Part shown: positions 1 to 64,000 of the stretch, piece after piece | How positions within the stretch are numbered: position 1 is the first letter of the stretch | Layout of the letters: each line of letters starts with the position of its first letter | Origin: Antedon mediterranea | Taxonomy: Eukaryota > Animalia > Echinodermata | DNA length: 64,000 bases | NCBI RefSeq assembly: GCF_964355755.1 | Contig: NC_092676.1 | Location: 3,325,888 to 3,389,887 of the forward strand | Direction of reading: 5' to 3' | Made by a program: the position numbers and the translations under genes | Notes under the pieces: model-generated | The model's database searches: none | Told to the model about the DNA's origin: nothing | The model's input: the letters and a program-made list of their open reading frames with translations, nothing else

Positions 1-881
1 CTAAAATAAAAAAAAATTAAAGTGGTCCAGAATTGGGATCCTGTTTTTAGTCGGCTTTGCCTCTCGAAAAATAAACTTCCATCTTTCACCTCATGACATT
101 TTAAACATTCATTTTGTATAGTACAATATTTCATTTAGCCTATGCGTACAAGCAAATGTGGAGTAAAGCTAACTACAGTACGATGACGTCACATTGGTGC
201 GCACGATCATCACTGATGTGCCTACTTAAGAGGTGGCTTCCACTAATCTTTTCTGGTTCAGACCTATAGAGTTGTACGCTTCGTAGGTCTCAACAGGCCC
301 TAAATGATGCACGTATAGGAAAGGGAATGGGTTTGTGGTTCTATGTACTTGATTAAGTCAAATCTACCACGCCCTCTAGAGGGAGAAAACAAGAATTTTG
401 AATTTTAACAAATTAAAAACCATTTTGTAAACTTTGAAATGTTTTTCTTGGTTGGTAATCGCGGGAACTGTAGTCAATAATAAAATCTATTCAAAATAAA
501 AGAACCATGGAAATAGTACTAACCCGACATTCTAAATAAATAGCATACAGTGCGGTGATAATCCTTAACAAAATATTTCATGCAATAATCGGAAACGTGT
601 CAAAAAATTAAGATAGAAATGGCAATACGTTTTAGTAAAACCTTATCTATTGAAAATGCATATACAGCCGGTATACAGTTTTAGCGATATTATTCCCCTA
701 CAGCAATAATGGAATATGATATATCGGATACGCATGCATTTCCTTAATGTCTTATTATTACCAGGAATGGACACAGTGATCAGGAATTTGATTGAGCAAG
801 TGCTTAAACAAGAACCATCTCTAGCATTATACTTAGTATTTGGAAAGTAATCAACCATAGCAAGAAACTACAAAGTGTATA

Positions 882-2456
882 ATGGCTCATCATCAACATT
901 GTACATTGTTGTTGTACAAGTGCCTGATTATATTATATAGTATATTTCACTGTTGCTGTGCAGAATCCTATACTTTTATAAAACATCCACATCCGGTTCT
1001 CGTTACGGAAGGACAAATAGTAACGTTCTCGTGTGAATGGACACCAGAATTGAATAGAAATCATGAGTTGAGATGGATATACTTTCCTGAAGGTAGAGCG
1101 TCTCAACAAATTGCAAGTTCAACATTAAAGTACAATTTAACAACTAAAGCAACATCTTCGTATCTTTCCATTTTCAATGTTGATTCTGATGACGTAGGAA
1201 AATACAGGTGTGATATCGTGGAAAATGGTTCTTACAGTCTTTCTAAACAGGCTGTTATAGTGCTAGGAGAAATAACATGCAATCCAGATTATGATAATGG
1301 TGAGATTGGAACAACGCTGACATGTTTTTATCCTTCTTCTTATCTTTCAAATGATATTGATTTACTATGGTATAAAGACTTCGGAAATAGAGTAATATCA
1401 TACACACAAGACAAAAACGTTTTAGAATCAAGGGCTTTGACTGCCGAAGACGATGGAGCTGAATTTAGATGTCTTATAATTTTTAAAATTAGATCTATAA
1501 CGATAGGATTTTGTAAAACTACTCCCCTAATATTGACTATTGATGCAGAGATTGAACAATCACCACCAGGTCCACTTCAGGTTGGAGATAGCTTTAACCT
1601 TACCTGCTCAGGGAAAGGTAATCCTGATTATTATGAATATGAGTGGGTGTGGAATGGCAACCCAGTAGGATCGTCGATAGATAAACGTAGATTTGCAATA
1701 GCTAGTGTGCTTACTATACCGAGTGTATCAAGCAGTGCTAATGGCAAAATAGTTACTTGTACTATTAGTCGTAGTGGTCGTAACAGCAGTACAGCGAGCT
1801 ATACAATAAACGTTCTAGAGAACATTAGGAGTAGGCCTACTACTACACAATTACAAACAACACCAGGTAGACGTACGCAACAAGTCGTTGCAGACAAACT
1901 ACTACCAACTACACGCTTACACACTACACGTTTACAGTCGACACGTACGCAACAACTCATTACAGACCAACTCTCAGCAACTAATATCTCATCGGGTGAC
2001 GAGCCCCCAACACTAATGGTTGTTATTAGTGTACTTGCAATTTCACTCGTAGTTTCTTTAATATTAATAATATACATGTATTTACAAAAGAGGAACTTAG
2101 CTAGGGACAACACAATTTCTTCAAAACGACCGTCGACTAACATTGGGCACAATTACGATTACATTACGTCATCAGACACACACGTGACTACGGCAGTCAA
2201 TGACATAGATAATAAATACGATTATGCCGTATATCCGTGCACAAGAAATGAGAAAAACGTCACTGCTGAATATATTGAGGTAGTCAACTTTTCCAAAGAT
2301 GACCCAGCAAAACCAGAAAGTAATATCACGGCTGAGTACGATAACGTTGCATTGCAACCAGCAGATATTTGCAGCGAAGAGCCAAAGTACGAAAATAATA
2401 AACTACGTGTTAAACGCTACAAGCATGACAACGTTAACGGCACATCAGATTATTAA
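882..2456 (+). CDS. Ig-superfamily type I membrane receptor, copy 1 (signal peptide, 3 Ig domains, S/T stalk, TM, tail class A)
   Basis: Uninterrupted 524-aa ORF. Signal peptide MAHHQHCTLLLYKCLIILYSIFHCCCA; V-like domain SCEW..W..DDVGKYRC; second domain LTC..LLWYK..LTAEDDGAEFRC; third domain FNLTCSGKGNP..YEW..IVTC; TM LMVVISVLAISLVVSLILIIYMYL followed by QKR; tail motifs NYDYI, YDYAV, EYIEV, EYDNV, KYEN. Confidence 0.9.
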   Translation: MAHHQHCTLLLYKCLIILYSIFHCCCAESYTFIKHPHPVLVTEGQIVTFSCEWTPELNRNHELRWIYFPEGRASQQIASSTLKYNLTTKATSSYLSIFNVDSDDVGKYRCDIVENGSYSLSKQAVIVLGEITCNPDYDNGEIGTTLTCFYPSSYLSNDIDLLWYKDFGNRVISYTQDKNVLESRALTAEDDGAEFRCLIIFKIRSITIGFCKTTPLILTIDAEIEQSPPGPLQVGDSFNLTCSGKGNPDYYEYEWVWNGNPVGSSIDKRRFAIASVLTIPSVSSSANGKIVTCTISRSGRNSSTASYTINVLENIRSRPTTTQLQTTPGRRTQQVVADKLLPTTRLHTTRLQSTRTQQLITDQLSATNISSGDEPPTLMVVISVLAISLVVSLILIIYMYLQKRNLARDNTISSKRPSTNIGHNYDYITSSDTHVTTAVNDIDNKYDYAVYPCTRNEKNVTAEYIEVVNFSKDDPAKPESNITAEYDNVALQPADICSEEPKYENNKLRVKRYKHDNVNGTSDY

Positions 2457-3885
2457 AAAACTCAAACCGATTTAATTAATTATATAAAAATATTTTTTCT
2501 CCAAACTAGAGACCAACGTTTATTTTAATATTGGTCTCTAACTAATGTTAAACGTAGAAAATATATTCAAGAAAGTACCGAATCAAAATCAAGGAAGAGT
2601 GAGATTCTTTTCTGATCTAAATTATATGTAAACGAGCAACACAAAACAATAAGGAAGGAAAGGAGTTTTACGAAAAGATTATCTCAAGGTTTCAAAGCAG
2701 GTACAGTACTATGATTGGTTCACGATCAAGTGCCGGTCCGGTCACGTGTTCAGTTTTACATTCACTTTCAAATAATGTTTTATACAATCAATCCGGGTTC
2801 CGACGAGCACACCCCAAAGAAAAAATCGAGTGAGTTCAATCAGTCATTAGAAAGGATTAATGTTGACTTTGGTTAAACTTTGCTACCTAGTTATTTTCGA
2901 CGATGATATTTGAACATGTTTTGTGCGCATGCGCTGAAAGTATATACGTAATATCACATTACACCGAATGTTTCATGAGACATAGTAAGTCTTATATCGA
3001 TTTAACTTGAAGAAACCGACGAAAACCATTATAGAAATTCAGCAAGGAAATCAAAATAACAAATGGCATAATAAAAAGCTAAAAAAGAAAAGAAAAACAA
3101 ATAATAATCGTTGAATATTTATCCACACAAACTGTGAAGTTGAGTACACAAAGAATACAAGAGATGTTAATACAGTATAGTGAAATATTACTCTATTTTA
3201 TCACATTCAATATCAGTGTGCAGAATTATTGTAAAACAAGTTTCTCCACGCCCAAAAGAAAAGAGGACGAAAACCAAAATATTATGACAGAATTGAAAAC
3301 TAGTAAAAACGGTATAAAAAACATCTTACTTTAACCGTTAACACGACAGGCAAGAAAAAGTTTGTTTCAACCAATCACAGTCACGAACAACTCAGCATTT
3401 ACAACTTAAACTGACCATAACGGTTCCAATTGATAGACGTACTTCACGCCCTCTGAAGGAAAAAAAATGAAAATGTATTAGGAAAGTATTTTTACAGTAG
3501 GTCTATTAAATCATTAATGTTGAATATTTAGTGAGACTGTTTCCTGGTATTTTATTTCTGTAGTGATCAAGGGTATCACTAGTGCTGAAGTAGATCATTC
3601 CAACTTATATAACAACAAAATAAACACACTTGTAGTGTCAACGTTTAATGTTTGACTACTAATATAGGATGTAACCGTATACGAAGTTGGATAAAATGTT
3701 GGATTGAAGTGTTTATAAATCTATGCATGCAATCTACATTTTTATAAGGAAGTTAACTTAAGGCAATGTTTGGAAGTCAGTCAAAGTGCCCGAGTCAGTG
3801 TTTTCTATTAGGCATAAAACAACGTGTGGGAACATCACAACATTATAATTGTTCATAATTAGCTACATTGAATGCAAAGCTTACA

Positions 3886-5582
3886 ATGGCTCATCATCAA
3901 TATTGTACATTGTTGCTTTACAAGTGCCTGATTATATTGTATAGTGTATTTGACTACTATTGTGCACAATCCTATACTTTTACAAAACAACCAAAATCTG
4001 TTCTTGTTGGACAAGGAAACACAGCATCGTTATCGTGTGAATGGACACCAGCATTGAATAAAAACCATGTCGTTTACTGGGCAGCATTCCCTCATGTTGG
4101 TGGGTCGCAAGCAATCGATAGGTCAACTTTAAAGTACAATTTAACAACTATAGAAACATCTGCATATCTTTCCATTCTTAATGTTAGTTACAAAGATGTA
4201 GGAAACTACAGGTGTGATATCTTGAATGGTGGTGATTCATACAATCTTTCACGAGAGGCTTCTGTAGTGCTAGGAGAAATAACTTGCAGTCCAGAGAATG
4301 ACAATGGTGAGATTGGAACAACGCTGACATGTTCTTATTTTTCTTCTTATTATTCACGTGATATTGATTTACTATGGTATAAAAACAGGAAACAAATTAC
4401 ATCAAAAGTACAAAAAAACAATGTTACAAAAACAGGAGCGTTGACTGTCGAAGACGATGGAGCTGTATTTACTTGTACAGCCAGACTCGCATCTCAACAT
4501 CAAGTGATAGGAACTTGTGAAACTATTCCGCTAGTATTGACTATAGATGCAGAGATTGAACAATCACCACCAGGTCCACTTCAGGTAGGTGATATCTTTA
4601 ATCTTACCTGCTCAGGGAAAGGTAATCCTGATTATTATGAATATGAATGGACATGGAATAACAAACCGATACAATCGTCGCCAAGTAAAAATCGATTTGC
4701 AATTGGCAATGTGGTTATTGTGAATAGTGTATCAAGCAGTGACAATGGCAAAATAGTTACTTGTACTATTAGTCGTAGTGGTCGCAACAGCAGTACAGCA
4801 AGTTATACAATAAACGTCTTAGAGCATGTGTTGAGTAAAGCTACATCTTTACAGTCGACATCAAGTACACGTGTACGTACAAATCCATTCCACGTCAAAT
4901 ATCAACAGCAACAGCCAATGTTCGAGATTACGTTTCAATGATAGCAGGTTCACACACAGCATCCTTTACTATCACGCAGCATTCCATTACCGACAACAAG
5001 TCCCAAATAGGCCTACAAACGGTTGTCATTTGCGTATGTGCAATTTTGCTCCTAGTTTCTGTAATAACAATAATAAACCTATGTGTGTATTTGCAAAAAA
5101 CAAAAAAGAAAAACACAATTCCTTCAGATCGAATCTCCAATAATCGACAGTCAAATAATGTTGGACATGTTTACGATTATTTTACATCATCTGGCATACA
5201 CGTGACCACGACAGCCAGTGACGAAGTTCAGTATGATTATGCTATTTACCCGGGCACACAAATCATCGAGGGGGTGAATAGCACGGAAAACGAATACGAG
5301 GTTGGTGTATTATCTTCACGTACTGATAGTTTCAGAAAAGTCTGCACAAGTGATAAAGAGCTTGAGTACGAACATGATGACACAATAGGCCTAGGCCTAC
5401 ATCTCAAAGATATGACAGGCACTAATACTTCCGAAAATACATTAGATATTAGGAACAAAATAATTAAACTATGTACGCGCCTGAATGCAGCTGGTGGCAC
5501 TGATGTAAACCTGTACGAAAATAAATCTGTATGTACAAAAGCAGTGACGTCAGCTACGACATCTTTTATACAAAAGAGATAA
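3886..5582 (+). pseudogene. Ig receptor copy 2 with a 1-nt frameshift in the stalk (pseudogene, secreted form, or sequence error)
   Basis: ATG at 3886; three Ig domains in ORF 3868-4941. The stalk, TM (VVICVCAILLLVSVITIINLCVYL) and tail continue in another frame (ORF 4938-5582). Alignment to copy 3 suggests a 1-nt loss near 4887 (ccattccacgt versus expected ccaattccacgt). Confidence 0.8.
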
Positions 5583-6899
5583 AAACACAGGGATTGCATC
5601 AACTGAACACCTATACTCGAACGTTATATGTAGCAGTAATAGCAAATATACCGTATTTAATCGCAATATTATCGAAAACTCTTATAATAATCCTAGGCCT
5701 ATATTATAAAAAATCCTGGCATTGAGCGAAATAGAAATAAGAAATAAATAATAATAAAAGAGAAATATATCCAGTTGATAATTATATTTTCATTGTTTCA
5801 CTATAGCCCGTATTGGGCCCGTATTAGCCTAAATGTTTCTGACACTAATGCAAGTATTTACATTTTTTTTGTAGTGCTTGAAACAACAGTTAACGACAAT
5901 TATTATCGTCTTATGATTATTATAAATGTATAGTAGTTGTATTTGGTGTACAACAATTAATTCAAAATTACGTTTATTATGATTAGAAAAAATAACAAGA
6001 ATGTGGATTGTATGAGATTTATTAAATATCATTGTGTTTGTTGTTCAAGGAAGTAAATTAAAATTATTTTATAAAGAAAACGTTTGGAATGAAAATGAAG
6101 AAGAAGAAAAAGTTTTACCAACGATTAAGAAGAATTTGGGACTTCTTGAAATAAGGAGAATAATGTTTTAATGTTTATCTAATCTATCTTAGATTAGTTT
6201 ATTTTATCTTAATTTGTTTATCTGTGTGTTCACAGGAAATCATATTTTGAGGTAAAGTTTTCAGCCCTAATGAGACTCCTTGAGCTTTAATTTTTTTTTA
6301 TTTTTTGATGTCCTTAACTCAGTTTTATATTAATGTCGTTTACTGTTTTTGTATTTAATTGTCTATAGATTTTATACATTTTTATATATATGCAAATATT
6401 TTCATATAAATTTCAACCTTTTTAATGTAAAATGTTACGGTTTTTAGACAAATAAATGAATTATTATTATTATTATGCGATATGTGTAATGTTTCTTTAT
6501 GACGCATTCGTGAACACTGTAATCAGAAAAAAATATCAAATAAAATAAAAAAGGGCTGTTTCTAAGTTGCTACGTTTTAATGATAAAAGGGTTAATTGGC
6601 CAACAAGAGGTGAAAATTAGCTTGGCGACTTTATTTCTGAGTAAAGTAGAACATTATCAATCAACAAACTGAACTGTTGCCATTGATTGACTTCCCACCC
6701 AATTCGTTCCCGGGACAAGAACGTTTGCTACATACAAAATACAGTTATAGGAGGCGGTATACAATACTAGAAAAATGTTGAATGCTTCCTCGTGATAACT
6801 GTGTAATGTAGTTGACAAAAGTACATTTTTCTACAATATTAATAAAAATATTGTATGAGCATTATTTTATAACATTTGTATAAACATCAACTCGGGAGA

Positions 6900-7040
6900 G
6901 AGAGAGAGATAAAACAGACAGCGGAAATAAATATGACTGCGTGACGTCAGCAATGAAAACGATGACCACTAAAACAGACAGTACGAATGAGTATGATTAT
7001 GTGGAAACATAGGTGCAGCCACGGTGAAGAACGATTGTCA
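6900..7040 (+). pseudogene. Orphan fragment of a receptor cytoplasmic tail (NEYDYVET module)
   Basis: aatgagtatgattatgtggaaaca and flanking sequence are homologous to 37035-37060, 50370-50392 and 62398-62422. Confidence 0.6.
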
Positions 7041-8089
7041 CTGGAAGAAGTCAGTAAAAACGGAAAGGCGTACTGTAGGCCTATATAAAAACTCAAATGT
7101 TGATGCACATTTTGCAGAATGTGTACTAAACGTTGAAACTTCATATTCAAATATAATTGATTATAAAAACAACCTTCAAAATGAAGGAAAAACATTAAAA
7201 GTGAAACAATTAATTTATTTTACTTTAGATTTTACTTGCCTTTCGGTTCAATACTCAGTATATAGCTTCGTTCACACAGAAGACGGCTTCGTTCAACCCT
7301 TTACAGGATTTCCATTATTTAACAGAACAGCGCCGTTTTCAACTTCGTGTGAATATAACTTAAAATCATCTAAAATTACAAATATTTACTTCAACTGAAT
7401 ATTCCGTAATACAGTATCACATGTGAATCACATGTATCTCCTAGTATATCATAGACCATAACCCAACCATTAACCTTTAACCTTATACATAATACAAACA
7501 CCACTGTGGTGGTACACATGAGATGCTGTTTAATTGGGAATGTTCCTATTATACATCTTGTCGTATGCAGAGACACAGCACTGAGAATCAGGTAGTTAAT
7601 TAGTTTGCAAATTCGGGTCATCAGCCAATCACGAGGCTTAACCATATTCTGGTTCATTATTTGGTAAATTTCTAAGCTATGAATTAAAGTTAGAATTGAA
7701 GGGATGTCTTCGGCTTTCGGGAATGTACCAATTTTAGTTTTCGGTCCTAAACATAGTGCCACAACATTCTATTAAATATAGTACTCATAGCATAGAACTA
7801 AAATAAACGTTTATTTTATAAACTCACTTTGTACTTTATCAAATGAATTGTTTCACAAACAAAAATGTTGAAACTGAAACTTACTGGTAATAATTTAAGA
7901 AAACATCACCGAATAGTTGTCACGAACACATCAGGTGTGTCAAAGTTTTCAATGGAAGTTTTTTGTTTTTGTTATTAAATTATTTTTCTGAAAGAGATAC
8001 ATGCTTTTTTTTATTAGGGGTCTCTAACTAATGCATATTATAAAGTACTGTATTTAAGAAGTTATAGGTTTACAACTAAATTATTTCAA

Positions 8090-8178
8090 AAGGAGCAACA
8101 ACATAAATGGAAGGAGCAACAACAAAGATAGAAGAAGCAACAACAAAAATGGAAGTAGCAACAACAAAAATGGAAGAA
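8090..8178. repeat. ~21-bp tandem repeat, about 4 copies
   Basis: Repeated unit approximately GGAAGGAGCAACAACAAAAAT. Confidence 0.7.
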
Positions 8179-9157
8179 TCAAAGTTTTGCTTATTAGTAC
8201 GATTTTAACACATTAATGTTACTGTTCCAAATGTTACGGTCCGTCATGTATTTATTTTACAGATATCTTTATAAACCTAGATGACCTCCTTTATATTATT
8301 TCATGAAATATTTATATCAATTTAATTTGAAGAAACCGACGAAAACTGATTTAGAATTTCAGCATGGAAATCAGGAAAACAAATGGATACATAGTTTTAA
8401 AAAAAGGGAAAACAAAATACTAATCGGTGAATATTTATCTACAAAAATTGTTGATTGATTGATTTACAAGAAACTTTAAAAGAATACAATATATGTTACA
8501 GTAAAAATATCCATTGAGGCCTATTTTATCACATTCATTATCAGTGCAGAATTACCGTAAACGTAAGTTTCTCCCCACCCAAAAGAAAAGAGTACAACAA
8601 CCAAAGTATCACGAAATATAAGAATAGTAAAAAACCTCTTGATTTAACCGTTAACACGACATTTGCTACTACAGTCAAGATAATGTTATTTAGAGTGTTT
8701 TAACCAATCACAGTCACGAACTACTCAGCATTTACAATTAAATTCTCACTGATCACGCCTCCGACTGATAAACGTATATCGCGCCCTCTTGAAGAAAATG
8801 GCAATGTATTAGGAAAGTATTTTTAAAGTATTACATCATTAATGTTGAATATTCAGTGGCGCTATTTCCCGGTATTTTATTTCTGCAGTAATCAAGTGTA
8901 CCACTAGTAGTGAAGTAGATCATCCCAACCTATATAACAACAAAATAAAGACACAAGTGCCAACGTTAAATGATTGCTACGAATACAGGATCTAACCGTA
9001 TAGGAAGTTATTTAATACTGGATATAATGTTGGATTGAAGTGTTTATAAATTGAGTACCATTTGCGTGTGAACAAGCAAACATTATTTAATGTCTAAAAC
9101 ATTATTACTGGTACATCGATCGTCTTATGATATCTAATATTGACTACAGGGTTTAAA

Positions 9158-11053
9158 ATGGTTCATCATCAACATTGGGCATTGCTGTTTTACAAGTGCT
9201 TGATTATATTGTTTAGTATTTTTCACTGCTGTTGTGCAGCACGATCCTATAATTTTACAAAACAACCAGAATCTGTTCTTGTTGGACAAGGAATCACAGC
9301 AACATTATCATGTGAATGGGCACCAGCATTGAAGGAAACACATACGGTTGCATGGTCAGCATTCCCACGTGGTGGTACGTCTCATCTAATTGAAAGTTCA
9401 ACATCAAAATACAATCTAACAACTAAAGCAACCTTATCATATCTTTCCATTTTCAATGTTGGTTACAATGATGTAGGAAAATACAGGTGTGATATCTCGG
9501 ATGACAGTTTCAGTCTTTCTAAAGAGGCTTCTGTAGTTCTAGGAGAAATAGTGTGCAATCCAAAGAATGGCAATGATGAGATTGGAACAACGCTGACATG
9601 TTCTTTTACTTCTTCTCATCCTTCAAATAATATTGATTTACATTTGTATAAAGATGGACAATCAAATAAAACAGAAGTAAAACTACAACATAATAATATG
9701 TTAGAATCAAGGGATTTGACTGCCGAAGACTATGGAGTTCTATTTATGTGTAAAGCTACATTAGGAGGTGATGTGATAGGAACTTGTGAAACTACTCCGC
9801 TGCTGCCCATAGATGCAGAGATTGAACAATCACCACCAGGTACACTTCAGGTTGGTGATAGCTTCAACCTTACATGCTCAGCGAAAGGTAATCCTGATTA
9901 TTATGAATATGAATGGGCGTGGAATGACAAACCTGTACAATCTTCACCAAGCAAAAGACGATTTGCAATAGGTAATGTGCTTACTGTAGAGAGTGTATCA
10001 AGCAAAGCCAATGGCAAAATAGTTAATTGTACTATTAGTCGTGAAGATCGTAACAGTAGTATAGCAACCTATACAGTGAAAGTTTTAGAGCAAATGACTA
10101 CACGTTTGCAGTCGACATCTGGTACGCGTACGCGCAACTCAATTACGCGTCAACTATCAACCAACCTCCCTGATGACGAGTCCCCAAAAGTAACGACTAC
10201 ACGTTTACAGTCGACACTAGGTACACGTACGTACAAGCCAATTACCGTCAGACTATCAGAAACTAATTTCCAGGATAATGATTCTACAATTGTAATCATT
10301 GTCATCATTGGCGGAGTTGCGATAGCTCTTGTGAGTTTGATAACAGCATTTATAATTTACTTTTTAAAGAAAAGGCACAAGAAACAGTACGACAAAGAAG
10401 AGACAAAACCCGAAAATGTACCATTGGAAAAACCAGTGTACGGTAACACAGAACAAAACATTAACAGTTCTGAAATAGATAATGACCTATGTGAAAATGT
10501 GGAGACAATGTACGCAGAACCTGACATGTCAGAAAATGGTTGGCATATCAAATATAACACGCCACAGAATGCAGTAAACATTCATAAAACTGATGATTCT
10601 TTAGGTAAGTCAATGAAACCTAATGGAACGAGTGATGCTAAGCCGAGAAAAACGACAAGTGCCGAAAGTACAGATGCAATACAAGTAAAACCGATCAAGG
10701 CCCACAGTAAAGAAATTATTGAAGATTTGTATTCTAAGCCCAACAAACGGAATGCGAAAACGCTGATCGAGGCCCACAGCCAAGAGAATATTGAAGATCT
10801 GTATACTAGGCCTAATAAACCGACTGCAAGCAGACCAACCAAGGCCCACAATGTTAAAGAAAGTCTGGAAGATCTGTATTCTAAGCCCAACAAACCAACG
10901 ACAAGAACGCCAGAAATTACGCACGAAGATCCTACTAAGAAAAATGTAGAAGGCTTATCGTACGCAGAAATAGAGTTTAAAAGCGGTACGTTCCCAGCTC
11001 CTGGACCACAGGACTACGGGCTTGATTACGCAACTGTACAGATTAAGAAGTAA
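9158..11053 (+). CDS. Ig receptor copy 3, tail class B (ITIM-like)
   Basis: Intact ORF (ATG 9158) with three Ig domains and TM IVIIVIIGGVAIALVSLITAFIIYFL. Tail has VYGN, MYAEP, three EDLY(S/T)(K/R)PNK repeats, LSYAEI and C-terminal LDYATV. Confidence 0.9.
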   Translation: MVHHQHWALLFYKCLIILFSIFHCCCAARSYNFTKQPESVLVGQGITATLSCEWAPALKETHTVAWSAFPRGGTSHLIESSTSKYNLTTKATLSYLSIFNVGYNDVGKYRCDISDDSFSLSKEASVVLGEIVCNPKNGNDEIGTTLTCSFTSSHPSNNIDLHLYKDGQSNKTEVKLQHNNMLESRDLTAEDYGVLFMCKATLGGDVIGTCETTPLLPIDAEIEQSPPGTLQVGDSFNLTCSAKGNPDYYEYEWAWNDKPVQSSPSKRRFAIGNVLTVESVSSKANGKIVNCTISREDRNSSIATYTVKVLEQMTTRLQSTSGTRTRNSITRQLSTNLPDDESPKVTTTRLQSTLGTRTYKPITVRLSETNFQDNDSTIVIIVIIGGVAIALVSLITAFIIYFLKKRHKKQYDKEETKPENVPLEKPVYGNTEQNINSSEIDNDLCENVETMYAEPDMSENGWHIKYNTPQNAVNIHKTDDSLGKSMKPNGTSDAKPRKTTSAESTDAIQVKPIKAHSKEIIEDLYSKPNKRNAKTLIEAHSQENIEDLYTRPNKPTASRPTKAHNVKESLEDLYSKPNKPTTRTPEITHEDPTKKNVEGLSYAEIEFKSGTFPAPGPQDYGLDYATVQIKK

Positions 11054-12490
11054 GGTGATATTGTTACGTAACCGTTACGTATTTACCGTTTACGTTGTAA
11101 CATATTTTAATACGTTTATCATTAACACATGTTGCAGAAATCAATATTAATCAACCTTCGGTATGTGACCTTACCATTTGGTCAAATCGCTCGTGACAGT
11201 TTTATGCAATGTGTATGTAGGCCTAAGATTAAAACAGAAGATTTAAAATAACAGCCATTATCTACGTTAACGCGGATTGTTGTTGCAGAGTTGTTTCTGT
11301 AACTTTGTATACAGTTTTTCATATAATTGACATAAAGTACCATAATATTCTATGATAAATAAATACATAAATAGCCTGGATGCATTACAGCCACTATAAA
11401 TATATAATTTAATAAAAGAACACTTGTTGGTAATTGTAAATATTACAGATGTACAGTCAAATAACTCTTAGATATCATAGCTTTAAATCCGTTTACTTAA
11501 TAATAGACGTATTGTAGTTGAATTCGGTTGCTTATCTATTTTGGTATTTAATTTAAAATAATCAATCTTGTATTATGTCGGCCTAATTAACCTTGCGCAT
11601 ATAAATAAGTTACTTAATATATTTTTTTATTTTAAAGAAACCGATGTAGGCCTACAGTATACCGTATTTTAATGAATACTACTTAATATATTTTCTATTT
11701 TAAAGAAACTGATGTAAACCTATACCGTTGTATTTTAATGAATACTAGCAGAACAAGAACATCTCGAAAATAGACTTTCAGTTATTATCATTATTATAAT
11801 TGATTTATATTGATTAGATAGCTAATAATATTGATTATGCAATCTAAGATATTGATTATGTATTTGATAGTGATTGTTATTGTTTTTTTTTCAAGAGCAA
11901 ACCACACCAAAATAGATTTTCATTTTTATTACCATTATCATAATTGATTTATATTGATTAGATAGCTTAATATTATTGATTATGAAATTAAAGTTATTGA
12001 TTATGTATTTGATATTGATTGTTATTGGGTTTTCAAATGAAAGCCAAATGTGTAAGTTATTTTTCGTTCTTGTATGAGGAAGCGAACTGAACAATTATTT
12101 TGGAAATGAGGAGATTGAAACAACACTGACGAGATCAAGGAAGTACAGGAAACAATTGGCAAGAGTTATGAGTTATATAAACACTAACATTGATGTACGA
12201 GGTTAGAGATAAGTGGTTACATTAATTCCCTTTCTGTCGATGGTACTTTGTACAATTCTCCCCCAATTTTCAACAAGTCCACACGGACTTCCGGAAAAAA
12301 ATAATTCAACATGATTCTGCATGATCAAACCAACAAGAAAACAGGGCCATATACATGGCTGCAGTCACGTGGTCAAGTTAGTGTTTGCCGACCAACCGAC
12401 CGACATAATGAGCGGAAGAAAGTAATTGAAAGTTCAAGATTAGTTAGAGATTGATGGTTACTTTCCTGTGGTAATTCGTTCAACTCTTAA

Positions 12491-12645
12491 GCTCTGTCTA
12501 CACTATCAAACTAGTTTGACGAAAAAGGATGTGATGTACCCAAATATGGTAGTGATATTCCCAACAATGGTAGTGGTATATTATGTCCATATATGGGCCC
12601 TTCACATTTTTTTTGTCACATAACATTTGATATTGTAGACAAAGC
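12491..12645. mobile_element. Small palindromic MITE (PIF/Harbinger-like)
   Basis: Ends gctctgtctacactatcaaa ... tttgatattgtagacaaagc with TAA/TTA flanks. A related copy lies in the opposite orientation at 13493-13643. Confidence 0.6.
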
Positions 12646-13492
12646 TTTACTGTTTAAACAAAATGACCCACATTTTTCATTTTATTTGAAATTCATATAC
12701 AATTTAGATTTCAAAGATTTTTTTGTTATCTTTTGTGGTTCACCACCACATTTATTCATTCAATGTTTCATTAGGGCCTACATAATTTGTTACCATTATT
12801 TTCTGTTTTTTCCTCATTAATATCATAATTTTAACCTTTAGTATCATCATTAATAAACATTCATTTGTTATTTTGTTTTCAGAATTACTAAACATTAATA
12901 TACAGAGTATTTACTTCTTAACATTCTTTTTTTTTGCTAAATCTTCTATTTACAAAATCAATTGTATATTAATTAAATACTTAGATTTCAAAGATAAAAA
13001 CACACAAAGTAACGCAAAAGGTTCAAGTATGTTTTTTTTAGCTTGTGGTTCATCAATATATATAAGATTGCACTGCGGTAATGTACCGGTACTGCAATGG
13101 TAACAAGTTAAAACCAAACTAACTTCTCCTTCTCGATACTGGAGTAAAACTACAATTTATAACGCCTTCGATTTAAATTCCAAAAGGTAAAACAATGTTG
13201 TTTTTGCTTTATATTTTCCTTCGTGGTTCATCAATTGCACGGTAATGTACCGGTATTACTGGTAATAAGTTAAAACCAAACCAATTTCTCTTTCTCCATA
13301 CTGATAGTAAACTATAATTTAAAGACTAAAACGAACTCCTTCGAGGAAGCAACGGCAATGGAAATTAAAGGGCGACAAATTTTACTTAATTCGTTTTTTA
13401 TGACATTAAATGGTCGCACAGACACTTCTGTTCATATCAAAACAAACAAGTTACGAAAACAGTAAGCCCTAATAAGGAAATAAGAGCATATG

Positions 13493-13643
13493 AAGCCCTG
13501 TCCACACTATCTAACTTTATGTAAAAAGTTATTGCCCATAAACGGACATGATGATGTCACATCACTACCATATTTGGGCATACCACTACTATGGGCACAT
13601 CACACTTTTGTTGTCAAACTAGTTCGATAGTGTAGACAGAGCT
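13493..13643. mobile_element. Second copy of the small MITE, inverted
   Basis: agccctgtccacactatc ... gatagtgtagacagagct; shares internal cactaccatatttgggca with the reverse complement of the 12491 copy. Confidence 0.6.
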
Positions 13644-14243
13644 TAATGCTGGTTGGACCAAAAATAGATCGGAAATGAAAAATCGGAACATAAAGGCTTG
13701 CTTCTAATAGTGTTCTCTATGTCTTGTCGTCACTTGGAGGGTAAACATATTATTATGTACACTTCTCTCCCAGGCATTCTTTTTTTTGCTAAATCTTCTA
13801 TTTACAAAATCAATTGTATATTAATTAAATACTTAGATTTGACACAAAAATGAAACACCAGCTTGTAGGCTGCAGGAATACTGGAAAGCTCTCTCTAAAA
13901 GTTCATCTTTATTACCATAAAAAAGGATTTTTTTCTCACTACAAACTATATAAAAGAGTAGGTGATTGTTTGCAGTTTTTTATTTTCACTGGAGTTTCAT
14001 GATTTGAGGTATGGTTTTTGCAAATTTTATAACTAAAAGCTAGGCTGCAAAGTTGAAAATCAAGCATACCTATTTCTGAAGAACAAAGGAATAAAGCCAG
14101 TATTGTAACCTACTTGAAAAGTGTTATGTAAGAAGTTCTGGGCTGGACAAACTAAGCCTTTGTTTAAATTCGCATCCTGTTTATATTGAACTGACTCATA
14201 GGCACAAACAAGCCCACTGCCCGTTTTAAACTTGACTCTTACA

Positions 14244-15641
14244 ATGGCAAATCTCATATCTAATAGCCTGGTGTGTCCAGCTAATCGGACATTTGACAAT
14301 GACGATGAAGAATCAATTTTGAAGGAATTCAGGGATTTAGAGCTATCTATCTTAAGTATGCCTTCTTATTTAACAACACCCTCGGCTTCCACACCAATTA
14401 AGCGATTTACTAATAATCCCAGAACATTTGATGCTGCTACGATTACTTCTTCAGTTGAGATTCGTGAAGTTTCTACACAATCAATTGCAACAAGAACAAC
14501 CAATATAGTTACCCAAACACCCGAGCACTGGGATCTGACACCCTCCTTAAAAAACAAAGTGAAAAGTAAGGATGACACAATAAATGATCTACGGAGACAA
14601 ATACACGATCTGAAAACTGTTCACGCTAACTTTGCCCAACTTTCGACATCTTTTAAGGAACTAAGTGAGAGAAATGAACACCTTGAGGCACAAATTACTA
14701 GCCTACGATCAGAGCTTGATGTAAAACACAACACATTTTATCAGCCTATTCATAACTGTTGCCAGGAAATAAGTCTGAATGGTAATGATCACGAGATCCA
14801 AACTAGTAACCATTTTGTTCGACTGGCAGATGAGCTCCCCACTTTACCTGAGCCGTTAATTCCTGAATCTGATCAAGCCATCCAAAACTCAACATACAAC
14901 GTCCAAAACAATGATAATGCATCTCACACTGTGAATACAACAAATTTGATAATCGGAGATTCCATGTTGAAACTAATTAAAACAAGAGGTCTAAGTGATA
15001 CATCAGTCAGGACAAAGCGAGGCTTTACTGTTAGTCAACTTTACAATGCTGTAACACATATGAATCTGGAAAATGTTACTAACATAATAATTCATGCTGG
15101 AACAAATGACTGTAGTCGAGAAGATTTTAACATTAGCAAACTTCACAAAGACTTTCTTCAAATAACAACATATTTGCAACAAAGGATATCTGGAAAGGTG
15201 CTCGTCTCGGGAATCTGTCCTCGTCTTGACAATACAAATTTTAACAGACAAATTGCTGAAGCAAATGATATGCTCCAAACGGTTTTTGGCCATATGTACA
15301 TTGACCATACCAACTATTTCACAGATGCTCACGGTGTACATTCAAATTACTTTACAAGACATGGCCTACACCTCAACCAGAAAGGTACATCAGTCCTACT
15401 AAGAAGTATTAATAGAGCAGTGCAGGTAATACGTACACCAGCGAGACAATGAAACCCAGAAGGCAAACAACGATACTTATCTGTTTCATCCTTCAACCAG
15501 GAAGCTCTGAATCCCTGCTTCAACTGTGGTGAGAATGGACATGTGCAGAGGATATGTCGTCATAAAGCACCGATTACATGCTGGAAATGTAACTCTGTAG
15601 GAGATAAGGCTAAGTTTTGCCAAGCATTTTATGATTACTAG
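14244..15641 (+). pseudogene. LINE ORF1: coiled coil, SGNH esterase and two CCHC knuckles, with one in-frame TGA at 15450
   Basis: SGNH blocks LIIGDSM, HAGTND and RHGLHLNQKG. Reading in frame past the TGA gives CFNCGENGHVQRIC and CWKCNSVGDKAKFC, ending at TAG 15639-15641. Confidence 0.8.
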
Positions 15642-15674
15642 GAAATAGGCAATGAGGGTTTAGCCGTAAATTCT

Positions 15675-16845
15675 ATGATTAATGACAATGAATTAGAACA
15701 AAATCCCCATGACGAGGTGGACACTCAACAAACTTATATAAATGATATTATACCACCTGGAGTTGCCTCAAATTTAACGTATACGATCAATTCAAATAAA
15801 AATGAAACAATTAACTATCAACATAACTGTTCGCTAAATGAACATAATAATTTAACTGAAAATTGTAAAGTATTTTTAAATAATGGTCTAAGTATCCTAG
15901 GATTGAATATAGTTTCTCTACCAAGCAAATTTGATGATCTAATCAACAACAATTCTATTGATATCATAGCACTCAATGAAACACGTTTAGATAATGTAAT
16001 TAAAGATGAATCGATACACATTGATGGCTATGATATTTATAGAAATGACAGAAATAGGGAAGGGGGAGGGGTTGCAGTTTATGTAAATAGAGGAGGATGT
16101 TTTACTTGTAAACTAAGAAATGATTTCATGAAAATGGAGCTTGAGATAGTACTAATCGAACTTTGTAAACCAAAAACTAAACCAATCATTTTAATAGCAT
16201 GGTACCGCCCACAAAACTCAAAAATTCAACTTTTAGATATTTTTGAACAAATTTTAGAAGAAAACGAATGTCTAAACAAAGAAATAATAATAATAGGAGA
16301 TGTCAATTGTGACACACTTTCACAAAACCCTACTTGCTATACACAAAAATTAATGGATATAACTAATAACCATTTTCTAACACAAATTATAACTGAACCG
16401 ACAAGGATAACAAACCAAAGTAAAACTCTGATTGGTCATTTTTATACATCCTTTCCAAACAGAATTTCTTCCTCGGGTGTCCTTAACACAGGAATTAGTG
16501 ATTATTCAGCTATTTACGCTGTCATTGGTAAAGAAGAAAAACCAAAACATAACCATAAATATAAAACAAAAAGGAACTATAATAACCTTGATGAGGAAAA
16601 ATTACAAATTGATATGTTAAATGTAAATTGGCATGAAATAACTTCATATACAAATGTGAATGACGCTCTGAAGTTTTTTGAAGACAAGTTTTTACAAATT
16701 GTTAATAAACATGTACCTTTAAAGAAAAAACGGGTTCGAAATAAAGATAGCCCATGGCTCACAAAAAATGTAATATTACAAATGCGAAAACGTGACTCAA
16801 TGAAAAAAAGAGCAAGTAAAGAAAATTGTCCTCAATTATGGAACG
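15675..16845 (+). pseudogene. LINE ORF2, 5' part (apurinic endonuclease)
   Basis: Motifs IIALNETRL, RNDRNREGGGVAVY, WYRP, IIIGDVN, TEPTRIT, ISDYSAI and SPWLT. Ends at the Gypsy target site GAACG. Confidence 0.88.
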
Positions 16846-19132
16846 TGTAGTATATGCACGCGCACATATATATATGCGTACTGCGCATATGCTCTGACGA
16901 GTTTAGCCTACAAAACGTTCTATACAAAGATACTATAGCGCCACGAAGTGGCGCAAGATAGGGAACTCCTATCTCTTATACACTGCGCATGAGTGAAATT
17001 CCATGGGCAGCCATTCCGGCAAGCAAGTTACGCGATCACATACCCCGGAAGTGTATAATAAACCATTGAACCACATCCACGTGTGACGTGTTATTGTTTG
17101 TTCGGGAAGTTTTCTCGTGTTGTATTGGGTAAATTGTAGTGGTAAGTTTTTAGAATATATATTTTTTTGTTAGTAAACATTAACAAAATTATTAAATTGT
17201 TGTTTAAATTTAGTTCAGGCAGGCGTTTCTGCGCAATCCGATCTAGGCCTAGGGCCTAGATAGTAGTATGCCTAGTAGGCATATTTAATGCCGAATACTA
17301 GGCCTAGGCCTAGTTTAGTTAGTATGATGATTAATAAAAAAAAGTATGGGAGGATGAATGATATTGATTGGCGTCTTGATAGATGGATCAAACAAGGCTT
17401 GGATGGATGGAAGATTAAGAAAAAAACTGAAGCTGTTCGGGAATTAGGAGTTTTTAATAAAAATGTACAAGACAATATAGCGTTTTATTAATAATAACAT
17501 TAACAGAAATAATTAAATGTAATGAAATAAAAAATCGTGAGGATGTTATTGTTTGTTTTTTTTTTATTTAATAAATTTAAATTATAAATTTGATCCTCAT
17601 ATTTATTTTGTTCTTCATCTTTATTTGAAAAATATTTAGTTAATTAATGTAAACATTTTTGAATACTTACAATATTAATAAATAGTAGGCTATTGACTTT
17701 TGTTTTGAATTTAAAAATGTATAGTATTTTAAAATACTATAATATTGTAATCAAATGATTATGTAACAGTTCGAAAAGTGACCAAATAATTTAATGATAT
17801 ATTTTTCCCTATTTCAGAAAGATGTCTGTCATCATACTGTAAAATTGAGAAGATAGATGATTGAGTGCAAAGTGGTATTTTACACAAGAATTAAATACAA
17901 AGGCCAATAGTAATAATAGTTTATATTTTTGATTCTTGAAAAGGAGCAGTATCCTATGGGATTACAAATAAAATCACTATTTTCACACACCTCATACTTT
18001 AAAGTGAAAGGAAATAACCAGAATTCAGTTATTATCAGTACTGTTGTTTAGGCCTATTGGCTTCTTTTTAATACAAGAAATCAAAATAATAGAATTTTCC
18101 TTGTATTTAAGAAGGCTAAAACCATACATTCGTAATTTATTTATTGAGTGTATTTAATTATTCCACCATTATTTATTAATATTGTATAAAGCGAGATTTT
18201 TCAGTATTTTTATTGCATTTTAATCCTGTCTGTAATATTGAAAGTTGAGCTAATAAAAGTGGGTTGAAAAGAACAAATTATGATTATGAATTTTTAAAAT
18301 TAATATTTAATACTTTTACTTTTTTGAAATTAAAAAAAATGTAACAATTGTTTTTGTATCTAGTAATGTATGTACAGTATACTACAGTTGTGGCAGATCG
18401 TAGTAAAATTCCCCTTGCAATGAAATAACTTTGTAGGCCTGAAGCACACAAAATAGAAAGAGAGGGTCCGAACAGGGGAAAGAACATCCCTCTGCCCATA
18501 AATTTTTTTTTTTTTAATTAAAAAGACAGTTTTGGACAATATATTTGGCAATTATTACAATTCATCTCCAAAAAATGCTTCTCTCGCACATAAACTAAGC
18601 CATCATCCCAGCCTAGGCCAAAGGCGGCCGACCTTGGGCGTGAAGTGCGTAGCATCGCGCTGCGCGCCGCGACACTATTTATAACTATGCCTCAACCGAC
18701 TGCCTACAAAATTCGTCCCCCATACAGTCAGTGTTTATTCTGTAGCCGTTTGAGGTTGGACAGTGATATACGCATATGTAAGTGTAATATCAAATGGAGT
18801 AAATTTATATAATCGAATTTTATATAGATGTTCTTTCATTTTGACGCGAAAGATAAAATAAAGTCGTACTGTTTATCGCGTAGATGTAAATCCTATTTGT
18901 TTACATTGATTTGGTGGCGTGCCGCATTGCCTACTGGGTAATCCGCTTGCCGGAATGGCTGCCCATGGAATTATCATTTTTCGAGCGTCAGTTCCATATC
19001 TTGCGCCACTACGTGGCGCTATACGATCTTTGGTTCTATACTATTGTTCATTACTAGTTGGTTTCATTAAATACGTTCATTATTATACTCATCTCAACGT
19101 ACTTATTAATTTGTCTACGACGATACACGACA
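16846..19132 (+). repeat. 5' LTR, split (16846-16924 and 19033-19132) by a DNA transposon
   Basis: After removing 16925-19032 and one TSD copy, it matches the 3' LTR apart from a small ~3-nt indel (cattactag versus catgactactag). Confidence 0.92.
16925..19032. mobile_element. Non-autonomous DNA transposon with 8-bp TSD (P-element or hAT-like)
   Basis: ~43-bp imperfect TIRs caaagatactatagcgccacgaagtggcgcaagatagggaact and agttccatatcttgcgccactacgtggcgctatacgatctttg. A second inverted block aattccatgggcagccattccggcaagc lies at ~16997 and ~18945. TSD GTTCTATA at 16917-16924 and 19033-19040. No transposase ORF. Confidence 0.9.
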
Positions 19133-19133
19133 C

Positions 19134-19146
19134 TGGCGACGAGGAT
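19134..19146 (+). promoter_or_regulatory. Primer binding site, complementary to the tRNA-Ser(GCT) 3' end
   Basis: TGGCGACGAGGAT starts 1 nt after the LTR end and matches the reverse complement of the eukaryotic tRNA-Ser(GCT) 3' end (...ATCCTCGTCGCCA), recalled from memory. Confidence 0.8.
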
Positions 19147-19307
19147 ACAGGCACATTTACATAGAGAGAAACGGAAGTATAATAATATTATAAAACTAGG
19201 CCTAGGCTAGCAGTTTTTGATTTTCCAACAACGGCAACCGTAACCAAGGAACCGCACAGGCTAATAACGATTCTGAGCGCCCTGAACGTACAGAGCGAAG
19301 CGCGGTA

Positions 19308-22302
19308 ATGGCAGCGGCTAATACCAGAATTCTATTCGAGGAATTCTACGTCCAGGATGGAGACATAGATACGTATGTGGACAGGCTGGAACAATATTTT
19401 GTGGCATTAGATATCAATGACGGAGGTAAGAAAAGAGCGATATTATTGAGTAGTTTAGGAGAGACTGGATACACAACGATACGAGATTTGTGTTTTCCTG
19501 ATAAACCAAGTACAAAATCGTACGATACGCTCACAACCAAGCTCAAAGAGCTTTATAAACCTACTCGAATAACGATTTCTGAACGATTTATATTCAGAAA
19601 TGTAAAACAGACACCGGGACAGACTATTTCTCAATTTGTATCCCATCTAAAGAAAAAGGCGATACATTGTGGTTTTGAAGGAGAGGCATTGGAAAACGCA
19701 CTGCGTGATCAGTTCGTATGTGGACTAATAAGTCAGAGCATCCAAAAGAAATTATTGACAAAGAACCATACGTTCAAGGAAGCAACAGACATAGCCATAG
19801 CCTCGGAGGCAGCAACAGCGAATATGAAAAGTATGTCGCACGATGTGGACAAGCCAATCAACCACGTTACGTCTAACAGCAGGAAGTCTACGAAAACTTA
19901 TCAAGCGTCAAACCTAACACGAACGCAGAAATGTGACCGCTGTGGTATGAACAATCATACAAGAGATACGTGTAAATACAAAAACGCTACATGCTTTAAA
20001 TGCAACAAACAAGGACACCTAAAATCAGAATGCAGGCAGTCGAGTAAATCAACAAAACAATATAAACCTAAATCCATCAAGCAAGTAGAAGCACCGGATT
20101 ACGACGAAGGTAATGACGATTTTGTAGATACAATGTTTTGCGTAGGCATTAAGCAGGACAATTCGGTACCACCAATAACGGTACAGATGCGAGTTGATGA
20201 TATAGATATTGATTTTGAAGTAGATACGGGCGCAGCAGTATCGATAATTAGCTTTGACGATTACGAAAGCAAGCTTAGCCATCTACCATTAAAGTCAGTA
20301 AAACGTACACTTCACGCATACACAGGTACTAAGCTCGATATAGCAGGAGAAATTAAAGTCACCGTGAACTATAGGGGCCAGAGTAACGTTCTCCCACTGA
20401 TAGTAGTGAGAACACAGCGACGAAACTCACCACCCTTGCTTGGAAGAACCTGGTTAGAAGTGATTAAGTTGGACTGGAAGTCATTATTTCCACCATCGCT
20501 TGCTCAGAATTCGGTAGAAATAGATAACGATGTCGGTCAGTCATTCAAACGGAAGTTCCCAGAAGTTTTCCGAACGGAATTAGGTACGGTTCAGGGACAC
20601 AAAGCGACATTACATCTAAAAGTGAACGCAATCCCAAAATTCTGCAAAGCTCGAAATGTTCCATTTGCGCTACGCTCCGCAGTTGAGGTAGAGTTAGACA
20701 GAATGCAAAACGAAGGAGTTATTTATCCGGTAAACTTTAGTCAGTGGGCAACCCCATTGGTATGTATTCCAAAGGCCGATGGCAGGGTACGTGTCTGCGG
20801 AGATTATAAAGTAACAGTCAACCCGAGTTTAAATTGCGACCAATATCCAATTCCGACCCCAGAGGAAGTTTTCACCAAGTTGGGAGGTGGAAAGCGATTC
20901 TCTAAGATTGATTTGAAATGTGCGTACCAGCAGTTAGTACTGGAAGACGAGGCGCAAGAGTTGGTAACGATCAACACGCACCGCGGATTATATCGATACA
21001 CGAGGTTACCGTTTGGTATTTCGTCCAGTCCAGCCATATGGCAGCGATTCATAGAACAGGTGATAGCAGGACTTAAAGGAACATGTGCGATCATGGACGA
21101 TGTTCTTGTTACAGGTGCGTCTGATAAAGAGCATATTAGTAATCTTGAGAAACTATTTGAGAGATTTAACAAGTATGGTCTCAGAGTGAAAGCGGAGAAA
21201 TGCGCGTTTGTACAAAAGGAAGTAGTCTACATGGGACGTAAGCTATCAGCAGCAGGAATTCAACCGACAAACGATAAAGTGAAAGCCATCAAGGATGCAC
21301 GAGCACCACAGAATGCAACAGAACTAAGATCCTGGCTAGGACTAGTTAACTATCACGCGTCATTTATTCCACGATTATCGACGATGATACATCCTTTGAA
21401 TGAGCTGTTGGGAAGCAAACCATGGTCATGGACTGTCGACTGTAGTAAAGCGTTTAACGCGGTAAAGCGAATTATTAGCGAAGACATGATGTTGACGCAT
21501 TATGACCCATTAAAACCACTGGAACTATACACGGACGCATCACCATACGGAGTTGGCGCAGTCATTTGCCACGTAAACGAGAACAATATCAAAACACCGA
21601 TCGCGTACGCATCGCGAAGCCTGCATAAACACGAAAAGGGTTATGCACAACTAGACAAGGAAGCCCTAAGCATCATGTTTGGACTTCAAAGGTTTAGAAC
21701 ATACTTATACGGACGGAAATTCACGATAAGAACTGATCATAAGCCACTTGAACGCATTCTAGGACCTAAATCAGCTATTCCGACACTGGCCGCACAGAGA
21801 TTACAGCGATGGGCAATCGTGCTGTCAGCGTTCGAATACGATTTAAAGTTCATTCCTGGAAAACAGAACGTAATTGCCGACGCACTCTCACGTCTCCCAA
21901 TGTCATACGAAGGACGGGAAGACGATGCAGTATATAACATAGCGGGGCATACATTAGACAATTTGCCAGTCACGAGTACGAACGTACAACAGCATACCAG
22001 GAAAGACCCGCTATTGAGCAAAGTGTTATACATGGTACAGACAGGTTTATGGCAGTCAGAAAACGACGACGATCTAAAACCATTCCTACACCGAAGAGAC
22101 GAATTGAGTGTAGAACAGGACTGTTTGCTGTGGGGATACAGGGTAGTGATTCCACCGAAACTCAGAGGGGCAGTTCTGGAGGAGCTTCATTGTGCTCACC
22201 CCGGAATCGTGCGTATGAAAGAGATTGCGCGAAGTCATGTCTGGTGGCCCCAGATAGATTCCGACATTGAACGATTGGTGAAGCAATGTCAAGCATGTCA
22301 CC
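19308..22302 (+). CDS. Gypsy gag-pol, 5' part (Gag with 2 CCHC, aspartic protease, RT, RNase H, integrase HHCC)
   Basis: CDRCGMNNHTRDTC and CFKCNKQGHLKSEC; FEVDTGAAVS; RVCGDYK, IDLKCAY, RLPFG, IMDDVL; TDASPYGVG, TDHKPL, ADALSRLP; H..HPG..CQAC. Confidence 0.93.
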
Positions 22303-24460
22303 CACATTCATTTAGACTAGACAAAAAGTAGTGAGCCCTCTAGCGGTCATTTGTGATTTCTGAGATTCATCGAAGCGCGACAACATCACCCGGAAATGAT
22401 GTGAATTTAAAATTTTAATAGGGGTTAAACTCTTTTAACCAATTGAAAGCCTTAAATTATAGTTCCTTATGAATAATTCATGAGAATAATTAAAGCAAGG
22501 GTTGAAGAAGCATGTGACTTGGTTTTTGGAACAGGATAGCAGTTATGATCGTGTCAGGTAATCATTGAATTTGCTCTTCTTTTTGTTAGATTTTATACGG
22601 TTTTTATCAATAATAATATTGTACATTTTTACGAGACCATAAAAAAATTCCTCAATTTTTGAGTAAACGAGTGACTAAATAAAAAGTTACTATGTAATGT
22701 AAATATTCGTTTGACAAAAAATGGGCATGTTGATATTTTCAGGTATTTTTTAAATGGCGATTGAAATAGGTAAACAAATCACATGTATAACGGTGGTTTG
22801 TGCGAAGCTGGGCCTAGCCTTGATGGTCCAACGCGTACTGTGTGTTAATCAATGCGTATAAGATACACACGTAGTCGTTTAGGCCAATTTTTTTACATGT
22901 TTATTTATTAATATTAGGCCCCATTCTCATTTATTTTAATTAATGTACTGAATGTACCACACTTTACAACTCTATATAAATTAGATTTTGTACTTGTATT
23001 AAATTCAAACGTTTTATGGGATTTAAAACATTAAGCTAGGCCTTGTAGTAGGCCTAGGACCACATGCTAGGTTTTTCAGCCTAATTTATCATGCAGTATA
23101 CCTCTAGCCCATCTTTCAAATACATATTTAAATTAACATACTTTTTATATTTCTATATTTTTTATAGGATCTGACTCCAGAAAACATTTGCATCACTTGA
23201 AAGCAGCTATTTATGGACAGCATGTTGACATTCAAAAAAATGTGACCAGCTCTTATTAATTAAATGTCTTTTAAATTAAAGGTTTTCATTATAATGAAAT
23301 GTACGGTGACAGAAATTTAAATGATTCTCATAATTGAGGTTTCTCATAGATTTAATATTGAAGGTAAATAAATAAATAAAGATGTTTGTTATTCTTGCCT
23401 TTAGAAATAAACATGTTGTTAGTACTATATTATTAGGCCTAGGCCATTATACAAATTAAAACTAAAAAATACAGTAATCATATTTAAGGCCTACACACAG
23501 TACCTTACTTGATTTGATTTTTTTCAAATATTTAATTGATGAAATAAATGAGTTTGACTTTTCAATTAGTTGCCATTTTATTAGTTTCTGTGTGTTTTTA
23601 TTTATATTCTTAAAACAATTGTATACAACAACTTTAAAGTATTGCGCAGAAGTGATCAAATTATAGTAGGCCTATTTGTATGTTATTGTCGCTTAAAATT
23701 ATGCAGTTAAAGTATTTGATTTTAGGGTGACAGACACGGTTAGGCAAGAAAAGAAATAAATTTGGGAATTTTGTTCTGCGGTAAAAACAATTAAACATAA
23801 TTTACCCCTAATGCATGTAAATGTAGAAAACATTTGCTTATGTTAGCGCGACCGAAACTCGCTACTGGGAATAGAGCCTGCAAAAGCGACGCGTACACAC
23901 CTACTCGGGCACCGGCGGAGCGCGATCGATAGTAAATATACCCGATTTCAAATGATCATAAAATTCTTTTAAAAAATATCAACATTTTGATTTTTTGAGG
24001 ATTAAAAGTAAAGATATTGAAATTTAACATAATATTTACAAATATGTATTTAAAAATTCGGAAACAATTTTAGCGTGATATTAAAACAAACTTTTTAGAG
24101 TTCCGCGATTTCCTACGCAGGATTTGTTTGTTTTCATTGTTAATGGGCGAATGTTACCTAAACTAGAATCGTTATAAATCTTTTAAATTTGTATTATAAG
24201 TAATTTCTTTAGTATTCTTAGTAACATAGAATGTCTCTAATTAACTAGCAGTTATTTATACTAACTATTGTTCAATAATAAGCGTGTATGAAGTGAAAAT
24301 CTATAGTAATAATGTTCTTAGTCAGTTCGTCTCGCTCGCGTGAAGTCTTCGGGTTTCTCAATACAATTCTCAGCGGTAAAGATAGGCTCGCGCTAATGTT
24401 TAAATCAAAAGCGCTCTCAAAACACTTTTTGTCCAAAATTCGCAATATGACGTGAGTGTG
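22303..24460. mobile_element. Non-autonomous DNA transposon with CAC...GTG ends, 4-bp TSD and asymmetric RSS-like termini
   Basis: TSD CACC at 22299-22302 and 24461-24464; removal restores integrase CQAC-HQTQSRP in frame. Left end is CACATTC-11 nt-ACAAAAAGT; right end (reverse complement) is CACACTC-21 nt-ACAAAAAGT. Confidence 0.88.
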
Positions 24461-24464
24461 CACC

Positions 24465-25456
24465 AAACACAAAGTCGACCAAGCGTAGCACCAATGATGC
24501 CCTGGATCTGGCCAAATCAGCCTTGGACACGAATACATATTGACTATGCGCAGAAAGATAAACGAGATTATCTAGTAGTGGTTGACTCATATTCGAAATG
24601 GCCAGAAGTCGTTCAGATGAACAGTACGACGAGTGCAGCGACCATCAAAGCGATGAGAGAGTTGTTCAGTAGATACGGATTGCCTGTTCAACTTGTAAGC
24701 GATAATGGACCTCAATTTGTTAGCGACGAATTTGAATTCTTCTTAAAGCAAAACGGGGTGAAACATGTAAAGGTTGCACCTTATCACGCCGCAAGCAACG
24801 GAGCAGCAGAACGAATGGTTCAATCTTTCAAAAGATCGTTAGCGGCAAGCCGAGCTAATGGGAAGGATTTCCAACAATGTTTGGACAGATTTCTTTTATC
24901 GTATCGCACAACAAAACACGCAACTACGGGACAAACGCCAGCGAAGTTATTCATGGGCTGTGAGTTGAGAACGCGAGTATCACTTTTACATCCCAGTACA
25001 GAAAACAAGGTACTTAACAAGCAGAGTGATCAGAAGCTTCATCACGACAAAACGAAAGATCTACGAGAATTTTACCCAGGTGAAATGGTATTAGTGAAAG
25101 ATTTCCGACAAGAGGGAAAGTGGTGGCCAGGTACCGTGATAGAACGTACCACTCCAAAATCATACGTAATTAGTGTTGAGGATGGCCGAGTGTGGAAAAG
25201 ACACATTGACCAGTTGAAAGCGACAGACGCGGACGCTTACGCGAGTAAAACCCCTACTTCACATAGCGAGTTGGAACACAAGATTAAACAGACAGTACCA
25301 ATAACGATTGCGAGCGAAACGATTGCGAACAAAGAGCAAACATCCACCAACCAACCGGTTGAAGAGGAACATAGATTGTCTTCATCGCCTGAGGTTATTC
25401 CACGACGCTCCACGCGACTTCGAAGGAAGCCAACACGACTTATCGAAGAGATATAG
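24465..25456 (+). CDS. Gypsy pol, 3' part (integrase catalytic core and C-terminus)
   Basis: PWTRIHIDYA, VVVDSYSKWPE, LVSDNGPQF, YHAASNGAAERMV, TTGQTPA, and terminal PRRSTRLRRKPTRL. Confidence 0.92.
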
Positions 25457-25686
25457 AACTTGTGAACAATGTTATTATTATGAACGTTAAAGTTATGTTG
25501 TTCATGTTTTTACACAAAATTATAATGGTGAGAATTACTCACATTTGTTAATTATTATGAGGAACCAAATAAGAACTATCTGGAACTATAGAAGCAGTAA
25601 TTTAATCACGATGATTAACCTATTTGATTAACAAAATAATTAACGAAAGTTTATTGTGCTTATTGATATCATGTTAACGTTAAAAT

Positions 25687-25699
25687 AAGAAAGGAGGAG
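25687..25699 (+). promoter_or_regulatory. Polypurine tract
   Basis: AAGAAAGGAGGAG immediately before the 3' LTR. Confidence 0.85.
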
Positions 25700-25873
25700 T
25701 GTAGTATATGCACGCGCACATATATATATGCGTACTGCGCATATGCTCTGACGAGTTTAGCCTACAAAACGTTCTATACTATTGTTCATGACTACTAGTT
25801 GGTTTCATTAAATACGTTCATTATTATACTCATCTCAACGTACTTATTAATTTGTCTACGACGATACACGACA
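25700..25873 (+). repeat. 3' LTR (174 bp)
   Basis: tgtagtatatgcacg ... gatacacgaca, followed by TSD GAACG. Confidence 0.95.
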
Positions 25874-25878
25874 GAACG

Positions 25879-26801
25879 AATACCGTGAATTAAAAAACAA
25901 AGTAACTTACGATATCAGGAGATCAAAAAAAAATTATTTCTCTGAACAATTAAATACAAAAGATTCCAAAATAATCTGGAAAAACATAAGATATATTGTA
26001 CCATCTAAGAATAAAAAAAGTGTTATAAGTAGTATAAATACAATAAATGGCCTTGAAACAGATTCTTACAAGATAGCTAATACTTTAAATGAGTTTTTTG
26101 CAAACATAGGACCTAACCTAGCTAAACAAATTCCTCAATTTGAAAATAACCATGTAAATTATGAATACCCAAATCAAGGTGAAGACAAAATAAATTTCAC
26201 ACTTGTTGACGAGGAATATGTATAATTATAAACAAATTTTATCATTATCTGACAAAAAGGCTACAGGAACTGATGAAATTCCTGCTAAACTAATAAAATT
26301 AGCAATCAACTCAATTGTACAACCCATTACATTTTTAATTAATTTATCTCTAAGAACCAGCGACTTCCCAAGTAAATGGAAAAATGCACGAATATGCCCA
26401 ATTTTTTAAAATGGCGACCGAAGTGAACCATCTAACTACAGGCCAATTTCTGTACTACCAATTTTATCGAAAATTATTGAACGCGCTGTCTTTGACCAAC
26501 TCTATCCACAAATCAACCCTAAATTATACAATCAACAATCTGGATTTAGGCCAAATTACTCGACATCATCGGCATTAATAAATATAACTGAAGATTGGAT
26601 TGACAGTATTGAAAATGGTAAATACATAGGACTAATAATGCTTGATCTCAAAAAAGCTTTCGACACTGTTAATCACATGGAAAAGAAAAGTTTCTCGTAT
26701 TCTGGCGCAAAGCTATGGAATAGTTTAAATGCTATAAACTCAAATGCAATTACAGCTCCTAATATACATATATTTAAAAAAATGATAAATGACCAAAGAT
26801 A
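25879..26801 (+). pseudogene. LINE ORF2, 3' part (RT N-terminus with frameshifts; catalytic core deleted)
   Basis: Resumes in frame after the TSD (WN|EYRELKNKVT). Contains KATGTDEIP, KWKNARICPIF, NYRPISVLP, QSGFRPNYST and DLKKAFDTVNH, then jumps at ~26676 directly to the C-terminal KSFSYSGAKLWNSL. Confidence 0.85.
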
Positions 26802-27104
26802 AAATATACTTGAAACTCTATATTTTTTCATGAAATCTTTTTTTTTTTTTTTTTTTTTTTGTACTGTAATTGATAACTTGTGTAATAGTATAAATAGTTT
26901 TGTAGTAAGTAACGGCCTTTTGAAAAACACCAATTTGGTGATTCAAGTGTTGCATCCGTTTTTAAATAAAGTTGTTATTATTATTATAGGCTAGGTCACT
27001 GCGTATTGTATATTGTTACATTATTTCTATCTATGTTCAGTATTATATACTTTCTTATTTACATACCACCTGTCTGGTATATAAGTACTCTAGGCGTTGT
27101 TTTC

Positions 27105-27145
27105 TGTTCTTCTGATGATGAGAATTGTTTCTCGAAACATTTCAC
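27105..27145 (+). ncRNA. Possible minimal hammerhead ribozyme motif (Penelope pseudo-LTR remnant)
   Basis: CTGATGA-T-GAGAA-ttgt-TTCTC-GAAACAT, downstream of a TATAAGT box. Stems I and III are degenerate. Confidence 0.4.
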
Positions 27146-27825
27146 ATTTTAAGGCAGTTTGCCTATTCGTTAAATGCCTCGCTATACTCATATTAACTCG
27201 TAAGTTCGGTGGAATCATTCATGATTTATCTATTATATAATATGATTGTATGATTACCGTTGTTTTGATAGTAGTAAATGAATTTAGAAATATCTCTTTA
27301 CTACACCAATCGGTATAAAATAAAACTGAGATAATAAGAATTTATTTATTTCAGTTAGTCTTATTTCTGAAGAAGCTGTGCGTGTGAAGTATACAACAAC
27401 AGTGTCAAGGTAAACCACCCAAGTATTTTCATTTCGATTGGTTTGTTAAAAATGTCTAAATTCCTAATCCGGAGGTAATGAAGTAAATAAACACTGTATG
27501 GGGCATCATTGTATTATCACTGGATAACATACCACACAATATAATAATAACACATATGAAACGATCTTCTAAAATAACTTTATAATCGGATAAACAATTA
27601 TTTCTATATGATTGGATATTGTATTGGGCACAAATGAAATCATATCGCGTGAGGCTTTAGTAATAATGTCTTTCAAAAGAATGCGTTAAAACATCAACTA
27701 TTCTTACATTGTAGTCATTACCATAAATGATTGGAATCTACAATAGTCCTAAACAATCTCAATTTTGGTAAGGAAGTTACTTTAAACCGATCAAAAGCAA
27801 TATTTGAGAATTGACATTCACAAGA

Positions 27826-29525
27826 ATGGCTCATTCTCAATATTGGACATTGCTGTTCTTCAAGTTTCTGATTATATTTCATATATCTCACTGTTGTCGT
27901 GCACAGTACTACAATTTTACAGAACATCCACAATCGGTTCTCGTGTGACGCTATCGTGTCAATGGACACCAGCATTGAATAACAACCATCTCGTAACATG
28001 GAAATACGATCGTGTTAATAGTCCTAAACGAATTGAAATTTCAGATACAAAATACGCATTAATGAACGAAGCAACATCTTCAAGCCTTTCCATTTCTAAT
28101 GTTGGCTCTGGTGACGTAGGCAACTACATTTGTGAGATCTTCGAATGTGATTCATACAACAGTGTCTCATCTTCTACATTTGCTTCTCTAGTATTAGGAG
28201 AATTGATATGTAATCCGGAGAATATTGTTGATATAGGAACAACGCTGATATGCTCCTTCACCTCTTCTGATAATTCATATATTATTAATTTACTATGGTA
28301 TAACAACGGAAAACAAATAACTTCGGGACAACAACAAAACAATGATTTAGAATCAACGGCTATGACTGCCGAAGACGAAGGAGGTGTATTTACTTGTAAA
28401 GCCACCATCGGATTTCAAAGTCAAGCGACAGGAACTTGTGAAACTACTCCACTAGTATTTCCAATAGATGCAGAGATTCAACAATCACCACCAGGTCCAC
28501 TTCAGGTTGGTGATAGCTTTAATCTTACCTGCGTAGGGAAAGGTAATCCAGAAAATTATAATTACGAATGGACGTGGAATAACAACCCAGTAGAATCTAT
28601 GACAGATAGTCGATTTGCAATTGGCAATATGGTTATTGTGAATACTGTATCAGGCAGTGACAATGGCAAAATGGTTTCTTGTACTATTAGTAGTGGTGGT
28701 TACAGAAGTATAGCGAGCTATACAATAAACATTTTGGATCAGACGTCGAGTACAACTACAAGTATGTCGACACCAGATAGGCCTACACGTACGCAAAAAC
28801 CAATTACGGCGGTCAGACTCACCATACCTGATGACCCGGATGACATTTCAACAACAGTAATGACTACACGTTTAAAGTCGACACTAGATACACGTACGCA
28901 AAAACCAATTACGGTCAGACTCACAACACATAATGTTCCGGATGACATTTCAACAGCAGCAATGACTACACCAGGTACACGTTTGCAAAAACCAATTACA
29001 CATCAACTCACAACACATAAAGTCTCGGAAGACGTTTCCGCAACAGTAGACCTAATGAATACACGTTTAAACACAACACCTGTTACTGTAACGCGTTCTA
29101 TTACAGAAATCCTAACGGTTGTAATTATCGTAGTTGCAATTTTACTCGTCGTTTCTTTGATAATAATAATAAGCCTATGTGTTTATTTGCAAAAAAGAAA
29201 AAAGAAAAACACAACTCCTTCAAATCGACTGTCAAATAATCTTGAGCACGTTTACTATGACATTACGTCATCTAGCGCACACGTGACCTCGACAGCCAGT
29301 AACACTAAGTATGATTATGTCATACACCCGTTCACACGAAATACGGAAGAATCCACTCCTGAGTACCTTGAATTGGACGATGGTTTCCAAGATGGCGCAC
29401 CAAAATCAGCAAGTAATACAGCCGCTGATTACGATGATGTTGCATCGGAACAAACAGATACTAATAACAAAGAGTACAAATACGAAAACGGTATGCTGCG
29501 GGATAAAGGTATCAGAGAGACATAA
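27826..29525 (+). pseudogene. Ig receptor copy 4, frameshifted near the start of the V domain
   Basis: ATG 27826 reads MAHSQYWTLLFFKFLIIFHISHCCRAQYYNFTEHPQSVLV*. A deletion at ~27945 shifts the frame; the rest (3 Ig, repeated stalk, TM, tail with VYYDI, YDYV, EYLEL, DYDDV, KYEN) is open in ORF 27804-29525. Confidence 0.85.
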
Positions 29526-29747
29526 CAAAATAAAGTACGCAACTATCAATTTTCTACGCATGTATTGGAACTACGATTACGTCACATTGGTGCGTACACG
29601 GCGTTGTTTGCTGATTAACGAGTCAATCGTGTACGAAAATTGTCTGATTTATATCTAAAGCAAACGTTAGAAGCATACAGTATGAAACTTAATCAAATAA
29701 ATCAATCATTGTATAGAAACAACTATCCCCACAGAGGTCTTGTTTAA

Positions 29748-31149
29748 AGTGGAGCTCCACCCAGAAAATTACTATATTTCATACATTTCAACTATTATTT
29801 AAAAATATCATCCCTTATACTTCATATTTTTTTGAAATTTTTTTCAATGAGTACGATTTTCTTGAAAATCACGCCTTTTTGCGTTTTGGGGGGATACCTT
29901 GTAATTTCCTATTCTTTTACATGCAAAAGGGGGGTATATTTGAATAATCCTAAAAAATTCATTTCTTCACCAAAAAAAAAATGTAAAATATGTATTTATG
30001 TAATTTTTCCAGATCTTTCTATTTCTGGTATTTTTATCACGTATACATTGCGCAATTTTGCGTAAATAGACACTTTCCCCCGTTCGGGTCCAATTGGGTT
30101 TTTTATTTTGCTAGGGAGTACGATCACGTGACATTTTTCACAATCACACTACTGCAGCTGGCGATCTGTTATTTTGTCACGATGTTATTTTTGACGGGCG
30201 AAAAGTATATTAAAACATTCTGAATGTGACCCTATTATGTTTCACAGTGTAATAATGTGATTATGAGACTATTACTAAAATGTCAAATTTAACGAGATTT
30301 GAGAAAGATGTGGCTATATATTCAATAAAGCTAGGCCTAGGCCTACTAGAGTGTAGGTATGTACCGATGCTGCTTAGAGTGGCTTGGCCTCAGGCGCTAG
30401 CTAGGCTAGGCTGACAGCAGTGAAGTTTGTTTTGCTGTCACCCGACCTTGGCCTACCCATGGGCCATGATAGGGTGCCTGAATAGTTTCTTTTCAGTCAG
30501 GTCTAAGCTTGCACATCGCTTTACTATTCTTTACTACTCTTTTTCTGTATAGGATTTTGTGTTTCACAATTCTTAATATGCGAGAAAACCCAGGAACGAT
30601 AAATGGGGCGAAACGACCATGCCTATGAATACATAGGCCTCTAGACAAAAATTCAAGGCTAGCTAGGCTGAGCAGACGGCTTAGCTAGGCCTAGCCCTAC
30701 CTAGCTTAAAGTTAAAAGCAATCTGATAAGATTATAATGCTGCTGTTGTACAGTGAAAATCATGAGGTTACATGTAAATTATACTGACATTCTTATCGGA
30801 AATATTACTTAGGCCTAAACAAATCGTATTAATTGTGTGTATAAAATTTATTCCCCATTTTTCGACACATAATTTACCAAAGGGAAGAAATTTCCACAAT
30901 GCGTTGACCAGCGACTAAAACGCGTCAGTCGCTAAGTGTAACGCGTTTCGCGACGTATTGTAAACTAATAACCCCTAAGTTACTGAAAAACTGTAATTTG
31001 TTAAAAAACACTATTTTCTGACCGATTTTTTAGAAATGAGTTTTTGGAAAATATTTCCGTATTTTTCCTGTTTTTTTTTTATGTAATCACTTTCAATTAA
31101 ACATACTTAAACATAATATAAGCTGAGAAAGTCTGAGTGTAGCTCCACT
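29748..31149. mobile_element. Non-autonomous TTAA-targeting DNA transposon (Kolobok-like)
   Basis: TTAA|agtggagctccacccaga ... tctgagtgtagctccact|TTAA. Confidence 0.8.
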
Positions 31150-31972
31150 TTAACATATAACATATCTGCCAAGATAAACAAGTAAATTGTAATTCTCATT
31201 ATAATGGACTGTAACATGGATCTAGTTTAAGTTTTAAAAAGGATATGCTTTTAAATAAATTGTTATATAATATTATAACATTTATTGTATATAAACCACT
31301 ACCACCACCATGGTCTAATATAAATCTAAATAAATAAGTGTACAGTTATATACATTTAAAATAGAATAAACTGTAGGCAGTTAGGCGTTATAGCAAAACA
31401 TTAATTAAGCTTGTATAGACGCAACAAAAGCGAGTTGACCAATGACAAGCGACAGTTCGAATAATACATTGCTTATGATTGATCAAATCGCTTACGTTGC
31501 TTTACGTCCTTGTGTTGCGTCTCTAGTGGGAACCACGCATTAGGGGAAAATGTACGCAATAGTAGTACAAAAATTATATATTATTTAAGGAAGCAATATA
31601 GATGAACAGGTTATGGTTAAATAACATAGTATAAAATGACTCTAAGTAACGAGAGGAAAGCCATGATTCAAAGTTGATATTTATTTGATCATCATCAGGA
31701 GTCGATGATCAAATAAAAATTGAAACGTTGAACCATGGTTTGCATCTCCTTATTATTTAAGGAAACAATAACACTAGATTATTAACGAGCAATACGACAA
31801 GAATAACACAGAAATTAGGAAGGCAGGAAGTTTTACGAAACTATTTTAAAATGTATTGGTTTATCAAGTTGTCCGGTATCGTGTTTTGTTTTCACTTTCA
31901 TGATGTTTCTAAGTGTACAATGAACGAATAAAATAATGCCAGTCAATTATCTATCAACATATTATTGGTTAA

Positions 31973-32374
31973 AGGCCCATTTACACTAGGACGATAACGA
32001 TCGGCGATAAATAGATAAGCATGCATTTTTTTTTTACATAAAACAAAAGAATTTAGAAAGGTTTTCGTTCTAGAATTATAGAATATTCATTTATGCTGTC
32101 TTTGATAAAAATAATATTTTAAAAAATCCAATCAAATGACGTCATGATCAATAAAACAAAAAAAAGTCGTTGTATTGTCACGATATTATTGCTCTTACTA
32201 ATCATGACGTTATTTGATTGGACATGTGAAAATATCATTTTCATCAAATTAAGCATAGATGGTTCCTAAATAGTTCTAGAATAAAAACTTTTTAGATTTC
32301 TTTTGTTTTATGTATGAACAATGCATATTTGTTTATTTATCGTCGATCTTTATCGTCCTAGTGTAAACGGGCCT
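31973..32374. mobile_element. Palindromic MITE, PIF/Harbinger-like (TAA TSD)
   Basis: aggcccatttacactaggacgataa ... ttatcgtcctagtgtaaacgggcct; the arms are complementary over nearly the whole length; TAA on both sides. Confidence 0.85.
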
Positions 32375-32377
32375 TAA

Positions 32378-32974
32378 AGCTCAGGTACAGGCATGAATTT
32401 TAAATATAATATCTGGTTAATTGTACATAAATCAAATATTTGTAACAGAAATCAAGACGAAAAAACATGAATTTCCCTTAATATAGTCAAATACAAAATT
32501 TGGCAAAATTCTGCCATAAAAACCAGGAAGACTTTTTTTCAGTAGTTAGGTAGTATAACCTAATGTAATAAAATTATCTGGTGACTCCCTAGAAAGTGAA
32601 ACAAGATGGTGGATATACGGTGGATAATTTTTGCTATAGCATGAAAATAAAAATCTGAAGTTGAATAAAAATACCAGAAATGTAAAATTCAAGTTATATT
32701 ACCTATATTTAGTCATCTGATAACATTTTTTACCACACCGTTTATTTTTCATAGCTTTTTAAAATGCCTCTCTATTTACAAAATTTGTGTTCAAAATAAT
32801 AGAGATTTTACTGTGTAATTTGAACTATCCCCCCACTGATAAGAAAGTGCTTATTTTCAATAAGCTCGTGTAACACAAATAAAATCCCAAAAAATTATGA
32901 AACATAGGGGAAACTATAGATCGATAATTATTGGAATGTATGATCAATAGAAATTGTTTGCCCGCACCTGGCCT
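32378..32974. mobile_element. TTAA-flanked non-autonomous element (Kolobok-like)
   Basis: agctcaggtacaggc ... gcccgcacctggcct|TTAA. The paralogous empty site (attattggTTAAgg) is visible on the minus strand at ~48095-48120. Confidence 0.7.
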
Positions 32975-33623
32975 TTAAGGAAAGGAATTATAATATATGT
33001 ACCCTAAATGATATAAGGAATACAAACTTACATTGGCTAAAAAGTTGTATGGTACACCCTAAACATTGGACTATGGTATTTTACAAAATTATGCTTGATT
33101 ACATTTAAGTATTATACACTTGTTAAAAACCACCGATATCGGTTATCGTTGCAAAAAGACAAATAACAAAGTCATCGTGTGAATGGGCACCAGAAGTTTA
33201 TGCAAACGATGTACTGAATTATGGTATAGATGGAGTGGTAAACAATTTATAAATTCAGAAACAAATTAAGTAAACATAAATCTATGTATATGTTTCCATC
33301 TAATTGTAGCCTTAGATTAATCTAGTTAAACTAAGTGTTCAATGCTTACAAAACAAAGGAGGGGCCAATGCGGGGTTGGGGGTTACACATTTACTGTCAT
33401 TACACCTAGAAGACAGACATTTAATCAGAAATTGTATATTTTCATAAAAAGAACTATATCTTTCTACATATATTTAAATCAATAGTATGTTGAAATTACT
33501 GTATTTGACAATGTGTAATTCTTATTCTTCTTCAGCAGTTATCAGGTATTCCTGTCGTGTGTGGCAGCAGATAGCAACTTACATAAAAAGAAACAGGAAT
33601 GATCCAACGTTTTAGTTCGAAGT

Positions 33624-33643
33624 TACTCTATAGGGGGCGGTAT
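33624..33643 (+). promoter_or_regulatory. Conserved upstream CTCF-like/GC-box motif (representative copy)
   Basis: actctatagggggcggtat; related copies at ~6746, 40428, 46100, 48554, 53214, 55852 and 63434 (+), and cgccctct at ~370, 3447 and 8782 (-). Confidence 0.55.
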
Positions 33644-33937
33644 GCATTATTACTAGTTTTACCTAAATAGAATGGAATATGTTAAAATAACTTTATACAG
33701 GTTACGTAGTTGATGCTAATATCACTTTAGCAGGAGTACGCTACAATACAGTACACAGTAATCAGAACGACTGTTACAGAGTATTACTTGTACCAACTTG
33801 TACAGCAATTATATAGTATAACAGGAATACAGTATCGTTAAATTGGTATACAAATCTGGACATTTTTTTTTTCGTATTATTTTGAATTTGATAAATAAGT
33901 AAATCAATCCCGGAACTTAACCGTCGCAGTGTTTATA

Positions 33938-35816
33938 ATGGCTCATCATCAATATTGTACATTGCTGTTGTACAAGTACCTGGTTATATTGTATAGTATA
34001 TTTCACTGTTGTTGTGCACAATCCTATACTTTTACAGAACATCCACAATCGGTTCTTGTTGCAGAAGGACAAACAGCAAATATATCGTGTGAATGGACAC
34101 CTAAATTGAATGAAACCCATCATGTTGCATGGAGATACTATCCTTTTAGTACAAGAACGGATCAAATAATTGAACGTTCAACGTCAAAATACATTTTCAG
34201 AAAAGGTACAACATTTTCAAATCTTTCCATTTTGAATGTTGATCCTAATGATGTAGGACACTACCGGTGTCGTATCTCCAAAGGTGATGTTGTATACATT
34301 TTTTCTGAATTTACTTATGTAGTGATAGGAGAGTTAACGTGTAGTCCAGAATATGATAATGGTGACATAGGAACAACGATGACATGTACTTATACTTCAT
34401 CTGATCCTGTATATATTATTGATTTACTATGGTATAAAGAGGGAAATGAAATTACTTCAGCAGCACAACGAAGTAATATCAAAGAATCAAGGACTTTGAC
34501 TAGTGAAGACGATGGAGCTGTATTTACTTGTAAAGCTATCCTCGGTTATCAAGTGATAGGAACTTGTGAAACTACTCCTCTAATATTGACTATAGATGCA
34601 GAGATTGAACAATCACCACCAGGTCCACTTCAGGCTGGGGATAGGTTTACCCTTACCTGTTCAGGGAAAGGTAATCCTGATTATTATGAATGGACGTGGA
34701 ATGGCAAACTTATAGGATCGTCGACAGATAAAAGGCGATTTGCAATAGGTAATGTGCTTACTGCGACGAGAGTATCAAGCAGTGCCAATGGCAGAATAGT
34801 TACTTGTACTATTAGCCGTAGTGGTCGTACCAGCAGTACAGCGAGGTTTACATTAAACGTGCTAGAGAACATTTCCAGTAGGCCTACTACTACACATTTT
34901 CAAACAACACCAACGCAACAGGTCGTTACAGACAAACTACTACCAACTACACGCTTACACACTACACGTTTACAGTCGACACGTACGCAACAAGTCGTTA
35001 CAGACAAACTACTGCCAACTACACGCTTACGCACTACACGTTTACAGTCGACACGTACGCAACAAGTCGTTAATGACAAACTACTACCAACTACACGCTT
35101 ACACACTACACGTTTACAGTCGACACGTACGCAACAAGTCGTTACAGACAAACTACTGCCAACTACACGCTTACCCACTACACGTTTACAATCGACACGT
35201 ACGCAACAAGTCGTTACAAACAAACTACTACCAACTACACGCATACACACTACACGTTTACACACTACACGTTTGCAGTCGACACGTACGCAACCATTCA
35301 TTAAAGACCAACTCTCAACTAATATCTCATCGGTTGACGAGCCCCCAACACTAATGGTTGTTATTAGTGTACTCGCAATTCTACTCGTAGTTTCTGTAAT
35401 AACAACGATATACATGTATTTGCAAAAAAAAAAACGTATCTAGAGACAACATAATTCCTTTAAATAGACCACCGAATAATATTGAACACAATTACGATTA
35501 CATTGTGTCTTCAGACACACAGATCAACACGACAGGCAAAGACACACACACGTATGATTATGCCATATATCCGTGTACACGAATCACAGAGAACATCAGT
35601 GCTGAATACATTGAAGTAGAAGACAGTTCCCATGAGGGCCCACAAAAACCAGAACAAAATATGACCGCAGTCGAGAACGATGATGTTTCCTTACAACCAA
35701 CGGATATTTGCAGCAAAGAGGCCATGTACGAAAATGGTAAATTGCGTATCAAAGGCATAGCAACTTCTGACAAGGTGACAATTAAGTACGAAAATATTAA
35801 AACATCTACGCGTTAG
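33938..35816 (+). pseudogene. Ig receptor copy 5 with an expanded mucin-like stalk and a +1 frameshift in a poly-A run after the TM
   Basis: ORF 33929-35443 has 3 Ig domains, stalk repeats and TM. A11 at 35424-35434 replaces the 10-nt A6-G-A3 of paralogs; tail class A continues to TAG at 35816. Confidence 0.8.
34913..35292 (+). repeat. Coding minisatellite, 72-bp unit (TQQVVTDKLLPTTRLHTTRLQSTR), about 5 copies
   Basis: Units start at 34913, 34985, 35057, 35129 and 35201. Copy 1 has a single unit. Confidence 0.92.
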
Positions 35817-36894
35817 AGAAGATCAGATGAGATAACTAAGATGACGTCACCTAGTTGTGCATGAGCTACTAATGATACAGACGTGTACGAAAATGTTAAA
35901 TTGTCACCGAGATTAAGAAGAGTTGGAATAAACATTTCATATAATCGCGAAGATGACGTCACCAAGGTGCATGTGAGTACAAACGACGTATACGAAAATG
36001 CATCGGTACGCACAAAAGCAGCGAAGTGTTCAGAAATAGAAGAAGAATAACAGAACCAAACGTACAGAATATTCACACAAAAACCAACGATGAAAAGTGC
36101 ACTAACGCATATTATCATATAGACTTGTTTATGAAGTGTTCAATACCTAAATTAGAGGTTTATACCAGGTATGATATATTTAGTATTAATGTTTTTATTA
36201 GTGAAAATGATAACTTTTAACATTTGCAAACTACTGTCCCCAACACGTACAGGGGTGTGACCTAAAAGTATTGTAAGACTAGTATGGGCCATGATACTTC
36301 CATGGTAAGAGAAATAGAAAAGTAGGCTAAATATATACGTTGAATTATTATAGCAGAGTATTAAAATATTTTAAATATTAAATAATTTTGTTTAAGGAAG
36401 TAAATCAAAAAATATTATATTATAAATAATCAACTCTGAGATTAACATTAACCAGGAAAGGGAAGGAAGGATATTAATAGGCATGTGTTTTGTAACTTTT
36501 AAAGGTTACTTTATTATTACTTGTATTAATTTTTAATGTAACCGAGTAAATTATGTAATTTATTGTTTTATGACATACAATACAGGAAATAAATTAAATT
36601 TGAAAAACAATTTTACTACAATAATTTTAGACTAGTTCAGACTTATGTTTTTATTTTACAGAGAATAAATAAATAGTATCAGATATCACAAATGTGTGAA
36701 GAAATACATTAAAAATATTATTTTATTCTCTCAGCTTGAGTGTACTACTTACAGTACGCTCATGTAAATATATATTTAATTGAATATGTATAAGTAATTG
36801 TTTCTGTAATTGATTATTATAAGAGAGCAGACAAATTAAACTTAATTTAAAGTTAATGTTTTCCAAATGTTATTGTACTTGTTTGTTGATTAAG

Positions 36895-37313
36895 GAACAA
36901 ATGAATGGAAGGGCACCAGTTGAGATCAACGTTAACGAGAATAAGAAAGAAAGTTGTAACCAAAAAAAAAATGAATATGACTGTGTAAAATCAGCAGACA
37001 ATCAAAACGATAAAATGACTGAAACAGACAGTGAAAATGAGTATGATTATGTGGAAACATCAAACATAGGCTCCATAGTAAAAGAAGGCACTGCAGAATA
37101 TATTGAGGGTGTTGATGACAACACTGATGCTGATTCCTTGACTGCCCTACTATAAACAGAAACTAATAGGGCTACTGTGGCTGAGTACAATGATGCTTCA
37201 ATACCACTAAACTAATTTCAATAAATACTAGAAAAATGATAAAGGTATCTGGACTTCGACGTATACGAAAACGCATCTGTACGCACAAAACCACTGAAGT
37301 CTGCAAGGAAATA
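36895..37313 (+). pseudogene. Orphan cytoplasmic-tail segment (EYDCV, EYDYV, EYIEG, EYND, VYEN)
   Basis: Homologous to the tail of copy 7 (50200-51183) and to 62257-62703. No ectodomain directly upstream; in-frame stops present. Confidence 0.7.
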
Positions 37314-37944
37314 GAAGAAGCAAAACAGAACGAAACGTAAGATCAAAAACAACAATGAAAACTGCACCAAACAATACATTACATTAAATACCTCTTTAAA
37401 AATATAAATATCTGCCATTTCAGTTTTCCAGGTATGATCTATTAAATTTGTTAAGTGAAATCTTTATCTTTCACTATTTCCAAAATACTGTTCCTATCCC
37501 GTAGATGAGTCTGACATATTTTCAGATACAAAAAAAAGCAATAATGACTAAATTATACGTTGAAATGTACAGTAATTAATTGGTCTGTTGTTTAAGAAAG
37601 TAAATTGAAATAAATTAGAGAGATTATTCAGTTATTTACACGTTACAAGTTTGTAATTTTGTGAATATGCATTTAATAAATAAATATAATCAGGTACTAC
37701 ACACGTTGGAAAAAAAGATATCTAATTCTTTGATAATTTTTTTTAAAGATAGAAAACAACTTTAACTTAATAAAGTTAATGAAGGAAAAACATTAAAAGT
37801 GAAACCATTAATTTGTTTTGTTATTGTTTTAACTCTAGATTTGACTTGACTTTCGGTTCAATGCTCAGTATAATGTTGCATTCACACGGAGACGGCGCCG
37901 TTCAATTCTTAATAGAATGTATCTATTATTTAACAAAAACTCAA

Positions 37945-38135
37945 ACTCTGTGAATCAATTTGCTTTGATTGTCCTCAGAAGTACGATCCTCACTCCTGAG
38001 GACGATCAAAGCATATTGATCGAAACGTCGAAAAACTCAACAGTTCTTTTCAGAACTAATATACGTGGTGTACCGAAAAATTTATATCAACATTTGATTT
38101 CGCCATGCAAACCTTCAAACAATACAATGCATTAA
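37945..38135 (+). mobile_element. Penelope-like pseudo-LTR fragment with a minimal hammerhead ribozyme motif (37996-38029)
   Basis: CTGAGGA-C-GATCAA-agcata-TTGATC-GAAACGTC: hammerhead core boxes, 6-bp stem II, palindromic ACGT stem III and GTC cleavage triplet. Confidence 0.6.
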
Positions 38136-38212
38136 GATATAAGAAGTTTTATAACTCGTGGACAACAATATCTAAATGCAAACTAAAAATAAAACCTTAA
38201 GAACGAATTTAT

Positions 38213-39861
38213 TTATATCACTGATGTTCCAAAATATGTATATACACAAGTTACAAATCTAATATATAATTTTATTTGGAACAATAAAAGGGAAAAGATA
38301 AAAAGAAAAACTCTAATTGGTGATGTTGAGATGGGAGGCATTAAAATGCCTGATTTTACTCTTCATGTTAACGCACTCATGTGTGGCTGGTTAAAAAGAA
38401 TTATGAATGATGATGGTGCTAAATGGAAAAATATTCCAATGTATTATATTAAAAAAATGTGATGTTAATGTTTTACTTAATATGTCATGTTATAACATTA
38501 TTGATGTTAATTCTGATAAAATTCCACTGTTTTACAAAAATATGATAAAAGCCTACATAAATTATAACAGAATCTCTAAAAAAAAAACCTGAAACTTATA
38601 ACGATATAATGAATGAGCAACTGTGGGGAAACCCCAACGTTAAACTAAAAAAAAAATCGCTTTTCTACAAGCATTGGATTGACAGTGGCATTATCAGTAT
38701 TAAAGACATTGTTAATAAGAACACTTTTTTAACATCAAACGAAATACTGGTGAAACTACAATGTAAAACAAACTGGTTAAATGAGTATTTGTGCATTATT
38801 AAGGCAATACCAATTCAATGGAAACGTATTATTAAGGAGGTAGATATTTTCAATTGTGATGATAATGATGAATTAGTTGGGACCAAGTATGAGATTAATA
38901 CTACCAAACTAATATACTCATGGTTTGTGAAAGAATATTTCATTATTCCAATGTCACAACTAAAATGGGAAGAGTACTTCAATGATAACAACATTGATTG
39001 GAAAACTTCTTGGTTACGGAAAGTATGTAAAATGAAAGATAAGAAACTAGCACAATTCAATTATAAGATGTTACATAGAATACTGCCTACCAACAAACGG
39101 CTGTATCAGTGGAAAGTTAAGGAAACACAAACGTGTGACAAATGTGGAGAAATTGAAAATGAAAATCATTTGTTTTTTAGTTGTAGATTTATTCAGAAAT
39201 ATTGGAGGAAAATGCTTAGTATCTTTGTAAGTTTAAATCACAATAATATATCATTTAAACAATTAATACTAGGAACGGGAGATAAGCTAATAGATTATAT
39301 TTACACTTTTGCAGCATTTACTATTTATAGAATAAAAATGTTATCTGCACTAAATAAGCCAGTGGGTAAATCTTTATGGAATTCATTTAAAAGCAATATG
39401 TTATATAACATTGAATGTGAAACATATAACAATAAAGAAACAAGTATAGAAAAATGGGTTGGTTTAAGAAATAAGATTATGATAATATAATTTCTAATTT
39501 GATACGATTAACCGAAAAAGAATTACAGTGATAGGGGTTACTGGTAGTACTGAGCTATTATTGTTTTTTTTTATCATGTATATAAATATATTGTATAATC
39601 CGGGTTGTAAAATGAAAACAAACAAATGAAAATGTGTGAGCTATTTTAAAACGGGATAGATGATAATGATGATCCTGTCAAGTGTATAACCAAAATATAA
39701 GAAAATTAATGAAAAAAGGAGTAATACAGAATTCATATATGTAAAAATGTTACTTATGAACTGTAACGACATTTACAAGTTAAATAATACGATTTTATGT
39801 AATATGAGATAATATGAATGTGAATAAAAGTGGTGTTTGCGCCACAAAAGAGAGAAAAAAA
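38213..39861 (+). mobile_element. 5'-truncated L1/Tx1-type LINE (ORF2 C-terminus, 3' UTR and A-rich tail)
   Basis: FIWNNKREKIKRKTL..GGIKMPD, EQLWGNPN, FNYKMLHRILPTNKRL, CDKCGEIENENHLFFSC. TSD AAGAACGAATTTAT at 38199-38212 and 39862-39875; paralogous empty site at ~53008-53021. Confidence 0.88.
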
Positions 39862-40815
39862 AAGAACGAATTTATAAAATATATATAATAACATGATTAA
39901 CAACCTAATGAACGAAAAAAAAAACAACAAAATAACAAAATAACTAAACCTAACCTATATGGATGAAAAATAAATGAAAAGACATCCGTAATGATTAACA
40001 TAAAAATCCCCGAAATATTTTAATGGGAAAAATCATATGTATATAAGAAAATTAAAATGTATATTTCAAATATAATATTTTAGTTATAGTTTTCTAAGTG
40101 AAGACCAATTCATTTTAATTCAATTAGTGGTTATTATAATATGTAATATATATAAATACTACGACCTCTAGAGGAAGCAAAGGAGCCCTCTTAATTTGAC
40201 AATGTTTATTTAAAAACTTTCCTAAATAAAATAATCTCGGACATTTATTCAATAACTATAATAGCCTTCTCCTTATCTATTCATACAGAACCAGCAAAAC
40301 AAATGTGAAAACGTATAAACAAAGATGCGACAATAACAAAAATCGTTTTCAACATTATGTAGAAGTAGATCTCCACAATACATTACAACACAGGGATACT
40401 TCAGCGTTGCGTTTTAGTCAAAATCGTCACTCTAGGGGGCGATATACAGTTGTACTACAGGAGCTTTACCTCTCAATAATAGAATAAGATATGTTTACAA
40501 AACTTTAGACCGGATGCGCAGTTTATTTTTGCATATAGCATGTGATCAGGTTTGATGTATCAATACAGTGACTAGATACAGGACAGGAATCAGATCGAGT
40601 GAATGCTTAAACTGAGTACGATTTTATAACAACGCGAGTATCAACTATCAATAAGGTTTACATTATAAACATTATTGTTTAATCATCAGAATTTACCTAC
40701 GTCTATTTGTGTACGTTTTTGTTTCATCATAAATCTCTAGTTGGGAAATTGATTTAAACTGGACTAAAGTAATATTGGAAGCTCAACTAGAAACTACCAA
40801 GTCGCAGTGTTTATA

Positions 40816-42259
40816 ATGGCTCATCATCATTGCTTGTTGTGCCTGATTGTATTGTATAGTATATTTTACGACTGTTTTGCTCGAATTTATATTTTCACAG
40901 AAGATCCAAAATTGGTTCTTATTGCAAAAGGAAACACAGCAAGGCTATCGTGTGCATGGACACCAGAATTGTATGAACTGCATAACTTTGAATGGATATT
41001 ATTCCCTCTGAATGGTGGTGAGCCTCAATCAATTAGAATGTCAAATTCAAAATACAATCTAACAAATGACGCAACATCTTCGAATCTTTCCATTTCCAAT
41101 GTTGATTTCCATAACGCGGGAATATACAGGTGTGATATCACCGGAATAAATGAATACAGTTTTTCTAATGAGGCTTCTGTAGTGATAGGAGAAATAACGT
41201 GCAATCCAGAGAATGATAATGGTGAAATAGGAACAACAGTGACATGTTCTTATCCTCCTTCTTATCCTTCAAATGATATTGATTTACGATGGTATAAAAA
41301 CGGAAATATAGTAATATCAGACACACAAGTCAAACACGTTTTAGAATCAAGAGCTTTGACTGCTGAAGACGATGGAGCTGTATTTACTTGTAAAGCTTTT
41401 ATCTGAAATCAAGTGATAGGAACTTGTCAAACTACTTGTAAAGCTTCAATCGGACCAAAACGTCATGTGATCGGAACTTGTGAGACTACTCCGCTAGTAT
41501 TGAATATAGATGCAGAGATTGAACAATCACCGCCTGGTCCACTTCAGGTTGGTGATAGCTTTACCCTTACCTGCTCAGTGAAAGGTAATCCTGATTATTA
41601 TAAATATGAATGGACGTGGAATGACAAACCTGTAGGATCGTCACCAAATGAAAGAAGATTTGCAATAGTGAGTGTGCTTATTGTGAAGGATGTAACAAGC
41701 AGTGACAATGGCAAAATAGTTACTAGTTATAATAGTTACTACTAATAGGTACTATTAGTCGTAGTGGTCGTGACACTAGCACAGCGAGCTATACAATAAA
41801 CGTGCTTGAGAATTTTTTGGGTAGGCCTACAACTACACAATTGCAAACAACACCAGGTAGACGTACGCAACAAGTCGTTACAAACCAACTATCAGAAACT
41901 AATATCTCTTCGGGTGACGAGCCCCCAACACTAAAGGTTGTTATTAGTGTACTTGCAATTTTACTCGTAGTTTCTGTAATATTTATAATATACACGTATT
42001 TGCAAAAAAGAAACGTATCTAGGGACAACATAATTCCTTTAAATCGACCATCGAATAATATTCAACACAATTACGATTATGTTGCGTCTTCAGACCCACA
42101 GATCACCACGACAGACAATGACACACACACGTATGATTATGCCATATTATCCGTGTACACGCATCGCAAAAAAACCCAGTTCTGAATACATTGAAGTAGA
42201 AGACAGTTCCCATGAGGGCCCACAAAAACCAGAACAGAATATGACCGCATTCGAGAACG
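40816..42259 (+). pseudogene. Ig receptor copy 6 (5' part), multiply disrupted
   Basis: ATG 40816; in-frame TGA at 41404; duplicated loop segment 41384-41490; micro-duplication frameshift at ~41725-41750; breaks at 42259 within tail class A. Confidence 0.88.
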
Positions 42260-42790
42260 TTATTTGATTCTTTTTCATAAAAGTGCTAATTCTAAGATGT
42301 GGTGTTCAGAATAAATGTTGGGAGTTAAAATACAAGGCGGGTGCAAAAGATAAATATTTGTAATCTTAGTTCTTGGGTCTTAGCTTTCGTGATCTTAGGT
42401 CTTAGGGTGTCTTAGCTTTCGTGGTCTTAGGTTTCGTGACACCCCAATTTTGATTTACCTTTATGTTACAATTAAATGGCAAATTGTTTTAAAATTGTTT
42501 TTTTTTTCATACAGCTGATAAACAATAGCCATGCGGGGAAAGTGAATAGCGGGGAAAGTGAATAGCATGTACTGTAGTAATTATTATATATCAAGAATTA
42601 TATTTATAAAAATCATAACTATATAATATAGTCAGGGTCCTCGTGTATTTCCGTAGGATTTTAATGCCCAAAGTGAGATTTTACTTGATTTCACTTTATT
42701 ATGGTGCTAGGATACCAAAAATGTTAGGTAACAAATTTTCACGATCCCGTAACCATGGTAACAGCCCCAAATTCAAAATGGCGACCAAAT

Positions 42791-43405
42791 GGCCATATCT
42801 CCACAACCCTTTGGTCTATTGACAAGATATTGGCATCAAAATACTCGGAATATATATATTTATATTCGTTGTAATAGAACATTTTTACTAAATGCAACCG
42901 GAAATGCTATTTTCTGTACTATTGACCCTTGACCTTGACTCGTACTGTATCTTAAAAACGGCTGGTCATAGAAATTTTAAAATGGTCTCAAATTGCTCAG
43001 ACCTTATATATTTATATTTATTGTAATGCAATATTTTGTTAAAAAATGTCCGAAAGCAAAGTTATTGACCTTTGACATAGAGAATAGCTTACAAGGATTT
43101 TTATTCCGTAGTCTCTGGTCATATCTTCATAACCCTTTGGTCTATTGACAAGATATTGGTATCAAAATACTCGGAATAAATATATTTATATTCGTTGTAA
43201 TAGAACATTTTTACTAAATGTAACCGGAAATGCTATTTTTCTGCACTATTGACCCTTGACATTGACTCGAACTGTATCTAAAAAACTGCTGATTATAGAA
43301 ATTTAAAAATGGTCTCAAATTGCTCAGACCATACATATTTATATTTATTTTAATGGAACATTTTGTTAGAAAATGACCGGAAGTAAAGTTATTGACCTTT
43401 GACCT
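42791..43405. repeat. ~326-bp tandem duplication within a probable non-autonomous repeat (TGACCTT-rich, possibly Helentron-associated)
   Basis: aaccctttggtctattgacaagatattgg occurs at ~42805 and ~43131. Confidence 0.6.
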
Positions 43406-43912
43406 AATAAACATGAACTTTATGTATATAAGCATTTATCTATTTGAGCATGTATGGTCAATTGTTTGTGGTAGGGATTAAAAAAAAAGTTTATACATAT
43501 TATCATCATTCGAATATTTAATTTCTAATCACATATTTAGTTTTTATATATTTTATAAATAGTATATACTTTATAGTGTAAGCACATTTATCTATGTAAA
43601 CAACTTTGGACAATAGTAAAAATTACAGCAGAAATTCATTCATTCATCTACTTCACTAAAATGACGTAGCCAAATTGATTCTTCCTGCACTTTTCCTGAA
43701 ATGTTAATTGCTATACTTTTTACATTTTGGAGCTCCAAGAAACTGGAGCTCCAAAATTGGATTATAACATCTTTAATTACATCAGTACTATGCATTTATT
43801 GTGTCAGCATCCTTGTTGCCATTAAGACAGTCAAGGAGTGAGAGTGGTTGATTCTTCAACTTTTGTACCTTTAATGTTTGTTCTTGAAACACTTTCATAT
43901 AATGGTTTGTTT

Positions 43913-44121
43913 GTACACGTTTGTATCATTATTAGGTCATGCACAACTAGGTGACGTCATCTTAGTTATCTCATCTCATCTTCTCTAACGCGTAGATGTT
44001 TTAATATTTTCGTACTTAATTGTCACCTTGTCAGAAGTTGCTATGCCTTTGATACGCAATTTACCATTTTCGAACGTGGCCTCTTTGCTGGAAATACCCG
44101 TTGGTTGTAAGGACACATCAT
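43913..44121 (-). pseudogene. Inverted 3' end of Ig receptor copy 6
   Basis: Minus strand reads DDVSLQPTGISSKEATFENGKLRIKGIATSDKVTIKYENIKTSTR* and joins seamlessly to 42259 (gagaacg|atgatgtgtcc), as in copy 9. Confidence 0.88.
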
Positions 44122-44760
44122 CTTGTATTTTGACTCCAAATTTGTTAACTAACTTTATCCTGAATACCACACTTTAAAATTAGGACTTATAAGTACTTTC
44201 AGAAGGAGAAACACATAAAAACAAATAAATAAATCCTTTGAATTGATGATTTTACAGACGTGTTTCTTTGTATACTGTAACTCCTCCCATGCTGAATGTT
44301 TTTGTTTCTATGGAGCGCCAAAAGAGCAACAATAATAGTACAAGTATAAAAACAGAAAGAAAACGAAACAAAAAAACTTATTATCATGATTTTTAAATTA
44401 AAATTTATTTGCGAGTATTTATTTCTTCGTACTAGCATGATTATACTATTATCATTACAATTTTAATTTTACATTGTTCCGTCTACACTGTAGATCGACT
44501 CCACAGAGTTTTCAGCCCTCTATATAATTTTTGCTCTTTTGACGTTCCATAGAAACCAAAACATTGAACATGGGGTAGGCCTCTGTACTGTTAGGCTAGT
44601 CATGCGAAATTCGCAAACAGTATGTGTGCGATCGAGAAAAACGTCTGTAAAATCATCAATTTAAAAATGTATTTGTTACTTTTTATTTGATTCTTTTTCA
44701 TAAAAGTGCTAATTCTAAGATGTGGTGTTCAGAATAAATGTTGGGAGTTAAAATACAAGG
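44122..44760. mobile_element. Fold-back element with long imperfect inverted arms
   Basis: cttgtattttgactcc..ctgaataccaca..aattgatgattttacagacg pairs with cgtctgtaaaatcatcaatt..tgtggtgttcag..ggagttaaaatacaag. Its right end (44683-44867) is duplicated at 42260-42444. Confidence 0.7.
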
Positions 44761-44957
44761 CGGGTGCAAAAGATAAATATTTGTAATCTTAGTTCTTGGG
44801 TCTTAGCTTTCGTGATCTTAGGTCTTAGGGTGTCTTAGCTTTCGTGGTCTTAGGTTTCGTGACACCCATCAAAATTGGACCGAAATCATTCTAATACCAT
44901 TTGTACGGTACTGAACAAATAAATAAAACACTGTCAATTTGTTCTGAACGTCCCACA

Positions 44958-45000
44958 GTCATGTCATGTCATGCCATGTCATGTCCTGTCATGTCATGTC
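44958..45000. repeat. (GTCAT)n microsatellite
   Basis: gtcatgtcatgtcatgccatgtcatgtcctgtcatgtcatgtc. Confidence 0.8.
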
Positions 45001-45353
45001 CAAACGAAGGTGCGCGTAACGAACTAGGTAGAATTCCGATTAATTACTATTAAATATTGAGAATGATCAAGTATTGAATAAAAATAAATAAAATAGAAAA
45101 TAATAAATAAAAAAAAAATGCTACAAAACTCAAAGATCGTGGGCGGAAAATGGCAAAAACTGTTGGGCGTTCAAAATAAAACATGTTCTGGATAATTTCG
45201 GTTGTGGTGGAATAGTTTAATCAATGAAAACATTTTACCTATTATCTCACAAAGAATTAGGGATGTTGCATTGCAGAAATCAAATGAGAAAAAATAGTAT
45301 TATAATAATAATAGTAATAATAACACGTCTCAATTTTTACGAATTTATTAAAT

Positions 45354-45539
45354 TTGACAATTTTTTACGAACCTTATGTTTATGATTTAAGATTTAAGTA
45401 TAGAATATTAATATCACGCTTTAGATTATCTTTTCATAATACTTTGATTGAAAAGAGGCGACCTTTAAAAATTAATCTAGAGTCTAGAATATGTATGTTT
45501 TGTGATCAATTAAGTTTAGAAGATATATGTCTGATTTAA
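45354..45539 (+). mobile_element. Degenerate non-LTR retrotransposon ORF2 C-terminal fragment
   Basis: ISRFRLSFH..IEKRR..RICMFC..ED resembles the LINE C-terminal RxRLSxHxLxIE..RxCxxC..ED motif. Confidence 0.5.
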
Positions 45540-48500
45540 ATGTATACATTTAATAAAACAAACAAAAACAAACAGCTTAAAGAATATGTTTGTAAACAAT
45601 GAAACCCATAAAATTAAGACTTTTGCAACTTACTTATATAGGGCATAGGATAAAAGAAAAAAATCTGTATGTCCGTAAATAATATAAATTTTACTATGTG
45701 AAATGGGCCTGAAGCCATTGTTTATTGAAATAAAAGAAAGAAAGAATAACATAGTATAAAATGACTCCAAGTAACAATGCTTACAAAACAAAGGAGGGGC
45801 CAATGCGGGTTGAGGGTTACACATTTACTGTTATTACACCTAGGTCTAGTTTTGCAGCTAAATCTAGTGTTCCTTAGTTTAGAAAATCAAATCGTAAACC
45901 ACGCTCTCTAAGAGAAGACAGGCACTTAAGCAGTAAGTGTATCTTCTTCTAATTACTGTATTTGACAATGCAGTGTTAATGTTCAGAATTGTGTAATTCT
46001 TATTCTTGTCAGCATTTATCAGGTATTCCTGCCGTGTGTGGCAGCAGATAGCAACTTGCATAAAAGAAACAGGTATGATGAAAAGTTTTAGTTCTAAGTT
46101 ACTCGATAGGGGGCGGTATGCATTACTAGTTTTACCTATATAGAATGGAATATGTTAAAATAACTGTATACAGGTTACGTAGTTGATGCTAATATCACTT
46201 TAGCAGGAGTACGCTACAATACAGTACACAGTAATCTGAGTGTTTAAACAGAGTATATTTTTCAAACCTTCTTCCCAAGGCTTCTTTTTAATATTATGTT
46301 AGCGTAGATATTTCATTTTATTTATTCATGGTCAAACATAGTAAATACACACATGAAATTATTTTTGTTTGTTCAAAGTTAAAAATTCAAATAAAAATAC
46401 AAAAATGATGTTAAAATATACTATATCCTTATTCCATAATGAATAACAAAATTAGATTTTATTGAATATATAACTGTTTTTTTATAGATTATGTAGGCCT
46501 GATTTATTGTTATTATAAGAGAGCAAACAAATTTGATTTTTAATAAAGAGGATTTTTCAAATGTCTGTTGACAAATTGAAGCATTTATTTATTAAAGCAA
46601 CTGAGATCAACAGTAACGGCAATAAGAAAGGAAAAAATGGTCTATAATGGTTCTCTCTAAAACCTCGACTAATACGTCATTAGATTTGTATATAGATAAA
46701 ATATAGATATTCAACTATAAGCAAGAACTTAATTATTGAGAAACCAGAAAAGGGAAGGTATGAAGTATTAGAAAATAATAAGCAAGAATTGAAATCGTTC
46801 AGGAAAAAAAGTAAGCAAACATAAGCATCCTAACGTGACCACCAAAATGGTCTATGGTGGTTCTCTAAAACCTCGAATATACGTCATTAGATTTGTGTAT
46901 AGATATAATATAGATTTTCAACTATAAGCAAGAACTTAATTATTGATAGTTATTTACACGTTACAATTTTTTAATATGCTTTTAATAAATAAAAGGTATC
47001 AGGTATTACACACGTTGAAAAGAAATCTATCTTATTCTTTACTAATTTTTATTATAAGAAGATAGCAAACAACTTTAACCTAATAAACTTAATGAAGGTA
47101 ACACATTGAAAGTGAAACTATTAATTTGTGTTGATACTTTTTACTTGTTATTTAAGGAAACAATAACACTAGATTATTAACGAGCAATACGAAAACCACA
47201 GATTTATTAAATTGGTGTTTTTAACCGGTGATTTTGCGCTGCCTTTTAAATAACCAGTTACCACAAATTTGTCCTGTTTCTGCTCCCAAGAAAATGGAGT
47301 TAATTTATTCACACCGATTTTAATTTATTCACACCGATTTTAACCGATTGTTTTTAAGCAGCAGAAACAGGCCCTTAGTTTAACTAGATTAATCCAAGGC
47401 TACAATTAGATGGAAACATATACATATATTTATGTTTAGTTTGTTTCTGATAGTCCCTCCAACTCCTCCCCCACTCTATACCAGGCGGAGTTTGCGTCTA
47501 TTTCAGATATTACATCGTTTGCATTTAATTCTGGTGTCCATTCAAACGATAACGTTGGTTTGTTTGTTTGTTTTTATTGATTTTCCACACAAAATGAATA
47601 TGATAATTAAGTAACAATAAACATATAAATATATATATATAAGAAAGATGTGTGGCTTGTGGGCAAATAAGTTCAAAGAACTTTAAGGCTTACCCACCAG
47701 AAAAGATACAATAAACATTATCAAGTATGACGAGTAATTAATACATAGTAAGAATATAAAATAAGAAGTAAAAATACATAAGTAAAATAAAAAATTTAAA
47801 AAGTAGATAAATAAGAAAAACAGTAGTATAAGTTATTAAAATGAATCATAAGTGTTTTAAACTTTAGCATTTTCACAAGTAATAATAAGTTACGTAGTAT
47901 TCAAGTACTAATAAATTATTTATTATATTCAGAGACTAAAAGCTTTTTGTAGTTGTATTTAAAACTAGAAACTGTACATTTTCTTTTTAACTCTTGGTGT
48001 TTGTCTTTTCAGACAGTCCATTTGTGAACTATAAAACTTTGTAGTCAATGTAAGTTTGTATACATTATATAATTTAGGGTACTTATATTATAATTCGTTA
48101 CCTTAACCAATAATATGTTGATATATAATTTACTGGCATTATTGTTCGGTCATTGTACCCTTTTACCCACATCTATGAAAGTGAAAATAAAACACGATAC
48201 CGAACCACTTGATAAATCAATAAATTTTAAAATAGTTTCGTAAAACTTCCTACTTTCCTAATTCCTGTGTTATTCTTAGAACATCAAATCGTAAACCACG
48301 CTCTATAAGAGGAGAAGACAGACACTTAATCAGTAATTGTATCTTTTCATAAAAGAACAATATCTTTCTATATATATTTAAATCAATAGTATGTTGAAAA
48401 TACTGTATTTGACAATGCAGTGTTAATGTTCAGAATTGTGTAATTCTTATTCTTGTCAGCATTTATCAGGTATTCCTGTCGTGTGTGGCAGCAGACGGCA

Positions 48501-48883
48501 ACTTACATAAAAAGAAAAAAAAACAAGAATGATACAACGTTTTAGTTTTAAGTTACTCTATAGGGGGCGGTATGCATTACTAGTTTTACCTATATAGAAT
48601 GGAATATGGTTAAAATAACTGTATACAGGTTAAGTAGTTGATGCTAATATCACTTTAGCAGGAGTACGCTACAATACAGTACACAGTAATCTGAGTGTTT
48701 AAACAGAGTATATTGTACCAACAACGTGCACATGTGAGCATCTACAAAAAGTATTATAAAGGCTAATTTTAAGTCTAAGTATAATTGAATTTTGTATTAC
48801 TATTTCTGGACATTTTTGATCCATACAATCTTGAATTTGATGGGTAAGGTAATCGATATTGAAGTTTAGCAGACGTGTTTATA

Positions 48884-51183
48884 ATGGCTCATCATCAACA
48901 TTGTACATTGCTGATCGTTATATTGTATACAATTTTTTTACTGCTGTTGTGCACAAACCTATACTTTTACAAAACATCCACAATCGGTTCTCGTTACGGA
49001 AGGGCAAACAGCAACGTTGTCGTGTGAATGGACACCAGCACCAACACATGACGTTTTATGGTCTTTTTTCCCTCGTGTTGGTACGCCTAAATTAATTGAA
49101 AGTTTAACATTAAAATACAATGTAATAAGTAAAGCAACATCTTCAAATCTTTCCATTTTTAATGTTTATTCTGATGACGTAGGAAGATACAGATGTGATA
49201 TCTTGGATGGTGATTCATACAGTCTTTCTGAACTTGCTTCTGTTTAGTGCTAGCAGAAATAACGTGCAATCCAGAGAATGGCAATGGTGAGATAGGAACA
49301 ACGCTGAAATGTTCTTATATTTTGTCTCATCCGTTAGATAATGTTGATTTATTATGGTACAGATATGGAAGTGTAATTGAATCACATCACAAACAAATGC
49401 ATGTTTTAGAATCAAGGGTTTTGACTGCCGAAGACGATGGAGCTGTATTTACTTGTAAAGCCACAATGGGATCTCAAGTGATAGGAACTTGTGAAACTAC
49501 TCCGCTAATATTGAACATAGATGCAGAGATTGAACAATCACCACCAGGTCCACTTCAGGTTGGTGATAGCTTTAACCTCACGTGCTTTGGGAAAGGTAGT
49601 CCTGATCCTGGTAATTATATTTATGAATGGATATGGAACAACATTTCTGTAGATTCTTTGAAAAGTAATTGGCGATTTGCAATAAGCAATGTATTTACTG
49701 TGAAGAGTGCGACAACCAAAGACAATGGTGAAATAGTTACTTGTACTGTCAGTCGTGATGGACGTGACAGCAGTACAGCGAGCTATATAATAATAAAACA
49801 TTTCGGAGATTCCATTGAGTATATTAACTACACCTTTGCAATATTCTGTTACAGACCTATTACCATCAACCAATGTCTCGGACGACGAACCTCCAAAACT
49901 AACGATTGTCGTTGGTGTCGTAGCTCTTGTGATTTTGATAACAGCAATTATAATATACTTTTTACACAGAAGGCGCAAGAGCAATCAGTACGTCAACAAA
50001 ACAAAACCAATGACCCTACAATTACAGCCAAATTGTGGTCACATGGAACAACAAATTACATTTGTTGACAACAGAAATATACAAACTTCAGCAAGCAAGA
50101 GTCTAACACACAAGATACCAGTATGCATGAAAACCCTACCGTGTCAGCACAGGACACAATAAAAGAAAAGTATTATATGGTATCGGTAGACATTCACAAC
50201 CATGGAATCACTACAACATGCAACAGAAATGAATGTGATAGTGTGGATTTAACAACAGACAAGCACAATACTAAAATGGCAGCTGAAAGAGACAGCCAAA
50301 ATGACTGTGATTATGTGGAGTCAGCAACAGACAATCACAACATTGAAACCATCACATCAGGTAGCGTAAATGAGTATGATTATGTGGAAACATCATGCAA
50401 TGGAGCTAGAGTGAAGACTATCGGAAAAAACATTGAACTTGCCGATGACAACAGCAATTGTCCCAAGAGAAAGCCACTGAAAACAGAGAATAATAAGCCT
50501 ACAACGACTAAGTACAATAATGATTCAATGTCACAAGCAGATGTTTCCAGAAATGCCAGAGCTAATGATGAATTGTCCAAAAACAGTAAATTGCATCACC
50601 TCAAAGATATCACAAGCATGGCAACATCTGACGACCAGAACATGTATGAAAATGTTAAAATGCCGCGATTGAGGAAAGATAAAGTACTGCTTACAGTTAC
50701 AGGCAGTAGAGAAGATGACGTCACCACGGTACACGACGTGAATACAAAACCCAATACAAACGTGTACGAAAATTTATTTATTTTTTATTTATTTTCCACA
50801 TTTATTTAGTCATCAATTACAGTACATCATAATTACAGTACAACTGAAAACAGGGATCCTGCATAAAAAAGCTGTAGCTTCGTTTTTTTGTAGGACCCTT
50901 TGCTTCGATGTCAAAAACATGTGTTTCCAGAAAAAACAGAACCAACGATAAAGAGGCTGAGTATGAAAACAGTAAACTGCATCTTAAAGATATCACAAGC
51001 CTGACAACATCTGACGACCAGAACATGTACGAAAATGTGAAACGTGTGTTACGGAGACTGAGAAAAGATGGAGTAACCGTCATGGACAACCGCGAGGATG
51101 ACGTCACCCTAGTGCACGCGAATACACATGTGTACAAAAATGCACCAATACGAACAAAAGCAGTGAAGTCTGCTAAGAAATAA
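48884..51183 (+). pseudogene. Ig receptor copy 7 with several frameshifts and a long Tyr-repeat tail
   Basis: ATG 48884; shifts at ~48935 (T7), ~49245, ~49800 and ~50120. Pieces encode the V domain, domains 2-3, TM IVVGVVALVILITAIIIYFL, and tail motifs EYDYV, MYENV, VYEN and EYEN. Confidence 0.88.
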
Positions 51184-52029
51184 AACAAGTAAAACAGAAC
51201 CAAACGTACAGAATATTCATACAAACACAAGCAATAAGGGGTGTGACTTATTCTCAAGTAGTAAGTATTGTAAGACTAGTACGGACCATGACAGTTCCAT
51301 GGTACGATAAATAGAAAAGTAGGCTAAATATATACGTTGACATCTTGAATTATTATAGCAGAAACAAATATTATAAAGTATATATAGCAACATAGGCATA
51401 AGTGTCCTAATTTGACATCATTTGTTTAAATAGATAAAAAAAACACAAAAATGAAAGTATGCGTAATCGTCAAAGTGGTCTGTGTTGGTTCTCTATAAAA
51501 CATCGACTGTAGATTTTATATAAATATAATAGTTATAGATAATAAACTTTAAGGAACAACTTAATTATTGACAAACCAGAAAAGGGAAGATACGAAGTAT
51601 TAGAAATATTTAGCAAGAATTTAAAATAATACAGGAAAAAAAGTAAGCAAACATAGGTTACCTAACGTGACCGTCAAAATGGTCTATGACGGTTCTCTCT
51701 AAAACCTCGACTATACGTCATTATATTTGTATATAGATATTCAACTATAAGCAAGAACTTAACTATTGATAGTTATATACACGTTACAAGTTTGTAATTT
51801 TGTGAATATAGGCATATGCATTTAATAAATAAATAGTATCAGATGTTACAAACGTTATAAAGAAAGTTATCTTGTTCTTTATTATTTTTTTAATAAAAGA
51901 TAGCAAACAACTTAACTTAATAAAGTTAATGAAGGGAAAACATTGAAAATGAAACGTTTTGATAATTTGCTACTATGTTATTTAAGGAAACAATAACATT
52001 AAATTATAACCGAGCAATTCTTTAAATTA

Positions 52030-52691
52030 TAATGTATCTATTATTTAACAAAATGGCGCCTTTAACTCCGTGAAACGGAACAAGTTAGGCGTACATTTTA
52101 TTTTACGGTAATGTAAATATAGTAGGCCTACATTATTCTACAATGAATAGCAAAAATAAATTTCATGGAATTTACAATTATTTGTTTAGAGTATGTAGGC
52201 CTAATTGATTGTTATTAGAGGAGAGAAACAAATTTAATAAAGTGGATTTTTTCAGATATTTTTATACAAATTAAAGTATTTATTTATTAAAGTAACTGAG
52301 AGTAATAGTAATGACAAAAAATGATAAAGATTTTGGGAACTAAGAAATTATAAATGGTGATAATGTATCTATTATTTAACAAAATGGCGCCTTTAACTCC
52401 GTGAAACGAAACAAGTTAGGCGTACATTTTATTTTACGGTAATGTAAATATAGTAGGCCTACCTTATTCTACAATGAATAGCAAAAATAAATTTCATGGA
52501 ATTTACAATTATTTGTTTAGAGTATGTAGGCCTAATTGATTGTTATTAGAGGAGAGAAACAAATTTAATAAAGTGGATTTTTTCAGATATTTTTATACAA
52601 ATTAAAGTATTTATTTATTAAAGTAACTGAGAGTAATAGTAATGACAAAAAATGATAAAGATTTTGGGAACTAAGAAATTATAGATGGTGA
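52030..52691. repeat. Near-perfect 331-bp tandem duplication
   Basis: taatgtatctattatttaacaaaatggcgcc at 52030 and 52361. Confidence 0.9.
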
Positions 52692-53601
52692 AGGTTACAG
52701 CTTGGTGCCTTCAATCAAACACAATATGGGTTTTCTTATTACGAAAAAAAACAAAGAAAGTTCTAAATACTTTCTACACTGTGTAGGCCTACATTTAGAA
52801 AATTGCCAAAATTACTGTCTTCAAATGGACTTTGTTTAAAAGATATTTAGAAGAGTAAAGGATCAAATAATAAATAAATTATTGTTCTTATTTAATGATC
52901 AATAATCCAACATATATCTACAGTAATATTCATTAGTATATAAGAAGTGTTATGATTCGTTGACAGCATTGTCTAAATTCAAATAGACTAAAAATAAAAC
53001 CTTAAGAAAGAACGAATTTATAAAATATATATAATAACATGATTAACAACCTAATGAACGGAAGAAAAAACAAACAACAAACTAACTAAACATAGCCTAT
53101 ATGGATGAAAAATAAATAAAAAGACATCCGTGGATTTTGTACTACAGAAAAGTATATTTCAAAAATACATTAAAATAGGAATATACCTCCTCAGCGTTTT
53201 AGTATAAAAAAATAACTCAAGGGGGCGGTATACAGTTATACAACTGGAGTTTTACTTATTTTACAATAATGGAATAAGATTTGTTTACAAAACCTTAGAG
53301 CGGATGCGCAGTTATTTCTGTGTATAGCATGTGACCAGGTTTGATGTATCAATACAGTGACTAGATACAGTACAGGAATCAGATCGAGTGAGTGCTTAAA
53401 CTGAGTACGATTTCATAACAACGCGAGTATCGACTAACAATAAGGTTTACACATAAACATTACTGTTTAATCATCAGAATTTACCTACGCCTATTTGTGT
53501 ACGTTTTTGTTTCATCATAAATCTCTATTTTGGAAATTGATTTAATCTGAACTAAAGTAATATTAGAAGCTGAACTAGAGACTACCAAGTCGCAGTGTAT
53601 A

Positions 53602-55311
53602 ATGACTCATCATCATTGCTTGCTGTGCCTGATTGTATTGTGTAGTATATTTTACGAATGTTTTGCACAAACATATGTCTTCACAGAAGACCCGAAATCG
53701 GTTCTTGTTGCTGAAGGAAACCCAACAATTCTATCGTGCGCATGGAGGCCAGAATTGGATGAACGAAATACCTTTCAATGGTCATTTTTCCCTCAGAATG
53801 GTGGTGAGCCTCAATCAATTAGAATGTCAAATTCAAAATACAATCTAACAACCGACGCAACATCTTCGAATATTTTCATTTCCAATGTTGATTCTAATTA
53901 CGCGGGAAAATACAGGTGTGATATCAGACACGGCGATACAGACATTCTTTCTAAACTGGCTACTGTAGTGCTAGGAGAAATAACGTGCAATCCAGAATAT
54001 GATAATGGTGAAATAGGAACAACGATGACATGTTCTTATACTTCTTCTTATCTTTCAAATTTGATTTATTTACAATGGTATAAATCAGAAGAACAAGTAC
54101 AATTAGACACCCAAGACAAACACGTTATAGAATCAATATTTTTGACTGCAGAAGACGATAGAGCTGTATTTACTTGTAAAGCTATACTCGAAAATCAAGT
54201 GATAGGAACTTGTGAAACTACTCCGCTAATACTGACTATAGATGCAGAGATTGAACAATCACCACCAGGTCCACTTCAGGTTGGAGATAGCTTTAACCTT
54301 ACCTGCTCAGGGAAAGGTAATCCTGATTATTATAATTATACATGGATGTGGAATGACAAACATGTAGGATCGTCGCCAGATAAAAAAAGATTTGCAATAG
54401 GTAATGTGCTTACTATGACAAGTGTATCAAGCAGTGCTAACGGCAAAACAGTTACTTGTACTATTAGTCGTGATGGTCGTAACAGCAGTACAGTGAGCTA
54501 TACAATAAATGTTGCAGAAAATACGCAAAGTACAACTGCACGTTCACGCACAACACAAGGTAGGCCTACTGGTACAGACCTACTATCAGCAACAACATTA
54601 TTATCAACCAAACTATCAGCAAACAATGTCACGTACGACGAGCCACAAACATTGATTATTGTCATTGGCGTAGTTGCAACAGTTATTGTGATTTTGATAA
54701 CAGCAATTGTAATTTACATTTTACATAAAAGGCGTAAGAAACAGGATGGCAACAAAACAAAACCCGAAAGTGTACCATTGAAAGAACCAATGTATGGTAA
54801 CACTGATCAAGACATTAACACTTCTGAAAAATCATGCGTACAAAATGGCCCTCGGAGTGAAAAGTTGACAACAGATTTTACAGTATATGATGAGCCTACG
54901 ATTTCAAGTTCAAATACTCAGTTGGATACTATGTACGCCGAACCTGATACGTTAGTAACTGGTCACGATGCTAGGTATGACACGCCACGGAACGCTATAA
55001 GTCTTGATAATGTCGATACAGCGAATACTGATGAAGCGAATGATGCAAAGCCAAGAAAAACAAAAAGCAGAGAAAGTATAGATGCAATGTACGCGAAACC
55101 GAACAAATCTCGCAGTACAGAAAGTATTGATGATCTGTATGCTACGCCCAACAAACCGACTGCAAGAACGCCAGTGATTACCCGTGAAGATCCTACTAAG
55201 AAAAACATAGAAGGTCTAACATACGCAGATATAGAGTTTAAAGGCGGTACGTTTCCAAACCCTGAACCACAGGACTACGGACTTGATTACGCAACCGTAC
55301 AGATTAAGTAG
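53602..55311 (+). CDS. Ig receptor copy 8, tail class B (ITIM-like)
   Basis: Intact 569-aa ORF with 3 Ig domains and TM LIIVIGVVATVIVILITAIVIYIL. Tail motifs MYGN, VYDEP, MYAEP, RYDTP, MYAKPNK, LYATPNK, LTYADI and LDYATV. Confidence 0.92.
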   Translation: MTHHHCLLCLIVLCSIFYECFAQTYVFTEDPKSVLVAEGNPTILSCAWRPELDERNTFQWSFFPQNGGEPQSIRMSNSKYNLTTDATSSNIFISNVDSNYAGKYRCDIRHGDTDILSKLATVVLGEITCNPEYDNGEIGTTMTCSYTSSYLSNLIYLQWYKSEEQVQLDTQDKHVIESIFLTAEDDRAVFTCKAILENQVIGTCETTPLILTIDAEIEQSPPGPLQVGDSFNLTCSGKGNPDYYNYTWMWNDKHVGSSPDKKRFAIGNVLTMTSVSSSANGKTVTCTISRDGRNSSTVSYTINVAENTQSTTARSRTTQGRPTGTDLLSATTLLSTKLSANNVTYDEPQTLIIVIGVVATVIVILITAIVIYILHKRRKKQDGNKTKPESVPLKEPMYGNTDQDINTSEKSCVQNGPRSEKLTTDFTVYDEPTISSSNTQLDTMYAEPDTLVTGHDARYDTPRNAISLDNVDTANTDEANDAKPRKTKSRESIDAMYAKPNKSRSTESIDDLYATPNKPTARTPVITREDPTKKNIEGLTYADIEFKGGTFPNPEPQDYGLDYATVQIK

Positions 55312-55915
55312 TAAATATCTGTTACTTTTACCAGTACCTTACATTTATCTTTACGAATCAACTTTTGACATGTGACGTAACCGCGTCGTTGCTTGTACTG
55401 TATATATATCCAAAGCTATTTTAATGCAATGTGTATTATAGGCACAAATAACAAATAACAGTCAAACGAATTTCTATCGTAATGTTATACGTCATACGCA
55501 TCACAACAACGATCATGAAGGAATTTGTTGAAATTACTGGGATGCTAAAATTTTATTTTATTAGAAACATTATAATTCTAAATATTTTTTGAAATATCAG
55601 ATTTTAGCCACATGGCAAGTGAAGCGTTTGGACAAATCATGGACACTTGTCCCGCAAAAAAAAAAATACAACTAATATTGGAAAACTTTCTCCATAATTT
55701 CAAGTTTAACTTTATCTACGGAGGCCTAGCTCAACACGGATGTTCTTTGCTGCAGCCGTGCTATAGAAAGGACAGCAGTTGTGTACGCAGTAGCAGTAAA
55801 TAAACTTACAATAATAAAAAACAGGAAAGTCCCAAATTTTAAATACAAGTTACACTCTAGGGGGCAGTATACAATACTACCGGTATACCTGACAGTCGGT
55901 AATCTGTGACAATAA

Positions 55916-58593
55916 CAGTCGAGACGCAGAGTTGCGTGACCTCGAAATTATCACAATCTCGAAATTTGAATCGCCGCCATTGCTACCGGCGATCGAGAGA
56001 AAGAAGTTCTGAATTTCCGTGTAAAATTATGAGATTTTATTAACGATTTACAGGGTATTTTGTATTTATAAATAATATTTAAGGGATTTTACCTGTATAG
56101 AATTCAAAAATTCGATCATATTTAGCCTAGCCAAGTGAAAGTTTGTGGCGACCTTAGCGTAGGCTAGCGGCGACTGGCGTAGTGATGAGTAACTTTAGTC
56201 GAAAAAAATTTAATAACTCACTGAAAATCGTATGAACAGTCACGGATTTTAGGTATATGACGTAAATATATATTCCAAACATTTCTACCAAAGGAAATCG
56301 TTAAACTCTCTTGAAGAAAAAAACGGCTGGATTCGTTTGAGTGAAGCGAATGAATTCTGAAATAGCAGCCATTTTCCGACGAGAGAAATGACGTAATGGC
56401 AATAGCCTTACAGCACCAGACGGCTTAAAATGACGTCATGGCATTAGTCGTAGGGGAACCAGACTGCTTTTAATAAAAACTGTCAAGGTCCGACTGCATT
56501 ACAGTATTTATGTGATTTAATTTTAAATTCCATTTATTATTGTTATTAATTAATAAATATTAATTTACAATGCACACTCCATCACTGCAATCATCACACC
56601 ACAAATTCTTCAAAAACTACATAATAAAAATAAAACACAAAGAAGAATTTTTTTAATTTATACTTTATTTTATTTCAACTCATAACTGTTGTATGATAAA
56701 AATTATCATTAACAAACTATCCTAAAATATACAAAAATGATTCTGGTAGAGTTATAAAACATTAAAAGTGTAATTTTAACTGAATGAATCTCTTTGGTAT
56801 ATTTTGGAGAACTGAGAAACATGTAACCTAATACAATTATGCAGCACGAATTTAAACATAAATACGATAACATTTAAAAAGACTAGATAGAAGTTAAATG
56901 CTGATAAAATAAATAAATATATATACTGTAATTATTATGCACTATACAATATTTATACTACCATGATGAAAGCTATACGGCAATATAACTGGAACAAATA
57001 CTGGTTTATAAACTACAGTATTTAAATTAGTTTGGATTAAGTAATTTCCAATAAAATGGAAATTGAATATAAAAACAAAACAGAAACCAGCCACCTGCTG
57101 AAATTTCTTAAATTTTTGTTTTTAAATAGCACCTATATTATTATTATTGAAATTAATCCTAGACAATGCAGAATGTAACGAGATGTTTTTATTTTTTTAT
57201 GGCAAAGTATTGGCATAAATACTTTCAAAATTATACTGCATGTAAAAATACTATTTTTATACTATTCAAAGACAAATCTAATTATTATAATATTATTAAA
57301 TAAAATCAAATATATCATATAGTTCTATAACTTATTTACATAGCACACATATTAAACTTGATATAAATTGGCGTAGTAAATGCACATGAAAGTTGGTTCA
57401 CAACAGTAAGCAGACATTCTGGCTTGATACGGTATGCCGACTAATTGAGGTGATCAAACGCTGGCATCCAAACACCTGCAAAATAAAATAAAAAGAAAAT
57501 ATTACAGTATCATTGTATACTTCCTTTATAGGTTTATTTTAGTACATCTGGTGAGCTTGGTACCATCGATTTCTGGCCGAGTGTTGAACACTCCAGCTGG
57601 CCTAGCATCAGCATAATAGCCTGGGCAGGAGCCGGCTGACTGGCTCTTCTCTGACTAGCTGCTAGGCCAAGATAGTATGCTCTACAGCTGGGACTAGGCC
57701 TAGGTGCATATAATAAAAAAAATTACAAATTTAGTTCCAATAGCATAGGGTAATTACTAATAGTTCAATCCGTACGAAATAACTATATAGGAAACTTCTA
57801 AACAGATCGGCCTAGCTAGCCCTAGTGGACAGTTGATCCGCCCTACTACTAGTTACAGTAGGCCGGCCCTATTTCTATATACAGACCGAAATCTCAATGT
57901 ATTTTATTCAGTTTATAATTACAAATTTCCCCAAAATATAACTTCAAATAACATTATAATTGCGTGATAATCAATAAATAGTCGATCAAAACCGAATATG
58001 TCAAACCAAAGCCCCGTGATTGGTAAAGATTGATCTGCTAAAGCACAGGCGCTATCTACGATATAGCTAAGGAATAATACATACAAAGATGGCGGCGGCC
58101 CGAAAAAAGTGACTGCTCAACTTGCACTAAATTTTAATAGTTCTCATGAATGAACAGAGCCAAATCTTTCTCAGAATATGTATTATATGTGTATTGAACA
58201 CATACTAGAATGTTATTAATTTTGGCTTGTGAAGAAAAAATCGGCTGGTTTGTTTCAAACCAAAACAAACCAGAATCAAAACTTACCTCACGTGAGCCCT
58301 CGACAGCTACGATTTCGAAAAATGGACGCCGATTTAAATGTCCGTCCTTTTATACGACAAAAAGTCGGCGGGAAGATTCTTTCTATATTTGGTAAGCCTT
58401 TACCATATTTGGCAAGTGAATTAGGTTCCTGATTGGTGAAATTTTACTGGATTTCTGAAGGCTCTTCCATGCAAAAATTCATCGCGGTTCGTCGCTAAGT
58501 GTAAACAATTTATACTTCCTGGTATAAAAATGGCGCATGCGCAGGGGAAAATTAGCGATTTAACGGTCATTTGAGCACTCTGCGTCTCGACTG
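55916..58593. mobile_element. Non-autonomous DNA transposon with 17-bp TIR and 4-bp TSD, superfamily uncertain
   Basis: ATAA|cagtcgagacgcagagt ... actctgcgtctcgactg|ATAA; no long ORF. Confidence 0.85.
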
Positions 58594-58994
58594 ATAACTT
58601 GAAACCGGAAATCCAGTTTTTTCTGTATATACCATGTTACGAGCCTGACGTTCCAATACAGTGATTTAGAATACAGGAATCAGATCGAGTGAGTGTTTAA
58701 ACTAGTACCATTTCTATCAAAGTAGATTATTTCTGTATTATATCGTAGCATTTTACAATACACCAGTGATAAGAAACAGTAAAATCATAATCGAAAGTGT
58801 TCTTAAACTGGATAAAACTTCTATCACAATGTATACAGTTTTACATTGTATTAAGTATCTTTAAATCATCGGAATCCAGTATTTCTCAACGTTTTTATTC
58901 CGTACCAACAATCTCTATTTTGATAAGGAAATTGATTTACACTAATCTATAGCAATATTTGGAACTCAACCATCGGAAGGAACTACAAAGTGTA

Positions 58995-60494
58995 ATGGCT
59001 CATCCCCAACATTGGACATTGCTATTTTACAAGAAGTGTCTGATTATATATTATAGTATATTTTACTGCTGTTATGCACGATCTTATACTTTTACAAAAC
59101 ATCCACAATCAGTTCTCGTTGCAGAAGGACAAACAGCAACGTTGTCATGTGCATGGTCACCAGCATTGAATGGAAACCATGATTTTGCATGGTCTTATTT
59201 TCGACCTGGTATTAACATTCAACGAATTGATGGTTTAAATGCAAGATACAATATAATAAATGAAGCAACCTTTTCAAATCTTTCCATTTTCAATGTTGGC
59301 TCTTTTGAAGTAGGAAGATACAGGTGTGATATCTTTGACGATGACGCTTCATACATTCTTTCTGAGCAGGCTGTTGTAGTGCTAGGAGAAATATCGTGCA
59401 ATCCAGAATACGACAATGGTGAAATAGGAACAACGATGGCATGTTCTTATATTTCCTCTTATAATGTTAATGCTATTGATTTATTATTTTATAAGAACGG
59501 AAAAATAATTACATCAGAAGTACAAGATAATGTTTTAGAATCAAGGGCTTTGACTAGCGAAGACGATGGAGCTGTATTTACTTGTAAAGCTATACTCGAA
59601 AATCAAGTGATAGGAACTTGTGAAACTACTCCCCTAATATTGCCTATATATGCAGAGATTGAACAATCACCACCAGGTACACTTCAGGTTGGAGAAAGCT
59701 TTAATCTTACCTGCTCAGGGAAAGGTAATCTTGATTACTATGAATATGAATGGATGTGGAGTGGCAAACCTGTAGGATCGTCACCAAATGAAAGGTCATT
59801 TGCAATAGGTAACATGTTTATTGTGAAGGATGTATCAAGCAATGCCAATGGCAACATAATTACTTGTACCATTAGTCGTAGTGGTCGTAACAGCAGTACA
59901 GCGAGGTATACAATAAACGTTCTAGAGAATATTTCGAGTAGGCCTACAACACCAGGTAGACGTACGCAACAAGTCGTTACTGACAAATTCTCAGCAACTA
60001 ATATCTCATCGGGTGACGAGCCCCCAACACTAATGGTTGTAATTAGTGTACTTGCAATTTTACTCGTACTTTTTGTAATAACAACAATATACATGTATTT
60101 GCAAAAAAGAAACGTATCTAGGGACAACATAATTCCTTTAAATAGACCATCGAATAATATTGGACACAATTACGATTATGTTGCGTCTTCAGACACACAG
60201 ATCACCACGACAGGCAATGACACATACACGTATGATTATGCCATATATCCGTGTACACGTATCGCAGAGAACATTAGTGCTGAATACATTGAAGTAGAAG
60301 AGAGTTTCCATGATGGCCCACAAAAACCAGAACGAAATATGACCACATTCGAGAACGATGATGTGTCCTTACAAGCAACGGATATTTGCAGCAAAGAGGC
60401 CACGTACGAAAATGGTAAATTGCGTATCAAAGGCATAGCAACTTCTGACAAGGTGACAATTAAGTACGAAAATATTAAAACATCTACGCGTTAG
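58995..60494 (+). CDS. Ig receptor copy 9, tail class A
   Basis: Intact ORF (ATG 58995) with 3 Ig domains, short stalk and TM. Tail motifs NYDYV, TYDYAI, EYIEV, TYEN and KYENI. Confidence 0.92.
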   Translation: MAHPQHWTLLFYKKCLIIYYSIFYCCYARSYTFTKHPQSVLVAEGQTATLSCAWSPALNGNHDFAWSYFRPGINIQRIDGLNARYNIINEATFSNLSIFNVGSFEVGRYRCDIFDDDASYILSEQAVVVLGEISCNPEYDNGEIGTTMACSYISSYNVNAIDLLFYKNGKIITSEVQDNVLESRALTSEDDGAVFTCKAILENQVIGTCETTPLILPIYAEIEQSPPGTLQVGESFNLTCSGKGNLDYYEYEWMWSGKPVGSSPNERSFAIGNMFIVKDVSSNANGNIITCTISRSGRNSSTARYTINVLENISSRPTTPGRRTQQVVTDKFSATNISSGDEPPTLMVVISVLAILLVLFVITTIYMYLQKRNVSRDNIIPLNRPSNNIGHNYDYVASSDTQITTTGNDTYTYDYAIYPCTRIAENISAEYIEVEESFHDGPQKPERNMTTFENDDVSLQATDICSKEATYENGKLRIKGIATSDKVTIKYENIKTSTR

Positions 60495-62256
60495 AGAAGA
60501 TGAGATGAGATAACTAAGATGACGTCACCTAGTTGTGGATGAGCTAATAATGATGCAAACGTGTACGAAAATGTTAAATTATCACCGAGATTAAGAAGAG
60601 TTGGAATCAACATTTCAGATAATCGCGAAGATGACGTAACCAAGGTGCATGCGAGTAAAAAAACGACGTATACGAAAATGTATAGGTACGGACAAAAGCA
60701 GTGAAGTGTGCTAAGATATAGAGGAAGCAAAACTGAAACAAACGTACAGAATATTCATACAAAAACAAACAATGAAAACTGCACTAACGCATATTATCAT
60801 ATTATGAAGTGTTCAATACCTAAATTAGAGGTTTATACCAGGTATGATATATTTAGTATTGATGTTTTTATTAGTGAAAATGATAACTTTTAACATTTGC
60901 AAACTACTGTCCCCAACACGTACAGGGGTGTGACCTAAAAGTATTGTAAGACTAGTATGGGCCATGATACTTCCATGGTAAGAGAAATAGAAAAGTAGGC
61001 TAAATATATACGTTGAATTATTATAGCAGAGTATTAAAATATTGTAATTTTGTTTAAGGAAGTAAATCAAAAAATATTATATTATAAATAATCAACTCTG
61101 AGATTAACATTAACCAGGAAAGGGAAGGAAGGAAGTATTTGAAAACAATGCAATATACATGGCTGCAGTCGCGTGCTCAAGTTAGTGTTTACCGACCGAG
61201 CAACTGACCGACATAGAGAGATGTAAAGTCGCGTTGCAAGCGACTAATAATTAGCAGAATTAAACTGTACAGAAACGAGTAAAGAAAAACAGAATAAAGT
61301 TCATCGATAACATACTCTTATTTGGCATGAAATAAGCAACAATAAAATATCGATATATGCAAGTACACGTGATTGTCCAAAATGGATTTTCCATGTTTCT
61401 ATATAAAGCTGCGATTGTATACGCCATTAGATTTCTATATAAATATAAATATAATTTAATTATTAAACTTTAAGCAAGAACTTATATATATTGATCGATA
61501 TTTACACGTTGCAAATTAGTAATTTTGTAAAAATGTATTTAATAAATATTTTGCTTTAAGTCTATAATTTTTTACTGTATATTTATAACTGCAAAGTTAA
61601 CGGACAAAAACCTCGCATAAATCACTTGAATTGAGAGGTATAGAGAAATTGAACAGTACATTGTTAATTTTTTTTTAATAGTTAATAGACTTTTATTTCG
61701 CATCTTTCTTTCTTTGTTTAAATGAAATCTGAAAATTGGACCCCATTGGAAATAAGTTTGCTTTTTTGTCGACTTAATGGGTTATCCAGGTATTCTTTTA
61801 ATACATTGTATATTTTAACTTTTTATGTATGAATATCGAATAAAATCAATCAATCAATCAATTTGACATTTTTGTATATTAATAGGCATGTGTTTTGTAA
61901 CTTTTAAAGGTTACTTTATTATTACTTGTATTAATTTTTAATGTAACCGAGTAAATTATGTAATTTATTGTTTTATGACATACAATACAGGAAATAAATT
62001 CAGACTTATGTTTTTATTTTACAGAGAATAAATAAATAGTATCAGATATCACAAATGTGTGAAGAAATACATTAAAAATATTATTTTATTCTCTCAGCTT
62101 GAGTGTACTACTTACAGTACGCTCATGTAAATATATATTTAATTGAATATGTATAAGTAATTGTTTCTGTAATTGATTATTATAAGAGAGCAGACAAATT
62201 AAACTTAATTTAAAGTAAATTTTTCCAAATGTTATTGTACTTGTTTGTTGATTAAG

Positions 62257-62703
62257 GAACAAATGAATGGAAAGGGCACCAGTTGAGATCAACGTTAACG
62301 AGAATAAGAAAGAAAGTTGTAACAAAAAAAAAATTAATATGACTGTGTAAAATCAGCAGACAATCAAAACGATAAAATGACTGAAACAGACAGTGAAAAT
62401 GAGTATGATTATGTGGAAACATCAGGCATAGGCGTCAAAGAAGGCTCTGCAGAATACATTGAGGTTGTTGATGACACTGATGCTGATTCCATGATTGCAC
62501 TACTAAAAACAGAAACTAGTAGGCCTACTGTGGCTGAGTACAATGATGCTTCAATACAACAAAACTATATTTCAATAAATATTAGAGAAAATGATAAAGA
62601 GGCTGAGTTCGAAAACAGTAAATTACATCGTGTTAAAGGTATCTTCGACGTATACGAAAACGCATCTGTACGCACAAAACCACTGAAGTCTGCAAGGAAA
62701 TAG
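62257..62703 (+). pseudogene. Orphan cytoplasmic-tail segment (open 108-aa ORF 62377-62703)
   Basis: EYDYV, EYIEV, EYND and VYEN; paralog of 36895-37313. Confidence 0.7.
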
Positions 62704-63760
62704 AAGAAGCAAAACAGAACCAAACGTAAGATCAAAAACAACGATGAAAACTTCACCAAACAATACATTACATCAAATACCTCTTTAAAAAAATAAATAT
62801 CTGCCATTTCAGTTTCCCAGGTATGATCTATTAAGGCTTTTGTTAAGTGAACTTTCACTTTTTCCAAAATACTCATAATTTGACAAAATAAGCAATAATT
62901 ACTAAATCATACGTTGAAATGTACAGTAATTAATTGGTTTGATGTTTAAGAAAATAAAATGAAATAAATTAGAGAGATGAATATTAACCAGAAAATAGAA
63001 GAGTAGGAAGTCCTAGAAAATAATTAGCAAGAATTGAAATCGTACAGGAAAAAAAGTCAGCAAACATAAGCATTCTAACGTGATCGTCAAAATGGTCTAT
63101 GATGGTTCTCTCTAAAACCTCGACTATACGTCATTAGATTTATATAAATATAATAATTATAACTAATAAACTTTAAGCAAGAACTAAATTGTTAAGTTAT
63201 TTACACGTTACAAGTTTCTAATTTTGTGAATATACATTTAATAAAATAATTGTACCAGGTATTACGAACGTTGGAAAGAAAGCTATCTTACACTTTAGTA
63301 ATTTTTATTAAAAGATAGAGAACAACTTTAACTTCAGCATTTATCAAGTATTCCTGTCGTGTGTGGCAGCAGACGGCAACTTACTTAAAAAGAAAAAAAG
63401 AAACAGGAATGATCCAACGTTTTAGTTTTAAGTTACTCTATAGGGGGCGGTATGCATTACTAGTTTTACCTATAGAATGGAATATGTTAAAATAACTGTA
63501 TACAGGTTACGTAGTTGATGCTAATATCACTTTAGCAGGGGTACGCTACAATACAGTTCACAGTAATCTGAGTGTTTAAACAGAGTATATTGTACCAACA
63601 ACGTGCACATGTGAGCATCTACAAAAAGTATTATAAAGGCTAATTTTAAGTCTAAGTATAATTGAATTTTGTATTATTATTTCTGGACATTTTTGATCCA
63701 TACAATCTGGAATTTGATGGGTAAGGTAATCGATATTGAAGTTTAGCAGACGTGTTTATA

Positions 63761-63872
63761 ATGGCTCATCATCAACATTGTACATTGCTGATGGTTATAT
63801 TGTATACTATGTTTTACTGCTGCTGTGCACAAACCTATACTTTTACAAAACATCCACAATCGGTTCTCGTTA
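63761..63872 (+). pseudogene. Ig receptor copy 10, 5' end, interrupted by an insertion
   Basis: MAHHQHCTLLMVILYTMFYCCCAQTYTFTKHPQSVLV; promoter and leader are nearly identical to copy 7; homology stops at 63872. Confidence 0.85.
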
Positions 63873-64000
63873 AGGCTGGTTTCCTGTCGACGTAAGAACA
63901 TCACTTTTGTTGCGACTACGTCGATATGTCGTAAGAAATGCGGATTTTACAGGAAACCGATTACGATCAAAAATTTATAAAATCGACGCAACGTAAGAAA
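63873..64000. mobile_element. Start of a probable PIF/Harbinger-like insertion
   Basis: Homology to paralogs ends after TTA and is followed by aggctggtttcctg. The other end is outside the window. Confidence 0.5.

Follow-up and report, generated by a model that had tools for sequence, protein, structure and literature searches.

Organisation of the array

We analysed a 64,000-nt window of the Antedon mediterranea genome (GCF_964355755.1, NC_092676.1:3,325,888-3,389,887, forward strand; positions below are window-based). Using tblastn of the window against itself and three-frame translations, we identified ten gene copies on the + strand, with ATGs at 882, 3886, 9158, 27826, 33938, 40816, 48884, 53602, 58995 and 63761, and one decayed 5' fragment. 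Four of the ten are intact (c1, c3, c8, c9) and six are broken (c2, c4, c5, c6, c7, c10), in agreement with an earlier note, made from the sequence alone, that had described ten co-oriented paralogs as a mix of intact and broken copies. No flanking host gene was recognised within the window. The copies and their remnants are listed here, with tail classes A and B as described below.

c1: 882..2456, + strand; intact, 524 aa, with signal, three Ig domains, stalk, transmembrane segment (TM) and tail; class B tail (YDYI, YDNV, YEN)
c2: 3886..5582, + strand; one frameshift in the stalk, near 4870; the predicted product would have 351 aa and three Ig domains but no TM, the class B tail being in a different frame from the ectodomain
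c3: 9158..11053, + strand; intact, 631 aa; class A tail (five YxxP, tandem ITIM LSYAEI and LDYATV)
c4: 27826..29525, + strand; the most divergent copy, one frameshift from a deletion (near 27945, start of domain 1), remainder open; class B tail
Eleventh copy: approximately 33040..33216, + strand; decayed remnant of the 5' end, with the signal and the beginning of domain 1
c5: 33938..35816, + strand; long S/T repeat stalk; one frameshift in an 11-A run at 35424-35434, just past the TM
Tail relic downstream of c5: 36896..37314, + strand; tail-only, YDYV/YEN
c6: 40816..42259, + strand; pseudogene disrupted by a stop, an internal duplication and frameshifts, the end of its tail being inverted
Inverted 3' end of the c6 tail: 43910..44122, - strand; between identical 185-nt repeats at 42260-42444 and 44683-44867
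c7: 48884..50809, + strand; pseudogene broken by several frameshifts; hybrid in which a long YDYV/YEN tail follows a class A-like TM
c8: 53602..55311, + strand; intact, 569 aa; class A tail (five YxxP, tandem ITIM LTYADI and LDYATV); ectodomain modelled
c9: 58995..60494, + strand; intact, 499 aa; class B tail (YDYV, two YEN)
c10: 63761..63871, + strand; 5' end only, with unrelated DNA cutting in after about 37 codons
Similar tail relics: about 6925-7010, 50878-51183 and 62257-62703

The upstream region of c10 is 97% identical to that of c7. The c5 frameshift, which would leave a 501-aa product without a tail, may be an assembly error in the 11-A run. Local repeats within the window include one of 185 nt at 100% identity and one of 332 nt at 99%.

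Domain architecture

The three-Ig layout was confirmed by the two checks that the earlier note had proposed, a domain search (Pfam) and structure prediction (AlphaFold2 model of the c8 ectodomain, pLDDT 89.9). Single-sequence fold prediction gave a pLDDT of 34.7. Domain 1 is of a short V/I type, with V-set above the cut-off in 4/7 scanned copies and I-set outscoring it in all seven; domain 2 resembles the C2 type and carries an extra Cys pair, and domain 3 is I/C2-like. That the copies share a single signal-three-Ig-stalk-TM-tail layout holds for the three-Ig part, but the tails fall into two non-homologous classes plus a hybrid.

Structure searches returned generic Ig matches only. Among the top structural matches to the domain 1 fold were Kirrel/Neph1, Rst, SYG-1, Dpr, RIG-5 and nectin-like adhesion proteins (Z 13-14), with sequence identities of 13-25%; these matches are not diagnostic because they were tied with antibody and titin domains. 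An atlas search matched generic three-Ig clusters and one unnamed echinoderm cluster (0.90-0.92), which we treat as a lead only.

Relationship to the KirrelL/Kirrel2L/IgTM-type family

The earlier note did not recognise the copies as a named family. On the evidence of a family profile, trees and the domain 2 Cys pair, we instead place them by sequence, at about 20-30% identity, as distant members of the echinoderm and hemichordate three-Ig family to which KirrelL, Kirrel2L and IgTM belong. A family profile of 25 rows, collected using c9 and co-aligned with window rows, matched 7/7 window ectodomains at 116-145 bits over almost the whole length of the profile, compared with 139-356 bits for held-out family members and at most 87 bits for other full-length Ig matches. 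The extra Cys pair of domain 2, a family feature derived from the alignment made here rather than from the literature, is present in all window rows covering it (9/9 and 8/8) and in 44/44 family rows, and is missing from the single fish control row. The window copies also share the family layout of signal, three Ig domains, stalk, single TM and cytoplasmic tail. Names were available for 21 of the 30 matches that we looked up (14 echinoderm, 5 hemichordate, 2 fish); the best match by E-value was a generic multi-Ig protein from a fish. P0031 and P0046 match Aj_kirrelL and Aplc_Kirrel2L of a published supplement (PMC8903837), as judged by eye over the 400 residues shown.

Within the family, the window copies form a clade of their own (100/100) with a long stem, which supports the earlier proposal of a lineage-specific birth-and-death expansion. 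Among 118 matches, no relative of this clade exceeded 39% identity. In a 32-row tree, the window clade was sister to an echinoderm group at 98/91, though the bootstrap had not settled, and in a 56-row tree it fell in a polytomy inside the family. A clade uniting KirrelL with the window copies was absent from the best tree and was not rejected by the AU test (p-AU 0.076). We considered a Kirrel2L orthologue and rejected it, as the joint clade was disfavoured (p-AU 0.024, with a long branch in play). A word-index homologue search with c9 gave no matches among 7958 candidates; the same search with a 30-row profile gave five, one of them a family member, and with P0116 it returned a separate "kin of IRRE-like" subgroup rather than KirrelL.

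KirrelL, Kirrel2L, IgTM and Hypp1164, Ig-domain proteins of skeletogenic cells (PMC8903837), resemble the window copies in layout, in the Cys pair of domain 2 and in a single-exon CDS, the last stated for kirrelL only. KirrelL is required for skeletogenic cell fusion (PMC8903837), and IgTM, another characterised relative, regulates skeletal branching. Clustering is shared as well: Anneissia has three member proteins on one 1,865,526-bp contig, and Amphiura has several on one chromosome. Unlike these known members, which are conserved orthologues with developmental roles, the window clade consists of recent tandem duplicates that are mostly broken, are under diversifying selection and have swapped tails. 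What looks new here is the behaviour of the array, with its fast domain 1 and swapped tails, and not the family itself.

Absence of coding introns

As the earlier note had stated, coding introns are absent, which we could establish for the CDS of all four intact copies, since each runs from ATG to stop in a single frame and is colinear with its homologues. The same note had suggested a recent retrocopy as founder, for which we found no support. The kirrelL gene lacks introns in all echinoderms examined (PMC8903837), so the array's missing introns were likely inherited from the family rather than gained through a recent retrocopy, and downstream of the stops of eight examined copies we found no consistent poly-A tract. 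In sequencing-run data, no GT-AG joint was present among the best 15 of 59 joints listed. Run X5, guessed to be RNA, covers 30/30 bins; these include an intergenic transposon, and we therefore do not take X5 as evidence of expression. In runs X4 and X7, the summed contig depth over domain 3 was many times the single-contig depth, a value that is not a copy number.

Two tail classes on recombining ectodomains

The tyrosine-motif tails described earlier were borne out and include tandem ITIMs. Class A tails carry YxxP repeats and a tandem ITIM, class B tails carry YDxV and YEN motifs, the two are non-homologous, and c7 is a hybrid. Motifs exceeded expectation in class A (ITIM 4 vs 0.47; YxxP 10 vs 1.55) and in class B (YEN 7 vs 0.31; YDx[VI] 6 vs 0.45), in tests that were chosen post hoc after the sequences had been seen and on copies that are not independent. 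None of 13 tail stretches contains an ITAM, and the membrane cores of the intact copies lack charged residues, so that calling class B "activating" is a matter of motif analogy. The ITIM-like motif NVEGLxYA, which some KirrelL-family relatives carry in their tails as the window copies do, was present in 6/144 fetched proteins; going by these sequences, it is ancestral and no innovation of the array.

Ectodomains and tails have different histories. The c6 and c8 copies share upstream DNA (87%) and group by ectodomain (100/98), yet their tails cannot be aligned, and the c6 tail is nearest those of c5 and c9. AU tests ruled out an ectodomain clade for either tail group, c3+c8 (p-AU 1e-5) or c5+c6+c9 (p-AU 6e-5). 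As in paired receptors, then, similar ectodomains have been joined by recombination to different signalling tails.

Diversification of domain 1

Mean identity between paralogs rises from 51% in domain 1 to 61% in domain 2 and 72% in domain 3 (36 pairs each), over differences at four-fold sites that are flat (0.20, 0.15 and 0.18). Codon models of the ectodomain favoured selection (M1a vs M2a, 2dL 79), with recombination, which is able to inflate such tests, outside the model. Sites with a posterior above 0.95 numbered 13 of 84 codons in domain 1, 7 of 90 in domain 2 and 0 of 89 in domain 3; domain 3 by itself also yielded a weak signal (p 0.01). The signal held in the four intact copies alone (2dL 34.1) and without gap-adjacent columns (55.6), and fell sharply when the synonymous rate was allowed to vary among sites (2dL 12.0, p 0.0025; fast class omega 1.85, p 0.002). 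Overall ectodomain omega was 0.88, indicating that relaxed constraint accounts for part of the divergence.

In the structural model, most of the change in domain 1 lies in the BC and FG loops and in the GFCC' sheet, the predicted front, with selected sites at 13/45 front-face positions vs 2/39 elsewhere (Fisher p 0.005). These results support positive selection acting mainly on the face of domain 1 that is predicted to bind ligand, a signal that loses strength without vanishing under variable synonymous rates. Paired receptors, too, show diversifying selection on their distal domain. The diversification proposed in the earlier note is borne out with a focus on that domain.

Proposed explanation and alternatives

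We lean, with moderate confidence, towards a lineage-specific birth-and-death expansion of single-exon KirrelL/Kirrel2L/IgTM-type proteins, an adhesion or fusion family likely co-opted as paired recognition receptors that are probably immune. The tandem single-coding-exon copies, four intact and six broken, are homologous to the KirrelL-type family; statistically, their amino-acid change is fastest in domain 1, mainly on its predicted front sheet and the two loops named above; and upstream region plus ectodomain has recombined onto different tails. Going by established consensus motifs, SHP-type phosphatases would be recruited to class A tails, damping responses, and Nck- and Grb2-type adaptors to class B tails, driving actin remodelling, adhesion or engulfment. 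Domain 1 would meet a fast-changing ligand, most likely a surface protein of a microbe or parasite that binds the ancestral adhesion contact or mimics it, in parallel with CEACAM1 and CEACAM3. Fast-changing outer tips together with swapped signalling tails make immune or self-recognition receptors likely, and from these sequence features we infer an immune or allorecognition function. More tentatively, an ancient echinoderm cell-fusion family may have become a single-exon paired-receptor complex, an invertebrate-deuterostome counterpart of CEACAM/SIRP and possibly an echinoderm histocompatibility locus, in which domain 1 would give self or pathogen specificity and ITIM and Nck/Grb2-type tails would be swapped through unequal crossing-over.

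That the cluster is a histocompatibility locus seems rather unlikely. Here, allele- or paralog-specific trans binding by domain 1 would mark self, ITIM tails would signal tolerance or allow fusion, and a mismatch would free rejection, as with the Alr genes of Hydractinia. The ancestor type of the family works in cell-cell fusion, the selected sites lie on the domain 1 face that Ig adhesion proteins use for trans contacts, and domain shuffling, pseudogenes and ITIMs are found as in the Alr complex. Adult sea-star coelomocytes are also capable of allorecognition, by self-markers yet to be found (PMC9763293). However, the variation that we measured is among paralogs and not alleles, the contigs of other runs do not separate the two, and a c9 stretch in run X4, a run possibly made from the source individual itself, differs at only 2 of 487 bases.

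Next in order, and also unlikely, the copies may still be developmental adhesion or fusion proteins, forming a skeletogenic, neural or regenerative cell-matching code; much of their divergence would then stem from an unstable array subject to gene conversion and relaxed constraint. Every characterised relative is a skeletogenic-mesenchyme gene, YDxV tails are compatible with the Nck-actin coupling used in cell fusion, and the overall omega of 0.88, the 6/10 broken copies and the drop in signal under synonymous rate variation fit this account. It sits poorly with KirrelL and Kirrel2L being conserved orthologues across echinoderm classes, when the window clade has no relative above 39% identity among the 118 matches, and a nonsynonymous gradient over flat four-fold sites, with clustering on one face, is unexpected under drift. 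The Alx1 palindrome was found within 600 nt upstream of 0/10 copies, a weak test; motifs for Alx1, Ets, NF-kB, IRF, STAT, Runx and GATA in the promoters were no more frequent than in 60 background tiles.

It is highly improbable that these are gamete or larval recognition receptors: species-specific surface proteins of that kind are also under positive selection, here on a predicted outer binding face, but many paralogs, opposing-type tails and frequent pseudogenes suit immune receptor clusters better, being more typical of them than of gamete-recognition genes. Least probable of all is that assembly errors produced most of the array or of its broken copies. In favour are the c5 break inside a homopolymer run and the exact or near-exact local repeats (185 nt and 332 nt). 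Against it, ectodomain DNA identity is only 72-85%, too divergent for haplotype duplicates, family sequence was found in sequencing runs of three organisms, and c4, c6, c7 and c10 have been damaged by deletions, stops, an inversion and an insertion.

Comparison with other receptor systems

The paired receptors that we favour have vertebrate parallels in CEACAM1/CEACAM3, SIRP, LILR and NITR, which likewise combine clustered paralogs, a fast N-terminal domain, ITIM and non-ITIM tails, and ectodomain-tail recombination. Such recombination has been proposed for CEACAM3, which recruits Nck (PMC7026191). The window genes differ from vertebrate paired receptors in their single coding exon and in lacking an ITAM and a charged TM residue; the likeness is one of shared logic and not of membership. 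SIRP ectodomains are V-C1-C1, with one exon per domain. We rejected SIRP membership, given the single coding exon of the window genes and a C1-set match found just once, below the cut-off, in seven scanned copies. Hydractinia Alr genes are similar in their clustering, pseudogenes, domain shuffling, most variable domain 1 and, in some, ITIMs; they have one exon per domain, often lose the core Cys and Trp, and carry an Fn3-like spacer and many ITAMs, whereas the window genes are encoded by a single exon, keep canonical Cys and Trp, have a stalk rich in S/T and lack ITAMs. Alr membership was rejected on the exon-per-domain structure, the core Cys/Trp loss and the Fn3-like spacer.

Echinoderm immunity is noted for expanded innate receptor families and for SpTransformer; our literature search turned up no Ig receptor cluster that is expanded, under positive selection and equipped with ITIMs. 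Allogeneic cells are rejected by sea stars, whose self-markers are still sought (PMC9763293); the array offers concrete single-exon candidates that are easily amplified and cloned. If our reading is true, it would be a second, independent route from an adhesion or fusion protein to a paired immune receptor, and the array links the ancestral ITIM-like tail of the little-studied KirrelL family to a testable signalling role.

Array content and gene state

Using the ORF list, self-tblastn and three-frame translations across the whole window, we found 10 receptor copies (c1 to c10, 5' to 3') on the + strand, along with the decayed 5' remnant of a further one near 33040, bearing out the co-oriented tandem array of the earlier note. 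Its mix of intact and broken genes also held: 4 of the 10 copies are intact, each one ORF of 499-631 codons, and 6 are damaged.

Receptor copies (ATG position, strand, copy, state)
882, +, c1: intact
3886, +, c2: one frameshift
9158, +, c3: intact
27826, +, c4: one frameshift
33938, +, c5: one frameshift, within an 11-A run
40816, +, c6: several lesions
48884, +, c7: several lesions
53602, +, c8: intact
58995, +, c9: intact
63761, +, c10: interrupted by unrelated DNA

The c5 frameshift, lying in an 11-A run, may be an assembly error. Judged from the sequence, the c2 product, on translation, would be a secreted ectodomain and that of c5 a membrane form without a tail. The domain reading was confirmed by HMM and structure prediction: Pfam detected Ig domains in 7/7 copies scanned, and the c8 ectodomain as modelled by AlphaFold2 (54-row alignment, pLDDT 89.9) contains three.

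Family assignment

A word-index homologue search returned no matches. We then performed a HMMER ectodomain search covering 1.84 billion representatives, which gave 118 matches with a highest identity of ≤39%; the best E-values belonged to generic multi-Ig proteins, and a subset of 370-750-aa matches spans the entire ectodomain in one stretch. We picked 30 of the 118, mostly for this whole-ectodomain pattern; names are attached to 21 of them, 14 from echinoderms, 5 from hemichordates and 2 from fish. Echinoderm skeletogenic-cell Ig proteins include KirrelL, Kirrel2L, Hypp1164 and IgTM (PMC8903837 supplement). Comparing 400 letters of each of these sequences by eye, we identified match P0031 as Aj_kirrelL and P0046 as Aplc_Kirrel2L; P0023 and P0094 are Kirrel2L-like, P0038 is KirrelL-like and P0081 IgTM-like.

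The earlier note had recognised no named family; the copies instead fit the KirrelL/Kirrel2L/IgTM family. An extra Cys pair flanks domain 2 in every window row covering it and in 44/44 family rows. A 25-row family profile scored 7/7 window ectodomains at 116-145 bits, almost end to end, held-out members at 139-356, one partial match at 110 and other full-length Ig matches at ≤87, a test only partly independent because its rows were retrieved with c9 and aligned jointly with window rows. A 56-row tree, built without 8 long multi-Ig rows and near-duplicates, grouped the window copies at 100/100, their clade arising from an open fork within the family, in keeping with the lineage-specific family first proposed. 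A 32-row tree placed an echinoderm group as their sister (98/91; bootstrap unsettled, long stem). Kirrel2L orthology was rejected (p-AU 0.024) and KirrelL orthology was neither favoured nor rejected (p-AU 0.076). Membership of SIRP was ruled out by exon structure and domain types unlike those of the window copies, as was Alr, as described in 10.1101/2022.03.04.482883.

According to PMC8903837, none of the echinoderms examined has introns in kirrelL, which possibly arose by retrotransposition early in the phylum. One Anneissia contig carries three family members including KirrelL, and one Amphiura chromosome carries three, hinting at an ancestral cluster. Intron loss in the window copies was therefore likely inherited, and clustering possibly too, in place of a recent retrocopy founder. 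The co-located proteins are P0009, P0012 and P0031 (Anneissia scaffold) and P0011, P0050 and P0094 (Amphiura chromosome).

Diversification and selection

The diversification proposed in the earlier note is fastest in distal domain 1. Over 36 pairs per domain, mean paralog identity was 51%, 61% and 72% for domains 1, 2 and 3 and Nei-Gojobori dN/dS was 1.11, 0.90 and 0.70, with nearly equal four-fold site differences (0.20, 0.15, 0.18). Codon models without recombination (9 copies, 263 columns) gave a 2dL of 79 for M1a vs M2a, with omega 3.5 on 19% of sites; sites >0.95 made up 13/84 codons in domain 1, 7/90 in domain 2 and 0/89 in domain 3. Switching to M8a vs M8, to GY frequencies, to gap-free columns or to only the 4 intact copies left the signal standing. 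A shared site-rate gamma lowered 2dL to 12.0 (p about 0.002), and class-specific synonymous rates lowered it to 9.4 (omega 1.85, p about 0.002). Strong conservation at about 20-30% of sites shows that more than simple decay is at work in the family. On the c8 model, with strand names assigned from standard Ig topology, selected domain-1 sites are predicted to lie in the BC loop, alternating strand C residues, C', the F end, the FG loop and G, occupying 13/45 front-face positions vs 2/39 elsewhere.

The stretch is represented in sequencing runs from three organisms. Contigs aligning to c8-c9 at 85% likeness numbered 930, 654, 167 and 34 in runs X4, X7, X5 and X10, alleles and paralogs pooled. 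Because they scatter across all identity bands, we consider the family common to related species and variable. Close to where domain 1 meets domain 2, X4, X5 and X7 contigs pass between c8-like and c9-like sequence (joints 54040-59530 and 59299-53964). This weakly suggests further mosaic paralogs; assembly-graph effects may also account for it.

Tails and their re-pairing

The Tyr motifs noted earlier are present; a single shared tail type did not survive. Class A tails (c3, c8) have five YxxP each and a C-terminal ITIM-consensus motif pair, class B tails (c1, c2, c4, c5, c6, c9) have YDx[VI] and YEN motifs, and c7 is a hybrid with a class A-like TM and a long YDYV/YEN tail. These motifs, picked after inspection, are commoner than in shuffled tails. 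We found no ITAM in the tails examined and no charged membrane-core residue in the 4 intact copies. Brittle-star and hemichordate members are among the 6/144 fetched proteins that also have the class A motif NVEGLxYA[DE], which makes it ancestral. Several unstudied KirrelL-family members have an NVEGLxYA tail motif.

Upstream regions group c2 with c3, c5 with c7 and c10, and c6 with c8, tail classes being mixed within each group. Tails of c5, c6 and c9 are 90-94% identical and their ectodomains 77-79%. Since upstream groups mix tails and AU tests reject tail groups as ectodomain clades, ectodomains and tails have been re-paired by unequal crossing-over or conversion, a step that would come easily to a single-exon gene whose stalk is repetitive. 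A conserved GC-box-like motif, a candidate promoter element, lies 300-380 nt upstream of c5, c6, c7, c8 and c10, spanning two upstream classes.

Mobile elements and rearrangements

Window GC is ~33%, and LINE, LTR and DNA elements sit between copies.

Elements, relics and rearrangements
14202-26802: c3-c4 interval, mobile elements nested in one another
38561-39490: LINE C-terminal fragment with zf-RVT domain, between c5 and c6
42260-44867: inverted c6 tail end between two identical 185-nt repeats
45775-46267: orphan c5/c7/c10 upstream block, no gene behind
52029-52691: 332-nt tandem duplication, 99% identical
55913-58596: c8-c9 interval, 2.68-kb element bounded by 20-nt terminal inverted repeats
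6925-7010, 36896-37314, 50878-51183, 62257-62703 and 3' flanks of c5 and c9: downstream of receptors, YDYV/YEN modules that are tail-only and now disrupted

At 14202-26802, a LINE-like element (SGNH/GDSL ORF, endonuclease, RT remnant) is broken by a Ty3/Gypsy-type LTR element. The two LTRs of the latter (16845-19132 and 25699-25873) are nearly identical; a 2.1-kb inverted-repeat element splits the 5' one, and about 2 kb interrupts the pol frame. X4, X5 and X7 contigs join across the 55913-58596 element, showing that another haplotype or paralogous locus has an empty site. The inversion is likely a recent transposon-linked rearrangement or a local misassembly, and the tail-only modules may have been left by copies since deleted or may be tail exons used as alternatives.

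Putative function

Homology to the family, birth-and-death, distal diversification and tail swapping are established for this array. Going by motif consensus, class A tails would bind SHP-type phosphatases and class B tails Nck and Grb2. For the mechanism, CEACAM1/CEACAM3 offers the nearest parallel: as described in PMC7026191, this adhesion family is bound by bacteria and under strong positive selection, and an ectodomain was probably recombined onto a Nck-recruiting phagocytic tail. We lean slightly towards a putative immune paired-receptor function. A histocompatibility function is unlikely, a developmental adhesion code slightly more so, and gamete recognition very improbable. An artefact is hardly credible, as ectodomain DNA identity of 72-85% marks the copies as real paralogs.

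In mainly open-access literature we found no earlier account of a KirrelL-like cluster that has expanded and is diversifying; older echinoderm papers may note paralogs or clustering. The array is a real feature whose Ig family is already known and whose cluster behaviour looks new: on sequence grounds, a known developmental Ig family that appears to act, in a putative function, like a vertebrate paired-receptor cluster.

Follow-up and report, generated by a model that had tools for sequence, protein, structure and literature searches.

Positive selection on the predicted front sheet of domain 1 in a cluster of nine tandem immunoglobulin-superfamily receptor genes of Antedon mediterranea

Do the receptors encoded by a cluster of genes whose most distal immunoglobulin (Ig) domain differs strongly from copy to copy recognize their ligands as antibodies do, or by another surface and for another end? 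The question is raised by a 64-kb window, the whole stretch of echinoderm DNA that was analysed, which holds nine tandem Ig superfamily (IgSF) receptor genes, all on the plus strand and with coding regions free of introns (Table 1). Each specifies, in order, a signal peptide, three Ig domains (D1 to D3), a stalk, a transmembrane (TM) segment and a tyrosine-rich tail. In this assembly four of the nine are intact (g1, g3, g8 and g9) and five are broken, and a tenth copy is a leader fragment with a 5′ flank 96% like that of g7. As the TM segment and class-A tail of g2 are out of frame with its ectodomain, its product would be a secreted form, or the gene a pseudogene. The last complete gene, g9, is 92% identical to g5 over ~1.2 kb comprising the end of the stalk, the TM segment, the tail and the 3′ flank.

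Table 1. Positions of the genes and of features within them, numbered from the first nucleotide of the window
Feature	Position	Strand	Description
g1	882..2456	+	intact, single ORF; Thr-rich stalk, TM, class-A tyrosine tail
g1 domains	D1 966-1265; D2 1266-1541; D3 from 1542	+	leader precedes D1
D2/D3 junction block (g1)	1503..1628	+	holds AEIEQSPPG; only near-invariant stretch; ω 0.19-0.25
g2	3886..5582	+	ectodomain open; stalk frameshift ~4840-4940 in this assembly
g3	9158..11053	+	intact; class-B tail, five YxxP and two C-terminal ITIMs
g3 ITIMs	LSYAEI ~10955-10972; LDYATV ~11021-11038	+	consensus matches
g4	27826..29525	+	16-nt deletion in D1 at ~27943 giving a frameshift; class-A tail
g5	33938..35816	+	ectodomain and TM open; class-A tail
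g5 stalk	34913-35262	+	72-nt tandem repeat
g5 frameshift	~35424-35434	+	1-nt, in A-run directly after TM
g6	40816..42258	+	pseudogene; class-A tail; 5′ sister is g8
g6 lesions	stop 41404; 23-nt insertion ~41725	+	also 54-nt duplication and tail frameshift
g7	48884..50809	+	pseudogene; class-B TM region, divergent tail
g7 frameshifts	~48935, ~49242, ~49795, plus tail	+	
g8	53602..55311	+	intact; D1 53671-53973, D2 53974-54240, D3 from 54241
Selected D1 codons (g8)	53770..53958: 53770, 53776 (C), ~53806 (CC′ loop), 53815 (C′), 53926 (F), 53956 (G)	+	grid-averaged posterior >0.95
Further D1 codon (g8)	53782 (C strand)	+	posterior 0.90-0.95
g8/g6 identical tract, 56 nt	53796..53851 (g6 41010-41065)	+	spans otherwise hypervariable CC′-C′-D region
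g8 TM and ITIMs	TM ~54652-54714; LTYADI ~55216-55233; LDYATV ~55282-55299	+	
g9	58995..60494	+	intact; class-A tail
g10	63761..63873	+	leader and D1 start of tenth copy; cut off by unrelated sequence

A preliminary description of this DNA had portrayed a distal V domain with CDR-like hypervariable loops above a near-invariant membrane-proximal domain. All nine ‘B-C’ and all nine post-YxC motifs that it quoted are present on the plus strand where it had placed them (the first at 1047, the last at 59328-59360), and AEIEQSPPG is, as it said, almost identical in all copies, its 27-nt codon string being exact in seven of nine, with one mismatch in one copy and two in another. The distal domain is also the most variable, with a mean amino acid identity of 53% in D1, 62% in D2 and 72% in D3, and with six or more different residues in 9 of 100 D1 columns, 4 of 89 in D2 and none of 89 in D3. 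At 72%, however, D3 is not near-invariant: identity is 98% in AEIEQSPPG and 86% over the 42 codons of the D2/D3 junction, and 64% over the last 60 codons of D3.

Codon models, in a custom implementation rather than PAML and applied to the nine paralogues, bear out diversifying selection on the distal domain. The likelihood-ratio statistic (LRT) for D1 is 40.9 for M1a against M2a and 37.3 for M8a against M8, with ω of 4.9-5.4 at 11% of sites, and F61 frequencies lead to a similar outcome. If redundant duplicates were decaying under relaxed constraint, and the class with ω above 1 arose spuriously from recombination, alignment or multi-nucleotide change, one could expect what is seen in five broken copies of nine, in a whole-domain ω of 0.8 for D1 and in the drop of the LRT from 40.9 to 13.9 when double and triple substitutions are allowed. 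That lower value is nevertheless significant (p 0.0009), and the signal holds in gap-free columns and in the intact genes: the LRT is 25.8 with the six intact ectodomains, 8.5 (p 0.014) with the four intact genes, 27.5 without indel-adjacent windows and 43-64 across three alternative topologies. In 103 null simulations, of which 22 lacked recombination and 81 had conversion or shuffled segments, the statistic never reaches 40.9; its maximum is 10.6, and it exceeds 5.99 in seven. Pseudogene branches show no rise in ω over the others (0.68 versus 0.68), and together with the intact-gene tests this leads us to reject relaxation in the pseudogenes as the origin of the signal. D2 has a weaker signal (LRT 11.7, or 2.6 with multi-hit substitution), and selection is therefore not restricted to D1.

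Where in D1 the selected sites fall is what separates the readings. Six of the eight are on strands C, C′, F and G and none is on A, B, E or D (hypergeometric p 0.015); along C, C′ and F the selected residues alternate, and a single position on the G strand and the CC′ loop are selected too. With outward and inward residues assigned by alternation around core residues rather than from coordinates, and first assigned after the site posteriors were seen, the face parity of the C, C′ and F strands has ω of 2.54 against 0.48 for the core parity, and outward GFCC′ residues have ω of 2.41 against 0.77 for the equally exposed outward ABED residues (p 8e-7) and against 1.09 for the BC and FG loops (p 9e-5). 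Pooled without regard to parity, the C, C′, F and G strand residues have ω of 1.07. It is here that the CDR-like designation fails. The loops do vary in sequence and length, and one selected site is at the end of the BC loop with two more beside the F/G hairpin, but the 10-codon windows originally singled out have ω of 1.33 and 1.37 (p 0.17 and 0.13 against 1), the loops themselves 0.86-1.00 (BC) and 1.12-1.28 (FG), none differing from 1, and the pooled loops do not differ from it either (p 0.65). Positive selection in D1 is thus predicted, from the modelled strands, to sit on the front (GFCC′) sheet, and the six or seven residues concerned on one face are direct targets for mutagenesis. Variability of an Ig domain need not mean that it is antibody-like.

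The designation V domain is itself doubtful. The D1 model (pLDDT 94.8) has predicted strands A, A′, B, C, a short C′, D, E, F and G and is without C″; the supposed F-G loop is mostly an extended F/G hairpin that turns over two residues, and the ‘B-C loop’ motif is half C strand. The cysteine spacing is short (57-59, against 64-71 in the longer D1 of the relatives described below). The top structural matches are I-set (titin: Z 14.5, rmsd 1.6, 87 aligned); the first domains of RIG-5 (Z 14.1), DIP-alpha (13.3) and Kirrel2 (12.9) also score high, and antibody V domains are at Z 12.6-13.0. Pfam V-set and I-set both match all eight of eight D1s, and an I-set-like fold without C″ is a tentative prediction. 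A J-like motif, FGxG or WGxG, occurs in none of the nine copies, and the window has no exact RSS and one loose 12-spacer match, intergenic at 30895, for which a 23-spacer partner is absent; with both the RSS pair and the J motif missing, somatic rearrangement can be set aside. Siglecs have an essential F-strand Arg directly after the Cys-equivalent position, a column that here has Asp or Glu in eight copies of nine and Arg in one, the conserved Arg preceding the Cys. The three-domain model (pTM 0.55, Foldseek TM ~0.3) is too weak for domain geometry.

The proposal of homogenisation outside the distal domain is weak: conversion-like tracts exist, but they are also found inside D1 and D2, and the differences in silent rate are not significant. 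Of the 14 longest exact tracts shared between genes, 11 fall on the D2/D3 junction, where one at the start of D3 is, at 93 nt, longer than all others, and codons 218-232 have half the silent rate of the rest (p 0.066), all of which would suit conversion of a proximal domain. Equality of silent rates across domains is, however, not rejected (p 0.085; junction versus rest p 0.13; scan p 0.25-0.53), silent divergence being 0.140 in D3 and 0.164 in D1, and whole-domain homogenisation of D3 is excluded on these tests. Since equal silent rates are not rejected, purifying selection is enough to explain the conservation of the junction, and would be what mainly maintains it, probably as a rigid interface. 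The tract shared by the D1s of g6 and g8 is globally significant with all sites (p 0.002) and not in the silent-only test.

Ancestry along the genes is mosaic. Domain trees are mutually rejected in six of six AU tests, and PHI gives p 0.001 (not significant when restricted to third positions). The 5′ flanks pair g2 with g3, g5 with g7 and g6 with g8 at 88-92% identity, and within each pair the tails are unalignable. For g2/g3 and g6/g8 the resemblance takes in flank and D1, for g5/g7 flank and leader only, their D1s (74% identity) not being specially similar. Every sister pair has at least one partner broken in this assembly, and three mixed pairs would arise under random tail assignment with probability 8/84 = 0.095.

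The tails are of more than one kind. Those of g3 and g8 each have two C-terminal ITIM consensus matches, with ω of 0.21 over the last 50 codons, and the class-A tails of g4 and g9 have one ITIM-consensus match each. Class-A tails carry the tyrosine motifs YDYV, YIEV, YDNV and YEN, which we take to be SH2-adaptor sites. No ITAM was found in the 11 tail pieces examined, and the TM core is without a charged residue, because of which an activating role for class A leans on those presumed sites. Selection on one face of D1, combined with swapped tails, therefore makes a paired innate family likely rather than an antibody-like one, and on balance we think it probable that the nine genes, with D1 selected on its predicted front sheet, encode receptors for paired-type innate recognition. 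The GFCC′ face would bind a changing foreign ligand, perhaps a microbial adhesin or parasite protein; class-B tails would recruit phosphatases of the SHP/SHIP type and dampen signalling, and class-A tails would recruit SH2 adaptors and are likely to be activating. Unequal crossing-over and short conversions within the single coding exon could re-pair ligand-binding ends with either tail. Birth-and-death is the best reading of how the cluster evolves.

Known relatives of the family are distant. A word-index protein search yielded no close relative among 1719 candidates, and further searches gave 14 generic Ig matches in 7994 and 8 in 7996; a HMMER scan gave 317 matches, and among the best 150 of these none exceeds 37% identity; the ESM Atlas returned only generic Ig clusters, one of them commonest in Echinodermata. 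The window's genes share with 7 of 166 retrieved proteins, of which the six named ones are echinoderm or hemichordate, a pattern in which a D2 with the motif E-D-x-G-x-x-F-x-C and an extra Cys pair is followed by an Ig domain, a TM segment and a tyrosine-bearing tail. Three-Ig membrane proteins of Diadema, Amphiura, Anneissia and Saccoglossus have domain order, D2 motif, extra Cys pair and TM segment in common with them, often with ITIM-bearing tails, at 24-33% ectodomain identity; they are annotated as uncharacterized, nephrin-like, peroxidasin homolog or Kirrel-like. The nine copies group with one another to the exclusion of these relatives (100/100), and the expansion is therefore lineage-specific. 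The literature searched yielded no description of this family, which may nonetheless be in print, as the accounts by Rast and by Hibino in 2006 reportedly mention a few sea-urchin V-type Ig genes.

Of the alternatives, the one that fares best, possible though rather unlikely, is a self/non-self or cell-identity code in which D1 uses its GFCC′ face to bind the D1 of an identical or matching paralogue, with selection favouring new allorecognition, gamete or neuronal specificities. Hydractinia Alr proteins, DIP/Dpr, nectins and Kirrel bind D1 to D1 through just that face, so that the selected surface is one such adhesion molecules use; the RIG-5, DIP-alpha and Kirrel2 matches and the Kirrel-like and nephrin-like annotations agree with it. 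Allorecognition loci are, however, highly polymorphic between individuals, and in the D1 of g3 a single base of 372 departs in one sequencing run (X1) and none of 289 in another (X2), thin evidence because one sample may be the source of the window and contigs drop variants; moreover the pseudogene load fits birth-and-death under external pressure. Alr genes are also clustered, domain-shuffling and equipped with ITAM or ITIM tails (bioRxiv 2022.03.04.482883). Relaxed constraint with an artefactual ω class is improbable, given the tests above and the low ω of the ABED face. Least probable is antibody-like recognition by CDR-equivalent tip loops of a V domain over a conversion-homogenised proximal domain, a reading that the loop ω, the missing C″, J motif and RSS pair and the divergence of D3 largely refute.

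Paired-type innate recognition can be extended, tentatively and with considerable doubt, to a large repertoire, perhaps of ~100 genes, of single-exon paired Ig receptors that evolved independently in the echinoderm line, the D2/D3 block serving as a crossing-over platform at which selected ends are re-joined to inhibitory or activating tails. If that is so, echinoderm immunity or allorecognition would have its first IgSF recognition system that is both clustered and positively selected. Echinoderm immune diversity is chiefly described as expansions of TLR, NLR, scavenger receptor and SpTransformer genes (PMC13428168). Vertebrate-style paired-receptor logic would be added to this branch by a strongly selected IgSF cluster whose tails are in part ITIM-bearing and in part not, and its genes would be specific candidates for allorecognition or for the recognition of pathogens.

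Comparison with known systems shows partial likenesses. Teleost innate receptors of the NILT/NITR type (PMC3022915) likewise belong to a multigene family of Ig receptors, with the genes in tight clusters and with ITIM tails, but are vertebrate, have one or two V-type domains and include ITAM forms, and a sequence link to the window was not found. Botryllus FF/FcoR (PMC12582321) is an invertebrate deuterostome IgSF system with intergenic recombination and swappable ITIM and other tyrosine motifs; FcoR differs in its Sushi domains, in its receptor/co-receptor gene pairs and in swapping motifs via alleles and splicing, whereas in the window one chain has both ends. Hydractinia Alr (bioRxiv 10.1101/2022.03.04.482883) is likewise an invertebrate Ig-Ig-Ig-TM cluster, with pseudogenes, shuffled domains and tails in which ITIMs are among the tyrosine motifs; it has ITAMs, a first domain of the V-set, an Fn3-like spacer and shuffling by exons, whereas the window's genes have canonical Ig motifs, shuffling inside one exon and a Thr-rich, repetitive stalk, with no Fn3 match in the seven copies scanned. 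CEACAM genes are absent from the PDB sequence matches, with one weak match elsewhere (E 7e-5), and the window's genes differ from them in uninterrupted coding regions, single orientation, lack of ITAM and a D1 without C″. A matching pattern is nevertheless reported for the Xenopus CEACAM paired receptors, and CEACAM genes of Xenopus and mammals (PMC5112662), like the Antedon genes, are clustered IgSF members whose N-terminal domain is diversified on its CC′(C″)FG face and holds conversion tracts (conversion-like in the window), with pseudogenes, and with similar ligand-binding ends carried on different tails.

Diversifying selection acts, we are confident, on D1, the outermost of the three Ig domains encoded by the nine tandem receptor genes g1 to g9, as the preliminary description held, and all 18 of the loop motifs it quoted are present, each once, on the plus strand and at the places given. 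In a codon alignment trimmed from 338 columns to the 306 occupied in at least five rows, with breaks masked, amino-acid identity averages 53% in D1, 62% in D2 and 72% in the membrane-proximal D3, so the contrast claimed between distal and proximal domains stands as a gradient, but D3 is not near-invariant, its final 60 codons being 64% identical. Identity reaches 98% in AEIEQSPPG, whose 27-nt string occurs nine times (seven exact, one with one mismatch and one with two), and 86% in the 42-codon D2/D3 junction that holds it.

Codon site models, in our own implementation and not PAML, gave D1 likelihood-ratio statistics (LRT) of 40.9 (M1a/M2a), 37.9 (M7/M8) and 37.3 (M8a/M8), with omega ~5 at 11% of sites. 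The signal remains significant when double and triple substitutions are included (LRT 13.9, p 0.0009), in the six intact ectodomains (25.8) and four intact genes (8.5), on gap-free columns (36.8), with indel-adjacent windows removed (27.5), and on three other topologies. The top LRT among 103 null simulations (22 without recombination, 33 with conversion tracts and 48 with shuffled segments) was 10.6, and seven exceeded 5.99. D2 gave 11.7 with omega ~2.2, and is significant in the same two subsets (9.3 and 8.7); with double and triple substitutions its LRT is 2.6, not significant, with M8a/M8 at p 0.03. D3 is significant neither in the standard model (2.7) nor with multiple substitutions, and in the intact subsets reaches p 0.02 by M8a/M8 only. 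Grid-averaged posteriors exceed 0.95 at six D1 columns (62, 64, 73, 76, 113 and 123), at one site in D2, where positive selection is the weaker, and at none in D3.

Where in D1 the selection falls is a separate matter, and it is probably the face of the front sheet, with the preliminary description likely wrong in placing it in CDR-like loops. The model of D1 (pLDDT 94.8) shows strands A, A', B, C, C' (three residues long), D, E, F and G, and no C''. Its top structural matches are I-set, at Z 14.5, and antibody V domains score 12.6-13.0; these scores alone do not settle I-set versus V-set for the modelled fold. Strands C, C', F and G hold six of the eight sites with posterior >0.9, and A, B, E and D hold none (p 0.015; strands were taken from the model independently of the posteriors), the other two being the residue preceding the C strand and one CC' loop residue. 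Selected sites on the C strand alternate about the core Trp, and fixed partitions of the C, C' and F strands give omega 2.54 at face-parity versus 0.48 at core-parity positions. Outward GFCC' positions, with orientation (as for the face and core parities) read from residue alternation rather than coordinates and set after the posteriors were known, have omega 2.41, against 0.77 for outward ABED (p 8e-7) and 1.09 for the BC and FG loops together (p 9e-5), and both differences recur in the six intact ectodomains. Singly, the loops have omega 1.93 (CC'), 1.00 (BC), 1.12 (FG turn) and 0.95 (C'D), and the loop windows originally proposed give 1.33 and 1.37, neither different from 1.

The further claim, of homogenisation in D3, fails. 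Equal synonymous rates in D1, D2 and D3 (relative 1.48, 1.26 and 1) are not rejected (p 0.085), and codons for the same residue differ at the third position by 0.164, 0.146 and 0.140. The silent rate of the D2/D3 junction does not differ significantly from the rest (p 0.13), nor does that of codons 218-232, a stretch of omega 0.08-0.25 (p 0.066); scans with windows of 15-42 codons for a dip in silent rate gave p 0.25-0.53, the sole significant window being one of nine codons in D2 (p 0.015). Recombination among the copies is nevertheless present: every domain rejects the trees of the other two (six of six AU tests), PHI gives p 0.001 with all sites and 0.75 at third positions, and global p falls below 0.02 for four tracts (g8/g9 in D2, g6/g8 in D1, g1/g8 and g2/g6 in D3). 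Exact tracts extend to 93, 64 and 56 nt; of the 14 longest, the junction accounts for 11. From the silent-rate nulls together with the tracts and trees, conversion is patchy and reaches into D1 as well, and conservation of the junction is mainly due to purifying selection, with a possible share for conversion.

Each gene holds one set of motifs, encoding a leader, the Ig domains, a Thr-rich stalk, a transmembrane segment (TM) and a tyrosine-rich tail, and intact copies are single ORFs. The tails fall into two unrelated classes, A (g1, g2, g4, g5, g6 and g9) and B (g3, g8 and the TM region of g7). Class A carries YDYV, YIEV, YDNV and YEN, which we take to be read by SH2 adaptors; the g3 and g8 tails each have five YxxP motifs and two terminal ITIMs, in a region that is conserved (omega 0.21), and the tails examined in the window contain no ITAM. 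The 5' flanks pair g2 with g3 (88%), g5 with g7 (90%) and g6 with g8 (92%), each pair joining an A to a B tail, while g5 and g9 show the reverse, 92% identity across 1.2 kb of tail and flank and 72% in D1; from these two patterns, the 5' and 3' ends of the genes have been re-paired between copies. The window has a GC content of 33%, and its LINE and Gypsy remnants indicate an animal genome.

Receptor genes and other features of the window
Feature	Position	Strand	Remark
g1	882 (start)	+	intact
g2	3886 (start)	+	stalk frameshift
g3	9158 (start)	+	intact
g4	27826 (start)	+	broken inside ectodomain
g5	33938 (start)	+	frameshift in A-run 3' of TM
g6	40816 (start)	+	broken inside ectodomain
g7	48884 (start)	+	broken inside ectodomain
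g8	53602 (start)	+	intact
g9	58995 (start)	+	intact
g10, tenth copy	from 63761		stops after ~110 bases
g10 interruption	63873-64000		TAA, then unrelated sequence that seems to resemble a PIF/Harbinger-type DNA transposon terminus
Extra Cys pair in D2	1266-1541 (g1)		all copies; common to echinoderm and hemichordate relatives
CAG then TGTTTATA before ATG	e.g. 33925-33937, 40803-40815		several copies, ~10-15 bases upstream of most starts; could be acceptor for an intron in the 5' UTR
g3 tail repeat	10696-10896		72 nt; multiplies YxxP motif
Stalk repeat, g4	28784-28971		tandem, 102 nt; stalk length differs
Stalk repeat, g5	34913-35262		tandem, 72 nt; stalk length differs
g6 tail end	43910-44125		inverted
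Repeats flanking g6 inversion	42260-42444, 44683-44867		identical, 185 nt
g7-like tail pieces (YDYV, YENV)	35868-37518, 50298-51235, 60549-60773, 62330-62703		repeated, 3' of several stop codons; may be orphaned remnants of tails, or tails may once have been longer
Leader remnant	33049-33207		further lost copy
5'-flank remnant	45775-46267		further lost copy
LINE	14202-26802		appears to restart at ~25851, beyond 9-kb insert
LINE ORF1	14202-15452		SGNH/GDSL-like domain
LINE endonuclease	15642-16850
Insert ORFs	19221-22331, 24404-25456		Gypsy-type gag-pol and integrase
Exact duplication flanking insert	16845/25699		81 nt
Repeats flanking insert	19033/25771		103 nt
zf-RVT non-LTR remnant	38193-39490		between g5 and g6

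Relatives of the same layout occur in Diadema, Amphiura, Anneissia and Saccoglossus at 24-33% identity; the D2 motif and TM pattern fits seven of 166 fetched proteins, the six named ones being from these genera, and g1 to g9 form one clade against them (support 100/100, in a tree with long branches). Judged by these relatives, the host is likely an echinoderm-like animal. In other sequencing runs the D1 of g3 recurs with one difference in 372 bases (X1) and none in 289 (X2), and that of g1 is matched without a difference across 357 and 442 bases of X2 and X5, which are a single sample and possibly the source of the window. These matches fit germline paralogue diversity; contigs drop rare variants, so some somatic or allelic variation may exist as well. 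In all four runs the summed contig depth of the AEIEQSPPG bin is tens to ~100x that of single exact contigs, which is not a copy number and is a hint of a large family.

The mechanism toward which we lean, by a modest degree, has the cluster evolving by birth and death and encoding paired-type innate receptors that would bind foreign ligand; its main rival, in which the receptors would carry a self-recognition code, seems to us rather unlikely. The echinoderm expansions named in the excerpted text of a 2026 review are TLR, NLR, scavenger receptors and SpTransformer (PMC13428168), and a literature search, with sea-urchin genome papers outside its scope, found no account of this family. Going by portions of the respective papers, the cluster resembles Hydractinia Alr (bioRxiv 10.1101/2022.03.04.482883) and Botryllus FcoR (PMC12582321), and its working mode is likened to that of the CEACAM paired receptors; neither its sequence nor its anatomy places it within any of the three. 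In CEACAM, non-synonymous change is reported to gather on the CC'C''FG face and conversion to make the N domains of partners match (PMC5112662).

Follow-up and report, generated by a model that had tools for sequence, protein, structure and literature searches.

The CEACAM receptors of mammals and Xenopus, which are encoded by multi-exon genes, are clustered immunoglobulin (Ig) receptors in which an ITIM-bearing member, CEACAM1, has as its neighbour CEACAM3, whose own tail carries out the signalling. Binding of Nck and Vav has been reported for the CEACAM3 tail (PMC3308951), and gene conversion of binding domains is described as a mark of paired CEACAMs (PMC5112662). Clusters of Ig receptors with tyrosine motifs have also been described in one cnidarian and one tunicate. 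The FcoR receptors of the tunicate Botryllus are reported to form a multigene Ig family of 520-610 aa, with long tails that carry ITIM and other tyrosine motifs, some of them likened to LAT/SLP-76 sites (PMC12065747). The Alr receptors of the cnidarian Hydractinia are reported to be clustered single-pass Ig receptors with pseudogenes among them and with tails more divergent than the ectodomains (bioRxiv 2022.03.04.482883); ITAM tails, one exon per domain and mostly an Fn3-like fold are given there as their own features. Activation through a receptor's own tail is already known from CEACAM3, Botryllus FcoR and Hydractinia Alr. For echinoderms, no earlier description of a cluster of tyrosine-motif Ig receptors was found in a literature search that covered papers other than the 2006 sea urchin immune genome papers.

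The stretch of DNA analysed here, a 64-kb window, holds nine three-Ig receptor copies, each laid out in one single, intron-free reading frame (Table 1). Compared with CEACAM, the ectodomains share generic Ig similarity only, and the CEACAM3 activating tail is ITAM-like, whereas the tails of the array are without an ITAM. Opposing function has been demonstrated for CEACAM and would be a prediction for the array. Like Botryllus FcoR, the array consists of invertebrate multigene Ig receptors with long tyrosine-motif tails, but the sushi domain (IgV-sushi-C2-C2), hemITAMs, paired fester partner and spliced tails of FcoR were not seen; no sushi match to the array ectodomain was obtained in Pfam, and its structural model shows three Ig domains. 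The array differs from Alr in its single frame, three Ig domains, Thr-rich stalk and lack of an ITAM.

Table 1 Receptor copies and fragments in the 64-kb window. Positions are those of the window.
Feature	Position	Strand	State and make-up	Tail
Copy 1	882..2456	+	intact; signal peptide, three Ig domains, Thr-rich stalk, membrane helix ~2010-2078	class A; YDYI, YDYA, EYIEV, YDNV, YEN
Copy 2	3886..5582	+	stalk frameshift; first domain closest to copy 3	class A
Orphan remnant	6850..6960	+	decayed	copy-7-type class A; includes NEYDYVET
Copy 3	9158..11053	+	intact	class B, ~10358-11053; YGN, five YxxP, LSYAEIEF (Tyr codon 10961), LDYATV (Tyr codon 11027)
Copy 4	27826..29525	+	16-base deletion directly after signal peptide	class A; sole exact Nck-type YDDV
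Copy 5	33938..35816	+	frame shifts in A11 run (35423-35433) immediately past membrane helix	class A
Orphan tail fragment	36890..37314	+	contains stops	copy-7-type class A
Copy 6	40816..42259	+	broken: domain 2 stop, more frameshifts, cut at 42259; copy-8-like 5' flank, signal peptide and first domain, class A helix	class A
Copy 6 tail remainder	43910..44122	-	inverted	
Copy 7	48884..50809	+	several frameshifts; class-B-type helix/juxtamembrane	distant class A distal tail; YDYV, YENV, YENL
Copy 7 tail unit	50878..51183	+	tandem repeat	YEN-bearing
Copy 8	53602..55311	+	intact	class B, ~54721-55311; YGN, five YxxP, LTYADIEF (Tyr codon 55222), LDYATV (Tyr codon 55288)
Copy 9	58995..60494	+	intact	class A; YDYV, YDYA, EYIEV, two YEN
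Orphan tail fragment	62200..62703	+	final 121 codons open	class A motif order, ~35% identity elsewhere
Tenth copy start	63761..63875	+	signal peptide and first strand, then unrelated sequence	

Across the nine copies, the Ig domains are 62-90% identical in DNA. Copies 1, 3, 8 and 9 are intact, and the broken copies (2, 4, 5, 6 and 7; frameshifts or a stop) all belong to class A, making five of seven class A and neither of two class B copies, too few for a statistical test. Because of these breaks, the tails of the five copies cannot be produced from a single frame. The stalk frameshift of copy 2 causes its first frame to stop at 4941, which predicts a secreted ectodomain, and the frame shift of copy 5 reflects either a tailless product or an assembly error. 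Read-through of stops in copies 5 and 9 was ruled out, as more stops lie downstream. Decayed YEN repeats run on beyond the stop of copy 9, and stops are present in two of the three orphan tails, which were considered as candidate alternative last exons. One sequencing run was considered as a source of RNA and rejected, since its coverage took in non-coding stretches too.

A preliminary description of this DNA had set copies 3 and 8, with ITIM-like tails (class B), apart from seven copies with adaptor-like tails (class A). The seven non-B tails, which make up class A, form one homologous family and could be aligned with one another, copy 7 only weakly (E 2e-6 against copy 1). The best match between the classes (E 0.008 over 33 residues, nine-sequence set) was not convincing homology. 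The array has the clustered paralogues, similar ectodomains and two non-alignable tail classes of KIR/LILR/SIRP/CEACAM-type pairs; the partner feature of such pairs (an ITAM, a hemITAM or a charged membrane residue) was found in none of the nine copies. The earlier claim that no transmembrane residue is charged held for mid-membrane positions in every copy, with a Lys at the outer edge of the copy 6 helix. The classes did not prove exclusive by motif: YGN occurs in both B tails, and ITIM matches occur in three A copies (IKYENI, a wide match, in copies 5 and 9; SEYIEV, a strict match, in copy 6). In copy 7, the membrane and juxtamembrane segment is of class B type (bootstrap 100) and is followed by a distant A-type distal tail. 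Tyrosine density was unremarkable, at 4-9% in the tails versus 5.8% in a six-frame translation.

The class B motifs reported earlier were recovered in copies 3 and 8. Both tails end with LSYAEI or LTYADI plus LDYATV, and upstream of these sites (L/M)Yx(K/R/T)PNK has three occurrences in copy 3 and two in copy 8. LDYATV fits the strict ITIM consensus quoted in that description, (I/V/L/S)xYxx(L/V), but LSYAEI and LTYADI need the wide version, which also admits Ile at +3; each tail carries conserved putative tandem ITIMs, one strict and one wide match. The two wide-consensus ITIMs per tail exceeded shuffles (p=0.034 and 0.019), as did the five YxxP (p=0.0016 and 0.0004), and each tail has one YxN (YGN). 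The terminal SHP-type tyrosines (LxYAxIxF and LDYATV) are 22 residues apart in both tails, and the two sites fit SHP2 SH2 preferences and lie within reach of each other, which predicts docking. Reported hallmarks of SHP2 N-SH2 binding are I/L/V at -2, a hydrophobic residue at +3 and Phe at +5 (PMC10369915). The first B site has these in both B tails, compared to none of the seven A tails (shuffle frequency 0.5-1%).

Conservation of the tyrosines above background was borne out for class B, in which aligned tyrosines were kept in 8/8 columns versus 100/164 other columns (p=0.022; copies 3 vs 8), but not for close A copies, in which the advantage of tyrosines over other residues was not significant (p=0.11-0.34; one of ten pairs at p=0.05). 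Purifying selection acts on both class B tails (dN/dS 0.44, 0.29-0.65) and class A tails (0.61, 0.46-0.78). At the class B tail end, 16 of the 32 differences listed from contigs of four runs were silent (26% expected, p=0.003), and the 10 motif residues were untouched by those 32 differences (chance probability 0.19).

Judged by its motifs, class B is likely inhibitory, and only likely, because a tail with five YxxP and a tandem SHP2 site would also suit an activating scaffold. Gab1 and Cas docking proteins and transmembrane adaptors, compared here for how they work and with no homology claimed, resemble the array tails in YxxP repeats, a two-tyrosine SHP2 site, YDYV and YxN, but have no Ig ectodomain. 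There is a smaller, though real, chance that both tails are positive scaffolds on adhesion or recognition receptors and that the classes differ in output, not in sign. Class B would then resemble a membrane-bound Gab1 or Cas, with YxxP for Crk-type adaptors and a two-tyrosine site that activates SHP2 and favours ERK signalling, and class A would be a Src/Grb2 scaffold. The five YxxP and one YxN of each B tail are consistent with such scaffolds. Paired adjacent phosphotyrosines are reported to activate SHP2, with Gab1 as the cited case (PMC12905495), SHP2 is reported to promote ERK signalling and to be required for ERK activation (PMC6823243), and Cas proteins are reported to have YxxP repeats and a phosphorylated DYDYV (PMC3706375). 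The ectodomain fold is equally close to nectin-like or neural adhesion molecules and to CD22 or SIRP. However, the rapid birth and death of copies, the variability of the first domain and the exchange across classes are better matched by recognition of pathogens or self than by housekeeping adhesion, and the terminal tandem sites of vertebrate Ig receptors are mostly inhibitory, which also counts against two positive scaffolds.

The full class A motif list of the preliminary description (YDYV, EYIEV, YDNV/YDDV and several YEN) is held by no A copy. YDY is the sole invariant tyrosine motif, and YEN and YDxV are variably present: copy 1 has a single YEN and lacks YDYV, the tyrosine of YDNV is missing from copies 5 and 9, and copy 2 has none of YDYV, EYIEV and YDNV. 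One of the nine tails, that of the broken copy 4, matches the Nck consensus Y-D/E-D/E-V. Pooled shuffle tests of YEN/YDxV (p=0.0002) were discounted, as the motifs were picked after they had been seen and the copies are related. When the class A helix and tail were searched against an atlas, SCIMP, LIME1, GAPT and the poxvirus A36 family came back at scores of 0.77-0.85, below the 0.9 line, and the resemblance to Grb2/Nck-type membrane adaptors is a lead only. An activating role for class A would be the weakest step of the paired reading, since ITAMs and hemITAMs were found in none of the tails, YEN and YDxV vary, the tyrosines of close copies are not better kept and most A copies are broken.

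It is improbable, in our estimation, that class B is the functional, ancestral receptor and class A mostly a by-product of unequal crossing-over, with swapped domains that reflect no selected pairing. Class A genes would then serve, at best, as decoys or in uptake, with YxxI/V motifs that direct endocytosis. Such an origin would suit the breakage of class A (too few copies to test), the predicted secreted product of copy 2 and the tailless one of copy 5, and the YxxI/V motifs of the A tails (19 observed versus 9.9 expected). The A-type YDY/YEN plan also stood out in none of 87 library matches with helix and tail. Against it stand the purifying selection on A tails, the two intact A genes, and the distant A tails, in which 4-6 of 5-7 tyrosines are retained, with identity elsewhere at 24-35%, compared to 1.4-2.6 from aligner bias.

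The outer domains do not follow tail class, an observation that is new here. Copies 8 (B) and 6 (A) have the promoter side and first domain in common, the 300 bases upstream of the start being 93-94% identical, and the first domain of copy 3 (B) pairs with that of copy 2 (A). A class B clade was rejected for domain 1 (AU p=2.8e-6) and for the whole ectodomain (p=2.4e-4), and the ectodomain pairing was rejected for the helix plus juxtamembrane segment (p=7e-47). Informative sites for the quartet 8,6|3,2 ran 37:0:2 in the signal peptide and domain 1 and reversed to 5:23:2 at the helix. Synonymous distances were higher in the tails (0.57-0.72) than in the Ig domains (0.25-0.34), indicating that the outer parts were homogenised later. 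First-domain exchange across tail classes is the gene-conversion signature of paired receptors. Hybrid genes arise by unequal crossing-over in any tandem array, and selection is not needed.

The predicted binding face was shown to be fast-changing: domain 1 had a dN/dS of 1.07 (0.82-1.42), and on the loop face pN (0.39) exceeded pS (0.28). Broken copies shift the dN/dS values of the array towards 1. As the paired first domains (6/8 and 2/3) are just 81-82% identical in DNA, it is uncertain whether they share a ligand. The two A copies that pair with the B genes (6 and 2) are both broken in the window, and the intact A genes (1 and 9) pair with neither B gene (quartet 9:10:9). A self/non-self locus like Hydractinia Alr, where each polymorphic first domain would bind its own type on another cell and the tails would signal whether the two match, is very unlikely. 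The variable first domain and the reported Alr layout of clustered Ig receptors, pseudogenes and divergent tails (bioRxiv 2022.03.04.482883) agree with such a locus, but the array lacks an ITAM, its likely host is a solitary animal, and allelic polymorphism is inseparable from paralogy in contigs.

Among 150 library matches, 10 carried [LV]xYA[DE][LI], and in several of these YAKPxK lies upstream and another terminal site is present. A class-B-like plan was found in Ig receptors of sea urchin, sea star, brittle star and hemichordate. A snail protein has class-B-like tail motifs too. Unnamed three-Ig receptors of Diadema, Acanthaster, Asterias, Amphiura, Antedon, Anneissia, Saccoglossus and Glandiceps, whose names are automatic only, have the same domain layout as the array at 20-26% identity and share with it nine invariant Cys/Trp/Tyr positions. 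Several have YAKPxK and LxYADL-type tail sites, and in one Amphiura and one Saccoglossus record NVEGLx precedes the tail site, as in copy 3; a class A counterpart was not found among them. Word-indexed protein searches gave no homologue for the class B tail alone, no close relative for copy 3 and three generic Ig proteins, none closely related, for the receptor alignment. Likeness to other phyla is therefore at the motif level and may be convergent. A metagenome scan gave 287 pattern matches, none confirmed, and solved-structure and fold searches gave generic Ig matches only.

The paired inhibitory and activating system proposed in the preliminary description gains from ligand-side domains common to both classes and from B motifs conserved under purifying selection, and is weakest at class A activation. 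We give equal weight to its being right or wrong that this tandem three-Ig array, with two unrelated tails and exchanged outer domains, works as paired receptors, B damping and A driving. Receptors of the two classes would bind shared or similar ligands, and ligand clustering would lead a Src-family kinase to phosphorylate the tails. On class B tails, the pair of terminal sites would open an SHP phosphatase via its paired SH2 domains, and Crk- or Nck-type adaptors could dock on the YxxP repeats. In class A, a Src-type SH2 domain on YDY and Grb2 on YEN would signal without a charged-helix adaptor or ITAM. Recombination would keep shifting binding domains between tails, and class A copies may be born and lost faster. 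Doubtful, though conceivable, is a bolder form in which the array is an echinoderm's own intron-free paired system, with an old SHP-recruiting tail, a lineage-specific ITAM-free activating tail (YDY plus YEN), promoters and binding domains traded by recombination and frameshifts adding secreted or tailless decoys: an independent origin of KIR/CEACAM logic without ITAMs or adaptor chains.

As each gene has one reading frame, tail-swap tests would be simple. Opposite signs for the two classes would mean that receptor pairing with domain exchange arose again outside chordates and that activation is possible without ITAMs. Should the predicted sign prove wrong, the class B tail is still a pointer to Ig receptors with SHP docking, a family unannotated in both echinoderms and hemichordates.

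Nine copies of one receptor gene, all on the same strand, lie in the window, which has a G+C content of 33% and contains LINE and Gypsy-type elements. Each copy (1 to 9 along the window) encodes in a single frame a signal peptide, three Ig domains, a Thr-rich stalk, a membrane helix and a tail. The copy 8 ectodomain was modeled as three Ig sandwiches (mean pLDDT 86), and structural searches with the model gave generic matches only. One-frame, intron-free coding is unusual among multi-Ig receptors, and its occurrence in all intact copies (class A copies 1 and 9, class B copies 3 and 8) suggests a retrocopied ancestor. From their frame shifts, copy 2 would yield a secreted ectodomain and copy 5 a tailless membrane form, both possible decoys if expressed. 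Stalk length differs widely between copies.

Features of the receptor array and their positions in the window
Feature	Position	Description
Intact copies	882-60494	no coding-region intron, signal peptide to tail
Copy 2	3886-4941	frame shift in stalk; predicted secreted ectodomain
Copy 4		16-base deletion after signal peptide
Copy 5	33938-35443	frame shift in A11 run behind helix, as read from assembly sequence; predicted tailless membrane form
Copy 5 stalk	34889-35313	expanded by 72-base tandem repeat
Copy 6		stop in domain 2 and inverted end
Inversion	43910-44122	cuts copy 6
Exact duplication, 185 bases	42260-42444 and 44683-44867	beside the inversion
Copy 7		several frame shifts
Public-run contig, exact	49712-50063	spans one copy 7 frame shift; run possibly made from the source sample
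Copy 8 tail end	55040-55330	contigs of four runs placed
Copy-7-type tail remnants	6850-6960, 36890-37314, 62200-62703	class A copies 2, 5 and 9 each followed by one at 1.1-1.7 kb; may be duplicated-block leftovers or alternative last exons
5' gene fragments	33049-33216 and 63761-63875	each with signal peptide and the beginning of domain 1
Gypsy-type retroelement	19221-25456	in the interval from copy 3 to copy 4; has protease region, reverse transcriptase, RNase H and integrase zinc finger, then a break of ~2 kb ahead of the integrase core
LINE-type fragments	14202-16850, 25851-26802, 38193-39490	include ORF1-like frame matching GDSL esterase and one endonuclease frame
Imperfect palindrome, ~410 bases	31969-32378	possibly a small inverted-repeat element

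The preliminary description had divided the tails into an ITIM-like class B (copies 3 and 8) and an adaptor-like class A (the remaining copies). The ITIM-like sites of class B were confirmed, but class A had no invariant YEN. By motif type, YDYV would be expected to dock the SH2 domain of Src, YxxP to bind Crk and YxN to bind Grb2. Each B tail combines YGN with five YxxP motifs and has a terminal pair of sites spaced 22 residues apart. The first site of the pair agrees with the hallmarks of SHP2 N-SH2 binding in PMC10369915 in 2/2 B tails vs 0/7 A tails. All eight aligned tyrosines were kept between the B tails, compared to 100/164 other columns (p = 0.022); dN/dS was 0.44, and in the terminal part pN was 0.10 vs a pS of 0.30. 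Contigs over the copy 8 tail end, in which alleles and paralogues are mixed, carried 32 differences; with each change scored alone, 16 were silent (p = 0.003), and none fell on the 10 motif residues (chance probability 0.19).

The class A tails are homologous to one another and under weaker purifying selection than class B (dN/dS 0.61 over five copies, of which three are broken). In an alignment that included copy 7 and two orphan tails (class A fragments outside the nine copies), only the second YDY was present in 7/7 rows; EY-I/L-E was found in 5/7, the first YEN in 3/6 and the second in 4/5. The several YEN sites per tail derive from tandem repeats of one unit. Tyrosines were not retained significantly better than other residues in close class A copies. 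Distantly related pairs have 4-6 of 5-7 tyrosines in register (1.4-2.6 in shuffles, a control that also destroys homology) with 24-35% identity elsewhere, which suggests conservation. The Nck consensus quoted in PMC3308951 occurred only in broken copy 4, and no ITAM or hemITAM was found in the tails of the nine copies. At the motif level, YDYV is similar to DYDYV, a sequence that is phosphorylated in Cas proteins (PMC3706375).

Trees were built from all nine copies, dropping columns with more than two gaps. Helix and juxtamembrane DNA grouped copies 3, 7 and 8 (bootstrap 100), whereas domain 1, the first Ig domain, placed 8 with 6 (100) and 3 with 2 (94). AU tests rejected a 3+8 clade (p = 2.8e-6 for domain 1, p = 2.4e-4 for the ectodomain) and, in the helix region, the 6/8 plus 2/3 pairing (p = 7e-47). 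Informative sites switched along the gene from 37:0:2 to 5:23:2, copies 8 and 6 share 93-94% identity over 300 bases upstream, and by synonymous distance the tails are older than the Ig domains. On the domain 1 face that is predicted to bind, pN exceeded pS as point values (0.39 vs 0.28; 0.37 vs 0.31 in intact copies), and whole-domain dN/dS did not differ from 1.

Domain exchange between ITIM-type and non-ITIM tails also marks paired CEACAMs (PMC5112662). The best reading, at about an even chance, is that the array is a paired receptor system. Against pairing, hybrid genes also arise through unequal crossing-over alone, the class A partners of both B genes are broken, those A genes that are intact have no partner in class B, and class A lacks a recognised activating motif; judged from its motifs, the class B tail could equally be an SHP2-activating scaffold, with both tails signalling positively. 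The proposed division into two tail types was partly confirmed, and its interpretation as inhibitory and activating partners is partly supported. The array works like classical paired families at the level of gene evolution but is not classed with them, because their activating feature was sought here and not found.

Ig receptors with tyrosine motifs were reportedly mentioned in the 2006 sea urchin genome work. Hydractinia (bioRxiv 2022.03.04.482883) and Botryllus (PMC12065747) have published clusters of Ig receptors with ITIM/ITAM tails, so activation through a receptor's own tail is not new. No echinoderm case was found in the literature searched, which consists mostly of papers outside subscription journals, and a 2025 review devoted to IgSF proteins of invertebrates contained none (PMC11999971). 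Grb2, Syk, Csk, Abl and Src-family kinases are among the entries of an egg transcriptome from a sea star, and the main text of that paper makes no mention of SHP, Nck or Crk (PMC11593052).

The 20 of the best 150 library matches looked up, chosen by layout or tail motif, comprised 10 echinoderm, 2 hemichordate, 3 fish, 1 snail and 4 records without a name. From this makeup the host is likely an echinoderm, and among matches examined the most similar DLYA-P motifs were those of crinoids, which hints weakly at that group. Ten of the 150 carried [LV]xYA[DE][LI] (six named echinoderm or hemichordate, one snail, three without name). The B tail used alone as query found no homologue, and its likeness across phyla is therefore taken as a common layout, which may have arisen by convergence. 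Six echinoderm or hemichordate Ig receptors (P0035, P0037, P0063, P0075, P0040 and P0074), bearing only automatic names (peroxidasin-, DCC- and cell-adhesion-like), have in common a YAKPxK plus tandem LxYADL-type tail, which suggests a putative, unannotated family of SHP-docking receptors in echinoderms and hemichordates.

What the first reader, a model, noticed from the sequence alone, without database searches (positions are those of the whole stretch)
22299..24464. Transposon with V(D)J-RSS-like asymmetric ends (heptamer, 11/21 spacer, nonamer) inside an Ig gene cluster
Seen: left end CACATTC + 11 nt + ACAAAAAGT (22303-22329); right end on the minus strand CACACTC + 21 nt + ACAAAAAGT (24460-24424). 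The spacers are unrelated and differ by 10 nt, one helical turn. TSD is CACC, and excision restores the integrase frame. Known: RSS is CACAGTG-12/23-ACAAAAACC, so the match is 5/7 and 7/9; RAG-like and Transib transposons have CAC termini and usually 5-bp TSDs, while Chapaev elements have CAC termini and 4-bp TSDs. Inference: a recently active non-autonomous partner of a RAG-like or Chapaev transposase obeying a one-turn/two-turn rule. Its position among Ig genes may be coincidence, as it sits in a retrotransposon rather than a V domain.
Basis: partly seen in the sequence, partly recalled or inferred. Interest (0 to 1): 0.88.

Follow-up and report, generated by a model that had tools for sequence, protein, structure and literature searches.

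The report
Gene-less transposon with short/long ends
This is a young, many-copy, gene-less jumping DNA element whose two ends carry the same short box one DNA turn apart, loosely like antibody-gene recombination signals; it is likely moved by a Chapaev-type enzyme (a distant cousin of RAG1) that was not found here, and its place among immunoglobulin-domain genes is likely chance.

Summary
A 2158-bp element (22303-24460) has CAC..GTG ends and a 4-bp duplication (CACC), confirmed by uninterrupted retrotransposon contigs in two samples. Both ends carry GACAAAAAGT, 10 bp further in on the right. The asymmetry is a family trait: 10 of 13 contig records that reach the long end keep the 21-nt spacer, among them a near-unrelated family from a second labelled organism; two have 20 and one old copy has a private 10-bp loss. 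The element is young, present in roughly tens of copies, has no transposase and yields a small spliced, polyadenylated RNA. The RSS likeness is weak: nine equally good matches lie elsewhere in the window, and the box varies in relatives. The 4-bp duplication and missing TR2 block argue against RAG-like and canonical Transib elements and fit classical Chapaev. The transposase was not found (no genome held), so family and any pairing rule are inferred. 12/23-like ends are already published for Transib and RAGL-A; I found none in print for Chapaev. The element sits in a young gypsy retrotransposon 3-11 kb from intronless Ig-domain receptor genes that lack RSSs, so no V(D)J link is shown.

The parts
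22299..22302 (+). left target-site duplication CACC (4 bp)
   Evidence: uninterrupted-site joint with 4 shared letters in X1 and X5
22303..24460 (+). non-autonomous cut-and-paste DNA transposon, 2158 bp, 31% GC, no transposase ORF
22303..22329 (+). short end: CACATTC + 11 nt + ACAAAAAGT (box GACAAAAAGT at 22320-22329)
   Evidence: no indel in the first 100 bp of an ~82%-identical copy (record 2)
24424..24460 (-). long end: CACACTC + 21 nt + ACAAAAAGT (box at 24433-24424)
   Evidence: register kept in 10 of 13 records that reach the terminus
24404..24460 (-). terminal 57 bp, invariant in a contig of twice the body depth, so probably shared with a second family
   Evidence: record 22 (depth 1689, 0 differences) against record 17 (depth 836)
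24461..24464 (+). right target-site duplication CACC
22533..22557 (+). exon 1 of a family transcript (5' end at a template-switch-adaptor-like loose end in one contig)
   Evidence: tables 5, 7, 8 (X7 record 22); adaptor identity recalled
22558..23167 (+). 610-nt GT..AG intron
   Evidence: joint in X5 and X7
23168..23565 (+). exon 2, ending in poly(A) 17 nt after AATAAA (23543-23548); longest ORF of the spliced RNA 34 aa; a P-x2-I-C-x2-stop stretch at 23177 recalls the Chapa zinc-finger motif (weak hint)
   Evidence: no hit in Pfam or 1.84 billion proteins
16846..25873 (+). host: young gypsy LTR retrotransposon (LTRs 171/171 identical plus one 3-bp indel, 5-bp TSD GAACG); the element interrupts its integrase zinc-finger region

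Best explanation
It is a young, multi-copy, gene-less cut-and-paste DNA transposon with a 4-bp target duplication and a short and a long end, likely mobilised in trans by a classical Chapaev-type DDE transposase. Shown: boundaries, TSD, youth, multi-copy state, family-wide 11/21 spacing, small spliced RNA. Inferred from the RAG/Transib literature: the enzyme would cut at the terminal CAC while a second DNA-binding module grips the GACAAAAAGT box. The 10-bp offset (about one helical turn) would keep the box on the same face of the helix at both ends but at two distances, so that one short and one long end fit an asymmetric synaptic complex. I put the Chapaev assignment at about 0.6 and an enforced short/long pairing rule at about 0.3. 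The RNA from the short end is probably the retained promoter and first intron of a deleted transposase gene (about 0.4). The insertion among Ig-domain genes is a passenger event inside a retrotransposon.
For: CAC..GTG ends and 4-bp TSD match the Chapaev hallmark of 3-4-bp TSD with invariable CAC/GTG termini. The 3-bp class is Chapaev3 with TWA sites (PMC4079192), which leaves 4 bp for the classical group. CMC elements have 2-4-bp TSDs, canonical Transib 5 bp (10.64898/2026.08.26.747230). Long-end register: 10 of 13 terminus-reaching records keep 21 nt. These include records 7/15 of organism D, which align only over 24392-24452 (8 mismatches, no gap), have a different interior, and still place GTG at the same position. 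Short end: no indel in the first 100 bp of an ~82%-identical copy. Youth: about 8 substitutions (and 7 gaps) in 2115 bp between the window copy and the main X1 contigs (records 3-5), inside a retrotransposon with identical LTRs. A P-x2-I-C-x2-(C or TGA) stretch opens exon 2; it occurs 3 times in 127,996 codon positions of the window and resembles the H-less form in Chapaev-1/2/5_HM (PMC4411706 supplement 5).
Against: No transposase was found: no genome is held, six-frame Pfam 0 hits, phmmer of the exon-2 reading 0 hits, no partner end with a TSD among 36 metagenome and 12 viral pattern hits. TSD length was measured for one insertion only. TSD length is labile within Transib (3-bp and TA cases), and RAG itself makes 4-bp TSDs in a minority of events (PMC1131882). 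The box is not more constant than the spacer in relatives: 4 A instead of 5 in records 4, 12, 13 and 18, and two substitutions plus a 20-nt spacer in records 21/27. The 8 mismatches of records 7/15 were not located. I saw no sequence of a classical Chapaev end to compare with. The Chapa-like motif is post hoc, has a stop where the second Cys should be, and its upstream spacing is 6 residues longer than in Chapaev-2_HM.
Confidence: 0.6

Rival explanations
1. Non-autonomous partner of a Transib or RAG-like (RAGL-A-type) transposase with true RSS-like 11/21 ends; the 4-bp TSD is an atypical event or a lineage trait.
For: Heptamer, unrelated spacer, A-rich nonamer and 10-bp offset are the RSS layout. 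Some Transib families have RSS12/RSS23-like ends (PMC1131882 section 9) and PflRAGL-A ends have a 10-bp asymmetry (PMC10629977). The host looks echinoderm-like (best named gypsy relatives Lytechinus and Patiria), a group with RAGL-A genes whose TIRs were not identified. TSD length varies in one Transib lineage.
Against: TSD is 4 bp here, against 5 bp for Transib and RAGL. No conserved A-rich TR2 at positions 8-16 (ATTTAGACT against ACGTCATAT). No likeness to the PflRAGL-A ends beyond the first 4 letters and position 6-7 partly. Flanks seen next to ends are mixed, several AT-rich, whereas Transib/RAG prefer GC-rich targets. RSS-level matches are common by chance.
Confidence: 0.2
2. An EnSpm/CACTA-type or other CMC element whose box is an ordinary subterminal binding site; the 10-bp offset is a frozen accident of the founder, and no pairing rule exists.
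For: CAC..GTG termini are shared across the CMC(T) clade with 2-5-bp TSDs (PMC12730594; PMC6004678). The whole terminal 57 bp, not just heptamer and box, is invariant. All relatives seen come from two closely related labelled organisms, so shared spacing may be simple descent.
Against: The box occurs exactly once per end, not as an array of subterminal repeats. The EnSpm cases in the passages read have 2- or 3-bp TSDs. Spacing survives in a family whose interior is unrelated (records 7/15).
Confidence: 0.17
3. The element is a programmed recombination cassette acting on the surrounding Ig-domain genes (an invertebrate V(D)J-like system).
For: It lies within a tandem array of Ig-domain receptor genes.
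Against: It sits in a retrotransposon, 11.2 kb and 3.3 kb from the nearest Ig ORFs. The Ig genes are single open frames from signal peptide to tail, not split segments. One site in the window meets a stricter RSS pattern, and it is not paired or beside a V domain. The family is dispersed, with several other flanks.
Confidence: 0.02

Closest known systems
Classical Chapaev DNA transposons (CMC/CMCT clade; Kapitonov and Jurka 2007 not read; described in PMC4079192, PMC4411706, PMC12730594, passages and supplements read)
   Same: CAC..GTG termini, TSD within the 3-4-bp range, non-autonomous derivatives, invertebrate host
   Different: No transposase in this copy; bipartite ends with a 10-bp offset were not found described for Chapaev in my searches; the Chapaev3 ends shown in PMC4079192 are short, near-symmetric and TWA-flanked
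Transib families with RSS12/RSS23-like ends (Transib5, Transib2_AG, TransibN1-3_AG; PMC1131882)
   Same: CAC heptamer, free spacer, A-rich nonamer-like box, short and long end about one turn apart, non-autonomous members
   Different: 5-bp GC-rich TSD and CACAATG/AAAAAAATC consensus there; 4-bp TSD, CACAYTC/ACAAAAAGT and 11/21 spacing here
PflRAGL-A transposon of Ptychodera flava (PMC10629977)
   Same: 10-bp length asymmetry and AT-rich nonamer-like box in an ambulacrarian host
   Different: PflRAGL-A has a conserved TR2, 5-bp TSDs and RAG1L/RAG2L genes; none of these is seen here
V(D)J recombination signals (12/23 RSS)
   Same: CAC start, AAAAA tract, unrelated spacers, one-turn difference
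   Different: 11/21 not 12/23; 5/7 and 7/9 identity is at chance level in this window; the ends flank a mobile element, not gene segments

Membership tests
Classical Chapaev | 5'-CAC..GTG-3' termini | tested here: met
   feature from PMC4079192
Classical Chapaev | 4-bp TSD (3-4 bp for the superfamily; 3 bp is Chapaev3) | tested here: met
   one insertion only; both flanks of other copies could not be paired
Classical Chapaev | Chapaev transposase (Chapa zinc finger; C(2)C, LH, H(4)H motifs) in the cognate autonomous element | not testable with these tools
   no genome; Pfam and phmmer negative; only a weak motif hint
Chapaev3 | 3-bp TWA TSD between A and T | tested here: not met
   TSD CACC against PMC4079192 Table S3
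Transib | 5-bp TSD | tested here: not met
   4 bp; note that the feature is labile in one lineage
Transib | CAC heptamer plus A-rich nonamer at RSS-like distance | tested here: inconclusive
   CAC and A-tract present, spacers 11/21 rather than 12/23; such matches are common by chance
Transib | Transib transposase | not testable with these tools
RAGL transposons (A and B) | 5-bp TSD | tested here: not met
RAGL transposons (A and B) | conserved A-rich TR2 next to the heptamer at both ends | tested here: not met
   positions 8-16 differ between the ends and are not A-rich
RAGL-A | 10-bp end asymmetry with AT-rich nonamer-like box | tested here: met
RAGL transposons (A and B) | convergent RAG1L-RAG2L genes in the autonomous partner | not testable with these tools
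   absent from this copy; partner not found
V(D)J system | paired RSSs flanking split V/(D)/J segments | tested here: not met
   Ig genes are single ORFs; no paired RSS beside them

The most novel reading that the evidence does not exclude
The ends are substrates of a RAG1-related transposase outside the RAG/Transib branch (Chapaev type, 4-bp TSD) that enforces a one-turn/two-turn pairing rule, so the logic of the 12/23 rule is older and wider than RAG and Transib. A rarer version (about 0.06 on its own) is that these are the missing TR2-less, RSS-like ends of an echinoderm RAGL-A-type element.
Probability: 0.25. Interest if true: 0.78.

Novelty: new variant of a known kind. Interest (0 to 1): 0.42.

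Why it matters
The origin of the 12/23 asymmetry is debated: RAGL-A ends (PMC10629977) against a Transib seed (PMC8355894). A young family with a 4-bp TSD and a conserved one-turn offset suggests that a third, more distant branch uses the same geometry, by deep ancestry or by convergence. Because the family is young and a second family seems to share its long end, an intact transposase may exist in this animal, which would make a short/long pairing rule directly testable outside RAG. Without the enzyme it remains an interesting end structure on an ordinary non-autonomous element.

Tried and rejected
No whole genome was available, so copies and the autonomous partner could not be searched directly. 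Metagenome contigs gave 36 hits, none with a partner end plus TSD; the best BLAST match (L156, 30 bp, E 0.003) is the searched pattern itself in unrelated sequence. Six-frame Pfam scan of the element: 0 families. Rfam: 0. phmmer of the 85-residue exon-2 reading: 0 of 1.84 billion proteins at E 0.001. The run search listed no holder on record as RNA, which is no evidence either way. Run X6 (organism B) showed only low-depth pieces and short chance matches and was not used. Look-ups of earlier findings by sequence and by place returned nothing. Yuan and Wessler 2011 and Panchin and Moroz 2008 were not held, and Repbase Reports are not in the library, so a prior description of such ends there cannot be excluded. 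Rejected: a link to the Ig genes; a private-indel origin of the asymmetry; Chapaev3; a CxxC-like stretch 47 bp from the left end as coding remnant (it lies upstream of the transcript start).
Full report
1. Observation. The element spans 22303-24460 (2158 bp, 31% GC). The left end reads CACATTC, 11 nt, ACAAAAAGT; the right end on the minus strand reads CACACTC, 21 nt, ACAAAAAGT. The ends share 7 of their first 8 letters and an exact 10-mer, GACAAAAAGT, found once per end and nowhere else inside the element. The spacers share 3-4 of 11 letters. A shared 10-mer between two such segments arose in 55 of 20000 random window pairs and 24 of 20000 shuffles (post hoc). The resemblance to the RSS itself is weak: 11 sites in the 64 kb reach the same level, 9 of them elsewhere.

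2. Boundaries and TSD. CACC flanks both ends. Of four trial overlaps, only 4 bp agrees with the host reading frame. Contigs of runs X1 and X5 (two samples, two studies) join 22298 to 24461, skipping 2162 letters with 4 fitting either side, and uninterrupted flanks also occur in organism D. The retrotransposon is itself multi-copy, so these may be paralogous rather than allelic empty sites; they fix the TSD length but do not show polymorphism.

3. Host context. The element interrupts the integrase zinc-finger region of a gypsy LTR retrotransposon (Pfam RT, RNase H, Integrase_H2C2, rve) whose LTRs are identical over 171 aligned letters apart from one 3-bp indel, so both insertions are recent. 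Its best named relatives are from Lytechinus and Patiria (68-70% identity), which points to an echinoderm-like host (inference). The surrounding Ig-domain genes are single open frames from signal peptide to cytoplasmic tail; the nearest lie 11.2 and 3.3 kb away. One site in the window meets a stricter RSS pattern, and it is unpaired. I see no link to V(D)J-like rearrangement.

4. The family. No genome is held, so I used public contigs. In X1 the body has depth about 420 against about 9 for two diverged copies; in X2 it is 836 against 24-33 for five single-locus-like records. The tool warns that depth is no copy number, so I read this only as roughly tens of copies. The window copy differs from the main X1 contigs by 8 substitutions and 7 gaps over 2115 bp (records 3-5). 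Other flanks adjoin the right end in 5 X1 contigs and 2 X5 contigs, and the left end in 1 X5 contig. The terminal 57 bp of the long end form one invariant contig of depth 1689, twice the body, which suggests a second family with the same end (inference).

5. Is the asymmetry conserved? One search listed 29 of 38 pieces; 13 reach the long terminus or show it in a loose end (about 10 distinct loci), and the other 16 are interior or flank pieces. Ten of the 13 keep the 21-nt spacer. Two (records 21 and 27, probably one locus) have 20 nt and two substitutions in the box. One (record 18, organism A) lacks exactly 10 bp, giving an 11-nt spacer; record 12 from organism D has the same flank and the full 21 nt, so the loss most simply happened after insertion. 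Records 7 and 15 (organism D) align only over 24392-24452, with 8 mismatches and no gap, have an unrelated interior, and end in GTG at the same register; the positions of those mismatches were not listed. At the short end, a copy about 82% identical over 150 bp has no indel in its first 100 bp, and its 20 listed differences of 27 all lie at or beyond 22356 (26 of 106 pieces shown). So the short/long design is a family trait. Against the RSS analogy, the box has 4 A instead of 5 in records 4, 12, 13 and 18 while the spacer stays similar, so the data do not show a fixed nonamer in a free spacer within one end.

6. Transcript. Contigs in X5 and X7 skip a 610-nt GT..AG intron (22558-23167). One X7 contig (depth 7) starts at 22533 behind an adaptor-like loose end (template-switch oligo, recalled) and ends in poly(A) at 23565, 17 nt after AATAAA. 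The RNA may come from other copies. Its longest ORF is 34 aa. Exon 2 opens with P-x2-I-C-x2-TGA, which recalls the H-less Chapa motif of Chapaev-1/2/5_HM (PMC4411706 supplement 5 part 1) and occurs 3 times in 127,996 codon positions. Pfam and phmmer found nothing, so this is a hint only.

7. Mechanism. Shown: cut-and-paste hallmarks, no coding capacity, recent spread. Inferred: a DDE transposase of the CMC(T) clade acts in trans, cutting at CAC and binding the internal box with a second module. A 10-bp offset keeps helical phase, as with the RAG nonamer-binding domain, which pivots to fit 12 and 23 spacers (PMC10629977). I give about 0.6 to a classical Chapaev enzyme, 0.2 to Transib/RAGL and 0.17 to another CMC type, and about 0.3 to an enforced short/long rule.

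8. Literature. PMC4079192 (passages; supplement 2 whole): Chapaev has 3-4-bp TSDs and CAC/GTG termini, Chapaev3 has TWA. PMC1131882 (passages; section 9): Transib has 5-bp TSDs, several families have RSS12/RSS23-like ends, RAG makes 4-bp TSDs in a minority of events. PMC10629977 (passages; section 15; supplement hits): PflRAGL-A has heptamer, TR2, 10-bp asymmetry, nonamer-like box and 5-bp TSD. PMC7204232 and 10.1101/100735 (passages): RAGL TSDs are 5 bp. 10.64898/2026.08.26.747230 (passages): TSD length is labile in one Transib lineage and should not override transposase homology. PMC8355894 (passages): names some Transibs as the only other known 12/23-asymmetric case. PMC4411706, PMC12730594, PMC3014272, PMC6004678, PMC3630058 and PMC4455052 were seen as passages. 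Searches for Chapaev with RAG1, asymmetric and terminal inverted and for Chapaev with TIRs, TSD and 4-bp returned 0 papers; Repbase Reports and two key papers were not available.

9. Earlier scan notes. Two AI notes on other genomes report Chapaev elements with short and long ends. I could not see their sequences or test them; they agree with my prior reading and are not counted as evidence.

10. Verdict. A real, young, non-autonomous transposon with a conserved one-turn end asymmetry; probably Chapaev-type, not a RAG element, and unrelated to the neighbouring Ig genes. New variant of a known kind; interest 0.42.

Noticed in passing
window 861-60494 (ORFs at 861, 3859, 9131, 27786, 33899, 40768, 49232, 53551, 58953): Tandem array of about nine Ig-domain receptor genes, most as single intronless open frames (signal peptide, Ig domains, Thr-rich stalk, transmembrane helix, tyrosine-motif tail such as LSYAEI and LDYATV, ITIM-like by recall); some are broken. 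The ectodomain of one found no relative at E 1e-10 among 2345 candidates, so this may be a lineage-specific invertebrate receptor family.
   Followed up: partly
window 16925-19032: A second young DNA transposon (2108 bp, 43-bp TIRs starting CAAAG, 8-bp TSD GTTCTATA, P- or hAT-like by recall) interrupts the 5' LTR of the same retrotransposon.
   Followed up: partly
window 12487-13646 and 31969-32378: Two further TIR elements flanked by TTAA.
   Followed up: no
window 14202-16850 and 38561-39490: Fragments of non-LTR retrotransposons: an ORF1-like protein with a GDSL/esterase-like match, an endonuclease-like ORF and an RT C-terminal-like ORF.
   Followed up: no
window 22336-22346: CCCTCTAGCGG just inside the short end resembles the CTCF core motif (recalled, not tested).
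   Followed up: no
window 23575-24266: Several loose ends and depth steps inside the element suggest embedded pieces of other repeats; no inverted repeat pair was found there.
   Followed up: partly
records 12 and 18 (right end, window 24430-24460): An old insertion shared by organisms A and D has lost exactly 10 bp of its long spacer in A, turning a long end into a short-spaced one.
   Followed up: partly
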